Origin: an uncultured virus (IMG/VR IMGVR_UViG_3300037418_002259)
Lineage: Duplodnaviria > Heunggongvirae > Uroviricota > Caudoviricetes
Strand: one strand, 5' to 3'
IMG/VR virus record: IMGVR_UViG_3300037418_002259
DNA: 64,000 nt
Position 1 is the stretch's first letter. Each line of letters opens with the position of its first letter. Below are positions 1 through 64,000 of the stretch, one piece after another. The translations under genes were made by a program, and so were the position numbers. The notes beneath the pieces were generated by a model, which was not told the DNA's origin, made no database searches, and was given only the letters and a program-made list of their open reading frames with translations.

Positions 1-2
1 AC

Positions 3-2426
3 GCCGTCATCCTGACGCAGGGCGCGTTCGAGAAGATCCCGCTGTCGCAGGAAGAGCAAGAGTCGTACATCGATCGCGAACTGGCGACGATGCGCGCCCA
101 GTTCGCCCAGGCGGAGGCCGCCGCGGCGGCCGATGCCGGGCCGTACGGTGCCCCGTCGCAGGCGCACAAGAAGACCGTCAAGAAGATGGAGAACGCCCTC
201 CTCCGCGCCGAGGAGGCGATGCGGAAGAAACTCGACAAGCAGAAGGACGTCGGGGTCTCGTGGGAGCAGACCGGCATCGACTACCTGATGGTCGACGAGG
301 CGCACGGCTACTCCAACCTGCGGGTGCTGTCGAACATTCAGGGGGCCGGCAACGTCGGCTCCGACCGGGCGACCGACCTGCACATGAAGCTGGAGTACCT
401 GCGGAAGACGTCGCGGTCCGGCCGGGTCGCGACGTTCGCGACCGGTACGCCGATCCGGAACACGGTCACGCAGGCATACGTGATGCAGCGGTTCCTGCGC
501 CCGGACCTGCTCGAAGAGGCCGGGATCACCAGTTTCGACCAGTGGGCGGCGACGTTCGGCCAGGTTGTCGACGAGATGGAGCTGAAGCCGGAGGGCACCG
601 GGTTCCGGCAGACGCAGCGGTTCGCGAAGTTCCGCAACGTGCCCGAGCTGCTGAAGCAGTTCCACACGTTCGCCGACATCAAGTTGGCCGAGGACCTCGA
701 CCTGCCGACACCCAACCTCGAAGGCGGCAAGGCGCAAGCCGTCGTCGTACCGGGGTCGGACGCGCTGGCGGAGTACATCGCGGAACTCGGCGAGCGGGCC
801 GAGGCCGTGCGCAGCGGCGCGGTCGAGCCCGAGGAAGACAACATGCTGAAGATCAGCGGCGACGGGCGCAAGGCCGCTCTGTCGATGCAGCTGGTCGGCG
901 GCGACCACGAGCCCGGCAAGATCGAGGCCGCAGCGGACCGGATCGCGTCGATCTGGACCCAGAACAAAGACAGGGTCTACACCGACCCGGACACCGGCGA
1001 GGACGACCCGGTCAAGGGCGCGCTGCAGATCGTGTTCATGGACCTCGGCACCCCCGGCGGCGAAGACCGGTGGAACGGGTACGACGCGCTGAAGGGCGAA
1101 CTCGTCGCGCGCGGCATGGACCCGTCGAGCATCCGCTACATCCACGAGGCGAAGAACGACGCCCAGAAGGCAGAACTGTTCGCCATGGCCCGGTCGGGCC
1201 GGATCGCGGTGCTGCTCGGGTCGAGCGAGAAGATGGGTGTCGGCACGAACATCCAGAAGCGGGCGCTCGCGATGCACCACCTGGACGCGCCGTGGCGGCC
1301 GGCCGACGTCGACCAGCGCGACGGCCGGATCATGCGACAGGGCAACCTGAACCCTGACGTGCAGATCTTCCGGTACGTCACCGAGAAGTCGTTCGACACC
1401 TACATGTGGCAGACGCTGGAGCGCAAGGCGAAGTTCATCAACCAGATCATGAAGGGGTCGCTCGACGTCCGCGAGATCGAGGACATCGGCGACACCGCGA
1501 TGAACGCCCAGGAGATCAAGGCGCTGTCGTCGGGTAACCCGGACATCCTGGAGAAGGCGAAGACCGACACCCTGTTGGCGAAGCTGACTCGGTTGGAGCG
1601 CACCCACAACCAGACGCAGCGGAACCTGAAGACGAGCATTCAGACCTCGACCGCGAACGCGCAGACGTGGGAGTCGTTCGCCGCGCAGTACGACGCGGCG
1701 ATCCCGCAGCGGATCGACACCCGCGGCGACAAGTTCACGATGAACGTGAGCGGTTCCCGCTACAACAAGCGGCAGGACGCGGCCGACGCGCTACGGGCCC
1801 GGGTGTACTCGATCAGGAACCAGGACCGGTGGGGTGACGCACCGGCGCGAGACATCGGCACTGTCGGCGGGTTCACCGTCACCGGGCAGGTCGTGCACGC
1901 CCCGGGCGGCGCTCGCGACGTGATCATCCGTTTCGACGGCGTCCCCGGCGAGATCACGCGGCTGACGGCTGATGACCTCGACCAGTCCGGCTACGGCATC
2001 ATCTCCCGGCTGGAATCGGCGCTGGAGGGGTTCGAGACGAAGCGCGACCGGCTGCTGCAGTCGGCGGCCGACGCCCGCTTGGAGGTGCAGCGGATGGAAG
2101 CGCGGCTCGGTCAGGAGTTCCCCCGCGCCGCCGAACTCGCCGCGGCCCGGCTCAAGTCCGAGCGGTTGAACCTGAAGATGGAGCGGGCGATCCGCCGCGA
2201 GGCCGGCGAAGAGATCCCGTTCGATCCGCTGATCGACTCCGACCAGTACGACCCGGCGATCCTGTCCACCGCCGAGGACGCTGACATCCCCCCGGAGGAC
2301 TTCGGAGCCACCACCGGAGCCGATCTCCGCCGAGCCGCTGAAGCTCGCGCTGACGCCGAGAAAACCCTGGCCATCGTCAACGGCAGGGTCATCGTCAAAC
2401 TGATCACCCGGAAGGTAGCTGCGTGA
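3..2426 (+). CDS. SNF2/DarB-like helicase, C-terminal part (5' end lies upstream of the window)
   Basis: Frame is open from the window start. SF2 motifs DEAH, TGTP, GTNIQ and QRDGRIMRQGN match the C-terminus of large methyltransferase-helicase (DarB-like) proteins. Confidence 0.85.
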   Translation, partial: AVILTQGAFEKIPLSQEEQESYIDRELATMRAQFAQAEAAAAADAGPYGAPSQAHKKTVKKMENALLRAEEAMRKKLDKQKDVGVSWEQTGIDYLMVDEAHGYSNLRVLSNIQGAGNVGSDRATDLHMKLEYLRKTSRSGRVATFATGTPIRNTVTQAYVMQRFLRPDLLEEAGITSFDQWAATFGQVVDEMELKPEGTGFRQTQRFAKFRNVPELLKQFHTFADIKLAEDLDLPTPNLEGGKAQAVVVPGSDALAEYIAELGERAEAVRSGAVEPEEDNMLKISGDGRKAALSMQLVGGDHEPGKIEAAADRIASIWTQNKDRVYTDPDTGEDDPVKGALQIVFMDLGTPGGEDRWNGYDALKGELVARGMDPSSIRYIHEAKNDAQKAELFAMARSGRIAVLLGSSEKMGVGTNIQKRALAMHHLDAPWRPADVDQRDGRIMRQGNLNPDVQIFRYVTEKSFDTYMWQTLERKAKFINQIMKGSLDVREIEDIGDTAMNAQEIKALSSGNPDILEKAKTDTLLAKLTRLERTHNQTQRNLKTSIQTSTANAQTWESFAAQYDAAIPQRIDTRGDKFTMNVSGSRYNKRQDAADALRARVYSIRNQDRWGDAPARDIGTVGGFTVTGQVVHAPGGARDVIIRFDGVPGEITRLTADDLDQSGYGIISRLESALEGFETKRDRLLQSAADARLEVQRMEARLGQEFPRAAELAAARLKSERLNLKMERAIRREAGEEIPFDPLIDSDQYDPAILSTAEDADIPPEDFGATTGADLRRAAEARADAEKTLAIVNGRVIVKLITRKVAA

Positions 2427-2674
2427 GTGAAGTGACCGAGGCGATCGCCGCGTTGGAGCGCGGCGATCGCACCCTCGAAGACGTGGAACGCCTGTTCCTC
2501 AACCGGACTTGGCCGATGCTGGTTCCCCAACAGGACAGTGACGAGCAACCCGAGGGATCATTCGGCGAGGTCGCCGATGCCTACAGCAACGGCCAACTCA
2601 GCCACGAGCACTACGTCATCCTCGCGGAGGCCGCGCGAGAAGCGATCAGAAACCAGCGAGAGCAGAGCAGGTGA
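2423..2674 (+). CDS. hypothetical protein
   Basis: GTGA overlaps with both neighbours; coding-like codon usage. Confidence 0.7.
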   Translation: MSEVTEAIAALERGDRTLEDVERLFLNRTWPMLVPQQDSDEQPEGSFGEVADAYSNGQLSHEHYVILAEAAREAIRNQREQSR

Positions 2675-3546
2675 ACCCGATGACCACCAAGTGGGATGTC
2701 CGGACCGCGAACGGGGATCTGGTGACTGATCTGCCCGGGCTCGCCGAGGCGATCGGCAGTGACCTGGACCTCGCCGCGAAGACACTGCTTGAGTCGCCGA
2801 GCCTGGTGTTGGCACCGGCCGGGCTGGTTGCCGCAGCACAGGAGCAGGTGAAGGCCGGTAAGAAGCCGCCGTTCACGCCGGGTGGCAGCACCCCGCCGGA
2901 GATCTCGACCGGTTCGTTCGTGCAGTGGTCTGGTGGCCGCGGCCGTGTCGCGCTGGTCGTGAAGAACGGCAAGGTGCCCGGGATCTCCGAGGACGTCGAG
3001 GGTACGGCGGACTCGCCGGCTGCGCAGGTCGTCGTGTGGGAAGGCAACGCGAAGGACGGCTACAAGGCGACCGGGAAGAAGATCGGCGCGAAGCTGAAGA
3101 CCCTGAAGCGGATCCCGCCGCTGAAGAGCGGCGGGAAGAAGTCCGCGGCGACGACGTCCGCGACCCGCTTGGTGGAGATGATCGCCGAGCACGAGCAGCG
3201 CATCGAGACCCACGGGCTCGGCGACGAGGCCAGGGTCAAGGGCAAGGCCGTGATGGAGGTGTACGAGCGCGGGCTGAAGGCATGGCCGGGAGTGCTGCGG
3301 ACCGCGTTGACCCGGGAGCAGTGGGGGCAGGAGCGCGTCAAGGCGTTCCTCGACGCCGCCGCCACCGGGCAGACGATCGACAACTACCGCAACGACCTGG
3401 GGCTGTTGTCGAAGGCGAACCCGCTGCACCCGGAGCACAAGGCGATCCTGGACGTCACCCGCACCGATGACGGCGGCGTTGACATGATCGTGATCGACCA
3501 GAACGAGGTCAACGAGCGGCTCCAGGACCTGTTCGCCGATCTCTGA
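2671..3546 (+). CDS. hypothetical head-region protein
   Basis: 291-aa ORF coupled to the upstream gene; VYERG..AW..EQW..ERV.AFL segment resembles phage head-region domains. Confidence 0.7.
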   Translation: MNPMTTKWDVRTANGDLVTDLPGLAEAIGSDLDLAAKTLLESPSLVLAPAGLVAAAQEQVKAGKKPPFTPGGSTPPEISTGSFVQWSGGRGRVALVVKNGKVPGISEDVEGTADSPAAQVVVWEGNAKDGYKATGKKIGAKLKTLKRIPPLKSGGKKSAATTSATRLVEMIAEHEQRIETHGLGDEARVKGKAVMEVYERGLKAWPGVLRTALTREQWGQERVKAFLDAAATGQTIDNYRNDLGLLSKANPLHPEHKAILDVTRTDDGGVDMIVIDQNEVNERLQDLFADL

Positions 3547-3556
3547 CGCACGCGCT

Positions 3557-3590
3557 CGACGCGACCTTAACCAGTCCTCAAACCTAGCCT
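3557..3590 (+). promoter_or_regulatory. class-A promoter (protease operon)
   Basis: CGACGCGACCTTAA-N14-TAGCCT. Confidence 0.75.
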
Positions 3591-3629
3591 CCGATCAGCA
3601 GCTACCCGGCTGGTCAGGAGGCTCGACCG

Positions 3630-6155
3630 ATGTCCACACCCACGCTCGCGTTCAAGAGCGCCGTACTCGCGCCGGATGAGGCCGCTGACCTTGTCATCGC
3701 CGAGGCCGAGAACATCGTTGCCGGAGCTGCCGCGTTCGAAGGCGACGGGATCGTCACCGCGATCGTCTCGGTTACCGGCGTGGTCGACGAGGTCGACGAC
3801 ATCATCGAGCCGGGCGCGTACGCCGAGACGCTCCGCAAGCGCCTGCCGAAGGTGTGCTGGCACCACTCGTGGGAGCACCCGATCGGCAAGGTGCTGTGGA
3901 TCGAAGAGCTGATGCCGGGTGACCCGCGGCTGCCCTCGAAGACTCGTGACGGGCAGCCGTGGCCGGCCGAGGCCGGCGCGCTGGTCGCGAAGATGCAGAT
4001 GAACATGAAGTCCGAGCGGGGCCGGGAGGCCTACTCGGCGATCAAGTTCTACAGCGAGTCCGGCGAATGCGAGTACTCGATCGGGTACAAGGTGCCGCAG
4101 GGCAAGTCGACCCGTGACGGCAAGGGCATCCGGCACATCAAGGTCATGGACCTGTTCGAGTTGTCGTTCGTGCTGTTCGGTGCGCACACGATGACCGGCA
4201 CGCTCGCGCTGAAGGCCGCTGTGCGCCTGATGGGCAAGGCGGAACAGGGGCTGGTGACGCTGTCGAGGGCGGCTATCGACGCCGAGTTCAAGCGGCTCAT
4301 GGAGGGCGTGGAGTTCAAGGATCTCGCCGAGGACGACGACGTCGTTGACCTCACCGGCGACGAGGACGACGTCGAGAACGACGAGGACGACCTGGAGCCG
4401 AACCCGGACGAGCCGACCGACGTCGGGCCGGACGACCAGGAAGTGTTGGACATCGGCGACGACGAGGACGACCTCGAACACGACCTCGACACCGACGAAG
4501 GCGTTGCGGCACTACACCAGGCGGCGATGGCCGATCCCGAGTTCGCGATGCACCACAACCCGGAGGGCAAGGCAGCGGGCGGAGCCGATAAGAACCGCGG
4601 CAACGCCGAGAAACTGCGCCACTGGTACGTCGCAGGCGCTGGCGGACAAATCGCGTGGGGCACCCCTGGCGACTTCGAGCAGTGCGTCGCGGTCGCCGGC
4701 AAGCACATGGATCCCGAACGCGCGAAGGGCTACTGCAACCTGCGCCACCAGGACGCCGTAGGCGCTCCCCCGGGGCAGGGCCACCCGGAGAGCAAGGCTC
4801 AGGTGTACGACCAGCCGGACACCACCGCGCCGGACGACGACAGCGACGTGCTGGACGACCCGAAGCTCACCGGCGTGATGGTTGCCCTCTTCCCCGACCC
4901 CGAGGCCGCGAAGAAGATCGCGGTCCGTGGCGGCGACGACCCCGAGGACCTGCACGTCACCCTCGCCTACCTAGGCAAGACCAGCGACCAGGCCGGCGAA
5001 GGGCTCACGCTCGAAGCCGCGACCAGCAAGATCGTCGCTGCCGCGCAGACCGCGGCCGCTACGTTCCAGCCGCTGTCCGGCACGGTCGGAGGCGTCGGCA
5101 AGTTCCCCGACCACGGGGACGGCGTACCGGTTTTCGCGCCGGTCGACGTCGTAGGGCTCGGTGCCGTACGCGAGGCCGTCGTCGACGCGCTGGAGGCCGG
5201 TGGGCTGCCGGTGAAGATGGATCACGGGTTCACCCCGCACATGACGCTGGGGTTCAACCTCGACATGGACCTGATCCCGGACAGCGAGCCGGTACCGGTC
5301 GAGTTCACGCACCTGGTCGTCGCGGTCGGCGGCACGCATACACGGATCCCGCTGGGCAGCGACGCGGGAGCTGACGCATCTGACGGGATGGTTCCGGGCG
5401 AGCCGTCGCAGGGCCCGGCGGTCGCCGGAGAGCCCCTTGAGAAGGGATACGACCCCATGCTCGAAACCGGGCCCTACGCAGGCCACAAAGACGCGCTGAG
5501 CAGCCCTGAGCCGGTCTCCTCGAAGGGCTTCCCCCGGCTCGCCGGGTCGCTGGAAGAGCGCATGTCGGCAATCTCCCGCGCGCTCGAAGAGGCACTGCTC
5601 GGCGACCTCGACGACGAAGAGCGGAAGAACCGGTACGTCGGTGTCGACGGCACGTGGATGGACCGGGTCATCTGCACCGTGAACCACTGGGCCGGGCCCA
5701 ACGACGGCGAGTGCGAGTCGTTCGAGTACCCGTACACGATGAACGACGACGGCACGGTGTCGCTCGGCGAACCGGTGCCGGTGAAGCTGAAGCTCACCGC
5801 AGAACTCGACGGCGACGAGGTCAGCGGCGTACCGGTCGGCGACCTGATGCCGATCAGCGAACTGGTCGGGCAGGCGATCGCGGGCATCAAGTTCCTCGGC
5901 CCGACAGAGATCAAGGCAGGGCGGGTGCTGTCGGCCAACAACGCCAGCCAGATCAAGGGCGTCGTAGAGACGCTGCTGACCGTGCTCAAGGCCGCGGGCA
6001 TCGACATCACTCCCCCCGAGGCTCAGGACTCCGTCGCGCCGACGCCGGACATGGAGACCACCGCGCCGGCCGCGCGCGGCAAGTCCGCCGTGATGCCGAC
6101 GCCCGCGGAGGTGGCTGCGTTGCTGGCCGACATCGAGCAGTCCACCGCCGAGTAG
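3630..6155 (+). CDS. HK97-family prohead protease fused to a 2H phosphoesterase (2'-5' RNA ligase/Acb1-like) domain
   Basis: N-terminal VDEVDDIIEPGAY/WHHSWEHPIG/YSIGY/LFELSFV protease motifs; internal HVTLAY and HMTLGF HxT motifs; RBS AGGAGG. Confidence 0.85.
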   Translation: MSTPTLAFKSAVLAPDEAADLVIAEAENIVAGAAAFEGDGIVTAIVSVTGVVDEVDDIIEPGAYAETLRKRLPKVCWHHSWEHPIGKVLWIEELMPGDPRLPSKTRDGQPWPAEAGALVAKMQMNMKSERGREAYSAIKFYSESGECEYSIGYKVPQGKSTRDGKGIRHIKVMDLFELSFVLFGAHTMTGTLALKAAVRLMGKAEQGLVTLSRAAIDAEFKRLMEGVEFKDLAEDDDVVDLTGDEDDVENDEDDLEPNPDEPTDVGPDDQEVLDIGDDEDDLEHDLDTDEGVAALHQAAMADPEFAMHHNPEGKAAGGADKNRGNAEKLRHWYVAGAGGQIAWGTPGDFEQCVAVAGKHMDPERAKGYCNLRHQDAVGAPPGQGHPESKAQVYDQPDTTAPDDDSDVLDDPKLTGVMVALFPDPEAAKKIAVRGGDDPEDLHVTLAYLGKTSDQAGEGLTLEAATSKIVAAAQTAAATFQPLSGTVGGVGKFPDHGDGVPVFAPVDVVGLGAVREAVVDALEAGGLPVKMDHGFTPHMTLGFNLDMDLIPDSEPVPVEFTHLVVAVGGTHTRIPLGSDAGADASDGMVPGEPSQGPAVAGEPLEKGYDPMLETGPYAGHKDALSSPEPVSSKGFPRLAGSLEERMSAISRALEEALLGDLDDEERKNRYVGVDGTWMDRVICTVNHWAGPNDGECESFEYPYTMNDDGTVSLGEPVPVKLKLTAELDGDEVSGVPVGDLMPISELVGQAIAGIKFLGPTEIKAGRVLSANNASQIKGVVETLLTVLKAAGIDITPPEAQDSVAPTPDMETTAPAARGKSAVMPTPAEVAALLADIEQSTAE

Positions 6156-6165
6156 GAGACGACCC

Positions 6166-6591
6166 ATGCAGCCCATCGACCTTGAGAACGTGTTCACCTA
6201 CCACCCGCCGACCGGCCGCGAGCAGGTCGCGACCTATCAGGTCATCCGCTTGGGCGGGAAGACGCTCGCGGAGCTGATCGACAACAACGTGCCGGACGGT
6301 CCGGAGAAGACGACCGCGATCCGCAAGATCCAGGAAGCCGTTATGTGGGCCAACGCCGGCATCGCGTGTGCGCCGCCACCCGCCAAGTGCCTGTGCGGTA
6401 GCCGCGAGGCGTGGGCGTGGGCTGGTAAGGCTGGTCAGGAGCCCGGTCCGCATCACTCGAAGCAGTGCGACAAGTGGCAGCCGTACGCCGATGGCGCGGT
6501 CGGTGAGGGTGTTCTGCCCTGCGGCAAGACCGAGACCAGCAATGACACCGGGCAGGACGAACCGGTGATCCCGCCCGCGCCGCAGGGATGA
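6166..6591 (+). CDS. Acb2/Tad1-like helical hairpin protein (putative signalling-nucleotide sponge) with Cys-rich tail
   Basis: FTYHPP...Y..IR...LA..I...PEKTTAIRKIQEAVMWANAGIA pattern; RBS AGGAGAC. Confidence 0.6.
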   Translation: MQPIDLENVFTYHPPTGREQVATYQVIRLGGKTLAELIDNNVPDGPEKTTAIRKIQEAVMWANAGIACAPPPAKCLCGSREAWAWAGKAGQEPGPHHSKQCDKWQPYADGAVGEGVLPCGKTETSNDTGQDEPVIPPAPQG

Positions 6592-6980
6592 GCGGTTCGT
6601 CGCGGAAGTCGCACCTGACGACCGCCGAGTTCGCGCGCCTCAACGACGCGTGCGTGCCCGTCACGGCGGCGTTCGATAGTCCGCCGTACCTGGTCGGGTC
6701 TGTCACTGAGAGGCCCGACTACAGGGACGTCGACCTGCGGGTCATCCTCCCCGATGAGGAGTTCGACCAACTGTTCGGCGGCCGGGTGCTGCTGTGGTCG
6801 ATGGTCTGCCTTGCCATCGGCCACTACCTGCGTGACGTCACCGGTCTGCCGATCGACTTCCAGGTCCAGCGCATGACCGAGGCCAACGAGAAACACCCTG
6901 GCACGCATCGCAACCCGATGGGGTATAGCGGCCGGCCGTTCGCCGGTGGCGGCGACGCCACACCCTTCCGCGCGTCGTGA
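6588..6980 (+). CDS. minimal Pol-beta-superfamily nucleotidyltransferase-like protein
   Basis: YLVGS-x7-DVDL motif plus a distal IDFQ aspartate. Confidence 0.6.
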   Translation: MSGSSRKSHLTTAEFARLNDACVPVTAAFDSPPYLVGSVTERPDYRDVDLRVILPDEEFDQLFGGRVLLWSMVCLAIGHYLRDVTGLPIDFQVQRMTEANEKHPGTHRNPMGYSGRPFAGGGDATPFRAS

Positions 6981-6998
6981 CGCGGGTCACGCTCTGCT

Positions 6999-7032
6999 CG
7001 ACGCGACGTTAACCAACTCGCCCTGATTTCGT
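6999..7032 (+). promoter_or_regulatory. class-A promoter (capsid)
   Basis: CGACGCGACGTTAA; weak -10 TTTCGT. Confidence 0.65.
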
Positions 7033-7182
7033 AGGGCTCAGCGACTCCGAGGTCGTCCCGGTGCTGACCGGGCGAACGGGTAGCGAACCAGCCGCTTTCT
7101 GACGCGGCGCTTCGAAGCCGTGCCACGCGCACGGCGCATCCGCAACGCCCACATTCACCCATCGCATCGGGAGCAATCCGTC

Positions 7183-8523
7183 ATGAGTACTGCTGTTGTT
7201 GACCAGTCGCGCGTCCGCGAACTGCGCAAGGCCCTCGCCTCCAAGGGCGAGGAGATCAAGAACCTGTCCGGCTCGTGGAAGGTCGAGGACGGTGGCCAGT
7301 TCACCATCTCCGGCGACGAGCACAAGTCGTACCTGAAGGCCGTCCGTGAGGCGCAGGAGATCAAGGAGCTGCTGACCGCGGAGCAGTCCGTCGGCGGCAT
7401 CTTCGAGTTCATCGAGTCGGCCGAGGGCAAGTCCGCCGGCGGCGACGACGCCGCTGCGGGCCAGCGCGGTCGCGGCGAGATGAAGAGCGCCTCGGACGAG
7501 TTCCTCGGGTCGGACTTCTACCTGGAGGCCAAGCAGCGCGGGTTCAAGGGGCAGCACCTGCTGGGCGGTTTCGCCGTCGAGCGTGGCCTGCCGGACCTCG
7601 CCGCCGCGTCCCAGAAGGACGTCTACTCGGCGATGGGCGGGACGGTCTCGATCCCGACCCTCGGGATGGCGCAGAACCTCGGTCTGACCGAGCGCATGCT
7701 CCGCCCGGGCCGCGTCCGGGACCTGTTCCCGGCCGAGAAGACCTCCGCCGCGATGCTCTACGGCATGCGCGAAACGGGCTATCAGAACCGGGCCCGTGTC
7801 GTCGCCGAGCGCACCGCCGCCGATGGTGGGCCCGCGACCGGTGGCGCGTCCGACGTCTACGGCCTCAAGCCGAAGTCGGAGCTGACGATCGTCCCGGTGA
7901 CGTACCCGATCGCGACCATCGCGCACATCATGTACGTGCACAAGAACGTCCTGGAGGACGAGCCGCGCATGCGTGGCCTGCTCGACCGGGACATGGTCGA
8001 CGGCGTCAAGATGGCCGAGGACGACCAGATTTTGTGGGGCGACGGTGTCGGCGACAACCTGACCGGCCTCATGAACACCTCCGGTGTCCAGGAGTACGAC
8101 GGTCTCCCGACCGACCGGATGACCGCGCAGGTTCGCCGCGCGGCGACCCGCTCGATCCTGGCGTACTTCCAGCCGAACGGCGTAGTTCTGCACCCGCTGG
8201 ACTGGGAGAAGCTTGAGCTGGAGACCGACGCGAACGGTGTCTACACCGTCGCGGTCTCGATCGCGGTCGGCGGCCAGAAGCAGCTGTGGCGCTTGAAGGT
8301 GACCGACACCCCGGCCATGAACGAAGGCATGGGTCTCGTCGGTTCGTACGGCACCGGCGCGAAGCTGTTCGACCGCGAGCAGGTCAACGTCCAGATCTCC
8401 ACGGAGAACCGCGACATGTTCGAGCGCAACGCGTACACGCTGCGCGCCGAAGAGCGTCTCGGCCTGGTCGTGGACCGCCCGGAGTCGTTCGTCGCGCTGA
8501 ACTTCACCGACTTCACGGGCTGA
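7183..8523 (+). CDS. major capsid protein, HK97 fold
   Basis: Coiled-coil N-terminal delta region; EDDQILWGDG..NLTGL, LHPLDW and RAEERLG motifs. Confidence 0.93.
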   Translation: MSTAVVDQSRVRELRKALASKGEEIKNLSGSWKVEDGGQFTISGDEHKSYLKAVREAQEIKELLTAEQSVGGIFEFIESAEGKSAGGDDAAAGQRGRGEMKSASDEFLGSDFYLEAKQRGFKGQHLLGGFAVERGLPDLAAASQKDVYSAMGGTVSIPTLGMAQNLGLTERMLRPGRVRDLFPAEKTSAAMLYGMRETGYQNRARVVAERTAADGGPATGGASDVYGLKPKSELTIVPVTYPIATIAHIMYVHKNVLEDEPRMRGLLDRDMVDGVKMAEDDQILWGDGVGDNLTGLMNTSGVQEYDGLPTDRMTAQVRRAATRSILAYFQPNGVVLHPLDWEKLELETDANGVYTVAVSIAVGGQKQLWRLKVTDTPAMNEGMGLVGSYGTGAKLFDREQVNVQISTENRDMFERNAYTLRAEERLGLVVDRPESFVALNFTDFTG

Positions 8524-8533
8524 GTCCTGACGG

Positions 8534-8566
8534 TCGTTGCCCCGGGCCACGTGCCCGGGGCAACGA
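8534..8566 (+). terminator. hairpin terminator after the capsid gene
   Basis: 14-bp inverted repeat tcgttgccccgggc/gcccggggcaacga. Confidence 0.7.
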
Positions 8567-8606
8567 TCCCCTCATCAACTGACCGGGCAGGACGAAGGGA
8601 AGCATT

Positions 8607-9377
8607 GTGACTGCCGCGAAGAAGACCACCAGCTCGACGGCGCGGAAGACCGCCGCGAGCGCGTCGAAGGCCGACGCAGAGAACATCGACACCACTCAGA
8701 CCACGCCGGCAGACGACACCGCCAAGGATGCTGCTGCGGCCAGCGAGAACACCTCGGGTTCGACCGAGGCGGCTCCGCTGGACGCCCCGGGCAGTGACGG
8801 CAACGCCGACGCCGACGCGGACAACCCGGGCGACGCTGACCCGGGCGACGCTGACCCGGGCGACGCTGACCAGGGCGACAACGCGGACGGCGGCTCGACC
8901 GCTGCCCGCAGCAACGCCGTCGAGGCAGGCCCGCAGACCGGGGCCGCCGCGCTGCCGGAGAACACCGCTCGGCCGCAGGCGACCATCGTCAACGAGACCC
9001 CGGGTGCGGCTCCGCTCGACCCGCCGGCTGACTCGCACTTGCAGCGTCAGCCGAGCCTCGGGTACTCCCGGTCCTCGACCGATCAGACGTACGCCGCGGC
9101 TGGCGGCCGGACGATCGCCGGGGAGGACCACGTGGCCCTGGTCGACAGCGACGGCAACCCCGTCGACGTGTCGACGCTGTTCTACCGGGAGAACAACCGG
9201 GCGACCCACGTGATCGCGACCAAGCGGGTGTCCGAGGTCCACACCACCCTCGGGGCGAAGACCACCTCCAAGCGGCTCCTGTTCCCGGAGGGTGCCCGGG
9301 TCCCGCTCGCGCAGGCTCTGGCCATCGAGAACGCTGCGAAGGCCGACGCCGAGGCCGCTGCCTCGAAGTCGGAGTAG
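8607..9377 (+). CDS. hypothetical protein with low-complexity acidic N-terminus
   Basis: RBS GAAGGGA; position directly after the capsid gene. Confidence 0.75.
   Translation: MTAAKKTTSSTARKTAASASKADAENIDTTQTTPADDTAKDAAAASENTSGSTEAAPLDAPGSDGNADADADNPGDADPGDADPGDADQGDNADGGSTAARSNAVEAGPQTGAAALPENTARPQATIVNETPGAAPLDPPADSHLQRQPSLGYSRSSTDQTYAAAGGRTIAGEDHVALVDSDGNPVDVSTLFYRENNRATHVIATKRVSEVHTTLGAKTTSKRLLFPEGARVPLAQALAIENAAKADAEAAASKSE
8824..8879 (+). repeat. in-frame 15-bp tandem repeat (DADPG)
   Basis: acccgggcgacgctg x3 plus a degenerate fourth copy. Confidence 0.9.
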
Positions 9378-9456
9378 CAGCCCCTATGCCGGTGCCGCGG
9401 TTCCGCTTTCAGGGGGCGGACCGCGGCACCGACCGGTCGAGAGAAGGTGCCCCCGG

Positions 9457-10299
9457 ATGATCGTGAACCTCCCCGCGGACGCGGCTCCGTCCACCGTGCG
9501 GATGTACGCCACGGAGGCCCGCGACACCACACCCACGGAACTCGCGCTCACGTCCCTGGGCGGCGGCCGTTGGTCGGTCGACACGACCGGGCTGACGTCG
9601 CGTTGGTACCCGACCGTCGTGTACACGCAGGGCGGCGGGGCCGAGCAGACGCTCAACCTGTCGTACGTCGACCTGCCCGAAGTGCCGGACCTGGTCATGT
9701 CGCCGGAGTACCTGGCGAAGAAGGCGAAGATCCCGTTGCCGCTGTCCGAAGAGGACCGCGAGCAGATCATCGAGTGCATCCGTGACGCGCAGGCCGACGT
9801 CGTCAGCTACCTCAACCGCGCGATCATGCCGACCTCCTACACCGAGACCGGGCGCAGCGACTACGGCGGCCAGTGGAACCTGACGCCGCTCGACGACCCG
9901 ATCATCGCGATCACCAACCTCGTCGCCGAGACCTCGAACGGCCAGCCCACCGGGTACGTCACCGTCACCTACACAGCCGGCCTGAACGCGAAGGACGACC
10001 CGGCGCTCTCACCGATCCGCCGATACGTGGCGGCGGCTGCGATGAACTCGCCTGAGTTCACGCTGCTGTGGAAGGCCGCGACCAAGATCAAGGGCGACGT
10101 GAAGTCGGTGACGACCGAGGGCCAGTCGATCGCGTACGACAAGCCCACGCTGGGCGGCGGCGGCAAAGGGCAGCCGGGCGATCTCCCGTCGCTGGACTCT
10201 CTGCACGGCTGGAAGCGATTCAGTGTCTTCCAGCGCCCGACGCCCCATCGCGAGCCCTGGCCGTACACCGGCTACTCCAACCGGGGGTACTGGGGGTGA
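9457..10299 (+). CDS. putative head-tail adaptor with N-terminal extension
   Basis: Synteny; I.DAQADV..YLNR and VTYTAG segments typical of adaptors. Confidence 0.6.
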   Translation: MIVNLPADAAPSTVRMYATEARDTTPTELALTSLGGGRWSVDTTGLTSRWYPTVVYTQGGGAEQTLNLSYVDLPEVPDLVMSPEYLAKKAKIPLPLSEEDREQIIECIRDAQADVVSYLNRAIMPTSYTETGRSDYGGQWNLTPLDDPIIAITNLVAETSNGQPTGYVTVTYTAGLNAKDDPALSPIRRYVAAAAMNSPEFTLLWKAATKIKGDVKSVTTEGQSIAYDKPTLGGGGKGQPGDLPSLDSLHGWKRFSVFQRPTPHREPWPYTGYSNRGYWG

Positions 10300-10808
10300 G
10301 CGTTCTCCTGTCCAACTGCCAGCTCGGCATACGCCGCCGCTACGAGGCCGGCGAAGACTCGCACGGCGCGGAACTGCCTGGCGGCTGGGGAGCCATTGAG
10401 GGCCCGCTGCCCGGCTACCAGAACGAACAGCCGGACTCGACATGGATCCTCGGTCTCGACCCGGAGTTGTGGCCCGTACGGCAGAACGACATGGTCATCG
10501 CGGCCGACTCTGGCGCGGCGTGGCTCGTCGTCACTGCCCACCTTGTGGAGCACCCGGTCGACGACACCGTGAACTGGATCCGGCTCACCGCGAACCAGCG
10601 CGCTGGCGGCGGCACCGAGCCGGGCGGGTCATGGTTCGTGAACCGGTTCACGCCGGACGTCGGTCCGGACCCGTACCGCGGCGAGGCCGGCGTGTTCACC
10701 GGGCACGGCGCACCCGGCCCCGACACCCCAGGTCTCTCCTCGGCGTTGCCCGGCGACGAATACATCGACCTCGATACCGGCGTCGTCTACCAACTGGGGG
10801 CGCAATGA
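10296..10808 (+). CDS. putative head-closure/stopper protein
   Basis: GTGA coupling to the adaptor; synteny. Confidence 0.5.
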   Translation: MSVLLSNCQLGIRRRYEAGEDSHGAELPGGWGAIEGPLPGYQNEQPDSTWILGLDPELWPVRQNDMVIAADSGAAWLVVTAHLVEHPVDDTVNWIRLTANQRAGGGTEPGGSWFVNRFTPDVGPDPYRGEAGVFTGHGAPGPDTPGLSSALPGDEYIDLDTGVVYQLGAQ

Positions 10809-11056
10809 CCGTGACGTGGCAAGTCGTCGGCAGCATCCGCGGGCCGGCCGGACCGCCCGGCACAGGCGGCGCGTTCGTGCACACCCAGGCCACACCCGCA
10901 TCGACCTGGACGATCCCACACGCGCTCGACCGGATCCCGCACTCCGTGGCGATCTTCGTCGACGGCGAACTGGTGCTCACCGACACCCACGTCGACGAGA
11001 CCTACGTAGTCATCGAATTCCCCTCGCCGGAGTCCGGCGAGGCACACATCCTCTGA
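10805..11056 (+). CDS. small virion structural protein
   Basis: GPAGPPG and FVHTQATPASTWTIPH motifs of phage fibre/collar proteins. Confidence 0.6.
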   Translation: MTVTWQVVGSIRGPAGPPGTGGAFVHTQATPASTWTIPHALDRIPHSVAIFVDGELVLTDTHVDETYVVIEFPSPESGEAHIL

Positions 11057-11071
11057 ACGGAGTGACGGGCC

Positions 11072-11866
11072 ATGCCAACGCAACTCAAGAAGGGCGCTGA
11101 CCTCAACGGCCAGCGCGCTATCAACGCGGCTGACGGTTCGTCAGCCACCGACCTGGTCACGCTCCAGCAGTTGCAGGCTGCGATCCGCGGCATCGACTGG
11201 AAGGACTCGGTCCGGGCCGCGTCGACCGGCAACATCAACCTCGCGTCTCCGGGAGCATCGCTCGACGGCGTCGCGTTCGCAGTCGGGAACAGGTTCCTCG
11301 CCAAGGACCAGACCGACGGCACGCAGAACGGTATCTACATCTGGAACGGTGCCGCCGTCGCCGCGACCCGAGCACCCGACGCCGACGCCAACGCAGAGAT
11401 CACGGCCGGGTTCGCGGTCACCTCGACCGAGGGCACCGTCAACGCCGACAAGGCGTGGCTGCTCACGACCAACGACCCGATCGTGGTCGGCACCACTGCG
11501 CTCGCGTTTACCCAGCTCGGCGGCGCGAGTACGCCGTACACCGCTGGCAACGGCCTGAACCTCACCGGACAGGCATTCAGCGTCGTCGCCGACACAGGCA
11601 TCCTCGTCACCGCGTCCGGCGTCAAGGTCGACCCCTCGATCGTCACCCGCAAGTACGCCGCGGACTGCGTCGTCACCACCAACCCGCAGGTCTTCACCCA
11701 CGGTCTCGGCACCGACGACATCTCCGTCACCGTGAAGGAAGTGGCGACCGGACAGATCGTCCACCCCGACGTGATCCTGCCGCCCATCGCAGCCGCGGGA
11801 ACCTTCAGCGTCGACTGGGGTTCGGCACCGACCGCCGGGCAGTACCGCGTCATCGTCAAGGGGTGA
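11072..11866 (+). CDS. head/neck fibre or decoration protein
   Basis: DWKDSVRAAST.NI.L...KDQT..QNGIY motif common in phage fibre proteins. Confidence 0.7.
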   Translation: MPTQLKKGADLNGQRAINAADGSSATDLVTLQQLQAAIRGIDWKDSVRAASTGNINLASPGASLDGVAFAVGNRFLAKDQTDGTQNGIYIWNGAAVAATRAPDADANAEITAGFAVTSTEGTVNADKAWLLTTNDPIVVGTTALAFTQLGGASTPYTAGNGLNLTGQAFSVVADTGILVTASGVKVDPSIVTRKYAADCVVTTNPQVFTHGLGTDDISVTVKEVATGQIVHPDVILPPIAAAGTFSVDWGSAPTAGQYRVIVKG

Positions 11867-11869
11867 CCC

Positions 11870-12364
11870 GTGGGTCTCCTCGCCCGGCTCGGTTTCCGGG
11901 CACCTGAGCAGTCGACCCCGTCCACTCCCGGCGCGGGGTACCGTCTGCTCTATGCCAAGTCGACCGGCTGGTACGAGAAGGACTCGGCCGGCGTCGAGCG
12001 CCTGCTCGGGCCGCCGATCGAGGTGTACACCTTCTCGGTCACCGGCACCGTGGCCGTTGCCGCGGGCAAGTCGCGGATCTACCTCGAAGGCAACTACGTC
12101 GTCGAGACCGTCCGGGCCGCGGTGAACACCGCACCGACCGGGGCCGCGCTGATCGTCGACGTCAACAAAAGCGGTACGACGATCTACACCACGCAGTCCG
12201 CGCGCCCGCAGATCGCGGCCGGCCAGAACAGTGCCACCGGCAACAACCCGGCCGTGACCACGTTCCAGGCTGGCGACTACCTCACCGTCGACGTGGACCA
12301 GGTCGGCAGCACCGTGGCCGGCGCAGACCTGACCGTGACCGTCCGGCTGCGGAAGACGAGCTGA
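11870..12364 (+). CDS. virion structural protein
   Basis: APTGA.LIVDVNK.GT...AGDYLTVDVDQVGS beta-rich motif. Confidence 0.65.
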   Translation: MGLLARLGFRAPEQSTPSTPGAGYRLLYAKSTGWYEKDSAGVERLLGPPIEVYTFSVTGTVAVAAGKSRIYLEGNYVVETVRAAVNTAPTGAALIVDVNKSGTTIYTTQSARPQIAAGQNSATGNNPAVTTFQAGDYLTVDVDQVGSTVAGADLTVTVRLRKTS

Positions 12365-12367
12365 TCC

Positions 12368-14335
12368 GTGGCGCAGGCAGCGGGCTACTCATTCAACGCG
12401 GGGACTGTCGCGGGCTCAATCGTCCGCGACCAAGCCGGGTACTTCCTCGACGGCACGATCACCGGATCCGCCGCGATCGTTGCCGCTGACACCGGGTACG
12501 GCAACGGGCTGCACTGCACGGGCGGCGCGATGCGGGTCGCGAACATCGACCAGTTCGAGTACGCGCTGAACTCCGACGACGGCCCATCTGTGTCTGCCCG
12601 GGTGAAGCTGGACGACACGACCGCGGCGGCGCGGTGCATCTTCTCGGTCGCCGTGGGGTCCACCCTGAAGGTGGCCATGTACGCGAGCAACGCGGCTGGC
12701 AACGTCGAGTGCATGATCGCCGGTACGACGTACAGCTCGACGACCAGCATCCGCGACGGCGCGTACCACGATCTGCTGTTCGTCCTCGACAAAAACGAGG
12801 CACCCGACGCAGTCAAGATCTTCGTCGACGGCGTAAAGGTGCTGCACACGCCGACGGTCAACACCCTCACCTACGGCGGGACCGCGACCATGGACGCCGG
12901 CCGCAACGCCGTCACCCTGGCCGAGCCCCTCAACGGGATCATCGCCGATCTCCGCTGGTGGAACGACCCGGTCGACGAGGCGTACGTGCCGACGCTCCGG
13001 GCGGCCGAGCAGCAGGACTTCCAGTACGCGATCTACCCGTTCGACAACGACACGTGCGACGACTTCAGCATCTACGGCCGCAACCTGGTCAAGGCCGCGT
13101 CAGCGTCGTACGTCACCGGTCTCTACGGTCGGGCGCTCTCGTCCGGGAGCGCGGCAGCCGGCGCGTCGGGCGCAGTGAACTTCGGCGACCTCGACCGGCT
13201 CGCCGTCACCGGGTGGCTGACCCTCGACACTGCCCCGGTCGGTTCCCCGGCCCCGATCCTCGCGATCACCAACTCCAGCGGAACCAACATGCTGCGGGTC
13301 GTGGTGAACACCGACCGGACCCTGACCGCCACGTGGGCGACCATCTACGGCTCGTACTCGGTGACCAGCGGCTCAGCGCTCGCTGTCGGGCAGCGGTCGA
13401 GGTTCCACTTCGGCATGAACCCGACGTACGTCGGGATGCGGCTCAACTCCAGCACGCAGACCATCACGAACACCTCGAACGCGATCCCCCACCTGACCCC
13501 GGCGATCCTCGACCTCAAGACGCTCTACATCGGCGGCGACGCCGCAGCCGGCGGGCAGGTGACGTTCGACTACCTGAACTTCACCCGCAACTTCGTCGAC
13601 GCACCGGCCATCCTGTACTGGAACGGCCCGGTGATGCGCGCCTCGACGAAGCCGGCGAACATCCCCCGCGGCGCGTACGAGTTCGACGAGAACGGCGGGA
13701 CCAGCGCCGCGGACCGGTCCACGTTCGCGAACCACCTGACATTGCAGACCGCTGGCGGATGGGTGACCGGCGTCGCCGGGTCCGCGCTCAAGTCCGACGT
13801 GACCAAAACCGGGCCGGGCGCGGCCAAGACGTCAGGGCTGGCATGGTCGGCGACCCCTGCCGGGTGGGCGGTCGCATGCTGGGCGAAGGTCCACGTGTCG
13901 GCGTCCGGCTCACGGATCATCGTGCTGCGCAACTCCAGCCAGGAGGTCGCCCACATGGGCTACCTGTCCGGCGCGATGTGGGTGCGGCTGTTCGGGCCCA
14001 CCAACACAACCACCGGCGTGATCAACCCGGCCGCGGCTCCGATCACATCCGAGACCTGGACGCATCTCGCGGCGACCTGCAACGGCGACACGATCCAGTT
14101 CTACGTCAACGGCGTGTGGAAGTTCTCCGCCAACTACACCCTCGGAGCACTGCAGTCCCCGACGATCCTGAACGTCGGCGGCGACGGCAGCGACAACGCG
14201 ACGGCCGACGTGGACAGTCTCCAGTTGTTCGACACGCCACTGAGCAGATCGAACGTCGCATGGCTGTTCGAGAACCCCGGCCAGTTCATCCCCGCCGCCG
14301 CGCCCGCGTTCCAGGGCTGGGGCGTCCCGCTGTAG
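12368..14335 (+). CDS. LamG/concanavalin-like multi-domain virion protein
   Basis: Repeated LamG-like units (YSFN/YPFD/YEFDE; IFVDG; WTHLAAT..FYVNG). Confidence 0.75.
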   Translation: MAQAAGYSFNAGTVAGSIVRDQAGYFLDGTITGSAAIVAADTGYGNGLHCTGGAMRVANIDQFEYALNSDDGPSVSARVKLDDTTAAARCIFSVAVGSTLKVAMYASNAAGNVECMIAGTTYSSTTSIRDGAYHDLLFVLDKNEAPDAVKIFVDGVKVLHTPTVNTLTYGGTATMDAGRNAVTLAEPLNGIIADLRWWNDPVDEAYVPTLRAAEQQDFQYAIYPFDNDTCDDFSIYGRNLVKAASASYVTGLYGRALSSGSAAAGASGAVNFGDLDRLAVTGWLTLDTAPVGSPAPILAITNSSGTNMLRVVVNTDRTLTATWATIYGSYSVTSGSALAVGQRSRFHFGMNPTYVGMRLNSSTQTITNTSNAIPHLTPAILDLKTLYIGGDAAAGGQVTFDYLNFTRNFVDAPAILYWNGPVMRASTKPANIPRGAYEFDENGGTSAADRSTFANHLTLQTAGGWVTGVAGSALKSDVTKTGPGAAKTSGLAWSATPAGWAVACWAKVHVSASGSRIIVLRNSSQEVAHMGYLSGAMWVRLFGPTNTTTGVINPAAAPITSETWTHLAATCNGDTIQFYVNGVWKFSANYTLGALQSPTILNVGGDGSDNATADVDSLQLFDTPLSRSNVAWLFENPGQFIPAAAPAFQGWGVPL

Positions 14336-14400
14336 GGCAAACGAAAGCGCCGCTCCTGCACACCCCCGATCGAGTGCAGGAACGGCGCTCGCGAGCCCGG

Positions 14401-14883
14401 TCAGCTGTAGGTGAAGCCGTTCGTCTTCGTGACGTCACCGGACGCGTCCTGGACCACGACGTTGACCGCGCCAGCGGCGTGCGGCGGGGTGTTGCAGGTG
14501 ATCTTGGTGTCCGAGACGACCTTGAAGTTGGTCGCTGCGGTGCCGCCGAACGTGACACCGCGGACACCGGCGAACCCGCTACCGGTGATGGTGACCGGGA
14601 GGTTGCCGGCGGCCAGACCGGTCGCCGGAGCGATCGTGTCGACCGTCGCCGCCGAATCGGTGTACATCTTGTCGATGACCGACTGCCGTACCTTCTCGCC
14701 CGCGTGGAACAGCTTCGCGCGCTTGGCTCCGACGCCGTCCTCGAACGCCTTGGCACCCGGGTACTGAGACGTCTCCCAGATGTCCTCGTTGAATTCGTAC
14801 AGGGGGTCCTGCGTGACCTGGGTTGCCTTGGCGAGCAGCTGAGCCTTCGTCAGCTTCGTGCCCGTGCTGTCGACGATCGCCAT
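14401..14883 (-). CDS. IPT/TIG (Ig-like) domain protein
   Basis: P..G...G...VTITGSGF...V.FGG...VVSDTKITC.TP motif; RBS GAAAGG; own promoter. Confidence 0.8.
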   Translation of the reverse strand: MAIVDSTGTKLTKAQLLAKATQVTQDPLYEFNEDIWETSQYPGAKAFEDGVGAKRAKLFHAGEKVRQSVIDKMYTDSAATVDTIAPATGLAAGNLPVTITGSGFAGVRGVTFGGTAATNFKVVSDTKITCNTPPHAAGAVNVVVQDASGDVTKTNGFTYS

Positions 14884-14922
14884 GATTGGCCTTTCAGAGA
14901 GTACGGATGGTGCGACGCGCAC

Positions 14923-14993
14923 ACGGTGCCACCAGCAACTGGTTAGTGTCGCGTCCAGCCGACGCGACGTAATCCCGCAGGTCGAGGCACCCT
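14923..14993. promoter_or_regulatory. back-to-back divergent class-A promoters
   Basis: Minus copy 14943-56 with CACCGT; plus copy 14960-73 with CACCCT. Confidence 0.7.
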
Positions 14994-15000
14994 TGCAGGC

Positions 15001-15519
15001 ATGGTGACCAGGTTCGAACCGGCCCGTGATCTTGACGTCCAGGTCGCGGCGAAACTGGCGTTCCCGTTCGTCGACAGGCTCTCTGACGAACTGCTCGGAC
15101 CGTCGAAGGCGTACGCGCCTGACGCGAAAGTGTGGGTCACCGTCCGGGACGAGAAGGTGCGGCCGACACACATCGACACCGACGGCCAGACCGTCCCCGA
15201 CAACCTGCGATACAAGGTCCCCTCGACGAAGGGAGCCGGCACCGATCTCGCTCGGGTGCCGCGGGACACCGCGCTGCCCCTGCCAAACCGAATCAACTGC
15301 CGGTGCGAGAGCGTCCCCCTGCCGGGCGTGATCGCGGCATCGATCAACAAACTGCCGACACTGCTGCAAGGCACCCGTGTCTCTGGTGGGATCGAGTCAC
15401 GGTTCCCGCGGGTCGGAGAGGCGCACGAGGGCACCAGCGAAGACACGGCAGTGCCGTTCATGACCCGCGCGATCCAAGAGGTAGCGGCCGCTCATCGCGG
15501 CGTGCGGCGTACGCGTTGA
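15001..15519 (+). CDS. neck-region protein containing a MuF-like (KVW..D.KVR.TH...NCRC) segment
   Basis: MuF C-terminal motifs inside an HK97 gp10-like frame; probably leaderless. Confidence 0.55.
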   Translation: MVTRFEPARDLDVQVAAKLAFPFVDRLSDELLGPSKAYAPDAKVWVTVRDEKVRPTHIDTDGQTVPDNLRYKVPSTKGAGTDLARVPRDTALPLPNRINCRCESVPLPGVIAASINKLPTLLQGTRVSGGIESRFPRVGEAHEGTSEDTAVPFMTRAIQEVAAAHRGVRRTR

Positions 15520-15520
15520 C

Positions 15521-15554
15521 CGACGCGACACTAACGAGATCGTCGCGGCAAGGT
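15521..15554 (+). promoter_or_regulatory. class-A promoter
   Basis: CGACGCGACACTAA-N14-CAAGGT. Confidence 0.7.
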
Positions 15555-15593
15555 GTGCTCGTCCGACCAACCGGCACAGGGAGATACCCCGTC

Positions 15594-16025
15594 ATGACCA
15601 CCAGCAGGAAGAACACCTCGGCCACGGCCGCGAGCGAGCCGACCCTCGACGTGAACGAGGACGCCACCACAGCCCCGGTCGAGGACACCGTCACCGACGC
15701 CCCGGCCACGACCGCGCCGGAGTCGACGCCGCCGCTCGACGACGCGCCCCCGACCGCGCCGGCGGATGCCCCTGCCGACGCCCCCGCCGATGCGCCGGCG
15801 GAGCAGAACGACCCGAACAAGGTGAAGGTGAAGCTGGCGCACCCGCTCGACCGGCCGCAGGACCTGCAGTACCTCGGCCTGCCGCCGAAGGAAGGCGGCT
15901 ACAAGGTGCACGACGAGATCTGGGTATCCAAGTCCGCCGCGCAGTCGATCATCAACGCTGGCTACGCGCAGGTCGACCCCGAGAACAAGCAGCAGGTCGC
16001 CGCCGTTCTCGGCCAGAACGCCTGA
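15594..16025 (+). CDS. hypothetical protein
   Basis: RBS AGGGAG; PADA repeats. Confidence 0.7.
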   Translation: MTTSRKNTSATAASEPTLDVNEDATTAPVEDTVTDAPATTAPESTPPLDDAPPTAPADAPADAPADAPAEQNDPNKVKVKLAHPLDRPQDLQYLGLPPKEGGYKVHDEIWVSKSAAQSIINAGYAQVDPENKQQVAAVLGQNA

Positions 16026-16034
16026 TCGAGTCTC

Positions 16035-16481
16035 GTGCCTGACCTGGTCGACGCAGATCCGGTCAAGTTCGCCCGCACCTACCTGAACAGCCGCCCGGCT
16101 GTGACGGAGGCGCTCGGCGGCCTTGACCGGATCGGCCTGCGCAACAAGCCGCCGTACCCGCGCCTCGGTATCGCAGACACCCCTGGCGGGTCGGATCTCG
16201 ACATGCAGTGGCTCACTGCGCCCGAGCTATCTCTCACGCTCTGGGGCGACCTCGACGGGAACCCGCCGAAGGATGCGCTGTGGCGGATCCTTCGCATCAT
16301 CCTGCAGGAGTTGCGCGACATGCCGAACATGCCGGCGGTGCCTGGGCAGCCCGTCGTCACGCACGTGCAGTCGACCGGGGCAGGCGGGTGGTCGCCAGAG
16401 CCGACCGGCCAGCCTCGATATACCGCCAGGGTCCAACTGTTCATGCACCCACCGACCAGCATCCCGGAGACGACACCATGA
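16035..16481 (+). CDS. putative tail terminator
   Basis: Size, position before the major tail gene, C-terminal PRY motif. Confidence 0.6.
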   Translation: MPDLVDADPVKFARTYLNSRPAVTEALGGLDRIGLRNKPPYPRLGIADTPGGSDLDMQWLTAPELSLTLWGDLDGNPPKDALWRILRIILQELRDMPNMPAVPGQPVVTHVQSTGAGGWSPEPTGQPRYTARVQLFMHPPTSIPETTP

Positions 16482-16699
16482 CCGAATGCCGAGGTGCCGA
16501 CTTCTCCCAGGCCTCGGCGGCGCTCGACCAGGCGCTGATCGACCACGCCGATCGAGACGGTCTGACCGGCGTGCTGCGGGCCGTGTTCCTCGATCGAGGC
16601 GGCCACGCCCCGGGTGACTTCTGTCCGTCTGCTCCGGCCGTCGAGGAACAGCACGAGTACTGGTGTGAGTACCCCAAGCGCGAGTGCGAGTGTCTTTAA
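16478..16699 (+). CDS. small Cys/His-containing hypothetical protein
   Basis: ATGA coupling; RBS GGAGAC. Confidence 0.5.
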   Translation: MTECRGADFSQASAALDQALIDHADRDGLTGVLRAVFLDRGGHAPGDFCPSAPAVEEQHEYWCEYPKRECECL

Positions 16700-17409
16700 C
16701 GCTTCGGCGCGGAATCCGGTACGACGGTGAACAGCGGTACGTCGTACGAGCCGGGAGCGCGTGACGCGCGCCGCTTCGCCATCGCGCCCGTGATCATGGC
16801 CCGACGACGGTCCGACTCGCGGGTGGTCTCGATCTTGCACGCCAGGCAGTACCGCCTGTCCGGCCGGCCAGGCGGTACGTAGACGTTGTCCGGGGTCAGC
16901 TCGTGCGGGCCGTACTTGCCGTCGCAGTGCGTCTTGCGGGCATTCACCGCGGACGGCGACCCCGACCGGGCGTTGTTCTCCTCGTGCGTCTTCGCGGCCA
17001 GGTGCTCAGGGTTCACGCACAGCCGGTGAATGCAGTCGAAGTCGTCAGCCGCGCACACCTCCCACTCGTGGCACACGTGGTCTACTTCGTGCCCCGCGGG
17101 GATCTCGCCGTTGCAGTGCTCCCAGATCCACCGATGCGCGAGCACAGTCCCTTCCGGGCCGGCGCGGAACAGCCCGTAGCCCTGCTCGGTCACGGCTCCT
17201 GTCCACAACCAGCAGGGGCCCATTGACGCGTCCGGAGGGATCGGCCCGTCCATGTCGATCTTGGCCATGAAGCGTCGGCCAGGGATGCCCCGTACGACGA
17301 CGCGCACGCGCTCCCCGGTGTCGAGGAACCCGGCGTAGCAGCCGTCGCACATGCCGAGCCGCCAACGGCGCGACTCGGTGGTCCCGCAGAGCCTGCAGGC
17401 GAGGGTCAT
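16696..17409 (-). CDS. HNH endonuclease (free-standing, homing type)
   Basis: CWLWTG..GYG..AHR..VDH.C..CVNP.HL..EN motifs plus a KTHC..HE C-terminal zinc motif. Confidence 0.85.
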   Translation of the reverse strand: MTLACRLCGTTESRRWRLGMCDGCYAGFLDTGERVRVVVRGIPGRRFMAKIDMDGPIPPDASMGPCWLWTGAVTEQGYGLFRAGPEGTVLAHRWIWEHCNGEIPAGHEVDHVCHEWEVCAADDFDCIHRLCVNPEHLAAKTHEENNARSGSPSAVNARKTHCDGKYGPHELTPDNVYVPPGRPDRRYCLACKIETTRESDRRRAMITGAMAKRRASRAPGSYDVPLFTVVPDSAPKR

Positions 17410-17434
17410 GTGACCAGTCTCGCAGCCGTTGGCC

Positions 17435-17468
17435 CGACGCGACACTAAGCACCGCGCTCTCCTACTTT
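17435..17468 (+). promoter_or_regulatory. class-A promoter (major tail)
   Basis: CGACGCGACACTAA-N14-TACTTT. Confidence 0.75.
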
Positions 17469-17535
17469 CACGGTGACCACGACGCCGCTGCCCTGAACAC
17501 CGGAGTCACAGCAATCGCATGAGGGAGTGCAGACA

Positions 17536-18111
17536 ATGGGTGTGGATAAGACCCGCATTGTCGTGGCTCAGATGGCGCGGGTTTACCTCGCCGATGTCGG
17601 CACGGCAGCACCCGTCGACGCCACGACTGCTTTGGCAGCGGCATGGAAAGAGGTCGGCTACTTCACGCCGGATTCGCTCGGATGGTCCACCGACCCTTCG
17701 TTCGAAGAGGTGCGGTCGCACCAGTCGGCGTATCCGACCCGCCGTTTCCAGACCGAGGACACGGCAACGGCGGAAGTGGACCTGCAGGAATGGTCCGAGG
17801 CCAACTTCAGGGCCGTGTACGGCGGTGGCACCGTCACCGAGATCACGCCGGCGCTGACGCCGCCGCAGTACAAGTTCTCGCCGCCGGCCATCGGCGGACG
17901 GGAGCAGGTCGCCGCGGTGATCGAGATCATCGACGGCGGCAAGCACTACCGGCGCTGCATCCCGGTGTGCGAGCAGTCCGAGGGTGTGGAGCAGTCCTTC
18001 GAGCGCACCTCGGAGTCCACGCTGCCGCTGCGGCTCACCGTCATCGGTGCCGACATCGGTGACAGCTGGTACGACCTGACCGACGACCCGGCGTTCGCGC
18101 CGGCCGCGTGA
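17536..18111 (+). CDS. major tail (tube) protein
   Basis: Actinophage tail-tube pattern (VYLADVGT.AP...W..VGY); RBS GAGGGAG; synteny. Confidence 0.8.
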   Translation: MGVDKTRIVVAQMARVYLADVGTAAPVDATTALAAAWKEVGYFTPDSLGWSTDPSFEEVRSHQSAYPTRRFQTEDTATAEVDLQEWSEANFRAVYGGGTVTEITPALTPPQYKFSPPAIGGREQVAAVIEIIDGGKHYRRCIPVCEQSEGVEQSFERTSESTLPLRLTVIGADIGDSWYDLTDDPAFAPAA

Positions 18112-18161
18112 GGTCTGGAGCCGACGCGACGCTAGCCGTTTCGGCTGGTTAGCGTCGGCTC

Positions 18162-18260
18162 TTGTACCGGAGACAGCCCGTCCCCCACTCCCCGTGCGCG
18201 GCTGACCGTCTCCGGTACACCCCACAGGCCCTCGCGCTGCTCCTCACCAGTGCGGGGGCC
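18162..18260 (+). ncRNA. candidate sRNA-1: two hairpins with C-rich loops
   Basis: Starts about 7 nt after the -10 TAGCGT; 12-bp stem 18163-74/18208-19 and 13-bp stem 18227-39/18248-60. Confidence 0.5.
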
Positions 18261-18317
18261 GCCCCACGTTCCGTGCTCGACGCGACGCTAACGGTGGCGC
18301 GCCCATACGGTCGTTTC

Positions 18318-18387
18318 GCTCGTGTCCTGACGGTGCGAGCAAGTGGAGGCGGCGGGCGCTACCGGGGTCAGCGTTCGCCGCCTCCGC
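18318..18387 (+). ncRNA. candidate sRNA-2: two hairpins
   Basis: Starts 7 nt after the -10 TACGGT; hairpins at 18318-40 and 18343-87. Confidence 0.4.
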
Positions 18388-18473
18388 CCATGTCTGCTCG
18401 ACGCGACCTTAACCATTCCCGCTACCTAGCCTTCGAGCGAAGTCGACCCCGAATCAGGAAAGGCATTTACCCG

Positions 18474-19046
18474 ATGAGCGAGGAAATCGAGACGTTCGAG
18501 GGCTTCGACCTCGACGCCGAGCGCAAGGTCCGCGCCGCGCAGCGCGAGGCCAAAAAGCAGGAGTTCCCGATCCGGCTCCGTCGAGGTGATGACCCGATCG
18601 CAGTTCTGCCGGCCGAGCTGCCGCTCGACGCGCTGACGCCGCTGCGGCAGATCGACGACACGATCGCGCTCGTGATCCGGCAGGCGATGACGCTCGTGTC
18701 GGACCAGGAGGCCGCCGCGAAGTGGCAGGCGACGGAACTCGTCGTCAACATGCTTGCCTCGACCCCCGATCTTCCGGTGAAGCTGCTGGAGGTCATCGAG
18801 CAGATCTGCCGCAACCTGCTCACGTCCGAGGGCGTGGACAAGTTCATGGCCGCAAAGCCGTCCGTCCCTGACATCAAGGCTCTCGCGCTGGCGATCTTCC
18901 GCTGGTACGGGGTGAGCCTGGGGGAATCGTCGCCGTCCTCCGACTCGTCGACCGACGGTGGGGGGACGTCTCCTACGACTTCCAGCACGTCCTCGGACTC
19001 GACGCCCGAGGCGTCTGGGCCGAGCCAGGAACCCCCGGTTTCATAG
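18474..19046 (+). CDS. tail assembly chaperone (G)
   Basis: Lies between the major tail and tape measure genes; RBS GGAAAGG. Confidence 0.8.
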   Translation: MSEEIETFEGFDLDAERKVRAAQREAKKQEFPIRLRRGDDPIAVLPAELPLDALTPLRQIDDTIALVIRQAMTLVSDQEAAAKWQATELVVNMLASTPDLPVKLLEVIEQICRNLLTSEGVDKFMAAKPSVPDIKALALAIFRWYGVSLGESSPSSDSSTDGGGTSPTTSSTSSDSTPEASGPSQEPPVS

Positions 19047-19357
19047 GCGTCCGCCGGTTCCTGGAGTACACGAACCGGCTCCCCAGAGACGCCTGTATCC
19101 GGACCACAGAAGAGCAGCGCACACGGGAGGTGTGGACGGTGGACAACGAGCTGATGGCGCAACTCGTCGAGTTGACTTCGATCGTTGCCACCGACAGGCA
19201 GCTTAAGAAGCCGATCACCATCCCTCGTCCGGATCACATCCGCCGCAAGGGTCGGGCGTACCAGTCCGGGGTGAAGGAAGTCCCTGAGAACCCGTACAAG
19301 CAGGGCATCGCTGTGCTGCAGGCCACCAGTCCGCGTCGGCGGGCGGTGAGCAGATGA
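18474..19357 (+). CDS. tail assembly chaperone G-T via -1 frameshift at GGGGGAA (18920-18926)
   Basis: The -1 frame is open from the slippery site to 19357 (GIVAVLRLVDRRWGDVSYDFQHVLGLD...WTVDNELMA) and overlaps the tape measure start. Confidence 0.8.
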
Positions 19358-22300
19358 CAGAGGACGTCTCCGCTGGCCGGCTAGTAGCCGAGGTCGTCTC
19401 CGACACCAGCGGGTTCGCGCGTGACGCGAAGAAGAAGATCGATGCCGAGGTCAAGGCTCTCAAGGCCAAGATCAAGGCGGAGATCGACACCCGCGGCATG
19501 GTCGGTCAGGCGAAGAAGGCCGCCGCGGAGGCGTCCAAAGCAGCGGTTGTTCGGTTCAAAGCGGAGATCGACACCCGCGGTCTGATCGGTCAGGCGAAGG
19601 CCGCCGCCGCGCTGGCGTCGAAGGCTGCCGTCGTCAAGATGGGCGTCGAGGTCGACTCCAAGCAGGCGGTCGCGCAGGCGAAGATCGCCGCCGCGGAGGC
19701 GTCCAAGGTCGCCATTGTGCGGATGCAGGCCGACATCGACACCAGCAAGGTCGCTACTGCGGTGGCTGAAGCGACCGCGGCCGGGTCGTCGAAGGGCGTG
19801 ACGGTCGGCGTCGGAGCCGACACCACCGAGGCCGAGCAAGACGTCGACAAGTTCAAAAACGACCAGGAGAAGAAGAACCCGGTCAAGCTTCCGTTCGGCA
19901 TCGACCCGAAGGGGCTGAACCAGGCAGGGACGGCGCTGGCGAAACTGTCGAAGGTCCCGGCGATCGCCGGGGGCGTGTTCCTGCTCGGCACGGCTATCGT
20001 CCAGGTCGGTGGCGGGCTGATCGCGATGACGTCGGCAGCCTCCCAGGCGGTCGGGGTGCTCGCCGCGATCCCGAACCTGGTCGGAGTCGCTGCGCAGGGT
20101 GCTGCGTCGCTGCTGATCGGTTTCAGCGGCGTCGGCAACGCGGTCGGGCTGATGGCCAAGGCCGAGGACGCGGCGAACGCGTCAACTGCCGGGACGGGCG
20201 CGCAGGCGAAGGCTACGGCGCGCGCGGTCGAGTCGGCGGCGCGGCAGCGGGAGCGCGCCGCGCAGTCGGTGAAGGACGCGCAGCAGAGCCTGGCGGACGC
20301 GCAGAAGGCCGCTGATGACCAGGCGATCATGGGCGCGCGCGCCGTCGCGGACGCGCGCCAGGCGCTCGCGGACGCGCGCGAGTCAGCGGCCGAGCAGACG
20401 CGCGCCGCGATCGAGACCGTGTCTGACGCGGAGTGGTCGCTGGCGCGCGCGCAGGAAGCGTCGACAGCCGCGCAGAAGGCACTCAGCGACGCGCGCGTCG
20501 CGGCGAAGAAGCACATTGATGACCTGAACGCCGCACTGAAGGCCGGCTCGCTCGACGAGGAGGCCGCGGCGCTCGCGGTCAAGAGGGCTACGGAGCACCT
20601 TCAGGACATCAACTGGAGCGGTACCGCGTCGGGCACCGACAAGTCGGAAGCGGAACTCGCGGTCAGGCAGGCGAAGGAACACCTCACGGAGGTGCAGAAG
20701 AGCAACAAGGAACTGGCCGCCGAGGCGAAGAAGGCGAACAAGGACGGCGTCGAGGGGTCCGACCAGGTCAAGCAGGCCCGCGACCAGGTGCGCGACTCGC
20801 TGCACGCCGAGCAGGAAGACACCGAGAACCTCGCGAACGCGCAGCGCGCCCTGACGAAGGCGCAGACCGATGGCGCGCGCTCGATCGCGTTGGCTCAGCG
20901 TGCGCTCGGCGACGCGATCAAGCAGAACAAGGATGGCGAGATCGCCGCCGCGCGCGCGATCGAGCAGGCCGGGCGCGGCATTGTCGAGGCGAAGCAGAAC
21001 TACGCCGACGCGGTCCAGGCCGTCGCCGACGCGAACGAGACCGCGGCAGCCGGCGGCACGAAGGCCGCCGCTGCCCAGTCCGCGTTGCAGGCGGCGCTGG
21101 CCAAGATGTCGCCCGCGGCGCAGAAGTTCGCGAAGTTCATCTTCGGTCTGAAGCCGCAGTGGGAAGGGCTCAGGAACGCCGTACAGGCGGCCCTGCTGCC
21201 TCCTCTGCAGGTCGGTATCACCAAGGCGCTGCCGTTGCTCGGGACGCTGCAGAAGGGGCTTGTAGGGTCCGCCACGGTCGTCGGCAAACTCGGCGAGAAG
21301 CTGGGCGGGCTGCTGGGCGCGAAGTCGTTCCGCAACGACGTCGGCTCGATCATGGAGAGCAACAACCGCGCCATGACGTCGTTCGGCGACGCCGGGCTCA
21401 ACGTGATCCAGATCCTGCAGCACCTCGGGGTCGCCGCGGAGCCGCTGGTCGAGCGGTTCGCTGCCTGGACGAAGACACTGACTGCGGGGTGGCTCGAAGA
21501 GGTCAAGGTCGGCCGCCAGACCGGAGCGCTGACGGCGTGGCTGAACAAGGCCGGTGACCGGGCGGCGCAGCTCGGCAGCATCTTCAAGAATCTCGGGCTG
21601 GCGCTGTTTGGGATGGGTAAGGCTGCCGCGCCGGCCGGTGCCCAGCTGCTCGACGAGTTCGACAAGCTGACCCAGAAGTGGGCCACGTTCACGAACTCGG
21701 CCGAGGGCCAGAAGAAGATGAAGGAATTCTTCGACGCCACGAAGCCCGTGACCGAGGAGTTCGGTCGGCTGATCACCAACGTGGTCGCCTTCATCACCGC
21801 TGCGGGCTCGGGCGGTGGCGGGTCGCTGAACGGGTTCCTGAAGACCCTCAACTTCATCCTGGGGGCCCTCAACAAGCTGCTGGCGATCCCCGGTGCTGCG
21901 CCGTTCCTGGGGTGGATCATGACGCTGGCCGGCGTCGGCGGCGCGCTCGGTCTCGTGTCGTCGGTGATCCTCCGGATGGTCGGCAACCTCGGAAAACTCG
22001 CCAAGGTCACCGGCATCCAGAAGCTAGTCACGAGCCTGCGGGGGGCCGGCGACGAGGGCGAGAAGACAACGGGGGTCCTGGGCGGGCTCGGTAAGGCAGC
22101 CAAGTCTGTGGGCGGGGCGATCGCGGGCGCGACGAAGGCGACTGTCGGATGGATCGTGGCTCAGGTCCGCGCGGCTGCGGCTGCTGCTGTGACTGCGGGT
22201 CGGATGATCGCGCAGCGCGTCGCGGCGATGGCGATGGCGGTTGCCTCTGGCATCGCCCGGGCGGCGACGGTCGCCTGGACCGCGGTCCAGTGGCTGCTGA

Positions 22301-24492
22301 ACGTCGCGATGGACGCCAACCCGCTCGGGCTCGTCGTGATCGCGATCGGACTTTTGATAGGTGCCTTCATATTGGCGTGGAAGCACTCGGAGACCTTCCG
22401 CAAAATTGTGATGGGCGCACTTAACGGACTGAAAACGGCTGCCCTGGCGGTGTTCCATGCAGTCGGCGACGCCGTCCAGTGGGTGATCGGGTTCGTCGGC
22501 GACCACTGGAAACTGATCGTCGGCTACATCGGCGGGCCCCTCGTCGCCGCCGTCCTCCTGGTCATCACGCACTGGACCGCGATCAAAAACGCCTTCGCAG
22601 CGGCCGTCGCGTGGGTGAAGGACGCCTTCCTCAAGGGCTGGGCGGTCGTCAAGGCCATCGTGACCGACCCGGTCGGATCCGCCGTCGCGGCCGTGAAGGC
22701 CCTGCTCGGCGCGACCGGTCTGCTGAAGCCGTTCAACACCCTGGTCGGGTGGATCCAGGGCGCGTTCACGACCGCCTGGAACGGCATCAAGGCGATCTTT
22801 ACCGACCCGATCGGGGCCGCGAAGGCGACCATTACCACGCTGCTCGGTGCGACTGGGCTGCTGAAGCCGTTCAATGCCGTGGTCGGCTGGATGAAGAAGA
22901 CCTTCGCGACCGCCTGGGCCGGGCTGAAGAAGATCATCACCGACCCGCTCGGTGCCGCGAAGACCGTCGTCGACAACCTCCTGGGCAAGACCGGTCTGCA
23001 GAAGACCTTCACCGACGGCGTGTCCGCGATCACGAAGATCTGGGATGGGCTGAAGACCGCGGCCAAGACGCCGATCAAGTTCATCATCGACACGGTCCTG
23101 AATGACGGGCTCATCGACGGATTCAACTGGCTCGCCGGCAAGGTCGGAATCAAGACCCAGATCGAGCACATCCCGCTCCCGAAGGGCTTCCAGGACGGCG
23201 GCCAGTACAGCCAGCGCGAGTTCTCCGGGAAGATCCGCGGGAAGAAGAGCCGTAAGGACAACCTGGTTGCCCGGGGCCCGCTCGGTCAGCGGATCGGGCT
23301 CGCGACCGGCGAGTTCATCACCAACGCCAAGGAGACCGCGAAGAACCTGCCGTTGCTGCGCGCGATCAACGCGGGCAAGATCAGCAGCCGGGTAAGCCAG
23401 ATGCTCCAGGGCGGGTTCGCCGATGGCGGCGTCTTCGGCGGTATCAAGAAGGTCGTCACCGGTGCCGCGTCGAAGGGCAAGCAGCTCGGCAGCGACGTCC
23501 TCGACGTGCTGAAGGACCCGGCCGGGTGGCTCAAGAATCGCATGACCGCGCCGCTGGACCGGCTGAAGGAACTCGGCACCTCGCCGTACGCCGAACTGGT
23601 GAAGGCGGTTCCGAGGAAGCTGGTCGACCTCGTCGCGGGTCAGGCGAAGTCGATCCTGTCCGGGCTCGGCGGCGGAGGCGGCGGCAGCGACACCGGTGGC
23701 GGCGGGCCGATCAACCCTGGTCTGGCCGGCGCGCTGAACTGGGTGAAGACACAGGTCGGCAAGCCGTACCTGTGGGGCGGTGTAGGCCCTGACGGCTACG
23801 ACTGCTCCGGTCTGATGGGCGCGATCGTCAACGTCATCAAGGGAGCCGAGAACCCGTTCAAGCGGCTCTTCTCGACCGCGAGCCTGCCCACCGACCTGTT
23901 CGAGAAGGGTCCGGGCGCGTTCTCGATCGGCTGGTTCAAGGGCAACCCAGGCCACACCGCCGGCACCCTGAACGGCGTCAACGTCGAGTCCCGCGGCGGC
24001 AAGGGCGTGGTGATGGGTAAGAACGCCCGCGGCGCGAGCAACTCGCTTTTCAACTCCGGCGTCTATCACCTGAAGGGCTACGCCAAGGGCGGCATGTTCG
24101 GCGACCCGCCGTTCGACCTGATCGACCCGCGCGGCAAGTCGCCGCTCCCGTCTGCCGACGAGCTGATGCGGGCGCTCGGGGTCACGTTCGACACGGGCGG
24201 CTTCGTGGCTCCTGGCGACACCTTCGTACGGAATAAGACCGGCGAGCACGAGGCCATGTTCCAGCCGGAGACGTGGAAACGGGCGCGAGGCGTCCTCGAC
24301 CAGCTGATCAGCGGCGGCCGGCCGCGCACCGTCGACCGTGCCGCCGCGAGCGGTGACCGAGCGGCTCCCCTGGTCGAGCACCTGGAGGTGTCGGTCGGCG
24401 ACAAGGCAGACCTGCCCGAGGCGCTCGACGAGGTCACTCACCGCCTCCGCGTGATCAACAGAGGAGGCGTGTATGCCGACCGAACTCCGTGA
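19354..24492 (+). CDS. tape measure protein with C-terminal NlpC/P60 peptidase domain
   Basis: 1712 aa, Ala-rich coiled coil, hydrophobic and W-periodic repeats; GKPYLWGG.GPDGYDCSG...GHT. Confidence 0.93.
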   Translation: MTEDVSAGRLVAEVVSDTSGFARDAKKKIDAEVKALKAKIKAEIDTRGMVGQAKKAAAEASKAAVVRFKAEIDTRGLIGQAKAAAALASKAAVVKMGVEVDSKQAVAQAKIAAAEASKVAIVRMQADIDTSKVATAVAEATAAGSSKGVTVGVGADTTEAEQDVDKFKNDQEKKNPVKLPFGIDPKGLNQAGTALAKLSKVPAIAGGVFLLGTAIVQVGGGLIAMTSAASQAVGVLAAIPNLVGVAAQGAASLLIGFSGVGNAVGLMAKAEDAANASTAGTGAQAKATARAVESAARQRERAAQSVKDAQQSLADAQKAADDQAIMGARAVADARQALADARESAAEQTRAAIETVSDAEWSLARAQEASTAAQKALSDARVAAKKHIDDLNAALKAGSLDEEAAALAVKRATEHLQDINWSGTASGTDKSEAELAVRQAKEHLTEVQKSNKELAAEAKKANKDGVEGSDQVKQARDQVRDSLHAEQEDTENLANAQRALTKAQTDGARSIALAQRALGDAIKQNKDGEIAAARAIEQAGRGIVEAKQNYADAVQAVADANETAAAGGTKAAAAQSALQAALAKMSPAAQKFAKFIFGLKPQWEGLRNAVQAALLPPLQVGITKALPLLGTLQKGLVGSATVVGKLGEKLGGLLGAKSFRNDVGSIMESNNRAMTSFGDAGLNVIQILQHLGVAAEPLVERFAAWTKTLTAGWLEEVKVGRQTGALTAWLNKAGDRAAQLGSIFKNLGLALFGMGKAAAPAGAQLLDEFDKLTQKWATFTNSAEGQKKMKEFFDATKPVTEEFGRLITNVVAFITAAGSGGGGSLNGFLKTLNFILGALNKLLAIPGAAPFLGWIMTLAGVGGALGLVSSVILRMVGNLGKLAKVTGIQKLVTSLRGAGDEGEKTTGVLGGLGKAAKSVGGAIAGATKATVGWIVAQVRAAAAAAVTAGRMIAQRVAAMAMAVASGIARAATVAWTAVQWLLNVAMDANPLGLVVIAIGLLIGAFILAWKHSETFRKIVMGALNGLKTAALAVFHAVGDAVQWVIGFVGDHWKLIVGYIGGPLVAAVLLVITHWTAIKNAFAAAVAWVKDAFLKGWAVVKAIVTDPVGSAVAAVKALLGATGLLKPFNTLVGWIQGAFTTAWNGIKAIFTDPIGAAKATITTLLGATGLLKPFNAVVGWMKKTFATAWAGLKKIITDPLGAAKTVVDNLLGKTGLQKTFTDGVSAITKIWDGLKTAAKTPIKFIIDTVLNDGLIDGFNWLAGKVGIKTQIEHIPLPKGFQDGGQYSQREFSGKIRGKKSRKDNLVARGPLGQRIGLATGEFITNAKETAKNLPLLRAINAGKISSRVSQMLQGGFADGGVFGGIKKVVTGAASKGKQLGSDVLDVLKDPAGWLKNRMTAPLDRLKELGTSPYAELVKAVPRKLVDLVAGQAKSILSGLGGGGGGSDTGGGGPINPGLAGALNWVKTQVGKPYLWGGVGPDGYDCSGLMGAIVNVIKGAENPFKRLFSTASLPTDLFEKGPGAFSIGWFKGNPGHTAGTLNGVNVESRGGKGVVMGKNARGASNSLFNSGVYHLKGYAKGGMFGDPPFDLIDPRGKSPLPSADELMRALGVTFDTGGFVAPGDTFVRNKTGEHEAMFQPETWKRARGVLDQLISGGRPRTVDRAAASGDRAAPLVEHLEVSVGDKADLPEALDEVTHRLRVINRGGVYADRTP

Positions 24493-25402
24493 GCACCAGT
24501 TGGAGCTACTCGACGCGAACGACGAGACCCGCTCGCTGCTGTTCGGGACCGAGGACACCGGGTACCTCACGCTGTCCCCGCCCGCGTGGAAGTCAGGTGA
24601 CGCCCGCGACGACGACCTCGAACGTCCGCACGAGGACGGCCGCTACTTCGGGCGTGATCTGCGCGGTGCTGGCTCGGTCGGGTTGGAGATCGGCGTACTC
24701 ACGGACCGGCTCGCCGTAGGCGCGGCAACAGCGTACGAGCGTGACAGCGACTACACCGACGCCCTGCAAACCTGGTGGGACGACGAGGACTTCCGCACCA
24801 ACCCGCGGGACCTGGCGATCCTGCGGACCTGCGTTGCGGGTCGCACCTGGCGTGCGTACGGCCGGCCGCGCCGGTTCGACGCGGTCAAGTCCCGGCTGGC
24901 GCAACTGGGCTATACCCCGGTCGTCTGCGATTTCGCGCTCATCGACAACCGCGTGTACGCCGACGACCCGGAGACTCTGACCGTTCCGCTGGTCGCGGCT
25001 CCGTCGGGAGGGTTCACCGCGCCGTTCACCGCGCCGATCGTGCTCACCCCCGAGACGAGCAACGGCGACGTGATCACGATCGGCGGGGTGAAGAAGACCT
25101 GGACGTGGGTGGCGTTCCGGGGCCCCGTGCTGAATCCGCAAGTGACCATTGGTCCCCTGACGATCGGGCTCACAGCCTCGATCCCGGACGGCCTCACCGT
25201 CACGGTCGACCCGCGCCCCTGGTCGCGTGGCGTGACCCGCGAGGACGGGGCCAACTACGCCGGCTCGCTGAGCGTCGCGACACCGATCCTGCAGGAGATC
25301 CTGATCCGTCCCGGCACCTACAACGTCGCCTACAGCGGGATCGATGCCACGGGCACCAGTTCGTGCACGGTCAGCTGGCGTACCGCCCGCAGCCTGCCCT
25401 GA
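24473..25402 (+). CDS. distal tail protein (Dit-like minor tail)
   Basis: Directly after the tape measure gene; GRPRR and GP..NP motifs. Confidence 0.75.
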   Translation: MPTELREHQLELLDANDETRSLLFGTEDTGYLTLSPPAWKSGDARDDDLERPHEDGRYFGRDLRGAGSVGLEIGVLTDRLAVGAATAYERDSDYTDALQTWWDDEDFRTNPRDLAILRTCVAGRTWRAYGRPRRFDAVKSRLAQLGYTPVVCDFALIDNRVYADDPETLTVPLVAAPSGGFTAPFTAPIVLTPETSNGDVITIGGVKKTWTWVAFRGPVLNPQVTIGPLTIGLTASIPDGLTVTVDPRPWSRGVTREDGANYAGSLSVATPILQEILIRPGTYNVAYSGIDATGTSSCTVSWRTARSLP

Positions 25403-25407
25403 TCGCT

Positions 25408-25441
25408 CGACGCGACCTTAACCACCTTCGGCAGCGACGCT
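25408..25441 (+). promoter_or_regulatory. class-A promoter (minor tail)
   Basis: CGACGCGACCTTAA-N14-GACGCT. Confidence 0.7.
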
Positions 25442-25478
25442 AGCCCCGTTCTTTCGTTGCCGATGAAGGAGAGCCGCT

Positions 25479-26477
25479 GTGGGTGTCGATCCAGTCGCCT
25501 GGATGATCGATGGCGGCGCAGCCCTGCACACTGCTTCCCTCGGCCGGAAGTTCGCGTACGCCGCGCTGGGCGGCAACGACGGCATCATCGGCGCGACCGA
25601 CTGCGAGGTACGGGAACTCGCCGTCCCCGGCACGAAGGTCCGGGTGTACCCCGGGATGGCCGCGATCCGGAACAGGGCGAACAACGCCCTCAACGAGACC
25701 TACCTGGGCAGCGTCTTCAGCGAGACGCAGCTCGACATCGCAGCCACGACGGCGTCCGGTCCCCGCAGCGACATGATCTGTGCTCGGGTCGAGAACCCGT
25801 ACATCAACGGGGAACCGTGGCCGGATCCTTCCGACCCGACGACTGGCCCGTACTTCAAGCTGGTCGTGCTCCCGAACGTCGGCAGCACCGCGACCGTCCC
25901 TCCGGCAGGCTCGGGCAACGCCATCCTCCCGCTGGCACGGATCGACTTGCCGGCCTCGACCGCGACCGTGATCCAGTCGTACTGCAAAGACCTGCGGTAC
26001 ATGGCGAACGTGCTGCAGTCGACCGACGCCCGGGTCCTCCCCGTGCCCGGCCAGCACACCCTGCCCACCAGCCAGAACACGTACATCACGTGGCCCGCGC
26101 CGCCGATGGCCACACAGACCGTCAAGGTGCCGGCCTGGGCAACCAAAGCGGTCATCCGGGGCGTCGTGGCCGTCGTCCAGGTCCCCAACGGCGGCAACGC
26201 CCGCGGCGACATCCGCGCCGGTATCGGCACTCTGCGGACCGGCGCAATCCAGTGGGACTACGACACCACAGGCACCACTAGCCCGGACCGCCAGAACCTG
26301 TTCTTCGGCGGCGAGATCGACATCCCCGCGAACTACCGGGGCACGACGCAGAGCCTGCTCACCGAGGCACGCGGCTACACCGTTGCCTCTGGCAACACGG
26401 TGCCGGTCTACGCGGAGGTCTACTCGACAGTCTCGATCGACGTCACGTTCAAGGCCGTCCCCGCCTCGAACGCCTAG
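25479..26477 (+). CDS. minor tail protein
   Basis: RBS AAGGAG; RSD....RV..P and PLARID.PA motifs typical of actinophage minor tails. Confidence 0.7.
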   Translation: MGVDPVAWMIDGGAALHTASLGRKFAYAALGGNDGIIGATDCEVRELAVPGTKVRVYPGMAAIRNRANNALNETYLGSVFSETQLDIAATTASGPRSDMICARVENPYINGEPWPDPSDPTTGPYFKLVVLPNVGSTATVPPAGSGNAILPLARIDLPASTATVIQSYCKDLRYMANVLQSTDARVLPVPGQHTLPTSQNTYITWPAPPMATQTVKVPAWATKAVIRGVVAVVQVPNGGNARGDIRAGIGTLRTGAIQWDYDTTGTTSPDRQNLFFGGEIDIPANYRGTTQSLLTEARGYTVASGNTVPVYAEVYSTVSIDVTFKAVPASNA

Positions 26478-26486
26478 GCAGGCCCG

Positions 26487-27590
26487 ATGAGATACCTGCT
26501 GCAGCGGATCCTCACCGGGGAGTGGCTGACCCGCGACTTCGAGCTGATCGAGGGGCAACGTACCCGCGCGCTCTCAGGCCCCGGCGGCATCAACGGCTTC
26601 GTCCGGCCCGGCGCTGAGAACCTGATCGCTGACGACGGCAATCCGCTGTTGTGGGACTGGGGTACCGCGATCTATGCCGAGGGTCCCGATGGCCAGATCC
26701 GCAACAACGGGATCGTGGAAAAGATCTCGTACGACGATCAGGGCCGGCTGACGCTGGAGGCTCCGGGGTTCTCGCGGTACGCGCAGGGGATCCCGTACTC
26801 GCACACGTACCGCGGGGTCCACGTCGACCCGCTCGCCACGGTGGTGCCTCTCCTGTGGGCCGACGTGCAATCGAACCCGTGGCGACTGTCGGGGGTCACC
26901 CTCGACGCCGTCACGACGCCGGAGTCGGCGTGGATCGGCGACAACGAGAACCCGTATTTGCTTGCCTGGTACAACAGCGTCGACTGCGGCGCTGAGATCG
27001 ACAACCTCGCAAAGCAGGTCCCGTTCGACTACGCCGAGCTGTGCTGGTACCCCGACGGCACACACCTGACCGTCCAGCGCCACATCAAGATCGGTTACCC
27101 GCGGCTCGGTCGACGCCGCACCGATCTGCGGTTCGCCGGGGGCGAGAACATCGTGTCCGTCGTGCCGGTCGAGGTCGACGGCGGCGAGTACGCCGACGAG
27201 TTGTACGGGATCGGCCGCGGCGAAGGCTCAGCGATGGTGCACGCCACCGTCGCCCGCAGGCAAGGCCGGCTGTCCCGGCCCAAGATCATCACCGACAAGA
27301 CCGCCGACCAGGCGCGACTCAACGCCATCCTGCAAGCCGAACTCATCAAGCGCGCCGACGTACAGGACATCTCCGAGGTGACGATCCGGGACCACCCGAA
27401 CGCACCGATCTCGGCAATCGATCCTGGCGACGACATCCTCATTCAGGCCGTAGTGCAAGGCCTCGGCTCCGTCCGGTTGTGGGTGCGGGTGTTGTCGATC
27501 GGCGAGGCAGACACGCACGACGGCCAGGCCGTGTTGGCGACGCAGCGCTCGGATTCGTTCATCTACAACGCGTCCACGGAGGTCTCGTGA
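26487..27590 (+). CDS. minor tail/baseplate hub protein
   Basis: LSGPGG, GYPRLGRRR.DLRF..GEN and G.GEG motifs; synteny. Confidence 0.7.
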   Translation: MRYLLQRILTGEWLTRDFELIEGQRTRALSGPGGINGFVRPGAENLIADDGNPLLWDWGTAIYAEGPDGQIRNNGIVEKISYDDQGRLTLEAPGFSRYAQGIPYSHTYRGVHVDPLATVVPLLWADVQSNPWRLSGVTLDAVTTPESAWIGDNENPYLLAWYNSVDCGAEIDNLAKQVPFDYAELCWYPDGTHLTVQRHIKIGYPRLGRRRTDLRFAGGENIVSVVPVEVDGGEYADELYGIGRGEGSAMVHATVARRQGRLSRPKIITDKTADQARLNAILQAELIKRADVQDISEVTIRDHPNAPISAIDPGDDILIQAVVQGLGSVRLWVRVLSIGEADTHDGQAVLATQRSDSFIYNASTEVS

Positions 27591-30500
27591 GCACCGCAGC
27601 GAGAACCGTCGCCGACCAGATCGCGGCTCTGCAGAAGGCCGTTGAGGATCTACAGCGGGCCCCTCGGCTCGCGAACGCCTCGATCGAGGGGTTTCCCCTC
27701 ACCGTCAACGACGAGGACGGACAGCAGCGGCAGACGATCGGTTTGCAGCCTGACGGCACCTACACGACGGTCGACGTCAACGGGCCGCCGCCTCCGGTTC
27801 CGTCACTGCCGACGATCGAGGCGCGGCCGGGAGCGCTCGTCGTCACCTGGGACGGGACGTTCGCCGGCGGCGTCGCTCCTCCCGCCGACTGGGATCACGT
27901 CGAGGTGCACCGCTCGACCACGTCCGGCTACACACCGACCGACGAGACGCAGGTCGCCACATTCAACACGCTGAAGGGTGGCAGCCTCACCCTCGCGCTC
28001 GACCCGGTCGCGCACTACATCGTGTTCCAGGCCGTCTCGACGTCCCGGACCGAGTCCGCCCCGACCGCGGAAGTTGCCGGCACCCCGTTGCCTGCGGCAA
28101 CCGCTGACGGCGTCAAGACCTACTACGAGGACACGCCACCGCTCGGGCTCGGTGCCGACGACGACGGCTCGCTGTGGTTCGACACGAACGACGGCAACCA
28201 TCCGTACAGGTGGGACGGGCCGACGTTGCAATGGCTCACCGTCCGGGATGGCTCGATCGCGGCCGCGTCGGCGGCAGCCGCCACCGCGCAGACGCAGGCG
28301 AACAACGCACTCACGGCCGCGCAGGCGGCGCAGGCGACCGCTGACGGCGCGATCCGCACCTACTACCAGTCCAATCCCCCATGGGCCAACGGCTCCAGTC
28401 AGCCGGCCGAGGTCGTCGGCGATCTCTGGTTCGACACCGATGACGGGCAGGCGTACCGGTGGAACGGTACGACGTGGGTCATCATCGAGGACAACTCGAT
28501 CGCCGCCGCGCTCGCCGCCGCACAGAACGCGCAGACCACCGCGGACGGCAAGATCACGTCGTACTACCAGACCACCACGCCGACGATCGGGGAACTCGGC
28601 GACCTCTGGTACGACACCGACGACCAGAACAAGCCGTACTACTGCTCGTCGGTCACTCCGCTCACCTGGACGTCGCTGCGGGACGGCACGATCGCCCAGG
28701 CGCAGCAGACCGCCAACGACGCACTCGACGCGGCGACCACTGACGGTCTTGCTCCGACGTCGTCGCCGGATCCGATGTGGCTCGCCGGCATCGGCATGTT
28801 CATCATCCGGTGGGAACCGATCGTCAATGCTGACCCGGTCACCTACGAGGTGCATATCTCGTCGACGCTTGGCTTCACGCCTACGGCTGGTGATCCGGCA
28901 ACGCTTGTTGGGACGACGGACGGCAGCCAGTTCACCGTCCGGGCGCTGCCAGGTCCCGACCCCGCCCCTGGGGAGGTCGATCCCCGGGCGCTGGACTACG
29001 ACACGACGTACTACGTGCGGATCATCGCCACTGACGCAGACGGGGCCGCGCCGTACAGCCTCCAGACACCGGCGAGCGCGCTCCGGGTCACCGGCATCGA
29101 CCTGGCCGTCGACTCCGTCACAGCGGCCAACATTGTCGCGGGCACCCTGACCGGCGAATTGTTCTCGGCGACGGTCATCATGGCCGGCACGTTCAAGACT
29201 GCCGAGACCGGGCAGCGGATCGAGTTCGGTATCGCGGGCATCAGGGGCTACAAGTCCGATGGTTCGCTGATGATCAACTTCCCCACCGCGGACGGCGAGG
29301 AGGCACTGTTCGACGGGGAGATGATCGCCCGCGGTCTGACCGTGCTCAAGGGCGCATCGTTCTCCGGGGATAGCGAACTGAACGCCGACTCCACCTGGAC
29401 CCTGCAGTCGGGCATCACCTCGCCTTCGGCAACTCCTCAGGTCGGGGTGACCTACGACGCCATCCAGATCAGCACTGCTGGCCTGACCGCCGCGGAGAAG
29501 ACCGGCGCGCTCGGAACCTTCGACCTGGTGCCCACCGAAGTGTCCTGCATCGAGTGGAAGCAGTCCTCGCCGGACTACTGGGTCGTCCACCAGATCAGAT
29601 CCAACGGGACTAGAGCCTGGTTGTTCCGGGTTTCCACCGGGGCACCGGACATCCTTGCCGGCGGCCAGCACTTCACTGACTACGCCGACTGGGAGTACCA
29701 CTCTGTGTGGCAGATCCCCGCGAGCGGGGCTCATCCTGGCGTCTACCGGATGGGCCGGTGGATCCCCGATGGCGCGCTGAACACGTACTACCTGTCTTCC
29801 CCGGCTGGTTTGAACCGGTACTCCCGACAGAACGGTGTGGCTCCGCCAGCGATCGGCTCGGACGGCAACTTCATCTTCACCGCCGAGGTGATCAACACCA
29901 GCCTACGAGTTCGGTACTGGGTGCCGGATGGAGCCGGTGGCAACCTGACGAGCCCGACTCAGACTTTCGAGTCCGGACAGGGCTACACCGCCAGTCATGC
30001 GCTCTGCACGATCCTGTACAGCAGCGTCGGTTTCGACACGGGCTCCAGTGGGGGTACGGGCAAGTTCGCGGTGGCCGAGCGGGGCTGGAACACCAACCAA
30101 CGCCTGCTGAACGAGCCGGCTGCCTCGGGCGGCACGCTGTACCCCGATGGGTCAGGTGGAAGCTGGACTTCGTCCACCAAGGAAGCCAGTAGCTTCGAGT
30201 CGCCCACCAGCAACCGCCGCGCGATGGCATGGGACGCGACCAACTCCTGTTTCTGGACCTTTGGTGCTGACGGCTACATGTACAAGCACACCTCAGAACG
30301 CTGGGACCCGAGCGTCACATCCAGCAAGTTCTGGGCTGCGGTCACCTACTACGACGACGTGGGCACCCCGCACGAAACTCTCCCTGGCCCGCCCAAGAGC
30401 TACACGGCCAATCGGCGGGCGAAGAACTACTTCAACGTCCCGCCGCTGTCCAGTACGCCCACTGCGGAAGAGCCAAACAAAGCCAGGCTGTACATGGCTC

Positions 30501-31174
30501 GGGGGGCAACGCAGCCGCCCAACTCCAGTTTCCACCTGCAATACACCGGGAATACGAACACGACCTGGCAGACCATGGCTACGGCGACCGCCGTCCCGCC
30601 GACGGTCAACAACTTCCCGCTGGCGACCGCCGCGAAGATCCGCAACCCCGATGACTCCCTGGTCATCTCCGGCGACGGATCAATCAAAGCGGCATCAATC
30701 AAGGTCGACATCGACGACGTCGCGATCGACGGCCCGTACTACTACGCATGGATCAACTCTCAGGCAGGTGTCGCCACCAACGTGCTGACGACCCTCACCG
30801 GCTACACCGGTGACGGATCTCCGTTCAACCGAGGGATCACGGTCGCGTCCGGGGTGTTCACCTTGCCGAAGGCGGGCCGCTACAACTTCCGCGCCCAGCT
30901 GTATTGGACCGCGACTACCCCGAACACGGCGGTCGGTCAGCGACTCCTGCAGTGCGTGATGGTGTCGCCGTCGCTCACGATCACGAGTCACACGGTCGTG
31001 CCCAACACCACGATCGACGTGGTCAACATGATCGACAAGGACTATCGCGTAGCAGCTGGTGCCCAGGTGTTCTTCCGCTTCCGGCACACGCAGGGCGCAA
31101 CGCCCTCCACTCTCGCCCCGCAGACAGCGTCACTCGACCTGTCGTGGGTCCAAATCAAGTACGTCGGTGCGTAA
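27587..31174 (+). CDS. tail fibre/host-specificity protein
   Basis: GTGA coupling; FN3-like segments and three GDLWFDTDD-type repeats. Confidence 0.75.
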   Translation: MSTAARTVADQIAALQKAVEDLQRAPRLANASIEGFPLTVNDEDGQQRQTIGLQPDGTYTTVDVNGPPPPVPSLPTIEARPGALVVTWDGTFAGGVAPPADWDHVEVHRSTTSGYTPTDETQVATFNTLKGGSLTLALDPVAHYIVFQAVSTSRTESAPTAEVAGTPLPAATADGVKTYYEDTPPLGLGADDDGSLWFDTNDGNHPYRWDGPTLQWLTVRDGSIAAASAAAATAQTQANNALTAAQAAQATADGAIRTYYQSNPPWANGSSQPAEVVGDLWFDTDDGQAYRWNGTTWVIIEDNSIAAALAAAQNAQTTADGKITSYYQTTTPTIGELGDLWYDTDDQNKPYYCSSVTPLTWTSLRDGTIAQAQQTANDALDAATTDGLAPTSSPDPMWLAGIGMFIIRWEPIVNADPVTYEVHISSTLGFTPTAGDPATLVGTTDGSQFTVRALPGPDPAPGEVDPRALDYDTTYYVRIIATDADGAAPYSLQTPASALRVTGIDLAVDSVTAANIVAGTLTGELFSATVIMAGTFKTAETGQRIEFGIAGIRGYKSDGSLMINFPTADGEEALFDGEMIARGLTVLKGASFSGDSELNADSTWTLQSGITSPSATPQVGVTYDAIQISTAGLTAAEKTGALGTFDLVPTEVSCIEWKQSSPDYWVVHQIRSNGTRAWLFRVSTGAPDILAGGQHFTDYADWEYHSVWQIPASGAHPGVYRMGRWIPDGALNTYYLSSPAGLNRYSRQNGVAPPAIGSDGNFIFTAEVINTSLRVRYWVPDGAGGNLTSPTQTFESGQGYTASHALCTILYSSVGFDTGSSGGTGKFAVAERGWNTNQRLLNEPAASGGTLYPDGSGGSWTSSTKEASSFESPTSNRRAMAWDATNSCFWTFGADGYMYKHTSERWDPSVTSSKFWAAVTYYDDVGTPHETLPGPPKSYTANRRAKNYFNVPPLSSTPTAEEPNKARLYMARGATQPPNSSFHLQYTGNTNTTWQTMATATAVPPTVNNFPLATAAKIRNPDDSLVISGDGSIKAASIKVDIDDVAIDGPYYYAWINSQAGVATNVLTTLTGYTGDGSPFNRGITVASGVFTLPKAGRYNFRAQLYWTATTPNTAVGQRLLQCVMVSPSLTITSHTVVPNTTIDVVNMIDKDYRVAAGAQVFFRFRHTQGATPSTLAPQTASLDLSWVQIKYVGA

Positions 31175-31194
31175 AGCAGAAAGGAACCTTCCGC

Positions 31195-31470
31195 GTGCCT
31201 CTCTCCCCGCCGCAAGGCAGTGAAGATAACGCCACATACTCCGCTGGCCTCATAGAACTGGCCACGGATCCGCGGTACTTCAACTCCATGTCGGTCCGAT
31301 TCGAGGTCAGTTCGATGCCCGGCTCCGATAACCCGCCCAGCGAGGTAGTGGACCAGATCATGCAGGACCTGGTCGACCATTTCGCCGCCTATCCGCAGGC
31401 AAAGACCGTGTCCATTTCCAAGGGCTGGGGTTTCTCCCGGACCATGACCCCTACGGAGGCACCAGCATGA
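31195..31470 (+). CDS. hypothetical protein
   Basis: RBS GAAAGGA; ATGA overlap with the next gene. Confidence 0.6.
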   Translation: MPLSPPQGSEDNATYSAGLIELATDPRYFNSMSVRFEVSSMPGSDNPPSEVVDQIMQDLVDHFAAYPQAKTVSISKGWGFSRTMTPTEAPA

Positions 31471-32120
31471 CCGACTACGGATCTGGCGCGCTCGGCGATT
31501 ACAGCGGCCTGACGCACTCCATCTCGTCCAACTGGACCCAGTTGGACGACCCCGAGGGCTCGCCGCGGCCACGCGTCGGGTTCCTCGGCGACTCGATCGG
31601 CAACCGGGGCCGGACCAAGCTGGCGTCGATGCTGATGGCCGAGTTCGGTGCCGACATGGCATGGGACTGCTGGTCCGGCGCGCCGGCGACCCCGCTCGTC
31701 GACGCCCAACTGGCCCGCAACCTGTGGCCCGAGGTCTTGCTCTTCGGGCTCGGCACGAACAACTGTTTCGACCCGCCGTCCTTCGCGGGCCAGATCCAGC
31801 GACTGATCGACGCGGCTCCGGCCTCGACGACGATCGTGGCGATCGACACCTACGTCGCCCGGGCCAGCGTCACCGACGCCGTCAAGCTGCACGACGTACG
31901 GAACAGCGGATGGGTCAACGACCAGATCCACGCCGCGCTGCCGCCCGAGCGCGTAGTCGATTGGGTCGCCAACCTCGGCTACGCAGTCGGCCGTGGACGG
32001 GCGCTCAGCTACTACCTCGAGGATGGCGTGCACCCGTGGACGGCCGCCGGGACCGGTCACGCGAACGGCGTCGACTTCTGGGCCGAGATCGTCATGCAGA
32101 CGCTCCGGCCGCTGCTGTAG
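31467..32120 (+). CDS. SGNH/GDSL-family hydrolase
   Basis: GDS, LGTN and DGVHP catalytic blocks. Confidence 0.8.
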   Translation: MTDYGSGALGDYSGLTHSISSNWTQLDDPEGSPRPRVGFLGDSIGNRGRTKLASMLMAEFGADMAWDCWSGAPATPLVDAQLARNLWPEVLLFGLGTNNCFDPPSFAGQIQRLIDAAPASTTIVAIDTYVARASVTDAVKLHDVRNSGWVNDQIHAALPPERVVDWVANLGYAVGRGRALSYYLEDGVHPWTAAGTGHANGVDFWAEIVMQTLRPLL

Positions 32121-32134
32121 AAACCGTTGCGTTA

Positions 32135-32172
32135 CGAGGCTCCCGTCTGCTTGTCAAGGGGCGGGAGCCTCG
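32135..32172 (+). terminator. hairpin terminator
   Basis: cgaggctcccgtc/ggcgggagcctcg followed by ctgctttc. Confidence 0.6.
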
Positions 32173-32182
32173 CTGCTTTCTC

Positions 32183-32216
32183 CGACGCGACGTTAAGTGA
32201 CCACGAAATCTAGCCT
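32183..32216 (+). promoter_or_regulatory. class-A promoter (lysis genes)
   Basis: CGACGCGACGTTAA-N14-TAGCCT. Confidence 0.75.
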
Positions 32217-32222
32217 TCCAGC

Positions 32223-32477
32223 GTGGCTGACGAAACAGACAAGGCAGGCGAGGTTCCGGTGCCACCGGTCACCCCACCCGCCCCTCCGGCGAAGCGCGGA
32301 CTCCCCTCGGGATTCGCGTCGATCCGGGACCTGATCTGTTTCATCGCCGGCCTGATCATCATCGGGAACGAAGTGTTCTTTTCCCGGGGCGAGATCGAGG
32401 CGTACGCCATCGGAGTAGGTGTCGCGCTGCTCGGTCTGCCGCTGGTGTTCGGCGCAGATGAACGGAAGTCGAAGTGA
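32223..32477 (+). CDS. two-TM membrane protein (lysis cassette)
   Basis: Two hydrophobic helices; leaderless start 6 nt after the -10 TAGCCT. Confidence 0.7.
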   Translation: MADETDKAGEVPVPPVTPPAPPAKRGLPSGFASIRDLICFIAGLIIIGNEVFFSRGEIEAYAIGVGVALLGLPLVFGADERKSK

Positions 32478-32653
32478 CTCCGGGCCCTGCGCATCACCTG
32501 CGGCTGCCGGACACGGTCCGGCGTTGGCCGATCACGACCATCTACATCGTCGTGGCGCTGGCCGCGATTCTCGTGCTGCTGATCTGGGACCGGCTGGACG
32601 GCCCCACCCCGACCGTCTGCAGAACCGCAGCGGCCATCCTCACAGGAAGTTGA
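32474..32653 (+). CDS. 59-aa single-TM protein (not in the ORF track)
   Basis: GTGA overlap; TIYIVVALAAILVLLIW. Confidence 0.55.
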   Translation: MTPGPAHHLRLPDTVRRWPITTIYIVVALAAILVLLIWDRLDGPTPTVCRTAAAILTGS

Positions 32654-32658
32654 CCCGC

Positions 32659-33069
32659 ATGTTCGCACTCCTGGTGGTCGCCTACGTGGCCGACCTCGTC
32701 TCCTACACGGCTGCGTTCACGGCGCATGCCGCGGCGTACGTCGTACAGGCGCTGCCGCACGTCGCGCTCGACGACACCGTGTCGTGGGGCATCTTCGCCG
32801 GCGTGTTCACGCCGATCCTGACCTCGATCGCGCAGCGGAAGACCTGGTCGGGCCCGAAGCGGACCTTCGTCGGTCTGGGCATCTCGGTCGTGATCGCCGT
32901 ACTGACCTGCCTGGCCGATGGCACCTTCGACCACACCAAGACCCTGCTGGCGACTGTGGCGGCTGTGACGCTGGTGTCCGTGACGACCTATCACGGTCTC
33001 TGGAAGCCGTCCGGGGTCGCGCCCAAGATCGAGTCCGCGACCACGCCCGGCGCTCGACACGCAGCCTGA
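32659..33069 (+). CDS. holin-like membrane protein
   Basis: Several TM segments and the C-terminal Y.GLWKP.GV.PKIE..T motif of actinophage holins. Confidence 0.65.
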   Translation: MFALLVVAYVADLVSYTAAFTAHAAAYVVQALPHVALDDTVSWGIFAGVFTPILTSIAQRKTWSGPKRTFVGLGISVVIAVLTCLADGTFDHTKTLLATVAAVTLVSVTTYHGLWKPSGVAPKIESATTPGARHAA

Positions 33070-33120
33070 TTCCTGGACTGTCGTAGCGTCCGCGGGAACG
33101 CGGGCCCTACACTTGAGCAC

Positions 33121-33285
33121 AGGCCGCACCTGGCCTAGCCGTCATAGGACGCCCTCAGCTCGTTCATGCCGCGGTCACGCGGAGTCTCCGGCTGAATCGG
33201 TGGGCCGAAATCGTAGGTGAGGGGTTGCTCCCCCGTTAACAGCCGCGATACGGACCGGGTTTCGACCCGGAGCCAGGTGCGGCCT
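33121..33285 (+). ncRNA. candidate ~165-nt structured RNA
   Basis: -10 TACACT at 33108-13; perfect 14-bp terminal stem; internal hairpins including a UUCG loop. Confidence 0.55.
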
Positions 33286-33319
33286 CTCTCTTCCCCCTGG
33301 ACGCGTATCGCGCCGCGCG

Positions 33320-33349
33320 TTGCGCGCGGATGCTAAGGGCGTGTACGCT
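33320..33349 (+). promoter_or_regulatory. class-B promoter
   Basis: TTGCGC-18-TACGCT with GCTAAGGGCGTG in the spacer. Confidence 0.7.
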
Positions 33350-33373
33350 TGGGCTCGATGGGAGGAGTCTCAA

Positions 33374-33712
33374 GTGGCCACACGAACGAGCACCGAAGAG
33401 CCGCCCTGGGTAGCCCCGCAGCGCATCTACAAGGCAGCGGAGTTCGCCAGGCGACTGAAGGCGCTCGGGGTCACAGCAGACGACGTCGCACACTTCGACG
33501 ACCAGGACCGGAAGATGGCTGAGAACGCCACCGGGATCGGCCGGCGCAGTGACGAGACGTGGCTGCTGACCGCCAGCATGCTGGCGGGGTCCGCTCAGGT
33601 GGACTGCCCGTTCTGCGGCCACGGAGACCCCCAGGGCGTTCCTGGTCCTCCCCTCCCGTACGGCCACCGAGAGCCGTGCCGGAGCGAGATCGTGCGTACG
33701 CCGCGACGTTAA
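33374..33712 (+). CDS. hypothetical protein with CPFC motif
   Basis: RBS GGAGGAG; class-B promoter upstream. Confidence 0.65.
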   Translation: MATRTSTEEPPWVAPQRIYKAAEFARRLKALGVTADDVAHFDDQDRKMAENATGIGRRSDETWLLTASMLAGSAQVDCPFCGHGDPQGVPGPPLPYGHREPCRSEIVRTPRR

Positions 33713-33752
33713 CGGGCTACGCGACCAACCATGTCGGGATGAGCACCCCGGC
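33699..33752 (+). promoter_or_regulatory. class-A promoter plus ATGAGCAC-loop hairpin (recT)
   Basis: CGCCGCGACGTTAA-N14-AACCAT; hairpin at 33733-52. Confidence 0.65.
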
Positions 33753-33771
33753 GCTAGGAGACGAACACGAG

Positions 33772-35214
33772 ATGACAGTTACCGACGCCGACGTCGTGCA
33801 GGGTGAGATCACCACCCAGGACGAGGCACTGCAGCAAGCCCTCGACGAGGCCACGCTCGACGGCACCAAGCCCACCGAGTTGATCCATATCGAGTCTCGA
33901 TCCGGCAAGGGTCTGCTCACGATCGACCCGAACCAGACCGACTGGACGCCCGCACAGCGTACCTCGCTGAAGTCGATCGGAATCGAGACCGAGGGCAACG
34001 ACGCCGTCCCGATCCCCAACGTGCTCCAGTTTCTGCACATCTGCCAGATCCGGGACCTCGACCCGTTCCTGCGCGAGGCGTACCTGATCGTTCACGGGAA
34101 GATCAACGTCGGCTCGAACGGCAAGGTCTACGACGACCGCAAGTTCACCCTCGTGGTTGGCATCGACGGCTTCCGGAAGCGCGGCGAGGACACCGGCGAA
34201 TACGCCGGCCAGGTCGGGCCGGAGTGGTGCGGCGAGGACATGGTCTGGAAGAGCGCATGGAACCCGAAGTGGGGCGCGCCAGTCATGGCCCGTGTCGGGA
34301 TCATGCGCAAAGGCTTCGACGTACCGGTCTGGGGCGTCGCCGCGTTCGAAGAGTTCGTGCCGATGGTGCCCAAGTACGAGGGCCGGGGGGAGAACCGGCG
34401 CAAGGTCGGGATGACGCCCACCGACATGTGGCTGAAGATGCCAGCCAACCAGATCGCCAAGTGTGCCGAGGCCCAGGCCTTCCGCAAGACGTTCCCCCGC
34501 CAAATGTCCGGGATGTACGAGCCCGCCGAGATGCAGCGCGCCGAGACGGAGTACCAGCAGCAGCAGATCGACGCGCGCAACGAACAGTCGCGGCAGGTCC
34601 GGATGGCGGCGTACGCCGCCGCGCAGGCAGGTCAGGTTCCTGTGCCTGGCGAGGTTGTCGAAGGCGCGGCGCGCGCCCCGGAGCAGCCGGTTCCGGACGC
34701 GCGCGCGGGCGAGCCTGTCCCGGCTGGTCAGGCAGTGCGCGAGACGGTCGAGCAGATGCGCGCCGGGACGCGCGCGCCGCGAGGTGCCACGCGCGCGCCG
34801 GCGAGCGCGGTTGGAAGCGCGCCGAGCGCGCCGGATGACGCGCAGCGGCTCGACTGGGCGCGCGCGGAAGCGCAGTTCCAGGCCGGCCTGTTCGGTAAGA
34901 CCTTAGATGAGTTCTTCGCGCGTCAGAGCACGGTCCTCAAGAAGCTGCCGGGCGAATTCACCGCTGACGAACTGCTCCGGTCGATCCTGCCGCTGCGCGC
35001 GGCGGCGGTGGAGAAGCTGCGCAAGATCGGGCGCGGGGACGAGGCGGCGGCGTACGAGACGGTCCCGTCCGGCGCGCTCATGCCGCTCGACATGCTGGTC
35101 GGCACGCGCGCCGTCGTCGAGGTCGACCCGACCACGCCGCACGAGTACGCCGACCAGGGCGGCGTGTGCGAGCACTGCGGGCGGGAAGAGGGCGAGTCGA
35201 TCCACCCGGTCTGA
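33772..35214 (+). CDS. RecT/Bet-family single-strand annealing protein
   Basis: LDPF.RE.Y, VGIDGFR, W.KMP..QIAKCAEAQAFRK.FP...G.Y...EM motifs. Confidence 0.88.
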   Translation: MTVTDADVVQGEITTQDEALQQALDEATLDGTKPTELIHIESRSGKGLLTIDPNQTDWTPAQRTSLKSIGIETEGNDAVPIPNVLQFLHICQIRDLDPFLREAYLIVHGKINVGSNGKVYDDRKFTLVVGIDGFRKRGEDTGEYAGQVGPEWCGEDMVWKSAWNPKWGAPVMARVGIMRKGFDVPVWGVAAFEEFVPMVPKYEGRGENRRKVGMTPTDMWLKMPANQIAKCAEAQAFRKTFPRQMSGMYEPAEMQRAETEYQQQQIDARNEQSRQVRMAAYAAAQAGQVPVPGEVVEGAARAPEQPVPDARAGEPVPAGQAVRETVEQMRAGTRAPRGATRAPASAVGSAPSAPDDAQRLDWARAEAQFQAGLFGKTLDEFFARQSTVLKKLPGEFTADELLRSILPLRAAAVEKLRKIGRGDEAAAYETVPSGALMPLDMLVGTRAVVEVDPTTPHEYADQGGVCEHCGREEGESIHPV

Positions 35215-35232
35215 CCGGCTCAGGAAACACCT

Positions 35233-35265
35233 CGGCCCGGCACTCCCCTGCGGAGTGCCGGGCCG
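35233..35265. terminator. hairpin between convergent genes
   Basis: 14-bp inverted repeat cggcccggcactcc/ggagtgccgggccg. Confidence 0.7.
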
Positions 35266-35289
35266 GCTCTTGTGTGTGGTTGCCGGGAT

Positions 35290-35799
35290 CTATCCGGCGA
35301 GGCCGTCGCTGACGAGGCGCAGCGTCGGCTTGGGAGCGTTCTGGTCGCGGTGGCGGTCGCACCAGGCGTCCAGCTCGGCCGCGGTCTCGCGGATCTCCGC
35401 TTCGGTGAGCGGTACGTCGGCCATCAGGTGGGCCATCTCGATGGTGTCGGTGTCGTGCGGTGAGCCGCCGTTCAACAGCGCTAGCCACTCCTGCTCGATG
35501 GGCTCGTAGTGCTCTCGCACCCATTGCTCGCTATAGCCGTGAGCGTGGGCGATCTGCTGCCATGAATGGCCCAGCGCCCTTTCCAGGAGGACTGCGCGTA
35601 CCAATAGCTCGACTGCCATTTTGCGGACGCGTCTGGCCTGGGTGATGAACTCACCAGGCGGCCTTAGTTTGTCGCCGGTGGTAGGCACGACAGCGGCTGT
35701 GTAGTCGCTGATCTCGACAGATGCCAGCGCGTACCCCAGGCGAGCTGCCGCGTGCTGCGAAAGCGGTCTCTCAGACGTCGTCGGATCCTCAGTAGTCAT
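35290..35799 (-). CDS. hypothetical protein, possible HTH (G.SW..IA...G.S) segment
   Basis: Open frame; atypical codon usage; start uncertain. Confidence 0.55.
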   Translation of the reverse strand: MTTEDPTTSERPLSQHAAARLGYALASVEISDYTAAVVPTTGDKLRPPGEFITQARRVRKMAVELLVRAVLLERALGHSWQQIAHAHGYSEQWVREHYEPIEQEWLALLNGGSPHDTDTIEMAHLMADVPLTEAEIRETAAELDAWCDRHRDQNAPKPTLRLVSDGLAG

Positions 35800-36182
35800 T
35801 GGGCTTCCCGGGGTTTGGGGGCTGCCGCTTAAGACTTGCGGATGCGTGGGCTGCATTGAGTCGCCGGCACGCAGGTGGCGCAGGTTGTCTAAGGTCATGG
35901 AGTCCATTTCCGGTGCTGCTGTGGGGTGCTGCGGGGTGCATTGTTGCGCACCTGAAATGGTCGCCGATGGTAGGGGGTATCGAACAGGCCGTTAACTCCG
36001 GGACTAGTCCGGATAGCTCCGGCCCAGGTGCGCATTCATCCATCTCGGGCTCCCCTCTCCGAATGGAATTGCTCCGAGGCTAGCCGTCGATCGGTGGACC
36101 GGTCGAGCGGCGTCGCCGAACCTTCACACTTCTCCCAGTCTCGCACATCGTGTTGCGCGCCGCGCGCGGCACGATGTAGGCT

Positions 36183-36281
36183 GCGTATACGGGCTTAGCG
36201 TTCGCTCGACGCGACGTTAAGCACACACCAGTCCTACGGTCCCCCAATGGACCCCCGGACGACCCGCGGACGAGCACCCGC
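36183..36281 (+). promoter_or_regulatory. inverted class-B site, class-A promoter and ACGAGCAC hairpin (replication operon)
   Basis: B site 36183-200 (minus); A motif 36207-20 with TACGGT; hairpin 36266-81. Confidence 0.7.
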
Positions 36282-36332
36282 ACAGAGGAGACACCACATG
36301 CACAGCAGCAGCACTACCCCGGCCCGGCCTCG

Positions 36333-37745
36333 ATGACCGGGCACTTCACCCAGCAGGCGCGGCGGATCGTTGCCGCCGGCATCCCGTACGGGCCCCGCAC
36401 CAACCCCTGCGCCTGCGGCGACGGTCAGTACGCCCACGCGGGGAAGAAGGGCACCGGACGGTGCAGAGCGGTCCGCACCGTCGACGGCGACCCCGTCCCC
36501 TGTGGCTGCACCCGGTACCGTGTCGACCCCGCCTGGGATCTGGCCTACACCGCGATCGACGCAGCCAACACCAGCCTCGGCCACTCGCTGCGGAGCTACG
36601 ACCAGCAGCAGCGCGAGAAGCACTACCAGAAGAACCCGCGCCGCGAGGGCCAGTGGTCGCTCGGCCCGTCCGACGCCGGGACCTGCCGCCGCGCGATCTG
36701 GTACCGAAACCTCCCGCCCGAGGACCTGGTCCTCGACCCCACAGACGGCCGCGAGGCCCGCATGGGCGAGATCATCCACACCGAGGTCGAGCGGAGGCTG
36801 CGGGAGATGTACCCGTGGCGCGAGTACGAGGTCCCCGTCCAGCTTCCCGGGCTCGACCGCGACGCCCGCCCGGACTGGTATGACCCGATCACGGCCGAGA
36901 TCGAGGACCTGAAGACCGCTGGCGACTGGCGCTGGGATCAGGTCGACGACTTCGGCGTCTCCGAGGACGTGTGGAAGCAGGTCTTCCTGTACGGCCTCGC
37001 GAAGCACCGCCAGGGATACCCGGTCGAGACGATCCGCGTGACGTACCTGAAGCGCTGCAACGGCCACGACCAGACGTTCGTCGAGGACTTCGACCTGGAT
37101 CTGGCCGAGAAGTACCTCAACGAACTCCTGTCGATCGCTCAGGCGCTCGACATCGTGCACGCCGCCGACATGGACGACCCGGGCGAACTGCTGCCGCGGG
37201 ACCGGTCCGGGCCGTCGACGGATCCGCTGTGCAAGCGGTGCCCGTTCCGCAGCCACTGCTGGAACCTCGCGCAGGCGAAGGAGTCGCCGCGCTGGAACCT
37301 GGTCCGGTTGGGCGACGAACGCTCGGGGGAGTCGTACACGATCCTCGGCCCGGAACCAGTCGACGAGAACGTCGAGTGGGCGATTCAGCAGAACGTCGAG
37401 GCCAAGGCCCAGGCGCGTGACTGGGAGAAGGTCAAGGAAGAGACCAAGGCCCTGATCGAGGGACTGGAGCCGCGTCGCTACGGCGACCACAAGATCGATG
37501 AGCAGTGGTACGGCGGCGGCCCGGACTACAAGCAGGACTCCGCGAACCTGCGCCGGATGCTCGAAGCCGGAGAGATGCCCGACGTCGAAAACATGCCGAT
37601 CCCGACCCATCGCCATGTGCTCGTGCCGATCGCTCGCCGGATGCCGAAGTCCGTACTCGCCAAGGAAGAGCGCGAACGCAACAAGCAGCTCGCAGCCGCC
37701 GCGAAGGCTGCCGCCGCTGACCTGACAGAGGAGGCATCAGCATGA
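36333..37745 (+). CDS. Cas4-like PD-(D/E)XK exonuclease
   Basis: CRR..WY, G..IH, PD, DLKT, Q..LY and C..CPF...C (four Cys typical of an Fe-S staple). Confidence 0.8.
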   Translation: MTGHFTQQARRIVAAGIPYGPRTNPCACGDGQYAHAGKKGTGRCRAVRTVDGDPVPCGCTRYRVDPAWDLAYTAIDAANTSLGHSLRSYDQQQREKHYQKNPRREGQWSLGPSDAGTCRRAIWYRNLPPEDLVLDPTDGREARMGEIIHTEVERRLREMYPWREYEVPVQLPGLDRDARPDWYDPITAEIEDLKTAGDWRWDQVDDFGVSEDVWKQVFLYGLAKHRQGYPVETIRVTYLKRCNGHDQTFVEDFDLDLAEKYLNELLSIAQALDIVHAADMDDPGELLPRDRSGPSTDPLCKRCPFRSHCWNLAQAKESPRWNLVRLGDERSGESYTILGPEPVDENVEWAIQQNVEAKAQARDWEKVKEETKALIEGLEPRRYGDHKIDEQWYGGGPDYKQDSANLRRMLEAGEMPDVENMPIPTHRHVLVPIARRMPKSVLAKEERERNKQLAAAAKAAAADLTEEASA

Positions 37746-38023
37746 GCGACCTTGGAATCTGGTCCCTGCTGCCCATCGTGGCCGGCGACGCGATCGAGGA
37801 AGAGCCCAGCTGGCAGGAGCGCGCACTGTGCGCCCAGACCGACCCGGAGGCGTTCTTCCCGGAGAAGGGCGGATCGACGCGCGAGGCGAAGAAGGTGTGC
37901 CTCGGCTGCGACGTCCGCGGCGAGTGCCTCGAATACGCGCTGCAGAACGACGAGCGCTTCGGGATCTGGGGCGGCCTGTCGGAGCGCGAGCGCCGCAAGC
38001 TGAAGAAGGACCGAGCGGCGTGA
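37742..38023 (+). CDS. whiB: WhiB-family Fe-S transcription factor (WhiB/WhiB2-like)
   Basis: WQERALCAQTDPEAFFPEKGGSTREAKKVC..C.VR.ECLEYAL...GIWGGLSERERR. Confidence 0.95.
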   Translation: MSDLGIWSLLPIVAGDAIEEEPSWQERALCAQTDPEAFFPEKGGSTREAKKVCLGCDVRGECLEYALQNDERFGIWGGLSERERRKLKKDRAA

Positions 38024-38331
38024 TGGCGGACTTCCATGGCCCGGTCATGGCCGCCTCGTACTGCTCCGGCACCGGAAAGATGAGCTACACCACCCGCAAG
38101 CGCGCGAAGAAGGCCGGCAAAGTCGCGTTCCCCGGCGCGCACGCGTCGGCGTACCCGTGCGGTGACCACTGGCACTGGGGCAACCTCCACCCTGCGGTCA
38201 TCGCAGGCAAGCACACCCGGGCTGGCGAAGCCGCTGATCTGCCGCCACGACAGGCCTCGGTGCACGCCCAGGCCGCGGCAGCGATGCGCGCGATCTGGGC
38301 CGCCACCCACCCACAGAGCACGACCTCCTGA
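38023..38331 (+). CDS. hypothetical protein with C..GK..Y...A...AYPC..HWH motif
   Basis: TGATG coupling to whiB. Confidence 0.65.
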   Translation: MADFHGPVMAASYCSGTGKMSYTTRKRAKKAGKVAFPGAHASAYPCGDHWHWGNLHPAVIAGKHTRAGEAADLPPRQASVHAQAAAAMRAIWAATHPQSTTS

Positions 38332-38363
38332 ACCACCCAAACCCCCTGAGAGGAAACGATCCG

Positions 38364-38810
38364 GTGCCGAACCCTGAGACCGTGATCCGCGAAGCACTAC
38401 TACAACCCGTCCCCTGCCCGAACTGCGAGAAGACCGTCGCCTGCCGGTGCCTCGTCGGCCGGGCGCTCCGAGTCGAGGCCCAGGCGCGCGTCGTCGCCGA
38501 CGCCCTCGTCCAGGCCGGCATGCTGCCTGACCCGCAGCAGCCGGACGCCCCCACCGACGCCGATCTGGAGCAGGTCGCACGGTTCCTGGCCCAGGAGTCG
38601 CGGTTCGTCCGCTACTACGACCAGAACGACCCCGCCGACGACGGGTGGAAGGCCCTGCTGACCTCCGAGTACGACGTCGAGACGGCGTACGACAAGGCGA
38701 AAAAGGCCAACGAAGGCGGGGCCAAAGAGATCCTGGAAGGCCTCAGCCGTGCACGGAGCGTGCTGTTGGACCAGATCCGGCAGCGGCGTGCCGCCAAGGC
38801 GGGGGAGTGA
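38364..38810 (+). CDS. hypothetical protein
   Basis: RBS GAGAGGA. Confidence 0.65.
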   Translation: MPNPETVIREALLQPVPCPNCEKTVACRCLVGRALRVEAQARVVADALVQAGMLPDPQQPDAPTDADLEQVARFLAQESRFVRYYDQNDPADDGWKALLTSEYDVETAYDKAKKANEGGAKEILEGLSRARSVLLDQIRQRRAAKAGE

Positions 38811-39097
38811 AACGCGTGTACGTTCAGTCCAGAAACGACGACGGCGGCTTCGCCTCCAGAGGGTTGGCTCCCCTCGGTGACTACGCCGCCGTCAGCTCTC
38901 TATCGGAGTTCGTGGAAGTCCTCCGACCGAAGAGCAGCCCATCCGATGTCGTACTCATCAGGAGTGGCTCGATGACGAGCGTACCTGGCGTACCTGCCAA
39001 CCTCTACACCGACACGCGATCTCGCGTTCCTGTGCACGCGCTGAGCGTTCCCACGCTCCTCGCACCTCAGGCCGACAGCACGGAGGTGTCGGCATGA
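38807..39097 (+). CDS. hypothetical protein
   Basis: GTGA and ATGA overlaps on both ends. Confidence 0.5.
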   Translation: MKRVYVQSRNDDGGFASRGLAPLGDYAAVSSLSEFVEVLRPKSSPSDVVLIRSGSMTSVPGVPANLYTDTRSRVPVHALSVPTLLAPQADSTEVSA

Positions 39098-40119
39098 GCG
39101 GCGGCATGAGGAAGCGACACACACCGTTCGTCCAGATCGACTCCAAGAGCGTCAACAACCCGGACCTCTCGCTGCGTTCGATCGGTCTGTTGGCATGGCT
39201 ACTCGACAAGCCGGAAGGCTGGGACGTTCGCAGCGAAGCCATCACGAAGAAGACGAAGGAAGGCCGTGCGGCGATCCGGACGGCACTTCACGAGCTGGCC
39301 GCAGTCGGGCACTACCGCATCGAGCGGCGGCGGCTGCGGAACGGAAAGTTCGAGATGGGCACTGCGGTCTCGTACTACCCCGACCCGGACTGGGCCGCAC
39401 AGTACGCCGAATTCGACGGCAAGCCGGTCACGATGATCGAGCAGCAAGACGGCTCGTTCAAGGTGAAGCACAAGGACGGAACCCTCGCCGATGACGGCTT
39501 CGAGGAGGACGTTTTCGCAGGTCAGACCGAAGACCAGAAACCGGACTCCGGTTTTCCGGTCGCCGGTGAACCGGACTTCGGTGAACCGGATTCCGAAGAT
39601 CCGGAGTCCGGGCGCCCGTCTGCCATTAACAGAACACACACCGAAGACAGAGAGACAGAACCGACTTCATCGACAAGCGATGAAGTCGCGCCGGACTCCG
39701 AGCAGCCGACGCTGATCTCCGTTACCGGTGGCGCGAGTTCGACACGCGCCACCGACGGCCAGCAGCCGGAGGTGCCAACCGCCGAGACGATCGCCAAGGG
39801 CTGGTGGGACTACTACCAGGCGAACTACGGGCAGATCACCCGAGTCGGCACCGGGAGCCCCTTCGTCGCGCTCCGCGACAAGATCATCCAGCCCGCGCTC
39901 GACGGCGACTGGACGCCGGACGAGATCAAGTGGGCTCTGATGCGCCCGGCGACCGGCGACGGGATCCCCGACGCCGTACCCGACAAGCAGCGCTTCCAGC
40001 GCGCGCTCGCCGCCGTCCGCAAGGGCGCGCCCGCGCCCGGCCAGCAGCGCGCCGCAAGCAACGTTCACCACATGCCGGTCAACGACCCCGACCGGCAAGC
40101 GCGCGCAGGCGCGTTCTAG
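39094..40119 (+). CDS. replication initiator (HTH, lambda O-like organisation)
   Basis: F.QI....NPDLS.R.IGLL.WLL.KP.GW...EG..A.R.AL.EL motif; followed by a loader ATPase. Confidence 0.75.
   Translation: MSGGMRKRHTPFVQIDSKSVNNPDLSLRSIGLLAWLLDKPEGWDVRSEAITKKTKEGRAAIRTALHELAAVGHYRIERRRLRNGKFEMGTAVSYYPDPDWAAQYAEFDGKPVTMIEQQDGSFKVKHKDGTLADDGFEEDVFAGQTEDQKPDSGFPVAGEPDFGEPDSEDPESGRPSAINRTHTEDRETEPTSSTSDEVAPDSEQPTLISVTGGASSTRATDGQQPEVPTAETIAKGWWDYYQANYGQITRVGTGSPFVALRDKIIQPALDGDWTPDEIKWALMRPATGDGIPDAVPDKQRFQRALAAVRKGAPAPGQQRAASNVHHMPVNDPDRQARAGAF
39541..39660. repeat. putative replication origin: five CCGG-N3-YCGR units at exact 15-bp period plus an A-rich tract
   Basis: Units start at 39541, 39556, 39571, 39586 and 39601; A-rich tract at 39624-39660. 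Confidence 0.6.
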
Positions 40120-40138
40120 TCCCGAAGAGCAGCGGGAC
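40119..40138 (+). promoter_or_regulatory. AAGAGCAG-loop hairpin before the loader RBS
   Basis: gtcccg-AAGAGCAG-cgggac followed by AGGAGAC. Confidence 0.7.
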
Positions 40139-40155
40139 GGATAGGAGACCACCAG

Positions 40156-40878
40156 ATGTCAGCAGCACCCGTAGATCCACCGGAGGCCCCGCGCATCAAG
40201 CGCGCGGGCGCGTCCGATGTCGCGCGCCTTCTGCGCGGCATGCCGCCCGAGGCGCACGAGTGGGCGGCGCGCGCCAACTTCGATTTCGCCGACGCGGAGA
40301 CCCCCGAGGAGAAGCGCGCGCGCGTCGCGGACGCGCTTGCCGCGCGCGGGCGCAAGTGGGAGGCGCGCGTCCCGTCCAAGTTCCGCGACTCGCGCCTCGA
40401 CCGTCTCAGGCCCGAGCAGCACCCCGACAAGGTGCGCGCGTGGCTCGCGAGCGACAGCCCGACCCTGGTGCTCGCGTCCGGCATCACGGGCAACGGCAAG
40501 ACAGACGCCGCGTACGCGCTCGGATGGGCCGTGCACGAGGCCGGCCAGTGGGCCAGCGCGTGGACCATGGCCGACTTGAACGCCGCGCTCCGCCCGTCCG
40601 GCGAGCACGAGCCCGACGCCTGGCACACCGTGACCACGTGCGACCTCCTGATCATCGACGACCTCGGCACCGAGCGCCGTACCGACTGGACGGGGGAGCA
40701 GCTGCACCGGCTGTTCGACACCCGCGGCCGCGAGCGTCGCCGCACCGTGGTCACCACGAACCTGACCAGCGCGGAGGTCGAGGAACGGTACGACTCGCGT
40801 GTCGCCGACCGGCTCCTGGACGACTCGATGGCGATCCGCTTCACCGGCCAGTCGATGCGGAAGCCGCGCGCATGGTGA
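40156..40878 (+). CDS. DnaC/IstB-like AAA+ helicase loader
   Basis: GITGNGKT Walker A, LLIIDDLG Walker B, TTNL, RVADRL. Confidence 0.88.
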   Translation: MSAAPVDPPEAPRIKRAGASDVARLLRGMPPEAHEWAARANFDFADAETPEEKRARVADALAARGRKWEARVPSKFRDSRLDRLRPEQHPDKVRAWLASDSPTLVLASGITGNGKTDAAYALGWAVHEAGQWASAWTMADLNAALRPSGEHEPDAWHTVTTCDLLIIDDLGTERRTDWTGEQLHRLFDTRGRERRRTVVTTNLTSAEVEERYDSRVADRLLDDSMAIRFTGQSMRKPRAW

Positions 40879-41102
40879 CCGGGCAGGACTGGGGCAGGTA
40901 CGCCGAGCACGCGGCGCGTGTGGCCTACGAGAGCGGCTGTCCGGTGTGGTCGTGGGATCGGTTGTCGGACGCGGAGCGCGCGCCGCGGATCCGGCGGATG
41001 CGGGACGCGCTCGTGGCGGTTGGTCCGCTGATCGCTGAAGAGGCGCGGGATCGTCTCGTTGCGGCTGCGGCGCGGGTCGTCGAGCGCGAGTCCCGGCCGT
41101 GA
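40872..41102 (+). CDS. hypothetical protein
   Basis: Overlaps the loader stop codon. Confidence 0.5.
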   Translation: MVTGQDWGRYAEHAARVAYESGCPVWSWDRLSDAERAPRIRRMRDALVAVGPLIAEEARDRLVAAAARVVERESRP

Positions 41103-41107
41103 CGGCT

Positions 41108-41141
41108 CGACGCGACGCTAAGCAGGTGGTCGGTCTAGCGT
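41108..41141 (+). promoter_or_regulatory. class-A promoter (rtcB unit)
   Basis: CGACGCGACGCTAA-N14-TAGCGT. Confidence 0.75.
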
Positions 41142-41149
41142 CCGCCGTT

Positions 41150-41437
41150 ATGACCCAGGACGAGTACGAGGCCACCATCAGCGCCGAGCGGACGTTCGGG
41201 CGGATCCAGGTGCACCAGCAGTTCCGGGCACTCGCCCGCGAACTCGGGCTGCCGGCCGACTGCTCGCTTCCGGCCGAGGTGAACCGCAGGTTGCCGCGCT
41301 GGTACGTCGACCCGGAAGCGGTCCGGAAGGAACGCTGGGAGGCCGACAAGCGCGAGATGCGGATCCACTACCTGTACGGCGAACTGGCCGTGGTCGAGCG
41401 TCCGCTCTCGGATCTGCGATACCTCACCGTCGCCTGA
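41150..41437 (+). CDS. hypothetical protein (probably leaderless)
   Basis: ATG 8 nt after a class-A -10. Confidence 0.6.
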   Translation: MTQDEYEATISAERTFGRIQVHQQFRALARELGLPADCSLPAEVNRRLPRWYVDPEAVRKERWEADKREMRIHYLYGELAVVERPLSDLRYLTVA

Positions 41438-41505
41438 TCCTCGCGACGACTCACCCCTGAAACTCGATCGAACGATCGCCCGACCCCGGGCAGCATGGAG
41501 CAACC

Positions 41506-42687
41506 ATGATCACTGAACTGCGCGACGGTGCACACCCTGTCAAGCTCTGGACCCAGGCGGACGACGTCGAGGACGTCGCCCTGGCCCAGCTCCGCAACAT
41601 CGCGAACCTGCCGTACATCCACAAGCACGTCGCGGTCATGCCCGACGTCCACTACGGCAAGGGCGCGACAGTCGGCAGCGTGATCGCGATGAAGGACGCG
41701 GTCTCGCCGGCCGCCGTCGGCGTCGACATCGGCTGCGGCATGGCCGCCGTACGCACCAACCTCACCAGCGCCGACCTCCCTGACGACCTCGGCGCGCTGC
41801 GGTCCGCGGTCGAGGCCGCTATCCCGGTCGGGTTCAACATGCACGACCGGCCGGTGGACTTCGAGCGGGGCAACCCTGGTGCACCCGGCACCGAGCACTG
41901 GTTCGCTATGGAGCGTCTGCACCCGAACGTCCAGAAGGACGCTGGCCGGGCCGCCCGCCAGGTCGGAACGCTTGGCTCGGGCAACCACTTCATCGAGCTG
42001 TGCCTCGACACGCAGGACAGGGTGTGGCTGATGCTGCACTCCGGCAGCCGGCACATCGGCAAGGTCATCGCCGACGCGCACATCAAGATCGCGAAGGAAC
42101 TCCCGCACAACGCCGACCTACCGGACCTCGACCTCGCGGTGTTCCTCGCAAACACCCCGGAGATGAAGGCGTACCGGCACGACCTCGACTGGGCGCAGCA
42201 GTACGCGATGAACAACCGCACCACCATGCTTCGCCTGTACAAGCAGGTGATGCGGCAGTTCTTCCCCACGTTCACGTCCGAGTTCGAGGTGAACGCCCAC
42301 CACAACTACGTCTCCGAAGAGAACCACTACGGCACGAACGTGCTCGTCACCCGCAAGGGCGCGATCTCCGCCGACGTAGGCCAGTACGGCATCATCCCCG
42401 GCTCGATGGGGACCCGGTCGTACATCGTGAAGGGACTCGGCAACCCTGAGTCGTTCCGGTCGGCCAGCCACGGAGCCGGCCGCCGCATGTCTCGCAACAA
42501 GGCGAAGAAGATGTTCACTGCCGACGACCTGGCCGAGCAGACCAAGGGCGTCGAGTGCCGCAAGGACGCGGGCGTGGTCGACGAGATCCCGGCCGCGTAC
42601 AAGGACATCGAGCAGGTCATGGCCAACCAGGCGGACTTGGTGACCGTCGAGGCGGAACTCCGCCAGGTCATGTGCGTGAAGGGCTGA
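41506..42687 (+). CDS. rtcB: RtcB RNA 3'-phosphate/5'-OH ligase
   Basis: MPDVH.G, VGVDIGCG, GSGNHFIE, HSGSR, HNY, HGAGR and terminal VKG. Confidence 0.95.
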   Translation: MITELRDGAHPVKLWTQADDVEDVALAQLRNIANLPYIHKHVAVMPDVHYGKGATVGSVIAMKDAVSPAAVGVDIGCGMAAVRTNLTSADLPDDLGALRSAVEAAIPVGFNMHDRPVDFERGNPGAPGTEHWFAMERLHPNVQKDAGRAARQVGTLGSGNHFIELCLDTQDRVWLMLHSGSRHIGKVIADAHIKIAKELPHNADLPDLDLAVFLANTPEMKAYRHDLDWAQQYAMNNRTTMLRLYKQVMRQFFPTFTSEFEVNAHHNYVSEENHYGTNVLVTRKGAISADVGQYGIIPGSMGTRSYIVKGLGNPESFRSASHGAGRRMSRNKAKKMFTADDLAEQTKGVECRKDAGVVDEIPAAYKDIEQVMANQADLVTVEAELRQVMCVKG

Positions 42688-42714
42688 CCATCCGGGCGTC
42701 GCGGCGGAACCTGC

Positions 42715-42772
42715 CGCCGCGACGCTAACCACAACCACACAGCAGCATCAGGACCGGAAGAGCAGCCGGTCC
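42715..42772 (+). promoter_or_regulatory. class-A promoter plus AAGAGCAG hairpin
   Basis: CGCCGCGACGCTAA-N14-CAGCAT; hairpin at 42751-72. Confidence 0.65.
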
Positions 42773-42788
42773 GGCTAGGAGACCAACC

Positions 42789-42878
42789 ATGATCCACATC
42801 TACGCGCGCAGTGTCCGGGACTTCGTCCTGGAAGCCGCGCACGCCCTGGTCGAGATCGCCACCAGGTGGCCGCGGTGA
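42789..42878 (+). CDS. 29-aa peptide (not in the ORF track)
   Basis: Hairpin plus AGGAGAC RBS; GTGA coupling to the next gene. Confidence 0.55.
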   Translation: MIHIYARSVRDFVLEAAHALVEIATRWPR

Positions 42879-43474
42879 ACCGGTGCCGCGACTGCGGCGG
42901 CGGATTCCCCGGCGACGTACCCGACGATGAGGTCTGCGACTGCGGATCGCAGTGGGCGAAACCCCAACAGCCAAAGGGGTTACGGCGGAAGACGCCGCTC
43001 AAGCAGACCAGCGGGCTGAAGCGCGGCGGCCCGATGAAGCGGGGGAGCGGGCTGAAGCGCGGCGCGCCGATCGCCCGGACGCCGGCCGCCGCGAAGAAGG
43101 CCACCCCGAAGCGGGAACGGCCCGGCACAGACGACATTCCGCTGCCGGTACGGCGGATCGTGCTCGCCCGCTGCAAGGGCCGCTGCGAGGCGTGCGGCGA
43201 GGATCTCGGCGACGGACCGACCCACATGCACCACAGGAAGCGCCGTACCCGCCTGAACCACACCCCGGACAACATCGTCGCGCTGCACCCGACCTGCCAC
43301 GTCCTCGCGCCCCAGGCGGTCCACCAGCGGCCGACGTGGGCGCGCGAGCGCGGGCTGATCGTCCGCAGCGGGGCAGACCCGGCCACGACGCCGCTGCTGC
43401 TGGCCGATGGGCGCAGGGTGCTGCTCGATCCGGACGGGCCGACGTACCTGCCCGCGCCAGCCGTAGCCGCGTGA
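42875..43474 (+). CDS. HNH-like nuclease domain protein
   Basis: GRCEACG..HHRKRR...N...L..CH. Confidence 0.65.
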   Translation: MNRCRDCGGGFPGDVPDDEVCDCGSQWAKPQQPKGLRRKTPLKQTSGLKRGGPMKRGSGLKRGAPIARTPAAAKKATPKRERPGTDDIPLPVRRIVLARCKGRCEACGEDLGDGPTHMHHRKRRTRLNHTPDNIVALHPTCHVLAPQAVHQRPTWARERGLIVRSGADPATTPLLLADGRRVLLDPDGPTYLPAPAVAA

Positions 43475-43497
43475 TCCCGGTGCCCTAAACTGTCGTC

Positions 43498-43718
43498 CGC
43501 TCGACTGGTAGGAGTGCTCCCCGCCTGAGAGAAGCCGTAGCTCCGCGGGGTACCGGTGGTTCTCGGCCCGGCCCGCGGAGTCGCGCACCTGAAGGTAGTA
43601 CGATCGCCCCAGACTCGGGCGGCCAACCCAGCGCCCACCCGTAGGTCGCTCGTTCAGCTCGACCGACGGTGGCGCAACGCCGAAGCCCCGGCCTTCCAGG
43701 AGGGAGGCCGGGGCTTCG
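43498..43718 (+). ncRNA. candidate ~220-nt structured RNA ending in a terminator
   Basis: -10 TAAACT at 43486-91; nested stems; no credible ORF. Confidence 0.4.
43681..43718. terminator. strong hairpin between convergent units
   Basis: cgaagccccggccttcc/gggaggccggggcttcg. Confidence 0.75.
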
Positions 43719-43732
43719 TGCTACGTCTGGGG

Positions 43733-43966
43733 TCAGGCGGGCATGCTCTCGCCGTTGAGTACCCGGTAGTACATGCCGTTGGACTGCCGGATCTCCCGGC
43801 CGCGTTTCTCCAGTTCGCGCGCCACCTGCTGCACGGCGGCGTTCCAGTAGTCGTGCTGGTCCGCAGGCATCCCGTCAGGGACCTTCAACTGTGCGGCCAG
43901 CTCGGACGCTTCCTGCCAGACACCGGCCTCACCGGTCGGGTCGTACGGCGACGGGTTCAGCGCCAT
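43733..43966 (-). CDS. hypothetical protein
   Basis: Starts immediately after the GNAT stop codon. Confidence 0.6.
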   Translation of the reverse strand: MALNPSPYDPTGEAGVWQEASELAAQLKVPDGMPADQHDYWNAAVQQVARELEKRGREIRQSNGMYYRVLNGESMPA

Positions 43967-43967
43967 G

Positions 43968-44567
43968 TCACACCGCCGCCGAGCGCGGGGGAGTAGCGAA
44001 CACGTGCTCTTCGAGATCGGTCATGTCTACCAGGGTGACACGGGCCGGCACTGCAAGCCGAGTCTCTGCGATCCGCTCGAACAGGGCACCGGAGTCCCGG
44101 CCCTCGGCGCGCCGGTTGTCTACCTCGTAGAACCCGCGACGACGGTAGTACTCGTGCAGGCCGGTGTTGGTGCGGTGGCAGTCGAGCCGCAGGTACAGCC
44201 CGCCGGCGAGTTCAGCCTGGTAGCAGGCCCAGTCGAGCAGTACGTCGCCGAGCCCGGTGCCGCGCGCGGTCGGGCCGGTGATGAACTTGTACAGGTACGA
44301 CGCGGGCTGTGCGAGTTCCCGCTCGGTCCAGAAATCGGGGTCGCCGGCACCGAGGGCGAACGCCGCCACGACGTCGCCGGGCTCGTCCTCGACGACGAAG
44401 CTGCGACTGTTCTCGAAGTGCTGCTTGATGATCCGGTCACCGGTCTCAGAACTCGTCCACTGCGGGATCCCGGCAGTCGCTAGCCACTGCTCGGCGTACC
44501 GGCGAAGCGCGATGACAGCGTCCAAGTCCTCGGGGTTGCTCCAACGGATTCGGTAGGTGTACGTCAT
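43968..44567 (-). CDS. GNAT-family acetyltransferase
   Basis: RGTGLG acetyl-CoA motif; LRLDC...N..L..YY...GF. Confidence 0.85.
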   Translation of the reverse strand: MTYTYRIRWSNPEDLDAVIALRRYAEQWLATAGIPQWTSSETGDRIIKQHFENSRSFVVEDEPGDVVAAFALGAGDPDFWTERELAQPASYLYKFITGPTARGTGLGDVLLDWACYQAELAGGLYLRLDCHRTNTGLHEYYRRRGFYEVDNRRAEGRDSGALFERIAETRLAVPARVTLVDMTDLEEHVFATPPRSAAV

Positions 44568-45421
44568 CGTTCGCTCCCTGTGCTCGTAGGGCTGCTCGGT
44601 GGTAGACGCCGCTCGGGTACGGGCATCTGGTAGGTGATGACCTGCTTGTCCCCGGCCCAGATCTGCACGAGGACACGGACCCGGCGACCGGACTGGTCGA
44701 CGCCGACACGGGCGTGGCGACCGACCGGGGTGCCGGGCAGAAGGCCCATGACCGTGACCTCTTCGTCGGTCGGCATCTCGGCCTCGATGAAGTCGAGGAA
44801 CTGCACCTGGCGGAAGCCGAGCGCGTGGTAGATGCCGCCCGGCAGGGTGACGTCGTCGGGGGACAGGAGCGGCGCGACGCCGTCGACGGTCATCTCGGCG
44901 ATGTCGTACGGAGTCCAGGTGTCGGCGATCATCGCGAGCACCCAGTCGATTCCCTGGTCGGGGTTGGACACGTACCTGAGCCGGCGTCGCCGTACGACGT
45001 CCTGCCCGATCGGGATCTGGAGCCACTCGGCGACTTTCTTGGGTGCGGGGAGCACCTCGACGCCGTCGACGACTTGGCGGGGCACCCACCCGGCTGCCTC
45101 GACGCCCTGCTTCCACTGGTCGCGGCCCGCGGTCGGGTCGTCGGTGTACGCGCCCAGCTCGAACTTGGACATGGAGAACTCGATCCGGATCCGGTTGCGC
45201 ACGGTTCGGCCGCCGCGCCCGGGTCCGCTCGACGCGACCAGCCCGGCCTGTTCCAGTTCGCTCAACGCTCGCCGGACGGTGCCGCGCGACACGCCGTACT
45301 GCTCGACCAGTTCGGGCTCTGTCGGGACCCGGGAGCCCGGCGTCAGTACGTCGCGCTCGATCTGGTCCCGCAGGTCCTCGTAGATGGTCTGCCAGCGTGC
45401 ATCAGGCGTCACAGCGGTCAC
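44564..45421 (-). CDS. GntR/HutC-family repressor with UTRA domain (KorSA/KorA-like)
   Basis: wHTH P.E.EL...YGVSRGTVRRAL..L...GL; C-terminal UTRA-like domain; divergent from the transfer genes. Confidence 0.88.
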   Translation of the reverse strand: MTAVTPDARWQTIYEDLRDQIERDVLTPGSRVPTEPELVEQYGVSRGTVRRALSELEQAGLVASSGPGRGGRTVRNRIRIEFSMSKFELGAYTDDPTAGRDQWKQGVEAAGWVPRQVVDGVEVLPAPKKVAEWLQIPIGQDVVRRRRLRYVSNPDQGIDWVLAMIADTWTPYDIAEMTVDGVAPLLSPDDVTLPGGIYHALGFRQVQFLDFIEAEMPTDEEVTVMGLLPGTPVGRHARVGVDQSGRRVRVLVQIWAGDKQVITYQMPVPERRLPPSSPTSTGSER

Positions 45422-45489
45422 ATGTCCTCTCGATCCGTCCAGTTACGTCGAGACGTTACCGGGCTTAGGTCGGCACGTATCCCGTTCTC

Positions 45490-45560
45490 CGAGATCGTAC
45501 GTGACAAACGTCTGTACGTTCCGTACTGTCGTACATACGTTACACGCGCAACGCGTGTAG
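45490..45560. promoter_or_regulatory. divergent promoter region with GTAC-rich putative GntR operators
   Basis: AT-richer stretch with four GTAC copies (CGTACG, GTCTGTAC, GTACATAC). Confidence 0.5.
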
Positions 45561-45605
45561 TGACCATCGGTTAGGAAGGCGCGAGTCGCCGGGAAGGACG
45601 TCCAG

Positions 45606-45935
45606 ATGACCGTTGCGTCCGTAACCCCGCTCGGGTCGGCTCGTGGCCGCAAGCCACGCAAGCCCGAGCGACAGATGGCCGGTGCCAGCAAGCGGCTGCG
45701 CGAGACGCTCGCCAAGGCGACCACGCCGGGGCACGTCGTTGCCGCCGGCCTGGACTACCTGCGGATCGCGCTGGCCATCACCGCCCGCACCGACCCCAAA
45801 GCCGCGAGCCGGGTGGCGTGGCAGATCCACAACGAACTGGTCGCGCACGCCGACAGCCTCATCGCAGGCAAGCAAACCTCGAACACGGCAGAGCCCGTGC
45901 TCCGTTCCACTCCGCTCCGGGAAGGGAGCAACTGA
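45606..45935 (+). CDS. hypothetical protein, first gene of the transfer operon
   Basis: RBS GAAGGA. Confidence 0.65.
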   Translation: MTVASVTPLGSARGRKPRKPERQMAGASKRLRETLAKATTPGHVVAAGLDYLRIALAITARTDPKAASRVAWQIHNELVAHADSLIAGKQTSNTAEPVLRSTPLREGSN

Positions 45936-45936
45936 T

Positions 45937-46389
45937 ATGGGCGCAGTGTCCTGGATTCTCATGGTCGTCTTCGGGTTCGCGGCGATGTTCGCGATGCAGT
46001 TCACACCCAACTGGGCCGACTTCATCCTCGTCCGTCTCGCCGGGTTCTCGTTCATCGGAGCCGGAATGATCGGAGCCTCCGGATGGGTAGGCGACATCAT
46101 CAACGGCACACTCGGCGCGCTGTTCCGCGCCATTAACGGCGTGACGTCGAACGCGTTCGGAACCGGCGTCGCTTGGATCCTGGCCGCCGCCATCGCGTTC
46201 CTGTGGATCGGCGGCATGCTGCCTGACCGCTTGTTCTCCTACGACCCGCCTGACTGGCTGGTCATCGCCGGAATCATCGTTCCGGCCCTTGTCGCGATGG
46301 TTCCTGGCAAGGCAGGCACAGCGGCTAACACCGTCATCACCCTGGGCGGGCAGACCGTCACTAGCTGGGTTGGAGGGATCTTCTCCTAA
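45937..46389 (+). CDS. multi-TM membrane protein (transfer/spread accessory)
   Basis: About four hydrophobic segments; RBS AGGGAG. Confidence 0.7.
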   Translation: MGAVSWILMVVFGFAAMFAMQFTPNWADFILVRLAGFSFIGAGMIGASGWVGDIINGTLGALFRAINGVTSNAFGTGVAWILAAAIAFLWIGGMLPDRLFSYDPPDWLVIAGIIVPALVAMVPGKAGTAANTVITLGGQTVTSWVGGIFS

Positions 46390-47471
46390 TGGAAATCATC
46401 ATCGCCTGTCTCATCGCCTACGCGCTGGTGTCCCCGGACCGGGCATCCCTCGCACTCACCCGCGGTCTGTTCGGTATGGCGCGCGGCGCAGCGACCGGCA
46501 AGCCGACGAAGAAGAGCAAGCCGTCGCCGCGCCGCCGCGCGATGCTCGATGGCTGGCGCGAAGGCAAAGCCGCCGCACGCGAGCGCCGCGAAGCCGGCAA
46601 GGACCTGTGGAGCCGCGGAACGCGCCTCGGCGGCCGTGTCGTTGGCGGCACAGGAAGTCTCGCGCGCGGCATCAAGGGCACCGTCGATGCGCGCCGGGGC
46701 AACGCGAGCGACGCGTCAACCGCTGTGGTCGACGAGGACGGCAAGCCCGTGACTGCGCCGGACAGCGACCCGGCCGAACCGGCTGGCCCGAGCGTCATCC
46801 GCCGCTGTTCCGAGTGTGGCGGCGAACTGGCGACCGTCGGTCAGATCTGCCCGGCATGTCTGGCCAAGCAGCAGCAACGCGACCAGAGCCACGACAAGCC
46901 GGGCGTCATGGTCCTGAACCCCGACGACCCGTTCGGGCCGCCTGCGTACGAGGGCGACCCCGAGCAGGCACACAACAAGTTGGAGCCCGGCACCTACGCG
47001 ACGACCGACCCCGATCAAGCCCTGGTCGTCACCGACGACACCAGCGTGCTTCAGCGCAGGGAGCCCGCAGCCCCCCTCGATGAGCCGCAGCCCACCACCA
47101 CCGGCAACACCACCTCACCGAATGGAGCACCACCCATGTCAATCGCCACGACCGACCTGCAGAACATCGACGAGCTGGACCGGGAGATCAAGACCGTCCA
47201 GGGCGCTTTCGAAGGCGTCATGGAGGCGATGGAGGTCCTGCGCAAGTACGGGATCAACCTCCCCGAGCGTATGGCCGCCGCGCCCTGGGGCACCGCTGGC
47301 ATCGACCGGGCCGTCATGACCATGGCCGAGACGGTCGGGCAACTGAAGATGCCTGAGGTCTTGGAGGCCATCGGCGGCATCAAGTCCGAGATCGCGAAGG
47401 CGCGCGGTGTGGGTGAGGTCGCCGCCACCGTCAAGGCCCGCGGCAAGGTCGAAGCGCTGCAGGGCAGCTAG
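46389..47471 (+). CDS. transfer-associated protein with zinc ribbon and helical C-terminus
   Basis: TAATG coupling; N-terminal TM; CSECG..CPAC; possible internal start near 47136. Confidence 0.6.
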   Translation: MEIIIACLIAYALVSPDRASLALTRGLFGMARGAATGKPTKKSKPSPRRRAMLDGWREGKAAARERREAGKDLWSRGTRLGGRVVGGTGSLARGIKGTVDARRGNASDASTAVVDEDGKPVTAPDSDPAEPAGPSVIRRCSECGGELATVGQICPACLAKQQQRDQSHDKPGVMVLNPDDPFGPPAYEGDPEQAHNKLEPGTYATTDPDQALVVTDDTSVLQRREPAAPLDEPQPTTTGNTTSPNGAPPMSIATTDLQNIDELDREIKTVQGAFEGVMEAMEVLRKYGINLPERMAAAPWGTAGIDRAVMTMAETVGQLKMPEVLEAIGGIKSEIAKARGVGEVAATVKARGKVEALQGS

Positions 47472-47569
47472 CAACAGGTGGTTCCGGCCCCCACGCAGGT
47501 AGGCATCGGCGTCATGGCCGAGCCGGAACACAACGATCACCGAGAACCGCGCCTGAGAGGAGAACGCCG

Positions 47570-50281
47570 ATGGTGAAGAAGAACCGGACCGCTGCCGCCG
47601 CCCCCGTGCCTGCGGTAGCTCCTGCGCGCGCTCCCCGGAAGTCGTCGCGGCTCACCGCCAAACGCGGCGGCAAGAACGCGCAGCAGCAGCCGTACGCCGG
47701 GCAGCCGTACGTCGTACAGCCGCCGCCTGGGTCGGCCGCGTGGCTCACCACGCCCGGCACCTACACGACACGTGCGAAGCGCCGCAACGCCGACGCGGTA
47801 GTCGTTCCTGTGCCGCAGCTGCCGCAACTCGGCACGGGCGCGACCGCCGTACCTGGCCTGGTTCCGGGCAACGCGATGGTCCCGGTCCAGCCCGCCGAAC
47901 TGCCCGCGCGTCGCCCGGGGGAGGCGACCCGCGAAGTAGTCGCCGCTGGAAGCCGCCTCGCGTGGAAGCACCGCTGGCAGCTCACCCCAGTCGTTGCCAG
48001 CGCGACCACCGCGGTCGGAGCCGGCGCGGTCTCCCCGGTGCTGACCGTGCTCGGCCTCGCCGCCGTGGCCGGAGCGGGCTATTGGACGGCGAAGAAGGGA
48101 CCAGAAGAGATCCAGGGCCGAGTGTGGCTGTCCCGCGTCGAGCGTGAGATCGTCGGACGCTGGGCAGCCGGCGCGGCAGTCTGGGCGGCCGGGCTCGGGA
48201 TCGCCAACAGCCAAGGGATCCACTGGACCGGTACTGGTTTCCTGGTCGCCATCGGCGCGCTCGGTGTGCTGACCGGCACCCCGGTTGCGGGGTGGCTGAA
48301 GTCGCGGAAGATCCGTGACGCCGACGTCATCGACGGCGACGCCAAGGAACTGTCCGACGGCGCGCTCCAACTCATGGCCGCGTGGCCGCATGCTGTCGCG
48401 GAGGACGACGCCCCGGACAAGCTGTACGGATCCGTGGTCGTCGACATCGACGAGCCCAACCCGGGAACGATGGTCGCTCGGATTCAGCTGCGCCCGGACG
48501 TTCACGGCGAGGACGTCGCGACCGCCGAGACCCGCAAGTGGCTGGAGCGGGCACTGCGGATGGGGGTCGGTACCGCGAAGGTCCGCACCGTGCGCGACGA
48601 CGCTGGCCAGGTCGAGATGGTGCTCACACCGTCACGTCACCTGGAGAAGACGTCGCGCGATTGGCAAGGGCCGCGGCTCCACGACGACGGCCGCGCGCCG
48701 ATCGCTGTCACCCCATCGGGCCGAGACGCCAACGTCCGCTTGTTCGACAAGAACGGCGTGCGGCACATCATCCTGATCGGGTCCTCGAACTCCGGGAAGA
48801 GCAACGCGTACAACGTCGTGCTGCTGCCGATGGTGCTCAAAGGGCTGTCCGTCGTGTTCTACGTCGACGGCAAGCGCGGCACCTCCTCGCCGGAACTCGC
48901 GGAGATCATGGACGTCGCCGCGATCACCGAACAGGCGTGGAAGCGCACGATCCGGATGGTGTACCGGATCCTCGTCGCTCGCGAAGAGCGGTACGGCCGG
49001 ATGGGACAGTCCCGGTTCGATGTGTGGACCGCCGACGACCCCGTGATCGAGCTAGTGATCGACGAGGGCAAGACCGTCCAGTCGGTCATCGACGGCAAGC
49101 CCGAAGAGCGCATGGTCGAGGCGATCTCCGAGCGTGGCCGCGCGCTGGGGGTGTCGCTGAAGATCGCCGTACAGAACGTCGAGGCCGGGCAGGTCCCGGG
49201 CGGCATGAACGTGAAGACCAACCTCATGGGTGCCGGCGGCAACGTGATCGGGCTCCGGCCCGGCACGGTGACCGGTGCGACGATGACGCTGTCGGCGACG
49301 TCTCAAGAGGTCGACCTGCGCGGCCTTCCTCCGGACGGCGGCTGGTGCGCGATCCTGACCGGTGGCGTGGTCGAGTCCGAGCAGGCCAGGGTCGAGTGGA
49401 TCGACGGCCCCGACGTGATCGCGCCGTACCTCGACGGGTTCGCGCGGCGCACCCTGACAGGCGCTGACCTGACCGCCGCCGACGCCCCGGACGAGTACGA
49501 GGACGGCGTGAGCGGTCTGTACTCGGATCGGTTCACGGGTACGGACTGGCTCGCCGGCATGGCACAGGAGCGTGCCAACGCCGGGCAGACCACGCTCCCG
49601 ATGCCGTCTCCGGCCCCGGTGCCCTCCGACTCCGCGGCTGGCGAGCCAACTGCCGCGGAGTCGGAGCCGGTTACTGGCTACGACGTCGCGGTGAAGATCA
49701 ACGAAGCGACCGCGAGCCTGCGCGGCACGCTGCGGGCCGCGAAGGTCGAGCAGGGGGAGCAGTCGCGGCAGGCAGTCCTCGACGCGATCGCGGACGCCGG
49801 CGCGGACGGCGCGACCAGCAAGATGGTCCAGGCGATCACTGGGCTGGCCAAGGCCACCGCGAACCGCCACATCGCCAAGCTGGTGGAAGACGGCAAGCTT
49901 GTCCGCTCGGGTGACGTCATTCACCTGGCGAGCACCGTCCAGGACGACGTCCCGTCCGCAGAGGACACCGAGGCTGGCCCGGCGCTGGCGCTGGTCGTGG
50001 ACAACACCAGCGCCGGGCCGCTGCCCTCCGAAGAGACCGCGGAGGCAGCCGGTGAGCCGGTCCGGCGAGAGGCCGAAGCCGGGGAACGCGACACGACCCG
50101 CGACGTGATCGTGGCGCACCTGCGGGAGCACGGCGTGGTCCAGAAGGGTGAGCTGATCAAGGCCACGCTCACCTCGGAGGCCAACGTTCGGCGGGTCCTC
50201 GACAGCCTGATGGCCAGCGGCGAGGTCGAGCGCGCCGGGCACGGCTGGTACCGGCTCGCGCAGCGTTCACAGGCCAACTGA
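47570..50281 (+). CDS. TraB-like FtsK/SpoIIIE DNA translocase
   Basis: N-terminal TMs; GSSNSGKS Walker A; VIDE Walker B; GRALGV; C-terminal wHTH-like repeats. Confidence 0.8.
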   Translation: MVKKNRTAAAAPVPAVAPARAPRKSSRLTAKRGGKNAQQQPYAGQPYVVQPPPGSAAWLTTPGTYTTRAKRRNADAVVVPVPQLPQLGTGATAVPGLVPGNAMVPVQPAELPARRPGEATREVVAAGSRLAWKHRWQLTPVVASATTAVGAGAVSPVLTVLGLAAVAGAGYWTAKKGPEEIQGRVWLSRVEREIVGRWAAGAAVWAAGLGIANSQGIHWTGTGFLVAIGALGVLTGTPVAGWLKSRKIRDADVIDGDAKELSDGALQLMAAWPHAVAEDDAPDKLYGSVVVDIDEPNPGTMVARIQLRPDVHGEDVATAETRKWLERALRMGVGTAKVRTVRDDAGQVEMVLTPSRHLEKTSRDWQGPRLHDDGRAPIAVTPSGRDANVRLFDKNGVRHIILIGSSNSGKSNAYNVVLLPMVLKGLSVVFYVDGKRGTSSPELAEIMDVAAITEQAWKRTIRMVYRILVAREERYGRMGQSRFDVWTADDPVIELVIDEGKTVQSVIDGKPEERMVEAISERGRALGVSLKIAVQNVEAGQVPGGMNVKTNLMGAGGNVIGLRPGTVTGATMTLSATSQEVDLRGLPPDGGWCAILTGGVVESEQARVEWIDGPDVIAPYLDGFARRTLTGADLTAADAPDEYEDGVSGLYSDRFTGTDWLAGMAQERANAGQTTLPMPSPAPVPSDSAAGEPTAAESEPVTGYDVAVKINEATASLRGTLRAAKVEQGEQSRQAVLDAIADAGADGATSKMVQAITGLAKATANRHIAKLVEDGKLVRSGDVIHLASTVQDDVPSAEDTEAGPALALVVDNTSAGPLPSEETAEAAGEPVRREAEAGERDTTRDVIVAHLREHGVVQKGELIKATLTSEANVRRVLDSLMASGEVERAGHGWYRLAQRSQAN

Positions 50282-50358
50282 TGCCGGGTCGGGCACGATC
50301 CGGGGACACGCCGAAACAGCGCGCCGCGCGTCACGCGATGAGCCGTTACGGTGACGGA

Positions 50359-50607
50359 ATGACTCCACCGAAAGACGAAGCGGCGATCGCTTCGGCCAGG
50401 GCCGACGCCCTGGCCGAGATCGACCAGATCGAGAAGGCCGAGAAGGTCGTCGGCCGCCACCGCGCCGCCCGCGACGCAGCCATCCACAAGATGAACAAGG
50501 CCGGCCGCTCCGTCCCCGACATCAGCCGCGACCTCAAACTCCCGGCCAGCACCATCCGCCAGGCGATCAAGAACCACATCGTTCGCTCGGCTGCCGGCCA
50601 AAGCTGA
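50359..50607 (+). CDS. small HTH protein
   Basis: RDAAI......G.SV.DISR.LKL..STIR; start uncertain. Confidence 0.6.
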   Translation: MTPPKDEAAIASARADALAEIDQIEKAEKVVGRHRAARDAAIHKMNKAGRSVPDISRDLKLPASTIRQAIKNHIVRSAAGQS

Positions 50608-50634
50608 CGACCGACACGACGTCAGGAGACCCCG

Positions 50635-52035
50635 ATGAACGCCCTCAACCAGTGGGCCAACGACAACCTGGTGCTGATCATTGTCGGCGCAGTCGTCGTG
50701 CTGGCCGCCGTAATCCTGGTCGCCCGAGCACTACTCCGCGCGCGCGCCGTCCGCGGTGGGATGACCGCCGAGCAGCGTGACCGCCGGCACCGCCGCATCG
50801 AGGATGCGCTCACCATCGCGGTGGCCGCGGTCGCCTCCGGCCTGTCGATGACCGGGCTCTGGTTCTACGCCCAAGACGTCCTGCACCTGACCGGGCCGTG
50901 GCGCGTGCTGCCGTACTTCGGCCTCGACGCAGCGGTCATCGTCTGCGCGATCCGCGCCCGCCGCCGAGCCCGCAACAACGAGGCTGCCGGCTGGAACGGT
51001 CGGCTCGTCTGGATCTTCGCCGTCATCTCGGCAGTGTTCGGATTCTCCGAGGGCGGATCGCTGTGGGGCGGGTTCGGCCGCGCCGTATGGCCGCTCATCG
51101 CCGCGACCCTGTTCGAGCTGGGTCTGATCGAGCAGCGCCACGCCGCACAGCGCAGCACCGAGCGCCGACTCAACCTCGGGTGGGCGCACCCCATCGAGCG
51201 GCTCCGCGTGTACTCCGCACTGTCTGCTGACTCGACCCTGACCGCCGACGAGGCCACGCGCCACGTGCGCGCCAACGCGGCCGCCCGCGCGCTGTACCGG
51301 CTCCGGCACGCCGACGAGGCCGCCGCCCGGGGCAGGTGGTTCGCGCCGGTGCGCAAGCGCCGCACCGAGCGCCGCACTCAGCGCGTGCTGCTGCGCGCGC
51401 GGTTCTCGGATCCCCAGATGGCTGCAGAGGTCATGCAGCGGATGCAGTCGCTCGTGCGGACCCTCGACTTCGCGCGGATGGACTACACCGACCTGGACGC
51501 GGCGCGAGACATGATGGTCGCCTCGATCGACAACAGCGTGCTCCCCACGCACCACAAGCGGACGCGCCCACCGGTGCCGCGCCGGCCCGAGCCGAAGACC
51601 ACGCCCGCTCCGCCCACCGCAGAGGCGAGCAACACGCCGAAGCCTGCCGCGCCGACGACTCAGCCGGACGCGCACGCGACCGACCCGGCTCCCGCGCCGG
51701 AGCGCGCCGACGCCCCGACCGCGCGCGCCGCTGGCGACCAGGACGCGCGCAGCATCGAGGAGGTCGTCCGCGAGATCGCGCGCGAGATGATCGCCGAGGA
51801 CGACAGCGCGAAGCCGAACGGGACCGAGGTACGGCGGCGCGCAGGGCTGGATCGCAATGACAAGCCGGTCCCGCAGACCACGCGCGACTGGATCAAGAGC
51901 GAGTACGACGCGTATCTGGAAGCGCGCGAGGCGCGCGCCGATCTGCGCGCCGAGACGCACCTCGCCGACCCGGCCGAGGAAGACACCGACACCGATGGCG
52001 CGTCGCCGGCGCGCCATGTCAGGATCGCAGTCTGA
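50635..52035 (+). CDS. Spd-like membrane protein (plasmid spread)
   Basis: Several N-terminal TMs, Pro-rich linker, C-terminal domain; RBS AGGAGAC; next to traB. Confidence 0.6.
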   Translation: MNALNQWANDNLVLIIVGAVVVLAAVILVARALLRARAVRGGMTAEQRDRRHRRIEDALTIAVAAVASGLSMTGLWFYAQDVLHLTGPWRVLPYFGLDAAVIVCAIRARRRARNNEAAGWNGRLVWIFAVISAVFGFSEGGSLWGGFGRAVWPLIAATLFELGLIEQRHAAQRSTERRLNLGWAHPIERLRVYSALSADSTLTADEATRHVRANAAARALYRLRHADEAAARGRWFAPVRKRRTERRTQRVLLRARFSDPQMAAEVMQRMQSLVRTLDFARMDYTDLDAARDMMVASIDNSVLPTHHKRTRPPVPRRPEPKTTPAPPTAEASNTPKPAAPTTQPDAHATDPAPAPERADAPTARAAGDQDARSIEEVVREIAREMIAEDDSAKPNGTEVRRRAGLDRNDKPVPQTTRDWIKSEYDAYLEAREARADLRAETHLADPAEEDTDTDGASPARHVRIAV

Positions 52036-52054
52036 CGCGCGCCGCGTAGAAAGC

Positions 52055-52087
52055 ACGAAGCCCCCGGTTACTAGCCGGGGGCTTCGT
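52055..52087. terminator. bidirectional hairpin terminator
   Basis: acgaagcccccggtta/tagccgggggcttcgt between convergent genes. Confidence 0.75.
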
Positions 52088-52098
52088 CATGTCCGGTG

Positions 52099-53169
52099 CT
52101 ACTCAGCTACCGGATCCTCCGGGGCCGTGCGCTCGGCCACCAGGTTCCGCCGCGCGGTCGGATGCTCCGCCAACGCCGTCCGCAGCTCGGCCGCGGTCGT
52201 CATCAGGTAGACCTGCGTCGTCTGCAGCGACCCGTGCCCGAGCAGTTCCTTCAGCGCGTTACCGACCACGCCACCCTCAGACCAGCGCGTCGCGGTTGTG
52301 TGCCGCAGCGCGTGCACGAGCGCGCCGCGCTCACGCTTCGACTCCACGCCGGCCGCCCGGTACACCAGGCGCACCATGTACTGGGTCCCCTGACGCTTCA
52401 GCCGCTCACCCTTCCGGTCCACGAACAGGGGAGCCTTCGGCGGGAACCAGTCCCAGATGGGCGCGTCCTCTGCGACGCCGCGCGTGCGCACCCGATCGGG
52501 GAAGCGCGCGCGCCGAGACTGCAGATACCGCTCCAGGATCACCAGGTCAGCGTGCTCGATCGGGACCACGCGATCCTTGTCGCCCTTGCCCCGGATCCGC
52601 ACCCGCTCGTTGCCGGCGGTGAACGTGACGTCGCCGATGTTCATACCGACCAGCTCCGCCAGCCGCACGGCCGTCGCCAGGAACGTGTTCACGACCGCCA
52701 GGTCCAGTTCCGGCCACGGGTCGCGCCGCTTCACCGATGCGTCCAGCACCGCAGTCAGGATCCGCATCTCGTCCTCAGCCGCGAACGCCTTCGGTAGCCG
52801 TTTCTGCGGGGCCGGACGGTAGATCCCGGCCATGGGGGAGCCGTCGACCAGGTCCTCACTGACCAGGAACTTGAAGAACTCGGACCAGGTCGAGTGGCAC
52901 CGCCGAACGGTCGCGGTGCTCCGCGGCCCCGAGTACGCCGCGAACGCTCGCCGCAGCACCGCCAAGTTCCGGATGTCCGCGAGCGTCACCTCGGCTCGCT
53001 GCACCCGCAGATGCCGCGCGACCTCATCGAGCACCTGCCGCAGGTCCCGCCCGTACGCCTCGCGAGTGAGGGCCGACTCCTTCTTCGACGCGCGTGCCAC
53101 GAAGAACTCCTCGATCGCGCGCTCCACCTCGCCGAGCGCACGCGGCTCGGCGGCCGGCTCCGCGCTCAT
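52099..53169 (-). CDS. XerC/D-like tyrosine recombinase
   Basis: Core-binding domain; catalytic R (AVRLAE), K (RGKGDK), HALRH, LLGH, Y (TQVY); no long N-terminal arm-binding domain. Confidence 0.92.
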   Translation of the reverse strand: MSAEPAAEPRALGEVERAIEEFFVARASKKESALTREAYGRDLRQVLDEVARHLRVQRAEVTLADIRNLAVLRRAFAAYSGPRSTATVRRCHSTWSEFFKFLVSEDLVDGSPMAGIYRPAPQKRLPKAFAAEDEMRILTAVLDASVKRRDPWPELDLAVVNTFLATAVRLAELVGMNIGDVTFTAGNERVRIRGKGDKDRVVPIEHADLVILERYLQSRRARFPDRVRTRGVAEDAPIWDWFPPKAPLFVDRKGERLKRQGTQYMVRLVYRAAGVESKRERGALVHALRHTTATRWSEGGVVGNALKELLGHGSLQTTQVYLMTTAAELRTALAEHPTARRNLVAERTAPEDPVAE

Positions 53170-53489
53170 CAGTGGATCCTCGGGGCCGGGGGTGGTGGGG
53201 GAGGAGCGGGCAGGACCGGGACCTCAAGCCGGGGCCGCGCGGGGGTCATCGGCGGCCGTGGATCGAACCCGGCTTCGCGCGCTCGGTCAAGCAGCCGTTG
53301 CAGTCCGGTCATCTGACGCCGGATCTCGGCCGCCAGATCCTCGGCGCGCTGCGCCCGGTCCTCCAACTCCAGGACACGGCCGGCGCGCGAGTCCGCGTCG
53401 ATCAGCGCGCGCAGACGCGCGCCGAGGTCGTAGTCCAGGTGCTCGGCGAGCGCGTGCAGCCGCTCGTCCTCCGAAGCGCGCGCGTTCAC
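53169..53489 (-). CDS. coiled-coil hypothetical protein
   Basis: Coupled to both neighbours. Confidence 0.55.
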   Translation of the reverse strand: MNARASEDERLHALAEHLDYDLGARLRALIDADSRAGRVLELEDRAQRAEDLAAEIRRQMTGLQRLLDRAREAGFDPRPPMTPARPRLEVPVLPAPPPPPPAPRIH

Positions 53490-53689
53490 CGCGAGCCCCG
53501 ATCGGCGCGCGCCCGGTACACCCTGACCCCGTAGCTCGCGGGCAGCGATACGAGACAGCAGATGCCCCACACCACGTTCTGGTGCGCGAACAGCGCGGGC
53601 ATCCCGATCGCGAAGCACGCGCCGACTACAACCGCGCACGCGATCATCCGCAGCCGGTCGCTCGGCGCGCTTACCTTCCGCGCGCTCAC
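53486..53689 (-). CDS. small two-TM protein
   Basis: 4-nt overlaps; hydrophobic. Confidence 0.55.
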   Translation of the reverse strand: MSARKVSAPSDRLRMIACAVVVGACFAIGMPALFAHQNVVWGICCLVSLPASYGVRVYRARADRGSR

Positions 53690-54240
53690 TGGCCACGCTC
53701 CCGTCGCATCCGGGCTGCGCGCAGCGCCGCCTCATCGAGCAGTGCAGCGCTGGCACCAGCCGGGGGAGCACCGAAGATCACCGGTCCTCCGACTGGTCCG
53801 TTGTGACCGAGGAACCCACCAGTCCAGACCGGTCCTACCGGGCGGAGGAGGTCGTCGGAGGCGAGCATCAGGCGCAGCGTCGGCTCGTGGAACGACAGCT
53901 TGAACCCGCTGGTGACATCACGTGCCTTCTGGACACGGGCGTCATCGATACACATCGGGCAGCCGCGTACCGAGCGCTTGTGCTCGGGGTGTTCTCCGAT
54001 GAGCGCGCGCAGGTAGGCCACGAGCGCGTCGGGCTCGTCGAGCCAGCGCTGGTAGTCGTGCATGCGTGCTGGCCAGACTGCGCGCGAGCTATCGACGATC
54101 GCACTCTCGTGGCATCCCTGTGCCGCGTCGTGCGCGCGCCAGGTGTCGGGGAGCGCGCAGCGCGAGTCGGTCTCGGGGGAGCGCGCCGGACAGGTCCGCG
54201 CGCGCTTCTCCTGGCGCGCGCCTTCCGCGCGCGCGCTCAC
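53686..54240 (-). CDS. hypothetical protein
   Basis: 4-nt overlaps; alternative start at 54063. Confidence 0.55.
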   Translation of the reverse strand: MSARAEGARQEKRARTCPARSPETDSRCALPDTWRAHDAAQGCHESAIVDSSRAVWPARMHDYQRWLDEPDALVAYLRALIGEHPEHKRSVRGCPMCIDDARVQKARDVTSGFKLSFHEPTLRLMLASDDLLRPVGPVWTGGFLGHNGPVGGPVIFGAPPAGASAALLDEAALRAARMRRERGQ

Positions 54241-54752
54241 TGCGCGTCCTCATCGCCGCGCGCGTCCTGCGGTGCGCGCTGGCTGGTGCTGCCGTACTGG
54301 ATCCCGCCGCGCGCTGCGTGCAGCACGACGTGCGCCGGAGCCGCGTTCACGGCATCTCCGATCGGGTCGCCGAAGCGCGCTCCGTGCAACTCGACCGACT
54401 GTGAGCCGATGACATGCGGGGGGAGGGTGACGCGCTTTCCGGTCGGATCGTTCGGGCGCGCGGCTTCAGCGCAGCCTTCCTCGTGCGGGGTGACCCACAG
54501 CACGCTGCGCGTCTGGTCCTCCCATTCGAGGGTGACGCCGCCCGGGGGCTGCTCGGTCTTGCTGTTCACGATCACAGCGGCCGGCCGGTTGCAGGTCCCA
54601 CACGGTCGGTGCGTGCCGCCGGTGAATCCGGTCATGGTCAGTTGGGGGCGCTGGCCGACGAAGTGTGCGGATCCTTCGCCGATCGGTACGCCGTCGAGGT
54701 ACGCGGTGCCGGTCCCGAGGACGGGCTGGGGAGGGGTGTGGTGGTCGCTCAT
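54237..54752 (-). CDS. hypothetical protein (probably leaderless)
   Basis: TACGAT 6 nt upstream of the ATG on the minus strand. Confidence 0.55.
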   Translation of the reverse strand: MSDHHTPPQPVLGTGTAYLDGVPIGEGSAHFVGQRPQLTMTGFTGGTHRPCGTCNRPAAVIVNSKTEQPPGGVTLEWEDQTRSVLWVTPHEEGCAEAARPNDPTGKRVTLPPHVIGSQSVELHGARFGDPIGDAVNAAPAHVVLHAARGGIQYGSTSQRAPQDARGDEDAQ

Positions 54753-54766
54753 CCGTCCATCGTAGT

Positions 54767-54794
54767 TTGAAGCATAATCATGGTTCTGTTTAAC
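54767..54794. other. dif-like 28-bp recombination site
   Basis: TTGAAGCATAA-TCATGG-TTCTGTTTAAC, an 11-6-11 AT-rich island at the head of the operon ending in the recombinase. Confidence 0.55.
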
Positions 54795-54829
54795 TCGCCG
54801 GAAAATCGCGCTCAGAAGGGGTTCGGTTT

Positions 54830-54904
54830 GGGGTTCTGTTTGCCCTCCGAGCCGATCCGGGCAAACAGAACCCCCTGAGCCGGGGTTCGGTCTCAGGGGG
54901 TTTC
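54830..54904. terminator. overlapping hairpins (terminator region)
   Basis: 16-bp IR at 54830-45/54859-74 and a second IR at 54868-54904. Confidence 0.55.
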
Positions 54905-54917
54905 GGTGGCCGGCGAG

Positions 54918-55124
54918 CTAGGCGGCGAGGCGGTACGTCTTGGTTTTGGTGCCGACCTTCACCCGCAGCTCGCACTGCTCCGGGCGGCGCTTGTGTGCCT
55001 TCGCCATGGTCTTCAGCACGCTCAGACAGGCGTCTTCGTCGCCCTGGTCGACCACAACGGTGGTCGTCTCCAGGTGGTTCGTACGGCCTCGTTTGCCGAT
55101 CTCGCGGAGTTCTACGCGCGCCAT
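54918..55124 (-). CDS. small hypothetical protein
   Basis: RBS AGGAGAC on the minus strand. Confidence 0.65.
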   Translation of the reverse strand: MARVELREIGKRGRTNHLETTTVVVDQGDEDACLSVLKTMAKAHKRRPEQCELRVKVGTKTKTYRLAA

Positions 55125-55404
55125 GATCCGGGGTCTCCTGTCGTCCGGGGTACGCGTCCATTGGACCCGATTTCGGGCCGAAAGTCCCGCGTTTCCTGGC
55201 TCCCTCGCGCGCGTTACGCGCAACGCGCGCGCCTGCGCGCGTAGGGCCGATCTTAGGCGCTCGTGTGAGCCTGTGAGCCGTGTGAGCCCGCGGGCGTGTC
55301 GCGGCACGTCATGCGCGGGTTCGTACGTGCGTGACGGGGGTGCGCGTGATGCGTGTGCAACGTGTCGCGCGGGCGAGTTGCGCCGGCGCGGGCGTCCGCT
55401 CGAT

Positions 55405-55447
55405 GCGTGCACACCCGCTTGCCTTCCACGCTAAGCGGGTATACGCT
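55405..55447 (+). promoter_or_regulatory. class-B promoter with imperfect upstream inverted copy
   Basis: TTGCCT-17-TACGCT with GCTAAGCGGGTA. Confidence 0.75.
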
Positions 55448-55456
55448 TGAAGTGTT

Positions 55457-55581
55457 GGGAGCGCGGCAGCAAGCGGAGCGGTGAAACGCCCCGGGCGCTG
55501 ATGGCGGACAGCCTCACGGCAGTGAGGTCCGTTGGACGGCACGGAGGAATCCGAGCGAAGGTTCGAACCCTTCCGCTCCCC
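55457..55581 (+). ncRNA. tRNA-like RNA lacking an anticodon loop
   Basis: GGGAGCG/CGCTCCC acceptor stem, canonical T-arm GAAGG-TTCGAAC-CCTTC, D-like arm; directly downstream of a class-B promoter. Confidence 0.65.
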
Positions 55582-55631
55582 ACACCAAGCACCGGGAAGA
55601 GCAGCCCGGCCGGAGACACAGGAGACCCGAG

Positions 55632-55892
55632 ATGCCCGCAGCGATCCTCATCACCGTCGACCACCTCGACCCGTTCGCCACCGACTCGACCCCCGTCAAG
55701 GCGACCAGGCTCCGCGAGGGCATGGTGATCATGGACCCCGAACTCGGCACCCCGGCGCTGTGGCTCGACCACCGCACCCGCTCGACCCGCGGGTCCGGCA
55801 GCGTCTCGTGGTACGCCCACGACTTGGAGACCGGCCGGTTCGGCCCGCACACCTTCCACGAGAACCACCAGGTCAACGTCCTCGCGGACTGA
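55632..55892 (+). CDS. hypothetical protein
   Basis: Hairpin plus AGGAGAC RBS. Confidence 0.7.
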   Translation: MPAAILITVDHLDPFATDSTPVKATRLREGMVIMDPELGTPALWLDHRTRSTRGSGSVSWYAHDLETGRFGPHTFHENHQVNVLAD

Positions 55893-55894
55893 CC

Positions 55895-55948
55895 CGACGC
55901 GACACAACCGCACCACCCATCACACCGTGGCCGGAAGAGCAGCCGGCC
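55895..55948 (+). promoter_or_regulatory. degenerate class-A promoter plus AAGAGCAG hairpin
   Basis: CGACGCGACACAAC-N14-CACCGT; hairpin at 55929-48. Confidence 0.55.
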
Positions 55949-55964
55949 CGAACAGGAGACCGAA

Positions 55965-56375
55965 ATGGGCAACAACACGCCTGAAGGCACCTTCGACTAC
56001 GACGTCACCGAAGGCGGCGTACTCGTGTACTTCGGCCCGGAGAACGGGCTGGACCTGACCACCCCGAGCGAGAACCCGATCGAACAGCGGGCGAACGTCG
56101 AGCGCGTGATCCGCGTGCTGCGGATGTTCGCGGCAAACCCCGACTCGACCGGCGTCCTGGACCTGGTCGAGAACGCGCCCGAGCCCGCACTGTTGGAGGC
56201 GCTGGCCGCGAACGCAGACGAGGTCATCGCCGAGCTGGAGCGGTACGCACGCGAGATCGGCAAGCCGTGCCGCGCGTGCGGCGGCGAGGGCGGACAGGAG
56301 AGCGGGCGCGATGGGCTCGACTGGACGGTCTGCACCGCCTGCGCCGGCACCCGAGTTGGGGAGTCGGCGGCGTAG
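55965..56375 (+). CDS. hypothetical protein with CxxCxGxG zinc finger
   Basis: Hairpin plus RBS; CRACGGEG..CTACAG. Confidence 0.7.
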   Translation: MGNNTPEGTFDYDVTEGGVLVYFGPENGLDLTTPSENPIEQRANVERVIRVLRMFAANPDSTGVLDLVENAPEPALLEALAANADEVIAELERYAREIGKPCRACGGEGGQESGRDGLDWTVCTACAGTRVGESAA

Positions 56376-56602
56376 CACTCCCCCGACTGGACGCTGACTG
56401 GCGTCGCCTAGCAGCCTGTCCCTGACGGCAGACGGGGAGTCGACGCCCCAGCCGTTAGGGACAGGCCCGTACGGCGTCTGGTGGCATGGCCCTGGTGTGG
56501 CGCGTCGAGGGAAGTGCCTTTGGCCGTCCGCTCGATGTGCGGATGGGCGGACGACGTCCGTCTACATCGCCCGAGGCGCGCCACCCACGCCGGATCTGAA
56601 TT

Positions 56603-56677
56603 CGTATACCCGCTTAGCTTGCGCCATGACGCTAAGCGGGTATACGCTTGCGTCATCGGGTCGAAGAGCAGCGGCCC
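56603..56677 (+). promoter_or_regulatory. class-B promoter with perfect inverted operator pair plus hairpin
   Basis: CGTATACCCGCTTAGC-N12-GCTAAGCGGGTATACG; TTGCGC-18-TACGCT; hairpin at 56658-77. Confidence 0.8.
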
Positions 56678-56697
56678 CAGACCGAGGAGACACCACG

Positions 56698-57480
56698 ATG
56701 GACCTGACCACCGCCACCCCCGTCGAGATCGACACCAAACTGGCCGAGATCTCCGAAGAGGTCCGCAGCGCCCAGGTGATCGCAACGGCCGCATGGAACA
56801 GCGTCGTCCGAGCCGCCACCAAGTACGTCGGCAAGGAAGGCAAGTTCGAGCGGGTCGGCCGCAAGACGGTCGCGATGCGCGCCACCGACGAGGAGATCCA
56901 GACCGCGCTGGTCGAGGCCGCCGAGTTCGAGGGCCAAGACATCTGCGCGATGGAGACGGCGGAGCAGCGAGTCAAGGCGTGGAACGGGCTGGACCTGGTC
57001 GAGGCGCAAGTCAGGTTCGAGGAGGCTGCCGACAAGGTTGCCGCGATCAAGGTGACCGCGCTGCCGTACGACGCCGAGTTCACCCGGCGCGGCGGCTGGT
57101 CCCGGTTCTTCCTGGTGACCAGCTCCGACGGGCACATCCACTCATCGATGAACTGCTCGACCTGCAACCCGCGCACAACGTACGCCTGGTACCCCGAGTT
57201 CTCTGGCCAGACCATGGCCGAGGCGATCGCCGCCTGGGACGAGCGAGGCTCCGCCGAGGTCCTGTGCACCACCTGCTTCCCCGACGCCCCCACCCCGCGG
57301 ACACAGAAGCCGGTCGAGGACGGCGTGTGCCCCGGCTCTGGCACCTGGGACTACCCGGCCGAGACCGCCCGCAAGGGGTACGCCGCTGGAAACTACGGCG
57401 TCTGCCGCCACTGCGGCACCGCGATCACGATCAGCTCGACCGGCAAGATGCGGAAGCACAAGACCCCGAAGGCAGCCTGA
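56698..57480 (+). CDS. hypothetical Cys/His-rich phage protein
   Basis: Promoter, hairpin and RBS; GWSRFFLV...GHIH..M.CSTC, LCT.CFP.AP. Confidence 0.75.
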   Translation: MDLTTATPVEIDTKLAEISEEVRSAQVIATAAWNSVVRAATKYVGKEGKFERVGRKTVAMRATDEEIQTALVEAAEFEGQDICAMETAEQRVKAWNGLDLVEAQVRFEEAADKVAAIKVTALPYDAEFTRRGGWSRFFLVTSSDGHIHSSMNCSTCNPRTTYAWYPEFSGQTMAEAIAAWDERGSAEVLCTTCFPDAPTPRTQKPVEDGVCPGSGTWDYPAETARKGYAAGNYGVCRHCGTAITISSTGKMRKHKTPKAA

Positions 57481-57485
57481 TCCCC

Positions 57486-57511
57486 GGCCGCCCGGCACCA
57501 GCCGGGCGGCC
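57486..57511 (+). terminator. hairpin terminator
   Basis: 11-bp IR ggccgcccggc/gccgggcggcc. Confidence 0.55.
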
Positions 57512-57534
57512 CCCTCCCCGTTGGAGACCTAGCA

Positions 57535-57702
57535 ATGAAGACCTGGACCTGCCTCGGCTGCGACCGTGAGAACCCCGAATGGGCATTCGAGTGCGGCGGC
57601 TGCGGGCGCTGTAGTGAATGCGGCCAGATCCTCCCGACCGTGCCGGACCCACGCGAAACGTTCGACCTGCGGCAGCCGCACCGGCGAACCCACCTCGACT
57701 AA
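57535..57702 (+). CDS. 55-aa zinc-ribbon protein (not in the ORF track)
   Basis: RBS GGAGAC; WTCLGC...ECGGCGRCSEC. Confidence 0.6.
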   Translation: MKTWTCLGCDRENPEWAFECGGCGRCSECGQILPTVPDPRETFDLRQPHRRTHLD

Positions 57703-57752
57703 CCACCACTCCCCCGCGACGAGCACCGCGACCACACAGGAGACTGAGCACC

Positions 57753-58160
57753 ATGACCGCACTGAAACTGTTCGCCGGCACCGCAGTCTGGGTCCCCAAC
57801 GCCTGGAAGCGGCGCGTGACGGACGGCCCGCACTCGCAGCTTGACGTCGTTATCGTGGCCGCTTCCAAGGCAGGAGCGATCGAACTGCTGACCGGGATCG
57901 GCGAGCATGACAGCGCGGCCCAGGCCATCGCCCGCGCCTGCAGGTGGCAGCGCGACCACATGAGCAATCCGGTCCGCGATCTGGTGGACGCGAAAGTCGT
58001 CGACATGGACCAGGCCGGGATCTACGTGTGGAAGCGGTACGCGAAGGACAACCCCGTCGCTCGCATCGACGCGCCCGGGATGCCGATCGTCGGCCACTTC
58101 CGCATCGCGAAGGGCGAGCGTGGCTCGTGGTCGATGTACGCCGAGAAGGTGTCGGCATGA
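57753..58160 (+). CDS. hypothetical protein
   Basis: Hairpin plus AGGAGAC RBS. Confidence 0.7.
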   Translation: MTALKLFAGTAVWVPNAWKRRVTDGPHSQLDVVIVAASKAGAIELLTGIGEHDSAAQAIARACRWQRDHMSNPVRDLVDAKVVDMDQAGIYVWKRYAKDNPVARIDAPGMPIVGHFRIAKGERGSWSMYAEKVSA

Positions 58161-58738
58161 CGATGCAGACCGCTCGCCCGATCGAGCACATCCAGGTCTC
58201 GACCATGACCCGCCCGTTGGGGTGGATCCTCGACTTCGCCCGGCCCGACCACCGACGCCATCTGGACATGGATCAGCCCTACCAGCGCGGCGACGTGTGG
58301 GGGCTCACCCGCCGGCGGAACCTCATCCGCTCGATGCTGCTCGGCGTGCCGATCCCGAGCCTGGTCGTCAACGACCGGTTCAGCGCACGGTTCCGCGAGC
58401 CCGGCTACGACCAGGACCGCAACTGGGCGTACGCGCTCGTCGACGGCAAGCAGCGCGCCACCACGTGGCTGATGTTCGTCGCCGACGAGTTCTCGGTGCC
58501 GGCGTCGTGGTTCGCTGAGGGAGTCTTGCGCGGCGAGGACACTGACGATGGCCCGTATGTGCGGCACAGCGGGCTCTCCGAGAGCATGCAGCGGATGTTT
58601 GACACGATGCCGATTGGGGTCGCGGAGGGCCGGTTTAAGACGCTCGAAGCTGAGCGGTACATCTTCGACCTGGTGAACTTCGGTGGCGTCGCCCAGGGCG
58701 AGAGTGACGACGACTTGGTGGTTCCCGAGGCGCGGTGA
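58157..58738 (+). CDS. stand-alone DUF262 (ParB/Srx-like, GmrS-type) domain protein
   Basis: YQRG.VW, LI.S...G.PIP and VDGKQR motifs. Confidence 0.8.
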   Translation: MTMQTARPIEHIQVSTMTRPLGWILDFARPDHRRHLDMDQPYQRGDVWGLTRRRNLIRSMLLGVPIPSLVVNDRFSARFREPGYDQDRNWAYALVDGKQRATTWLMFVADEFSVPASWFAEGVLRGEDTDDGPYVRHSGLSESMQRMFDTMPIGVAEGRFKTLEAERYIFDLVNFGGVAQGESDDDLVVPEAR

Positions 58739-58755
58739 CTTGTCGGTAACTTGGC

Positions 58756-58812
58756 TTGCGTGGAACGCTAAGCGGGTATACGCTCTTCCTTGTCGCCGGA
58801 AGAGCAGCCGGC
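58756..58812 (+). promoter_or_regulatory. class-B promoter plus hairpin
   Basis: TTGCGT-17-TACGCT; hairpin at 58795-812. Confidence 0.8.
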
Positions 58813-58830
58813 CCAACTCAGGGAGACCAA

Positions 58831-59391
58831 ATGAACGTCACCAGCACCTGCGCGATCCTCGCCTCCGACTTCTCGCCGTCGACCACTGACAAGCTCCGGC
58901 GCAACTGGTCGGTCGGCAAGATGGCTCACGTGATCGCCGCGCTCGATGGCGCGCCCGTGGCCATCACCACGGACCGCCAGACCGGGCACACCCTGGTCGG
59001 CGTCCAGCTGATCAGCGCCTTCCAGGGCGGCGCTGGTCGGGGCCCCCGCGTCCAGGTGCGCATGACGCACACGGACGGCACCACGCAGGACACCAACTAC
59101 TACCTGTGGAATGTCGGCGAGGCCATCATCCCGATGGAGCGCGCCGAGGGCTCTGACGCGAAGTGGAAGGCGCTCGAATCGTTCCGCAGGCAGTGCTCCG
59201 AGGCGATCAAGGCCGCGCAGGAAGAGCACGGCGAGAGCGAGGGCCGCGCCTGGGGATCGTGGGAAGCCACCCCGATCGACGCGACCTCGGTCGGCGTCCG
59301 CTACACCCCGAGCACCGGCAACCCCGCGTTCGCCGACCGGTGGGGTACCCGGTGGAGCGGCAATGTTCGCACCGAGGCAGTGACCGCCTGA
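58831..59391 (+). CDS. hypothetical protein
   Basis: Promoter, hairpin and GGGAGAC RBS. Confidence 0.7.
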   Translation: MNVTSTCAILASDFSPSTTDKLRRNWSVGKMAHVIAALDGAPVAITTDRQTGHTLVGVQLISAFQGGAGRGPRVQVRMTHTDGTTQDTNYYLWNVGEAIIPMERAEGSDAKWKALESFRRQCSEAIKAAQEEHGESEGRAWGSWEATPIDATSVGVRYTPSTGNPAFADRWGTRWSGNVRTEAVTA

Positions 59392-59403
59392 TCCCCCACC
59401 CCT

Positions 59404-59441
59404 GAAGCGCCCGCTCCCCTTCCCCGGGGGCGGGCGCTTTC
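59404..59441 (+). terminator. hairpin terminator
   Basis: gaagcgcccgctccc/gggggcgggcgcttt. Confidence 0.65.
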
Positions 59442-59448
59442 GCGTGCT

Positions 59449-59482
59449 CGACGCGACGCTAAGCAGGCACCTGCCCGAGACT
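59449..59482 (+). promoter_or_regulatory. class-A promoter
   Basis: CGACGCGACGCTAA-N14-GAGACT. Confidence 0.7.
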
Positions 59483-59515
59483 CCGGAACGAACCACCTTC
59501 ACCCCGGAGGCCCCG

Positions 59516-60016
59516 ATGACAACCCACCAGACCCCGCCGAACGCCGCGACCACACCTGAGGTCTGGCGTGCCATGGTCAACGCGAACAACGACTCGGCCG
59601 CGACCGACCCGGTCGACTGGGTCGAGACGACCGCGCCGCACTACTCCCCGCGGGGCCGGCACCGGTGGCTGTGGCACCTCGCGATCCCCCTCGGCGAGGT
59701 CCGGCCCGGTGGCGGCGTACAGGAGATCACCGCCCGGTCCGGCACCGCGCTCACGCAAGCCGGCGCGAAACGCAAGATCGGCCGCCTGGCCAGCAGGCAC
59801 TTCGCCGAGGCAGCCGGACGCGACCCGCACGGCCCCATGCTCGACGCGGTACGGCACTGGTCGCTGTTCGCTCTGCTCGTCACCGGTGTCGCGCTGATCC
59901 TGATGACGGCAGGCTGCACCCCGTCGACGCTGGGCGTGCTGGTCATGGTCGCCGCGATCGTCGGCATCGCAGCGACGCTGGCGAAGTCGCACCGCGCCCA
60001 CACCCGCCGTACGTGA
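59516..60016 (+). CDS. membrane protein with two C-terminal TMs
   Basis: RBS GGAGG; class-A promoter upstream. Confidence 0.65.
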   Translation: MTTHQTPPNAATTPEVWRAMVNANNDSAATDPVDWVETTAPHYSPRGRHRWLWHLAIPLGEVRPGGGVQEITARSGTALTQAGAKRKIGRLASRHFAEAAGRDPHGPMLDAVRHWSLFALLVTGVALILMTAGCTPSTLGVLVMVAAIVGIAATLAKSHRAHTRRT

Positions 60017-60091
60017 ATGCAAAGCGTGTGTACAGCGCGGCGGGATCGGCCTACTGTGTAGAGGACAGCCCTACACGTAGGCAGGTGCACC

Positions 60092-60292
60092 GTGCCGAAG
60101 CTGATGACGACCGCCGACCTCCCCGCCACCTTCCGCGCCGACTTCACCAACCCGATCGCGCTGCGCGCCGTACGCGCCTCCAAGCTGCGTCTCGACCTGG
60201 AGCGCTGCGAGCACGGCCGCACCGACTGCCCGTCCTGCGTGATCGAGGCCGCCCGGCAACTGGTGGCCGACGCGGAGCAACCGGCAACCTGA
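60092..60292 (+). CDS. small hypothetical protein (CEHGR..CPSC)
   Basis: RBS AGGTG; followed by a terminator. Confidence 0.55.
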   Translation: MPKLMTTADLPATFRADFTNPIALRAVRASKLRLDLERCEHGRTDCPSCVIEAARQLVADAEQPAT

Positions 60293-60303
60293 CCCCTGCA
60301 ACA

Positions 60304-60340
60304 GAACGCCCCGCGATCCCTGGTGGATTGCGGGGCGTTC
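60304..60340 (+). terminator. hairpin terminator
   Basis: gaacgccccgcgatcc/ggattgcggggcgttc. Confidence 0.7.
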
Positions 60341-60343
60341 ATA

Positions 60344-60400
60344 TTGCCACCAATGCTAAGGGTGTGTACGCTCGTGTTGTGGTCGGAAGAGCAGCCGACC
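60344..60400 (+). promoter_or_regulatory. class-B promoter plus hairpin
   Basis: TTGCCA-17-TACGCT; hairpin at 60381-400. Confidence 0.8.
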
Positions 60401-60420
60401 CTCACCCAAGGAGACCCACC

Positions 60421-60570
60421 ATGAACAGCTTGCCGACCCGCACCGTCCGCTCCGTCACCCGCGACAGCCGCCGTACCTGCTTCGGCCGGCGCGCCACTGG
60501 CCGCAACCTCCTGGCCGGTCGCAGCAACGCCAACCGCGCTGCCATCGCCGCCTCGCTGGCCGGGTTCTGA
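60421..60570 (+). CDS. 49-aa Arg-rich peptide
   Basis: Class-B promoter, hairpin and AAGGAGAC RBS. Confidence 0.65.
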   Translation: MNSLPTRTVRSVTRDSRRTCFGRRATGRNLLAGRSNANRAAIAASLAGF

Positions 60571-60575
60571 TCCCC

Positions 60576-61016
60576 GTGACCACCCGCGAAAAGCTGGCAA
60601 CGGTCATCCCGTTGCCAGCCGCGCCCCGGGCACCCCGCGAGCGCACAACCTCACCCGTCGACCTCACCCTTGAGGTCGACCGGGTGAAGTTGCGTCGCCA
60701 CGTGACGGCCGCGCTCCTGCGACACGGAGCCGACGGCCTCCGCGGCGACTGCTACTGCGGACTTCACCCCCGCTCCCTCCGGATGCACATGGCGTCGGCC
60801 GTCTCGATCGAGACCCACCTCCCCCGGTCGTACGTCGCCCCGCTCATGGAGAGGCACCGCAACGCGGTCGGCGTCACCGATCTCGTCTGCGACTGCGGTA
60901 CGACGTACACCCCGAGCGACTACGGCCGCGAACAGCACCTCGCGGCCGCGATCGTTGCCGACATTCCAGCAGATGGCGTACGCCGTGCGCTTGACGCGAT
61001 CCGAGCAGGAGACTGA
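60576..61016 (+). CDS. hypothetical Cys/His protein
   Basis: Two C.CG...H repeats. Confidence 0.6.
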   Translation: MTTREKLATVIPLPAAPRAPRERTTSPVDLTLEVDRVKLRRHVTAALLRHGADGLRGDCYCGLHPRSLRMHMASAVSIETHLPRSYVAPLMERHRNAVGVTDLVCDCGTTYTPSDYGREQHLAAAIVADIPADGVRRALDAIRAGD

Positions 61017-61021
61017 CCACC

Positions 61022-61792
61022 ATGAACCCCGTCACCGCCACCACCCCGAAGGGTTCCCCTGTCGGGACTGCGAAGGGCATCGTTCACTTGCTCGACTACA
61101 CCTACGCGGACCGGCTGACGCCGACTGCAAACGTGGTCGTCGTCAAGGTGATCGGCCTGTGCCGGTCAGTGCTGCGTGGAAAGCCTGTCGAGCGTCCCAA
61201 CTCCGAGCCGACCTGCCAGGACTGCATCGACGAGCGCGACTCCCGCGCCGCGCAGCAGGCTGGATTCGAGCACAATGTGTACGCCCGGCGCGTCCCGCTC
61301 GGGCATTCCCCGGTCGCAGGCAACAACGCGATGCGGTACGGCTCCGAGGTTGTCTGTGCCAGCCACCCCAAGGCCAACGGCCGCCCGTCCGTCGTGTGGT
61401 CCAAGAACGAGTCCGGCCATCTCCGGGAGGCCGAGAAGATCGCCCGGCAGCACTACGTGGAGGCGTACCGCGAAAGCCTCGCAGCCAAGGCCGTACCCGA
61501 GCCCGTGACCGCGATCGAGCCGGCGCGCCTGGTCGAACTCCGCACCGAGGGACAAGCGAAGGCCAGCCAGTTCGTGGACCCGCACGTGCTGCACAACATG
61601 ACCGCCGTACTGGCAAAGCGCGGCGAGACGTGGGCCGCCGCGATCCTCGGCCGAGACATCTCCCGCCGCAGCCTCGCCATCCCGGCGATGCCGTGGCTGC
61701 GGAACGGCGAGGAGTACACCCTGGTCGCGGCCGACGTCGAAGAGGACAAGGCACGGTTCGACCAGATCATCGGCTCAGAGACCGGAGACTGA
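61022..61792 (+). CDS. hypothetical protein
   Basis: RBS AGGAGAC. Confidence 0.7.
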   Translation: MNPVTATTPKGSPVGTAKGIVHLLDYTYADRLTPTANVVVVKVIGLCRSVLRGKPVERPNSEPTCQDCIDERDSRAAQQAGFEHNVYARRVPLGHSPVAGNNAMRYGSEVVCASHPKANGRPSVVWSKNESGHLREAEKIARQHYVEAYRESLAAKAVPEPVTAIEPARLVELRTEGQAKASQFVDPHVLHNMTAVLAKRGETWAAAILGRDISRRSLAIPAMPWLRNGEEYTLVAADVEEDKARFDQIIGSETGD

Positions 61793-61795
61793 CCG

Positions 61796-62053
61796 ATGTG
61801 TGACCCTAATGCTGGTTTGCGGAAGAGCCTCGCTGAGTCGCCGTTGGCCGCTGCCATGGTGGATGGACGTGAGCCCGACGCAGCCCGCAACGCGGCGCTG
61901 CTGCACGAGGTCGCCGACACCATCCCGGATGCGGCCGGACATGACGAGGTCCACGCCGCTGGCGCGTATGCCGCGATGCGGGCCGGGCTGCCGTACAACC
62001 GCGACTACCTCGACCGGTGGCTCGACGAACTGCTGAAGAAGCACCGGCCATGA
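61796..62053 (+). CDS. hypothetical protein
   Basis: RBS GGAGAC. Confidence 0.6.
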   Translation: MCDPNAGLRKSLAESPLAAAMVDGREPDAARNAALLHEVADTIPDAAGHDEVHAAGAYAAMRAGLPYNRDYLDRWLDELLKKHRP

Positions 62054-62403
62054 GCGGCCTCGGACTGACTGACCCGCAGATGCGTGCCCTGCAAGCCGTG
62101 TACGACCTGTCCGGCGAGCACGAGGGCCGCTGCGAGATGGTCAGCCCGAGGCAGGTCGCGCTGCGACTCTGGCCGGACTCCCCCGCGTGGGATCGCCGGC
62201 CACGCCGCCAGGATGGCCACTTCGGTGGCCGGGGCGGCACGATGCCGATGAAGGCCGGGAAACTGCTGTGGCACCTACACAGCCGCGGACTGGCCCGGCG
62301 ACACGAGAAACGCAACCTGTGGTCGCTGACCGCGCTCGGCTTGGACACTGTCCAGACCGCGCGGTCAGCGCTCACGCTCCCGATCCCGGAGACCACCCGA
62401 TGA
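62050..62403 (+). CDS. wHTH-like hypothetical protein
   Basis: LTD.Q.RAL..V...LHSRGL......WSLT.LG. Confidence 0.6.
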   Translation: MSGLGLTDPQMRALQAVYDLSGEHEGRCEMVSPRQVALRLWPDSPAWDRRPRRQDGHFGGRGGTMPMKAGKLLWHLHSRGLARRHEKRNLWSLTALGLDTVQTARSALTLPIPETTR

Positions 62404-64000
62404 CCCTCAAGCTCGCGCCGGACTTCACCATGCCCGACCAGGCCGTCACAGAGACCTTCGGCATCCTCGCCGTACGACGCTCCGGCAAATCGAACGCCGC
62501 CGTCGTCATAGCTGAGGAGATGTACCACGCCGGGCTGCCGTGGGTCGCGATCGACCCCAAGGGCGACTGGTGGGGCATGCGTTCGTCCGGCGACGGCAAG
62601 AAGCCCGGCCTGTCCGTGCTCGTGTTCGGAGGCGACCACGCCGACGTGCCGCTGGAGCCGACAGGCGGCGAGCTGGTCGCGGACCTGATCGTCGACCAGC
62701 GCATCACCTGCATCCTCGACATCTCGGAGATGATCAAGGCCGAGCAGACCCGGTTCCTGCTGGCGTTCGCGAACCGCCTCTACAAGCGCAACCGGAAGCC
62801 GCTGCACGTGTTCTGCGAGGAAGCCGACGAGTACATCCCGCAGCAGGTGCTCGGCGAGGACGCCAAGGTCGTGCGGGCGTTCGAGATCCTGATCAAGCGC
62901 GGCGGCCACCGAGGGATCGGGTCGACGCTGATCACGCAGCGGTCCGCGTCGCTGAACAACAACGTGCTCACGCAGGTCGAGACGCTGTTCGCGATGCGCA
63001 CGCTCGGAACGTCGGACCGGAAGGCCGTGAAGGACTGGGCGACCGGCCACGACACCGGCGTCGACGTCGTCGCCGAGCTGCCGCACCTCCACCAGGGCGA
63101 GGCGTGGGTGTTCTCCCCGCACTTCCTGCAGACCGTGCAGAAGATCCAGTTCCGTCGACGCCGCACGTTCGACTCCGGAGCTACCCCGAAGGTAGGCCAG
63201 GAGATCATCACCCCGACCCGTCGCGCCGACGTCGACCTCGCCGCGATCCGCGACGCGATGGCAGAGACGATCGAACGCGCCCAGGAGAACGACCCCGCCG
63301 AGCTGCGCCGGCGGAACGCTGCACTCGAGCGGAAGCTCGCGGACGCGCTGCGGCAACTGAAGCAGATCACGCCGCCGAAGCCGATCGAGGTCAAGGTCCC
63401 CGTGCTCACGGACGAGATGCGGGAGTCGATGCTGGCCGCGTCCGAGCGCATCGGCGAGCGGGTAGCTGCCGTGATGGCCGAGGCGCAGGAACAGATCGCT
63501 GCGGCAGTCGCCCCGGTCGTGGAAGCGCTCCGGACAGCCAAGATCCCCACCGTGCCGTCACCGAACATGGTCAAGCCGCCGCGACTTCCATCTGTCCGCC
63601 CGGTCGACGTCACACCGCGCGTCATCGACGCCACCAAGCCGGACACGGTCCACCTGGAAGGCGCTGGAGCGCGCCGAATGGTCGAGGCGCTGGGCCGGAT
63701 GGCTCCGCTCCGGCTGACGAAAGCTCAGTGGGGCACTGTCTCGCACATGAAGACCAGCGGCGGCACCTGGTCGACGTACCTGAGCCGGATCCGTCAGCTC
63801 GGGTTCCTCGACGAGAACGCCGCCGGTTACACGCTCACCGATGCCGGGTTCGACTACCTCGGCGGCCGGCCCGAGCCGATGACCGCTGCCGAACTGCAGG
63901 ACCACTACCGCACGATCCTGCGCGCCGGGGCCGCGAAGATGCTCGACGCGCTGCTCGACGCCTACCCGCACGCGCTGACCAAAGACCAGCTCGGCGAGGC
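62400..64000 (+). CDS. HerA/FtsK-like (DUF87) ATPase with coiled coil and wHTH-like C-terminus, 3' truncated (absent from the ORF track)
   Basis: ATGA overlap; AVRRSGKS Walker A, IDPKGDW, FCEEAD Walker B, ITQRSA; frame open to the window end. Confidence 0.8.
   Translation, partial: MTLKLAPDFTMPDQAVTETFGILAVRRSGKSNAAVVIAEEMYHAGLPWVAIDPKGDWWGMRSSGDGKKPGLSVLVFGGDHADVPLEPTGGELVADLIVDQRITCILDISEMIKAEQTRFLLAFANRLYKRNRKPLHVFCEEADEYIPQQVLGEDAKVVRAFEILIKRGGHRGIGSTLITQRSASLNNNVLTQVETLFAMRTLGTSDRKAVKDWATGHDTGVDVVAELPHLHQGEAWVFSPHFLQTVQKIQFRRRRTFDSGATPKVGQEIITPTRRADVDLAAIRDAMAETIERAQENDPAELRRRNAALERKLADALRQLKQITPPKPIEVKVPVLTDEMRESMLAASERIGERVAAVMAEAQEQIAAAVAPVVEALRTAKIPTVPSPNMVKPPRLPSVRPVDVTPRVIDATKPDTVHLEGAGARRMVEALGRMAPLRLTKAQWGTVSHMKTSGGTWSTYLSRIRQLGFLDENAAGYTLTDAGFDYLGGRPEPMTAAELQDHYRTILRAGAAKMLDALLDAYPHALTKDQLGE

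What the first reader, a model, noticed from the sequence alone, without database searches (positions are those of the whole stretch)
33733..60400. Eleven covarying ANGAGCAS-loop hairpins in front of ribosome-binding sites: a candidate post-transcriptional regulon
Seen: an 8-nt loop (AAGAGCAG x7, ACGAGCAC x3, ATGAGCAC x1) closed by a 4-7 bp stem at 33733, 36266, 40119, 42751, 44576 (minus), 55592, 55929, 56658, 57715, 58795 and 60381. Each lies within about 12 nt of a GGAG(AC) RBS. Stem sequences differ but keep pairing (gtcccg/cgggac, ggaccgg/ccggtcc, ggtcgg/ccgacc, ccct/aggg, and G-U pairs in gggtcg/cggccc and gtcggg/cccggc). Loop positions 2 and 8 also co-vary. I found none in the 33-kb virion module. 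Inference: an RNA element read by one RNA-binding protein or nuclease that coordinates replication, recombination and early genes, functionally analogous to lambda boxB or CsrA loops. I do not recognise it as a described motif.
Basis: partly seen in the sequence, partly recalled or inferred. Interest (0 to 1): 0.85.

Follow-up and report, generated by a model that had tools for sequence, protein, structure and literature searches.

The report
GAGCR-loop leader hairpins of actinophage-plasmids
This phage and its relatives, including the cultured Streptomyces phage Gilgamesh, put the same small RNA hairpin at the front of many of their non-virion messages; its GAGC(A/G) loop stays fixed while the stem changes freely, so it looks like an undescribed tag that one still unknown factor reads to control these messages together.

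Summary
The 11 hairpins are real. Stems covary (score 0.59 vs 0.16 shuffled, 0/500). All 10 sites picked by sequence alone carry a stem, and none of the 8 loop matches in the virion module does. The 44576 copy is doubtful.

The element is family-wide, with core GAGC(A/G) in a 6-9-nt loop. It occurs in Gilgamesh and 16 other related phage or phage-plasmid records, probably also in G013, and was not detected in 4. Promoters, spacers and RBS style turn over between lineages; the core does not.

It follows 84 of 105 host-type promoters, core a median 15 nt after the -10 box, so the stem starts near +1. It stays there when the start codon is ~135 nt away (7 of 7 genomes). Other copies are intercistronic. 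G-U outnumbers A-C 29 to 10, favouring RNA.

Best reading (0.4): a protein-read tag that protects early messages and keeps the RBS open. Rivals: translational operator, boxB-like antitermination, protein-free cassette part. No reader protein was found; no Rfam match. Undescribed in my searches.

The parts
33732..33753 (+). hairpin, loop ATGAGCAC, 7 bp, before recT (33772-35214)
   Evidence: recT orthologs in G026 and G027 also carry one
36266..36281 (+). hairpin, loop ACGAGCAC, 4 bp, before a 12-codon ORF (36298-36336) coupled to the PD-(D/E)XK exonuclease (36333-37745)
   Evidence: same hairpin plus short ORF arrangement seen by eye in G026, not in G027
40119..40138 (+). hairpin, loop AAGAGCAG, 6 bp, starting at the stop of the replication gene, before the DnaC/IstB-like ATPase (40156-40878)
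   Evidence: orthologs in G026 and G027 lack it
42751..42772 (+). hairpin, loop AAGAGCAG, 7 bp, before a 29-codon ORF (42789-42878) coupled to the HNH gene (42875-43474)
   Evidence: HNH ortholog in G026 has one
44576..44591 (-). doubtful copy, loop ACGAGCAC, 4 bp, inside the GntR 3' end, 3' arm overlapping the RBS of the GNAT gene (44567-43968)
55592..55609 (+). hairpin, loop AAGAGCAG, 5 bp, ~10 nt after a tRNA-like element, before gene 55632-55892
55929..55948 (+). intercistronic hairpin, loop AAGAGCAG, 6 bp, before gene 55965-56375
56658..56677 (+). promoter-proximal hairpin, loop AAGAGCAG, 6 bp, before gene 56698-57480
   Evidence: ortholog in G027 has promoter plus hairpin
57715..57730 (+). 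intercistronic hairpin, loop ACGAGCAC, 4 bp, before gene 57753-58160
58795..58812 (+). promoter-proximal hairpin, loop AAGAGCAG, 5 bp, before gene 58831-59391
   Evidence: ortholog in G026 has promoter plus hairpin
60381..60400 (+). promoter-proximal hairpin, loop AAGAGCAG, 6 bp, before a 49-aa, 20% Arg ORF (60421-60570)
56619..56648 (+). putative host SigA-type early promoter (TTG..., spacer with GCTAAG, -10 TACGCT)
   Evidence: inferred from sequence; the generic scan did not call it
58756..58784 (+). putative early promoter, same class
60344..60372 (+). putative early promoter, same class
55419..55447 (+). putative early promoter driving the tRNA-like element and the 55592 and 55929 hairpins
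33320..33349 (+). putative early promoter of the same class with no GAGCR hairpin at +1 (gene 33374-33712)

Best explanation
The hairpin is an RNA tag on non-virion (early) messages of a family of large actinobacterial phages and phage-plasmids. It forms at the 5' end of transcripts from the phage's host-type early promoters and again in front of some internal genes. A factor, most likely a protein, binds the GAGC(A/G) loop. The bound hairpin acts positively: it blocks 5'-end-dependent decay and leaves the A/C-rich spacer and SD downstream single-stranded for ribosomes. SHOWN: structure by covariation, sense-strand pairing, a conserved core, position near +1 by distance from the -10 box, restriction to phage non-virion regions. 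INFERRED: the transcription start sites, the existence of a reader, its identity, and the positive sign of the effect.
For: Covariation. G-U 29 vs A-C 10 inside stems of 155 sites selected by sequence, p=0.0017. 84 of 105 promoters in 11 genomes have the hairpin within 40 nt; -10-to-core median 15, IQR 14-16; first stem base 3-11 nt after the -10 box in 78 of 84. In the replication-operon leader it keeps that spacing with the start codon 134-137 nt away in 7 of 7 Streptomyces genomes; G019 has one copy at the leader's 5' side and a second before the RBS. The SD is not sequestered: stem end to SD median 9 nt, to start codon median 22, spacer 75% A+C, n=178. GAGC is kept while promoter spacers, downstream spacers and RBS style differ by lineage, which argues for selection on the loop. 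In a 10-Mb host chromosome the Gilgamesh-type pattern clusters in the prophage (7 of 13 rows within 42 kb). 5' hairpins, bound proteins or ribosomes stabilise downstream mRNA where RNase J acts (PMC3997798, passages).
Against: No candidate reader was found: no small non-virion protein is common to all hairpin-positive genomes by BLAST or profile; the two best HTH proteins have no informative fold match. A stabilising 5' hairpin needs no fixed loop, so stability alone does not explain GAGCR. 21 of 105 promoters lack a strict stem; in G010, 16 of 18 keep the GAGCG core but only 6 pass the 4-bp test. One of the 84 (window 55447) is probably a chance stem. A looser first G-U test showed no asymmetry (51 vs 53), and copies are not independent. 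The stem ends 16-28 nt from the start codon (10th-90th percentile), close enough for a bound protein to repress instead. In G017, G019 and G022 raw counts are not above control words; presence there rests on recurring spacers and orthologous positions seen by eye.
Confidence: 0.4

Rival explanations
1. Translational operator: a phage protein made later binds the loop and blocks 30S entry, shutting early genes off together (like T4 gene 43 or thrS operators, recalled).
For: Most copies end 16-28 nt before the start codon, at the edge of the ribosome footprint; core-to-start distance is 24-48 nt in 75 of 83 promoter-linked cases; none in the virion module.
Against: The replication-leader copy is conserved 134-137 nt from its start codon in 7 of 7 genomes. 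Spacing to the promoter is tighter than spacing to the start. The SD is outside the hairpin.
Confidence: 0.2
2. boxB/nut-like transcription signal: the hairpin on nascent RNA loads a factor on RNA polymerase so early operons are read through terminators.
For: Fixed position just after the promoter, independent of the RBS. GAGCA can be read as a GNRA-like loop with an inserted base, the kind bound by N peptides (PMC12550061, passages; the fit is my inference).
Against: 24 of 25 promoters in G026 and 11 of 11 in G027 carry it, and neighbouring copies are often 0.4-2 kb apart, which leaves little to antiterminate. Terminator-like sites near the window copies are at chance level (5 vs 4.6 and 6 vs 3.5). 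Internal copies always sit before an RBS. The one Arg-rich small ORF (60421-60570) has no homolog in the relatives held at that point.
Confidence: 0.17
3. Protein-free cassette part: an intrinsically stable loop on a 5' stem, spread and homogenised by recombination between promoter-leader cassettes, as with T4-type PeSLs.
For: Within each genome the spacers and RBS are near-identical between copies and lineage-specific, a sign of concerted evolution. No reader found. Orthologous genes gain or lose the hairpin (dnaC).
Against: The GAGC core outlives turnover of all flanking cassette sequence and appears in 6-, 7-, 8- and 9-nt loops with different closing bases, unlike a fixed stable tetraloop. 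Stems vary freely within a genome, so homogenisation does not act on them.
Confidence: 0.13
4. Endonuclease site: the loop is cut to separate or destroy early messages.
For: Intercistronic copies exist; the phage carries RtcB and a 2H phosphoesterase domain.
Against: Cutting a hairpin at +1 to +25 releases nothing useful. RtcB was not among the window proteins shared with relatives.
Confidence: 0.06
5. DNA-level element (non-template-strand hairpin or operator) acting at the promoter.
For: Tight spacing to the -10 box.
Against: Intercistronic copies lack promoters; stems vary in sequence but keep pairing; G-U bias on the sense strand.
Confidence: 0.04

Closest known systems
PeSL (promoter-early stem-loop) cassettes of T4-type phages RB49/phi1 (PMC2839356, passages; PMC4122927, part 1 of 3)
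   Same: Repeated host-type promoter + stem-loop + SD cassettes in front of small non-core genes.
   Different: PeSL stems lie mostly between -35 and -10 or over the -10 box and act as terminators; here the stem is downstream of the -10 box, has an invariant loop core, and also occurs without a promoter.
Start-associated sequences (SAS/ESAS) of Cluster K mycobacteriophages (PMC3203893, passages)
   Same: Repeated, oriented element just upstream of starts of many actinophage genes; reader unknown.
   Different: SAS is a 13-bp linear consensus (GGGATAGGAGCCC) that contains an SD-like AGGAG; the authors saw little support for hairpins in ESAS. Here the conserved part is a loop on a covarying stem, upstream of the SD.
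Lambdoid boxB hairpins (PMC12550061, passages)
   Same: Short hairpin, purine-rich loop of 5-6 nt read by a protein, early transcripts.
   Different: 2-3 nut sites per genome (recalled) versus 10 to more than 30 here; copies sit before RBSs; no N-like protein or read-through shown.
ANTAR-target RNAs of actinobacteria (PMC8164766, passages)
   Same: The Gilgamesh-type hexaloop AGAGCA has A1 and G4; near RBSs; actinobacterial.
   Different: Single hairpin, not a dual one; window loops are 8 nt and relatives 6-9 nt; first base can be C or T; SD not sequestered.
CsrA/RsmA binding hairpins (recalled; one example mentioned in PMC3997798)
   Same: Short hairpin sites in leaders of many genes; CsrA can also protect a 5' end.
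   Different: No GGA in the loop; site does not overlap the SD.

Membership tests
ANTAR-target RNA | two stem-loops 2-25 nt apart | tested here: not met
   By inspection: leader folds show one GAGCA hairpin; promoter copies start near +1 and are followed by an A/C-rich spacer.
ANTAR-target RNA | hexanucleotide loops with A1 and G4 | tested here: not met
   Window loops are 8 nt; the AGAGCA hexaloop makes up 48 of 125 loops in the family set.
ANTAR-target RNA | ANTAR-domain reader protein | tested here: inconclusive
   PF03861 in 0 of 5 records, but the control genomes were silent too; host proteins not tested.
lambdoid nut/boxB | hairpin downstream of an early promoter | tested here: met
   84 of 105 promoters.
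lambdoid nut/boxB | cognate Arg-rich N-type protein | tested here: inconclusive
   One 49-aa ORF with 20% Arg, no homologs in relatives held then, no Pfam or PHROG hit; such peptides diverge fast.
lambdoid nut/boxB | terminator read-through | not testable with these tools
   Terminator-like sites at chance level; needs transcript mapping.
lambdoid nut/boxB | adjacent boxA | not tested
   No search for an actinobacterial boxA was run.
CsrA/RsmA site | GGA in the loop, often overlapping the SD | tested here: not met
   Loop core GAGC(A/G); SD a median 9 nt past the stem. Feature recalled.
PeSL | repeated promoter + stem-loop + SD before non-core genes | tested here: met
PeSL | stem-loop within or over the promoter, acting as terminator | tested here: not met
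   Stem begins 3-11 nt after the -10 box in 78 of 84; terminator activity itself not tested.
PeSL | gene exchange by recombination at the cassette | not tested
   No pair of near-identical genomes was compared for crossovers.
Cluster K SAS | 13-bp consensus GGGATAGGAGCCC at the RBS | tested here: not met
   Only the 40125 copy is followed by a 2-mismatch look-alike; the other ten are not.
any Rfam 15 family | match at gathering score | tested here: not met
   0 in the window; only unrelated sub-threshold hits in window 54.5-61.5 kb, Gilgamesh 90-129 kb and G026 20-40 kb.

The most novel reading that the evidence does not exclude
The GAGCR hairpin is a 'self' badge: a phage-made factor recognises it on early phage messages and spares or favours them in decay and translation while unbadged host messages lose out, a bacterial counterpart of a protected viral leader, conserved across phage-plasmids of several actinomycete genera.
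Probability: 0.15. Interest if true: 0.88.

Novelty: new variant of a known kind. Interest (0 to 1): 0.64.

Why it matters
Sequence-specific RNA control of whole gene sets is poorly known in actinophages, where repeated start-associated elements have had no mechanism (PMC3203893). Here is a covariation-backed RNA element, 10 to more than 30 copies per genome, kept across a large family of ~110-135-kb phage-plasmids common in Streptomyces (48 or so genome contigs carry the family capsid). If a protein-hairpin pair stabilises or switches messages, it would be a new RNA regulator and a small portable expression part for Streptomyces engineering.

Tried and rejected
1. An exact window-type pattern in IMG/VR gave 23 loci, none with a repeated hairpin+RBS arrangement. 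RecT found no viral locus.
2. Blind loop scans wrongly called G019, G022, G023 and G013 negative because the RBS rule was too narrow; corrected. The presence/absence screen built on them cannot single out a factor. GMA6, G015 and G016 were judged only by those scans (GMA6), so 'not detected' is weak there. G014 stayed at control level.
3. A loop 4-mer scan was too noisy. A strict-stem test failed on G010 (p=0.4) and passed when bulges were allowed (p=3.6e-8).
4. First G-U test: 42 vs 8 was biased by selection; 51 vs 53 was diluted by chance sites. The cited test is.
5. Candidate readers. Window 35290-35799 (Gilgamesh gp78 family, weak HTH): model pLDDT 71, no clear fold match, found in only 1 of 5 further records. 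Gilgamesh gp155 family: pLDDT 92, no Foldseek or PDB-sequence match; probably a DNA-binding repressor. Neither is shown to bind RNA.
6. No RNA holder listed for a 10-kb stretch of G002; read laying was not run.
7. No covariance model was built; counts come from pattern plus stem rules.
8. ARAGORN finds no tRNA in the window; the tRNA-like element folds no better than shuffles, z -0.56.
9. blastn of two cassettes against GenBank phages gave full-length hits only in Gilgamesh itself.
10. Likenesses to SRP RNA, the tRNA D-arm and type IIS restriction sites (all recalled) were set aside: they do not explain the covarying stems.
11. Literature: 10 searches listed no description of this element; none held Gilgamesh with Streptomyces and phage. 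The two Weinberg motif papers were seen as listings only, and their supplements were not read; subscription papers are outside the library.
Full report
**Observation.** All 11 hairpins are present as described. ANGAGCAS occurs 28 times against 17.1 expected. None of the 8 matches in the virion module (1-33100) has one. Choosing sites by sequence alone (ANGAGCAS, then GGAGAC 6-22 nt on) returns 10 sites, all with stems. GAGCA words with an RBS and start downstream have a stem in 10 of 20 cases, others in 13 of 193 (p=2.7e-6). On the ungapped alignment, 6 of 7 pairs show two-sided changes and the covariation score is 0.590 against 0.155 (0/500). The minus-strand copy at 44576 is doubtful: 4 bp, inside a coding end, SD overlapping the stem.

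**The host element.** The window is part of a 68% GC actinobacterial phage: virion genes to ~33 kb, then RecT, exonuclease, WhiB, replication protein, DnaC-like ATPase, RtcB, HNH, a GntR/FtsK transfer-like block, an integrase and small unknown genes. No whole genome is held. Its capsid is 42% identical to Streptomyces phage Gilgamesh. A capsid profile found 51 genome contigs, nearly all titled Streptomyces, two Kitasatospora and one Streptosporangium, many of ~125 kb, and 57 viral loci; three ~125-130-kb Streptomyces plasmids share the replication protein.

**The element is family-wide.** A blind count of hairpin loops near RBSs ranked AGAGCA first in Gilgamesh (9 of 9 near an RBS). GAGCA was the top loop word near starts in all four genomes ranked (window, Gilgamesh, G002, G007). 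I read 22 other records whole or nearly whole. Seventeen carry the hairpin: Gilgamesh, G001-G005, G007-G010, G017, G019, G022-G024, G026, G027. G013 has four diverged look-alikes; G014, GMA6, G015 and G016 showed none (see Tried and rejected for the weakness of three of these). For G017, G019 and G022 the counts are not above control words, and presence rests on repeated spacers and orthologous positions. Loops differ by lineage: AGAGCA and AGAGCAA in the Gilgamesh group, ACGAGCRA in G019/G022, AGAGCGA in G010/G026/G027, A-NGAGCA-S here. The common core is GAGC(A/G). G026 has 39 hairpin+RBS hits, 33 with AGAGCGA. G026 and G027 are the closest relatives by gene content; their recT genes keep the hairpin, their dnaC genes do not. 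A metagenome scan for promoter plus core gave 90 loci, 12 with stem and RBS: four repeat G010/G025 sequence, two at 42% GC are doubtful, six are further cases. In one complete host chromosome the Gilgamesh-type pattern gave 13 rows, 7 of them within 42 kb of the prophage region; the rest, and those of four other genomes, were scattered. That pattern was tuned to one lineage.

**RNA, and where on it.** Among 155 distinct sites picked by flanking sequence, 107 have 5 or 6 Watson-Crick pairs in the first six positions, and internal mismatches are G-U 29 times and A-C 10 times; an earlier, looser selection showed no bias (51 vs 53). Each lineage has a repeated host-type promoter (TANNNT -10 box; here TTG-N-GCTAAG-N-TACGCT). 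Of 105 such promoters in 11 genomes, 84 have the hairpin within 40 nt; the core lies a median 15 nt after the -10 box and the stem begins 3-11 nt after it in 78 cases, that is at about +1 if the usual 6-7-nt gap holds (inference). One of the 84, at window 55447, is probably chance. In the replication-operon leader the hairpin keeps this spacing while the start codon is 134-137 nt away, in 7 of 7 genomes. Other copies are intercistronic. In the window three follow a promoter directly, one follows a tRNA-like element, three follow a second motif (GCGACNYTAA, 35-60 nt upstream), three are plainly internal and one is doubtful. The SD is never inside the stem in the ten good copies; across 178 sites the stem ends a median 9 nt before the SD and 22 nt before the start, with a 75% A+C spacer.

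**Mechanism.** A stem that varies freely under an invariant loop, kept while promoters and spacers turn over, is what a binding site looks like (inference). Two placements are selected, the 5' end and the approach to an RBS, and G019's replication leader has both. One activity that uses both is a bound hairpin that blocks 5'-end decay and keeps downstream RNA open; 5' hairpins and bound proteins are known stabilisers where RNase J acts (PMC3997798, passages). I put this at 0.4. A late translational repressor (0.2) fits the RBS distance but not the far leader copy. A boxB-like signal (0.17) fits the promoter spacing but not the near-saturation of promoters (24 of 25 in G026) or the RBS-linked internal copies. 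A protein-free cassette part (0.13) fits the lineage-specific flanks but not the survival of the core. G010 keeps the core at 16 of 18 promoters although only 6 have a clean stem, so the loop sequence seems to matter more than stem strength.

Proteins common to the window group and the Streptomyces group are virion, packaging and replication proteins. Two HTH proteins were followed. The gp78 family (window 35290-35799) is missing from 4 of 5 further records and has no clear fold match. The gp155 family is in all 14 Streptomyces/Kitasatospora records, G026, G027 and weakly G010, but not in hairpin-negative G014, and its own promoter is the one of its class without the hairpin in Gilgamesh, G002 and G007. 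It is more likely the promoter repressor: nearest named Atlas clusters are sigma70-r4-like HTH proteins (score 0.84, a lead only) and two promoter-spacer repeats precede it in G027; no fold match. It is not in the window, which is incomplete. A host reader is not excluded.

**Known systems.** No Rfam family matches. It fails ANTAR (single hairpin, 6-9-nt loops), CsrA (no GGA) and SAS (no 13-mer) tests. It shares the cassette layout of PeSLs but not their stem position or terminator role. Ten literature searches listed no description; subscription papers and the supplements of the Weinberg motif papers were not seen. Two earlier AI notes of this scan describe a GAGCG(A)-loop version in a Micromonospora element; they agree but are not independent support. 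This report adds that GAGCA and GAGCG are one family-wide element, that it is tied to the promoter as well as the RBS, and that a cultured phage carries it.

**Verdict.** Real, RNA-level with good odds, undescribed in the sources I could search, mechanism open. New variant of a known kind (protein-read mRNA hairpin in a promoter-leader cassette). Interest 0.64.

Noticed in passing
window 3561, 7003, 14952(-), 15525, 17439, 18282, 18403, 25412, 32187, 33703, 36211, 41112, 42719, 59453 (and a weaker match at 46127): Second oriented motif GCGACNYTAA, 15 copies vs 0 for the reversed control, mostly intergenic and before virion operons. Also 9 in Gilgamesh (before portal, capsid, tail, lysin genes), 7 in G026, 10 in G027, 6 in G010. 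Likely a late promoter box or a stoperator-like site; shares CTAA with the early-promoter spacer.
   Followed up: partly
window 55458-55582 (+): tRNA-like element under its own promoter: 7-bp acceptor-like stem and a T-arm with a TTCGAAC loop around ~90 nt of other hairpins. Not called by ARAGORN or Rfam; fold z -0.56. With RtcB in the window it could be a Y-RNA-like RNA (idea only).
   Followed up: partly
window 41506-42687 and 3630-6155: RtcB RNA ligase gene, and a prohead protease fused to a 2H phosphoesterase/2'-5' ligase domain; in G002 the same protease is fused to a NUDIX domain.
   Followed up: no
window 6166-6591: Acb2/Tad1-like anti-defence gene inside the head module.
   Followed up: no
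window 43968-52035: Plasmid-like block: GNAT, GntR/UTRA repressor, membrane proteins, FtsK/TraB-like ATPase, DUF2637, in line with a phage-plasmid lifestyle.
   Followed up: no
window 56601 (-) and 36182 (-): Two early-class promoters facing backwards with no gene start nearby; 56601 may drive an antisense or non-coding RNA over 56380-56600.
   Followed up: no
window 60628-60710: Long near-perfect hairpin (only a sub-threshold miRNA-precursor hit) between genes 60570 and 61022.
   Followed up: no
G010 32564-34249 (L190) and 41.9-55.4 kb (L191): TROVE/Ro60 gene behind a GAGCG hairpin and an array of 37 tRNA genes with hairpin-led ORFs in between.
   Followed up: partly
L026 37090-37180 (Gilgamesh gp155 leader) and orthologs: A different conserved leader hairpin (GGGG...CCCC stem) before the gp155 family gene in 14 genomes; possible autoregulatory element.
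   Followed up: no
L396, L448: Two 42% GC metagenome contigs with a promoter-like box, a GAGCA hairpin and an RBS; chance or an unrelated group.
   Followed up: no
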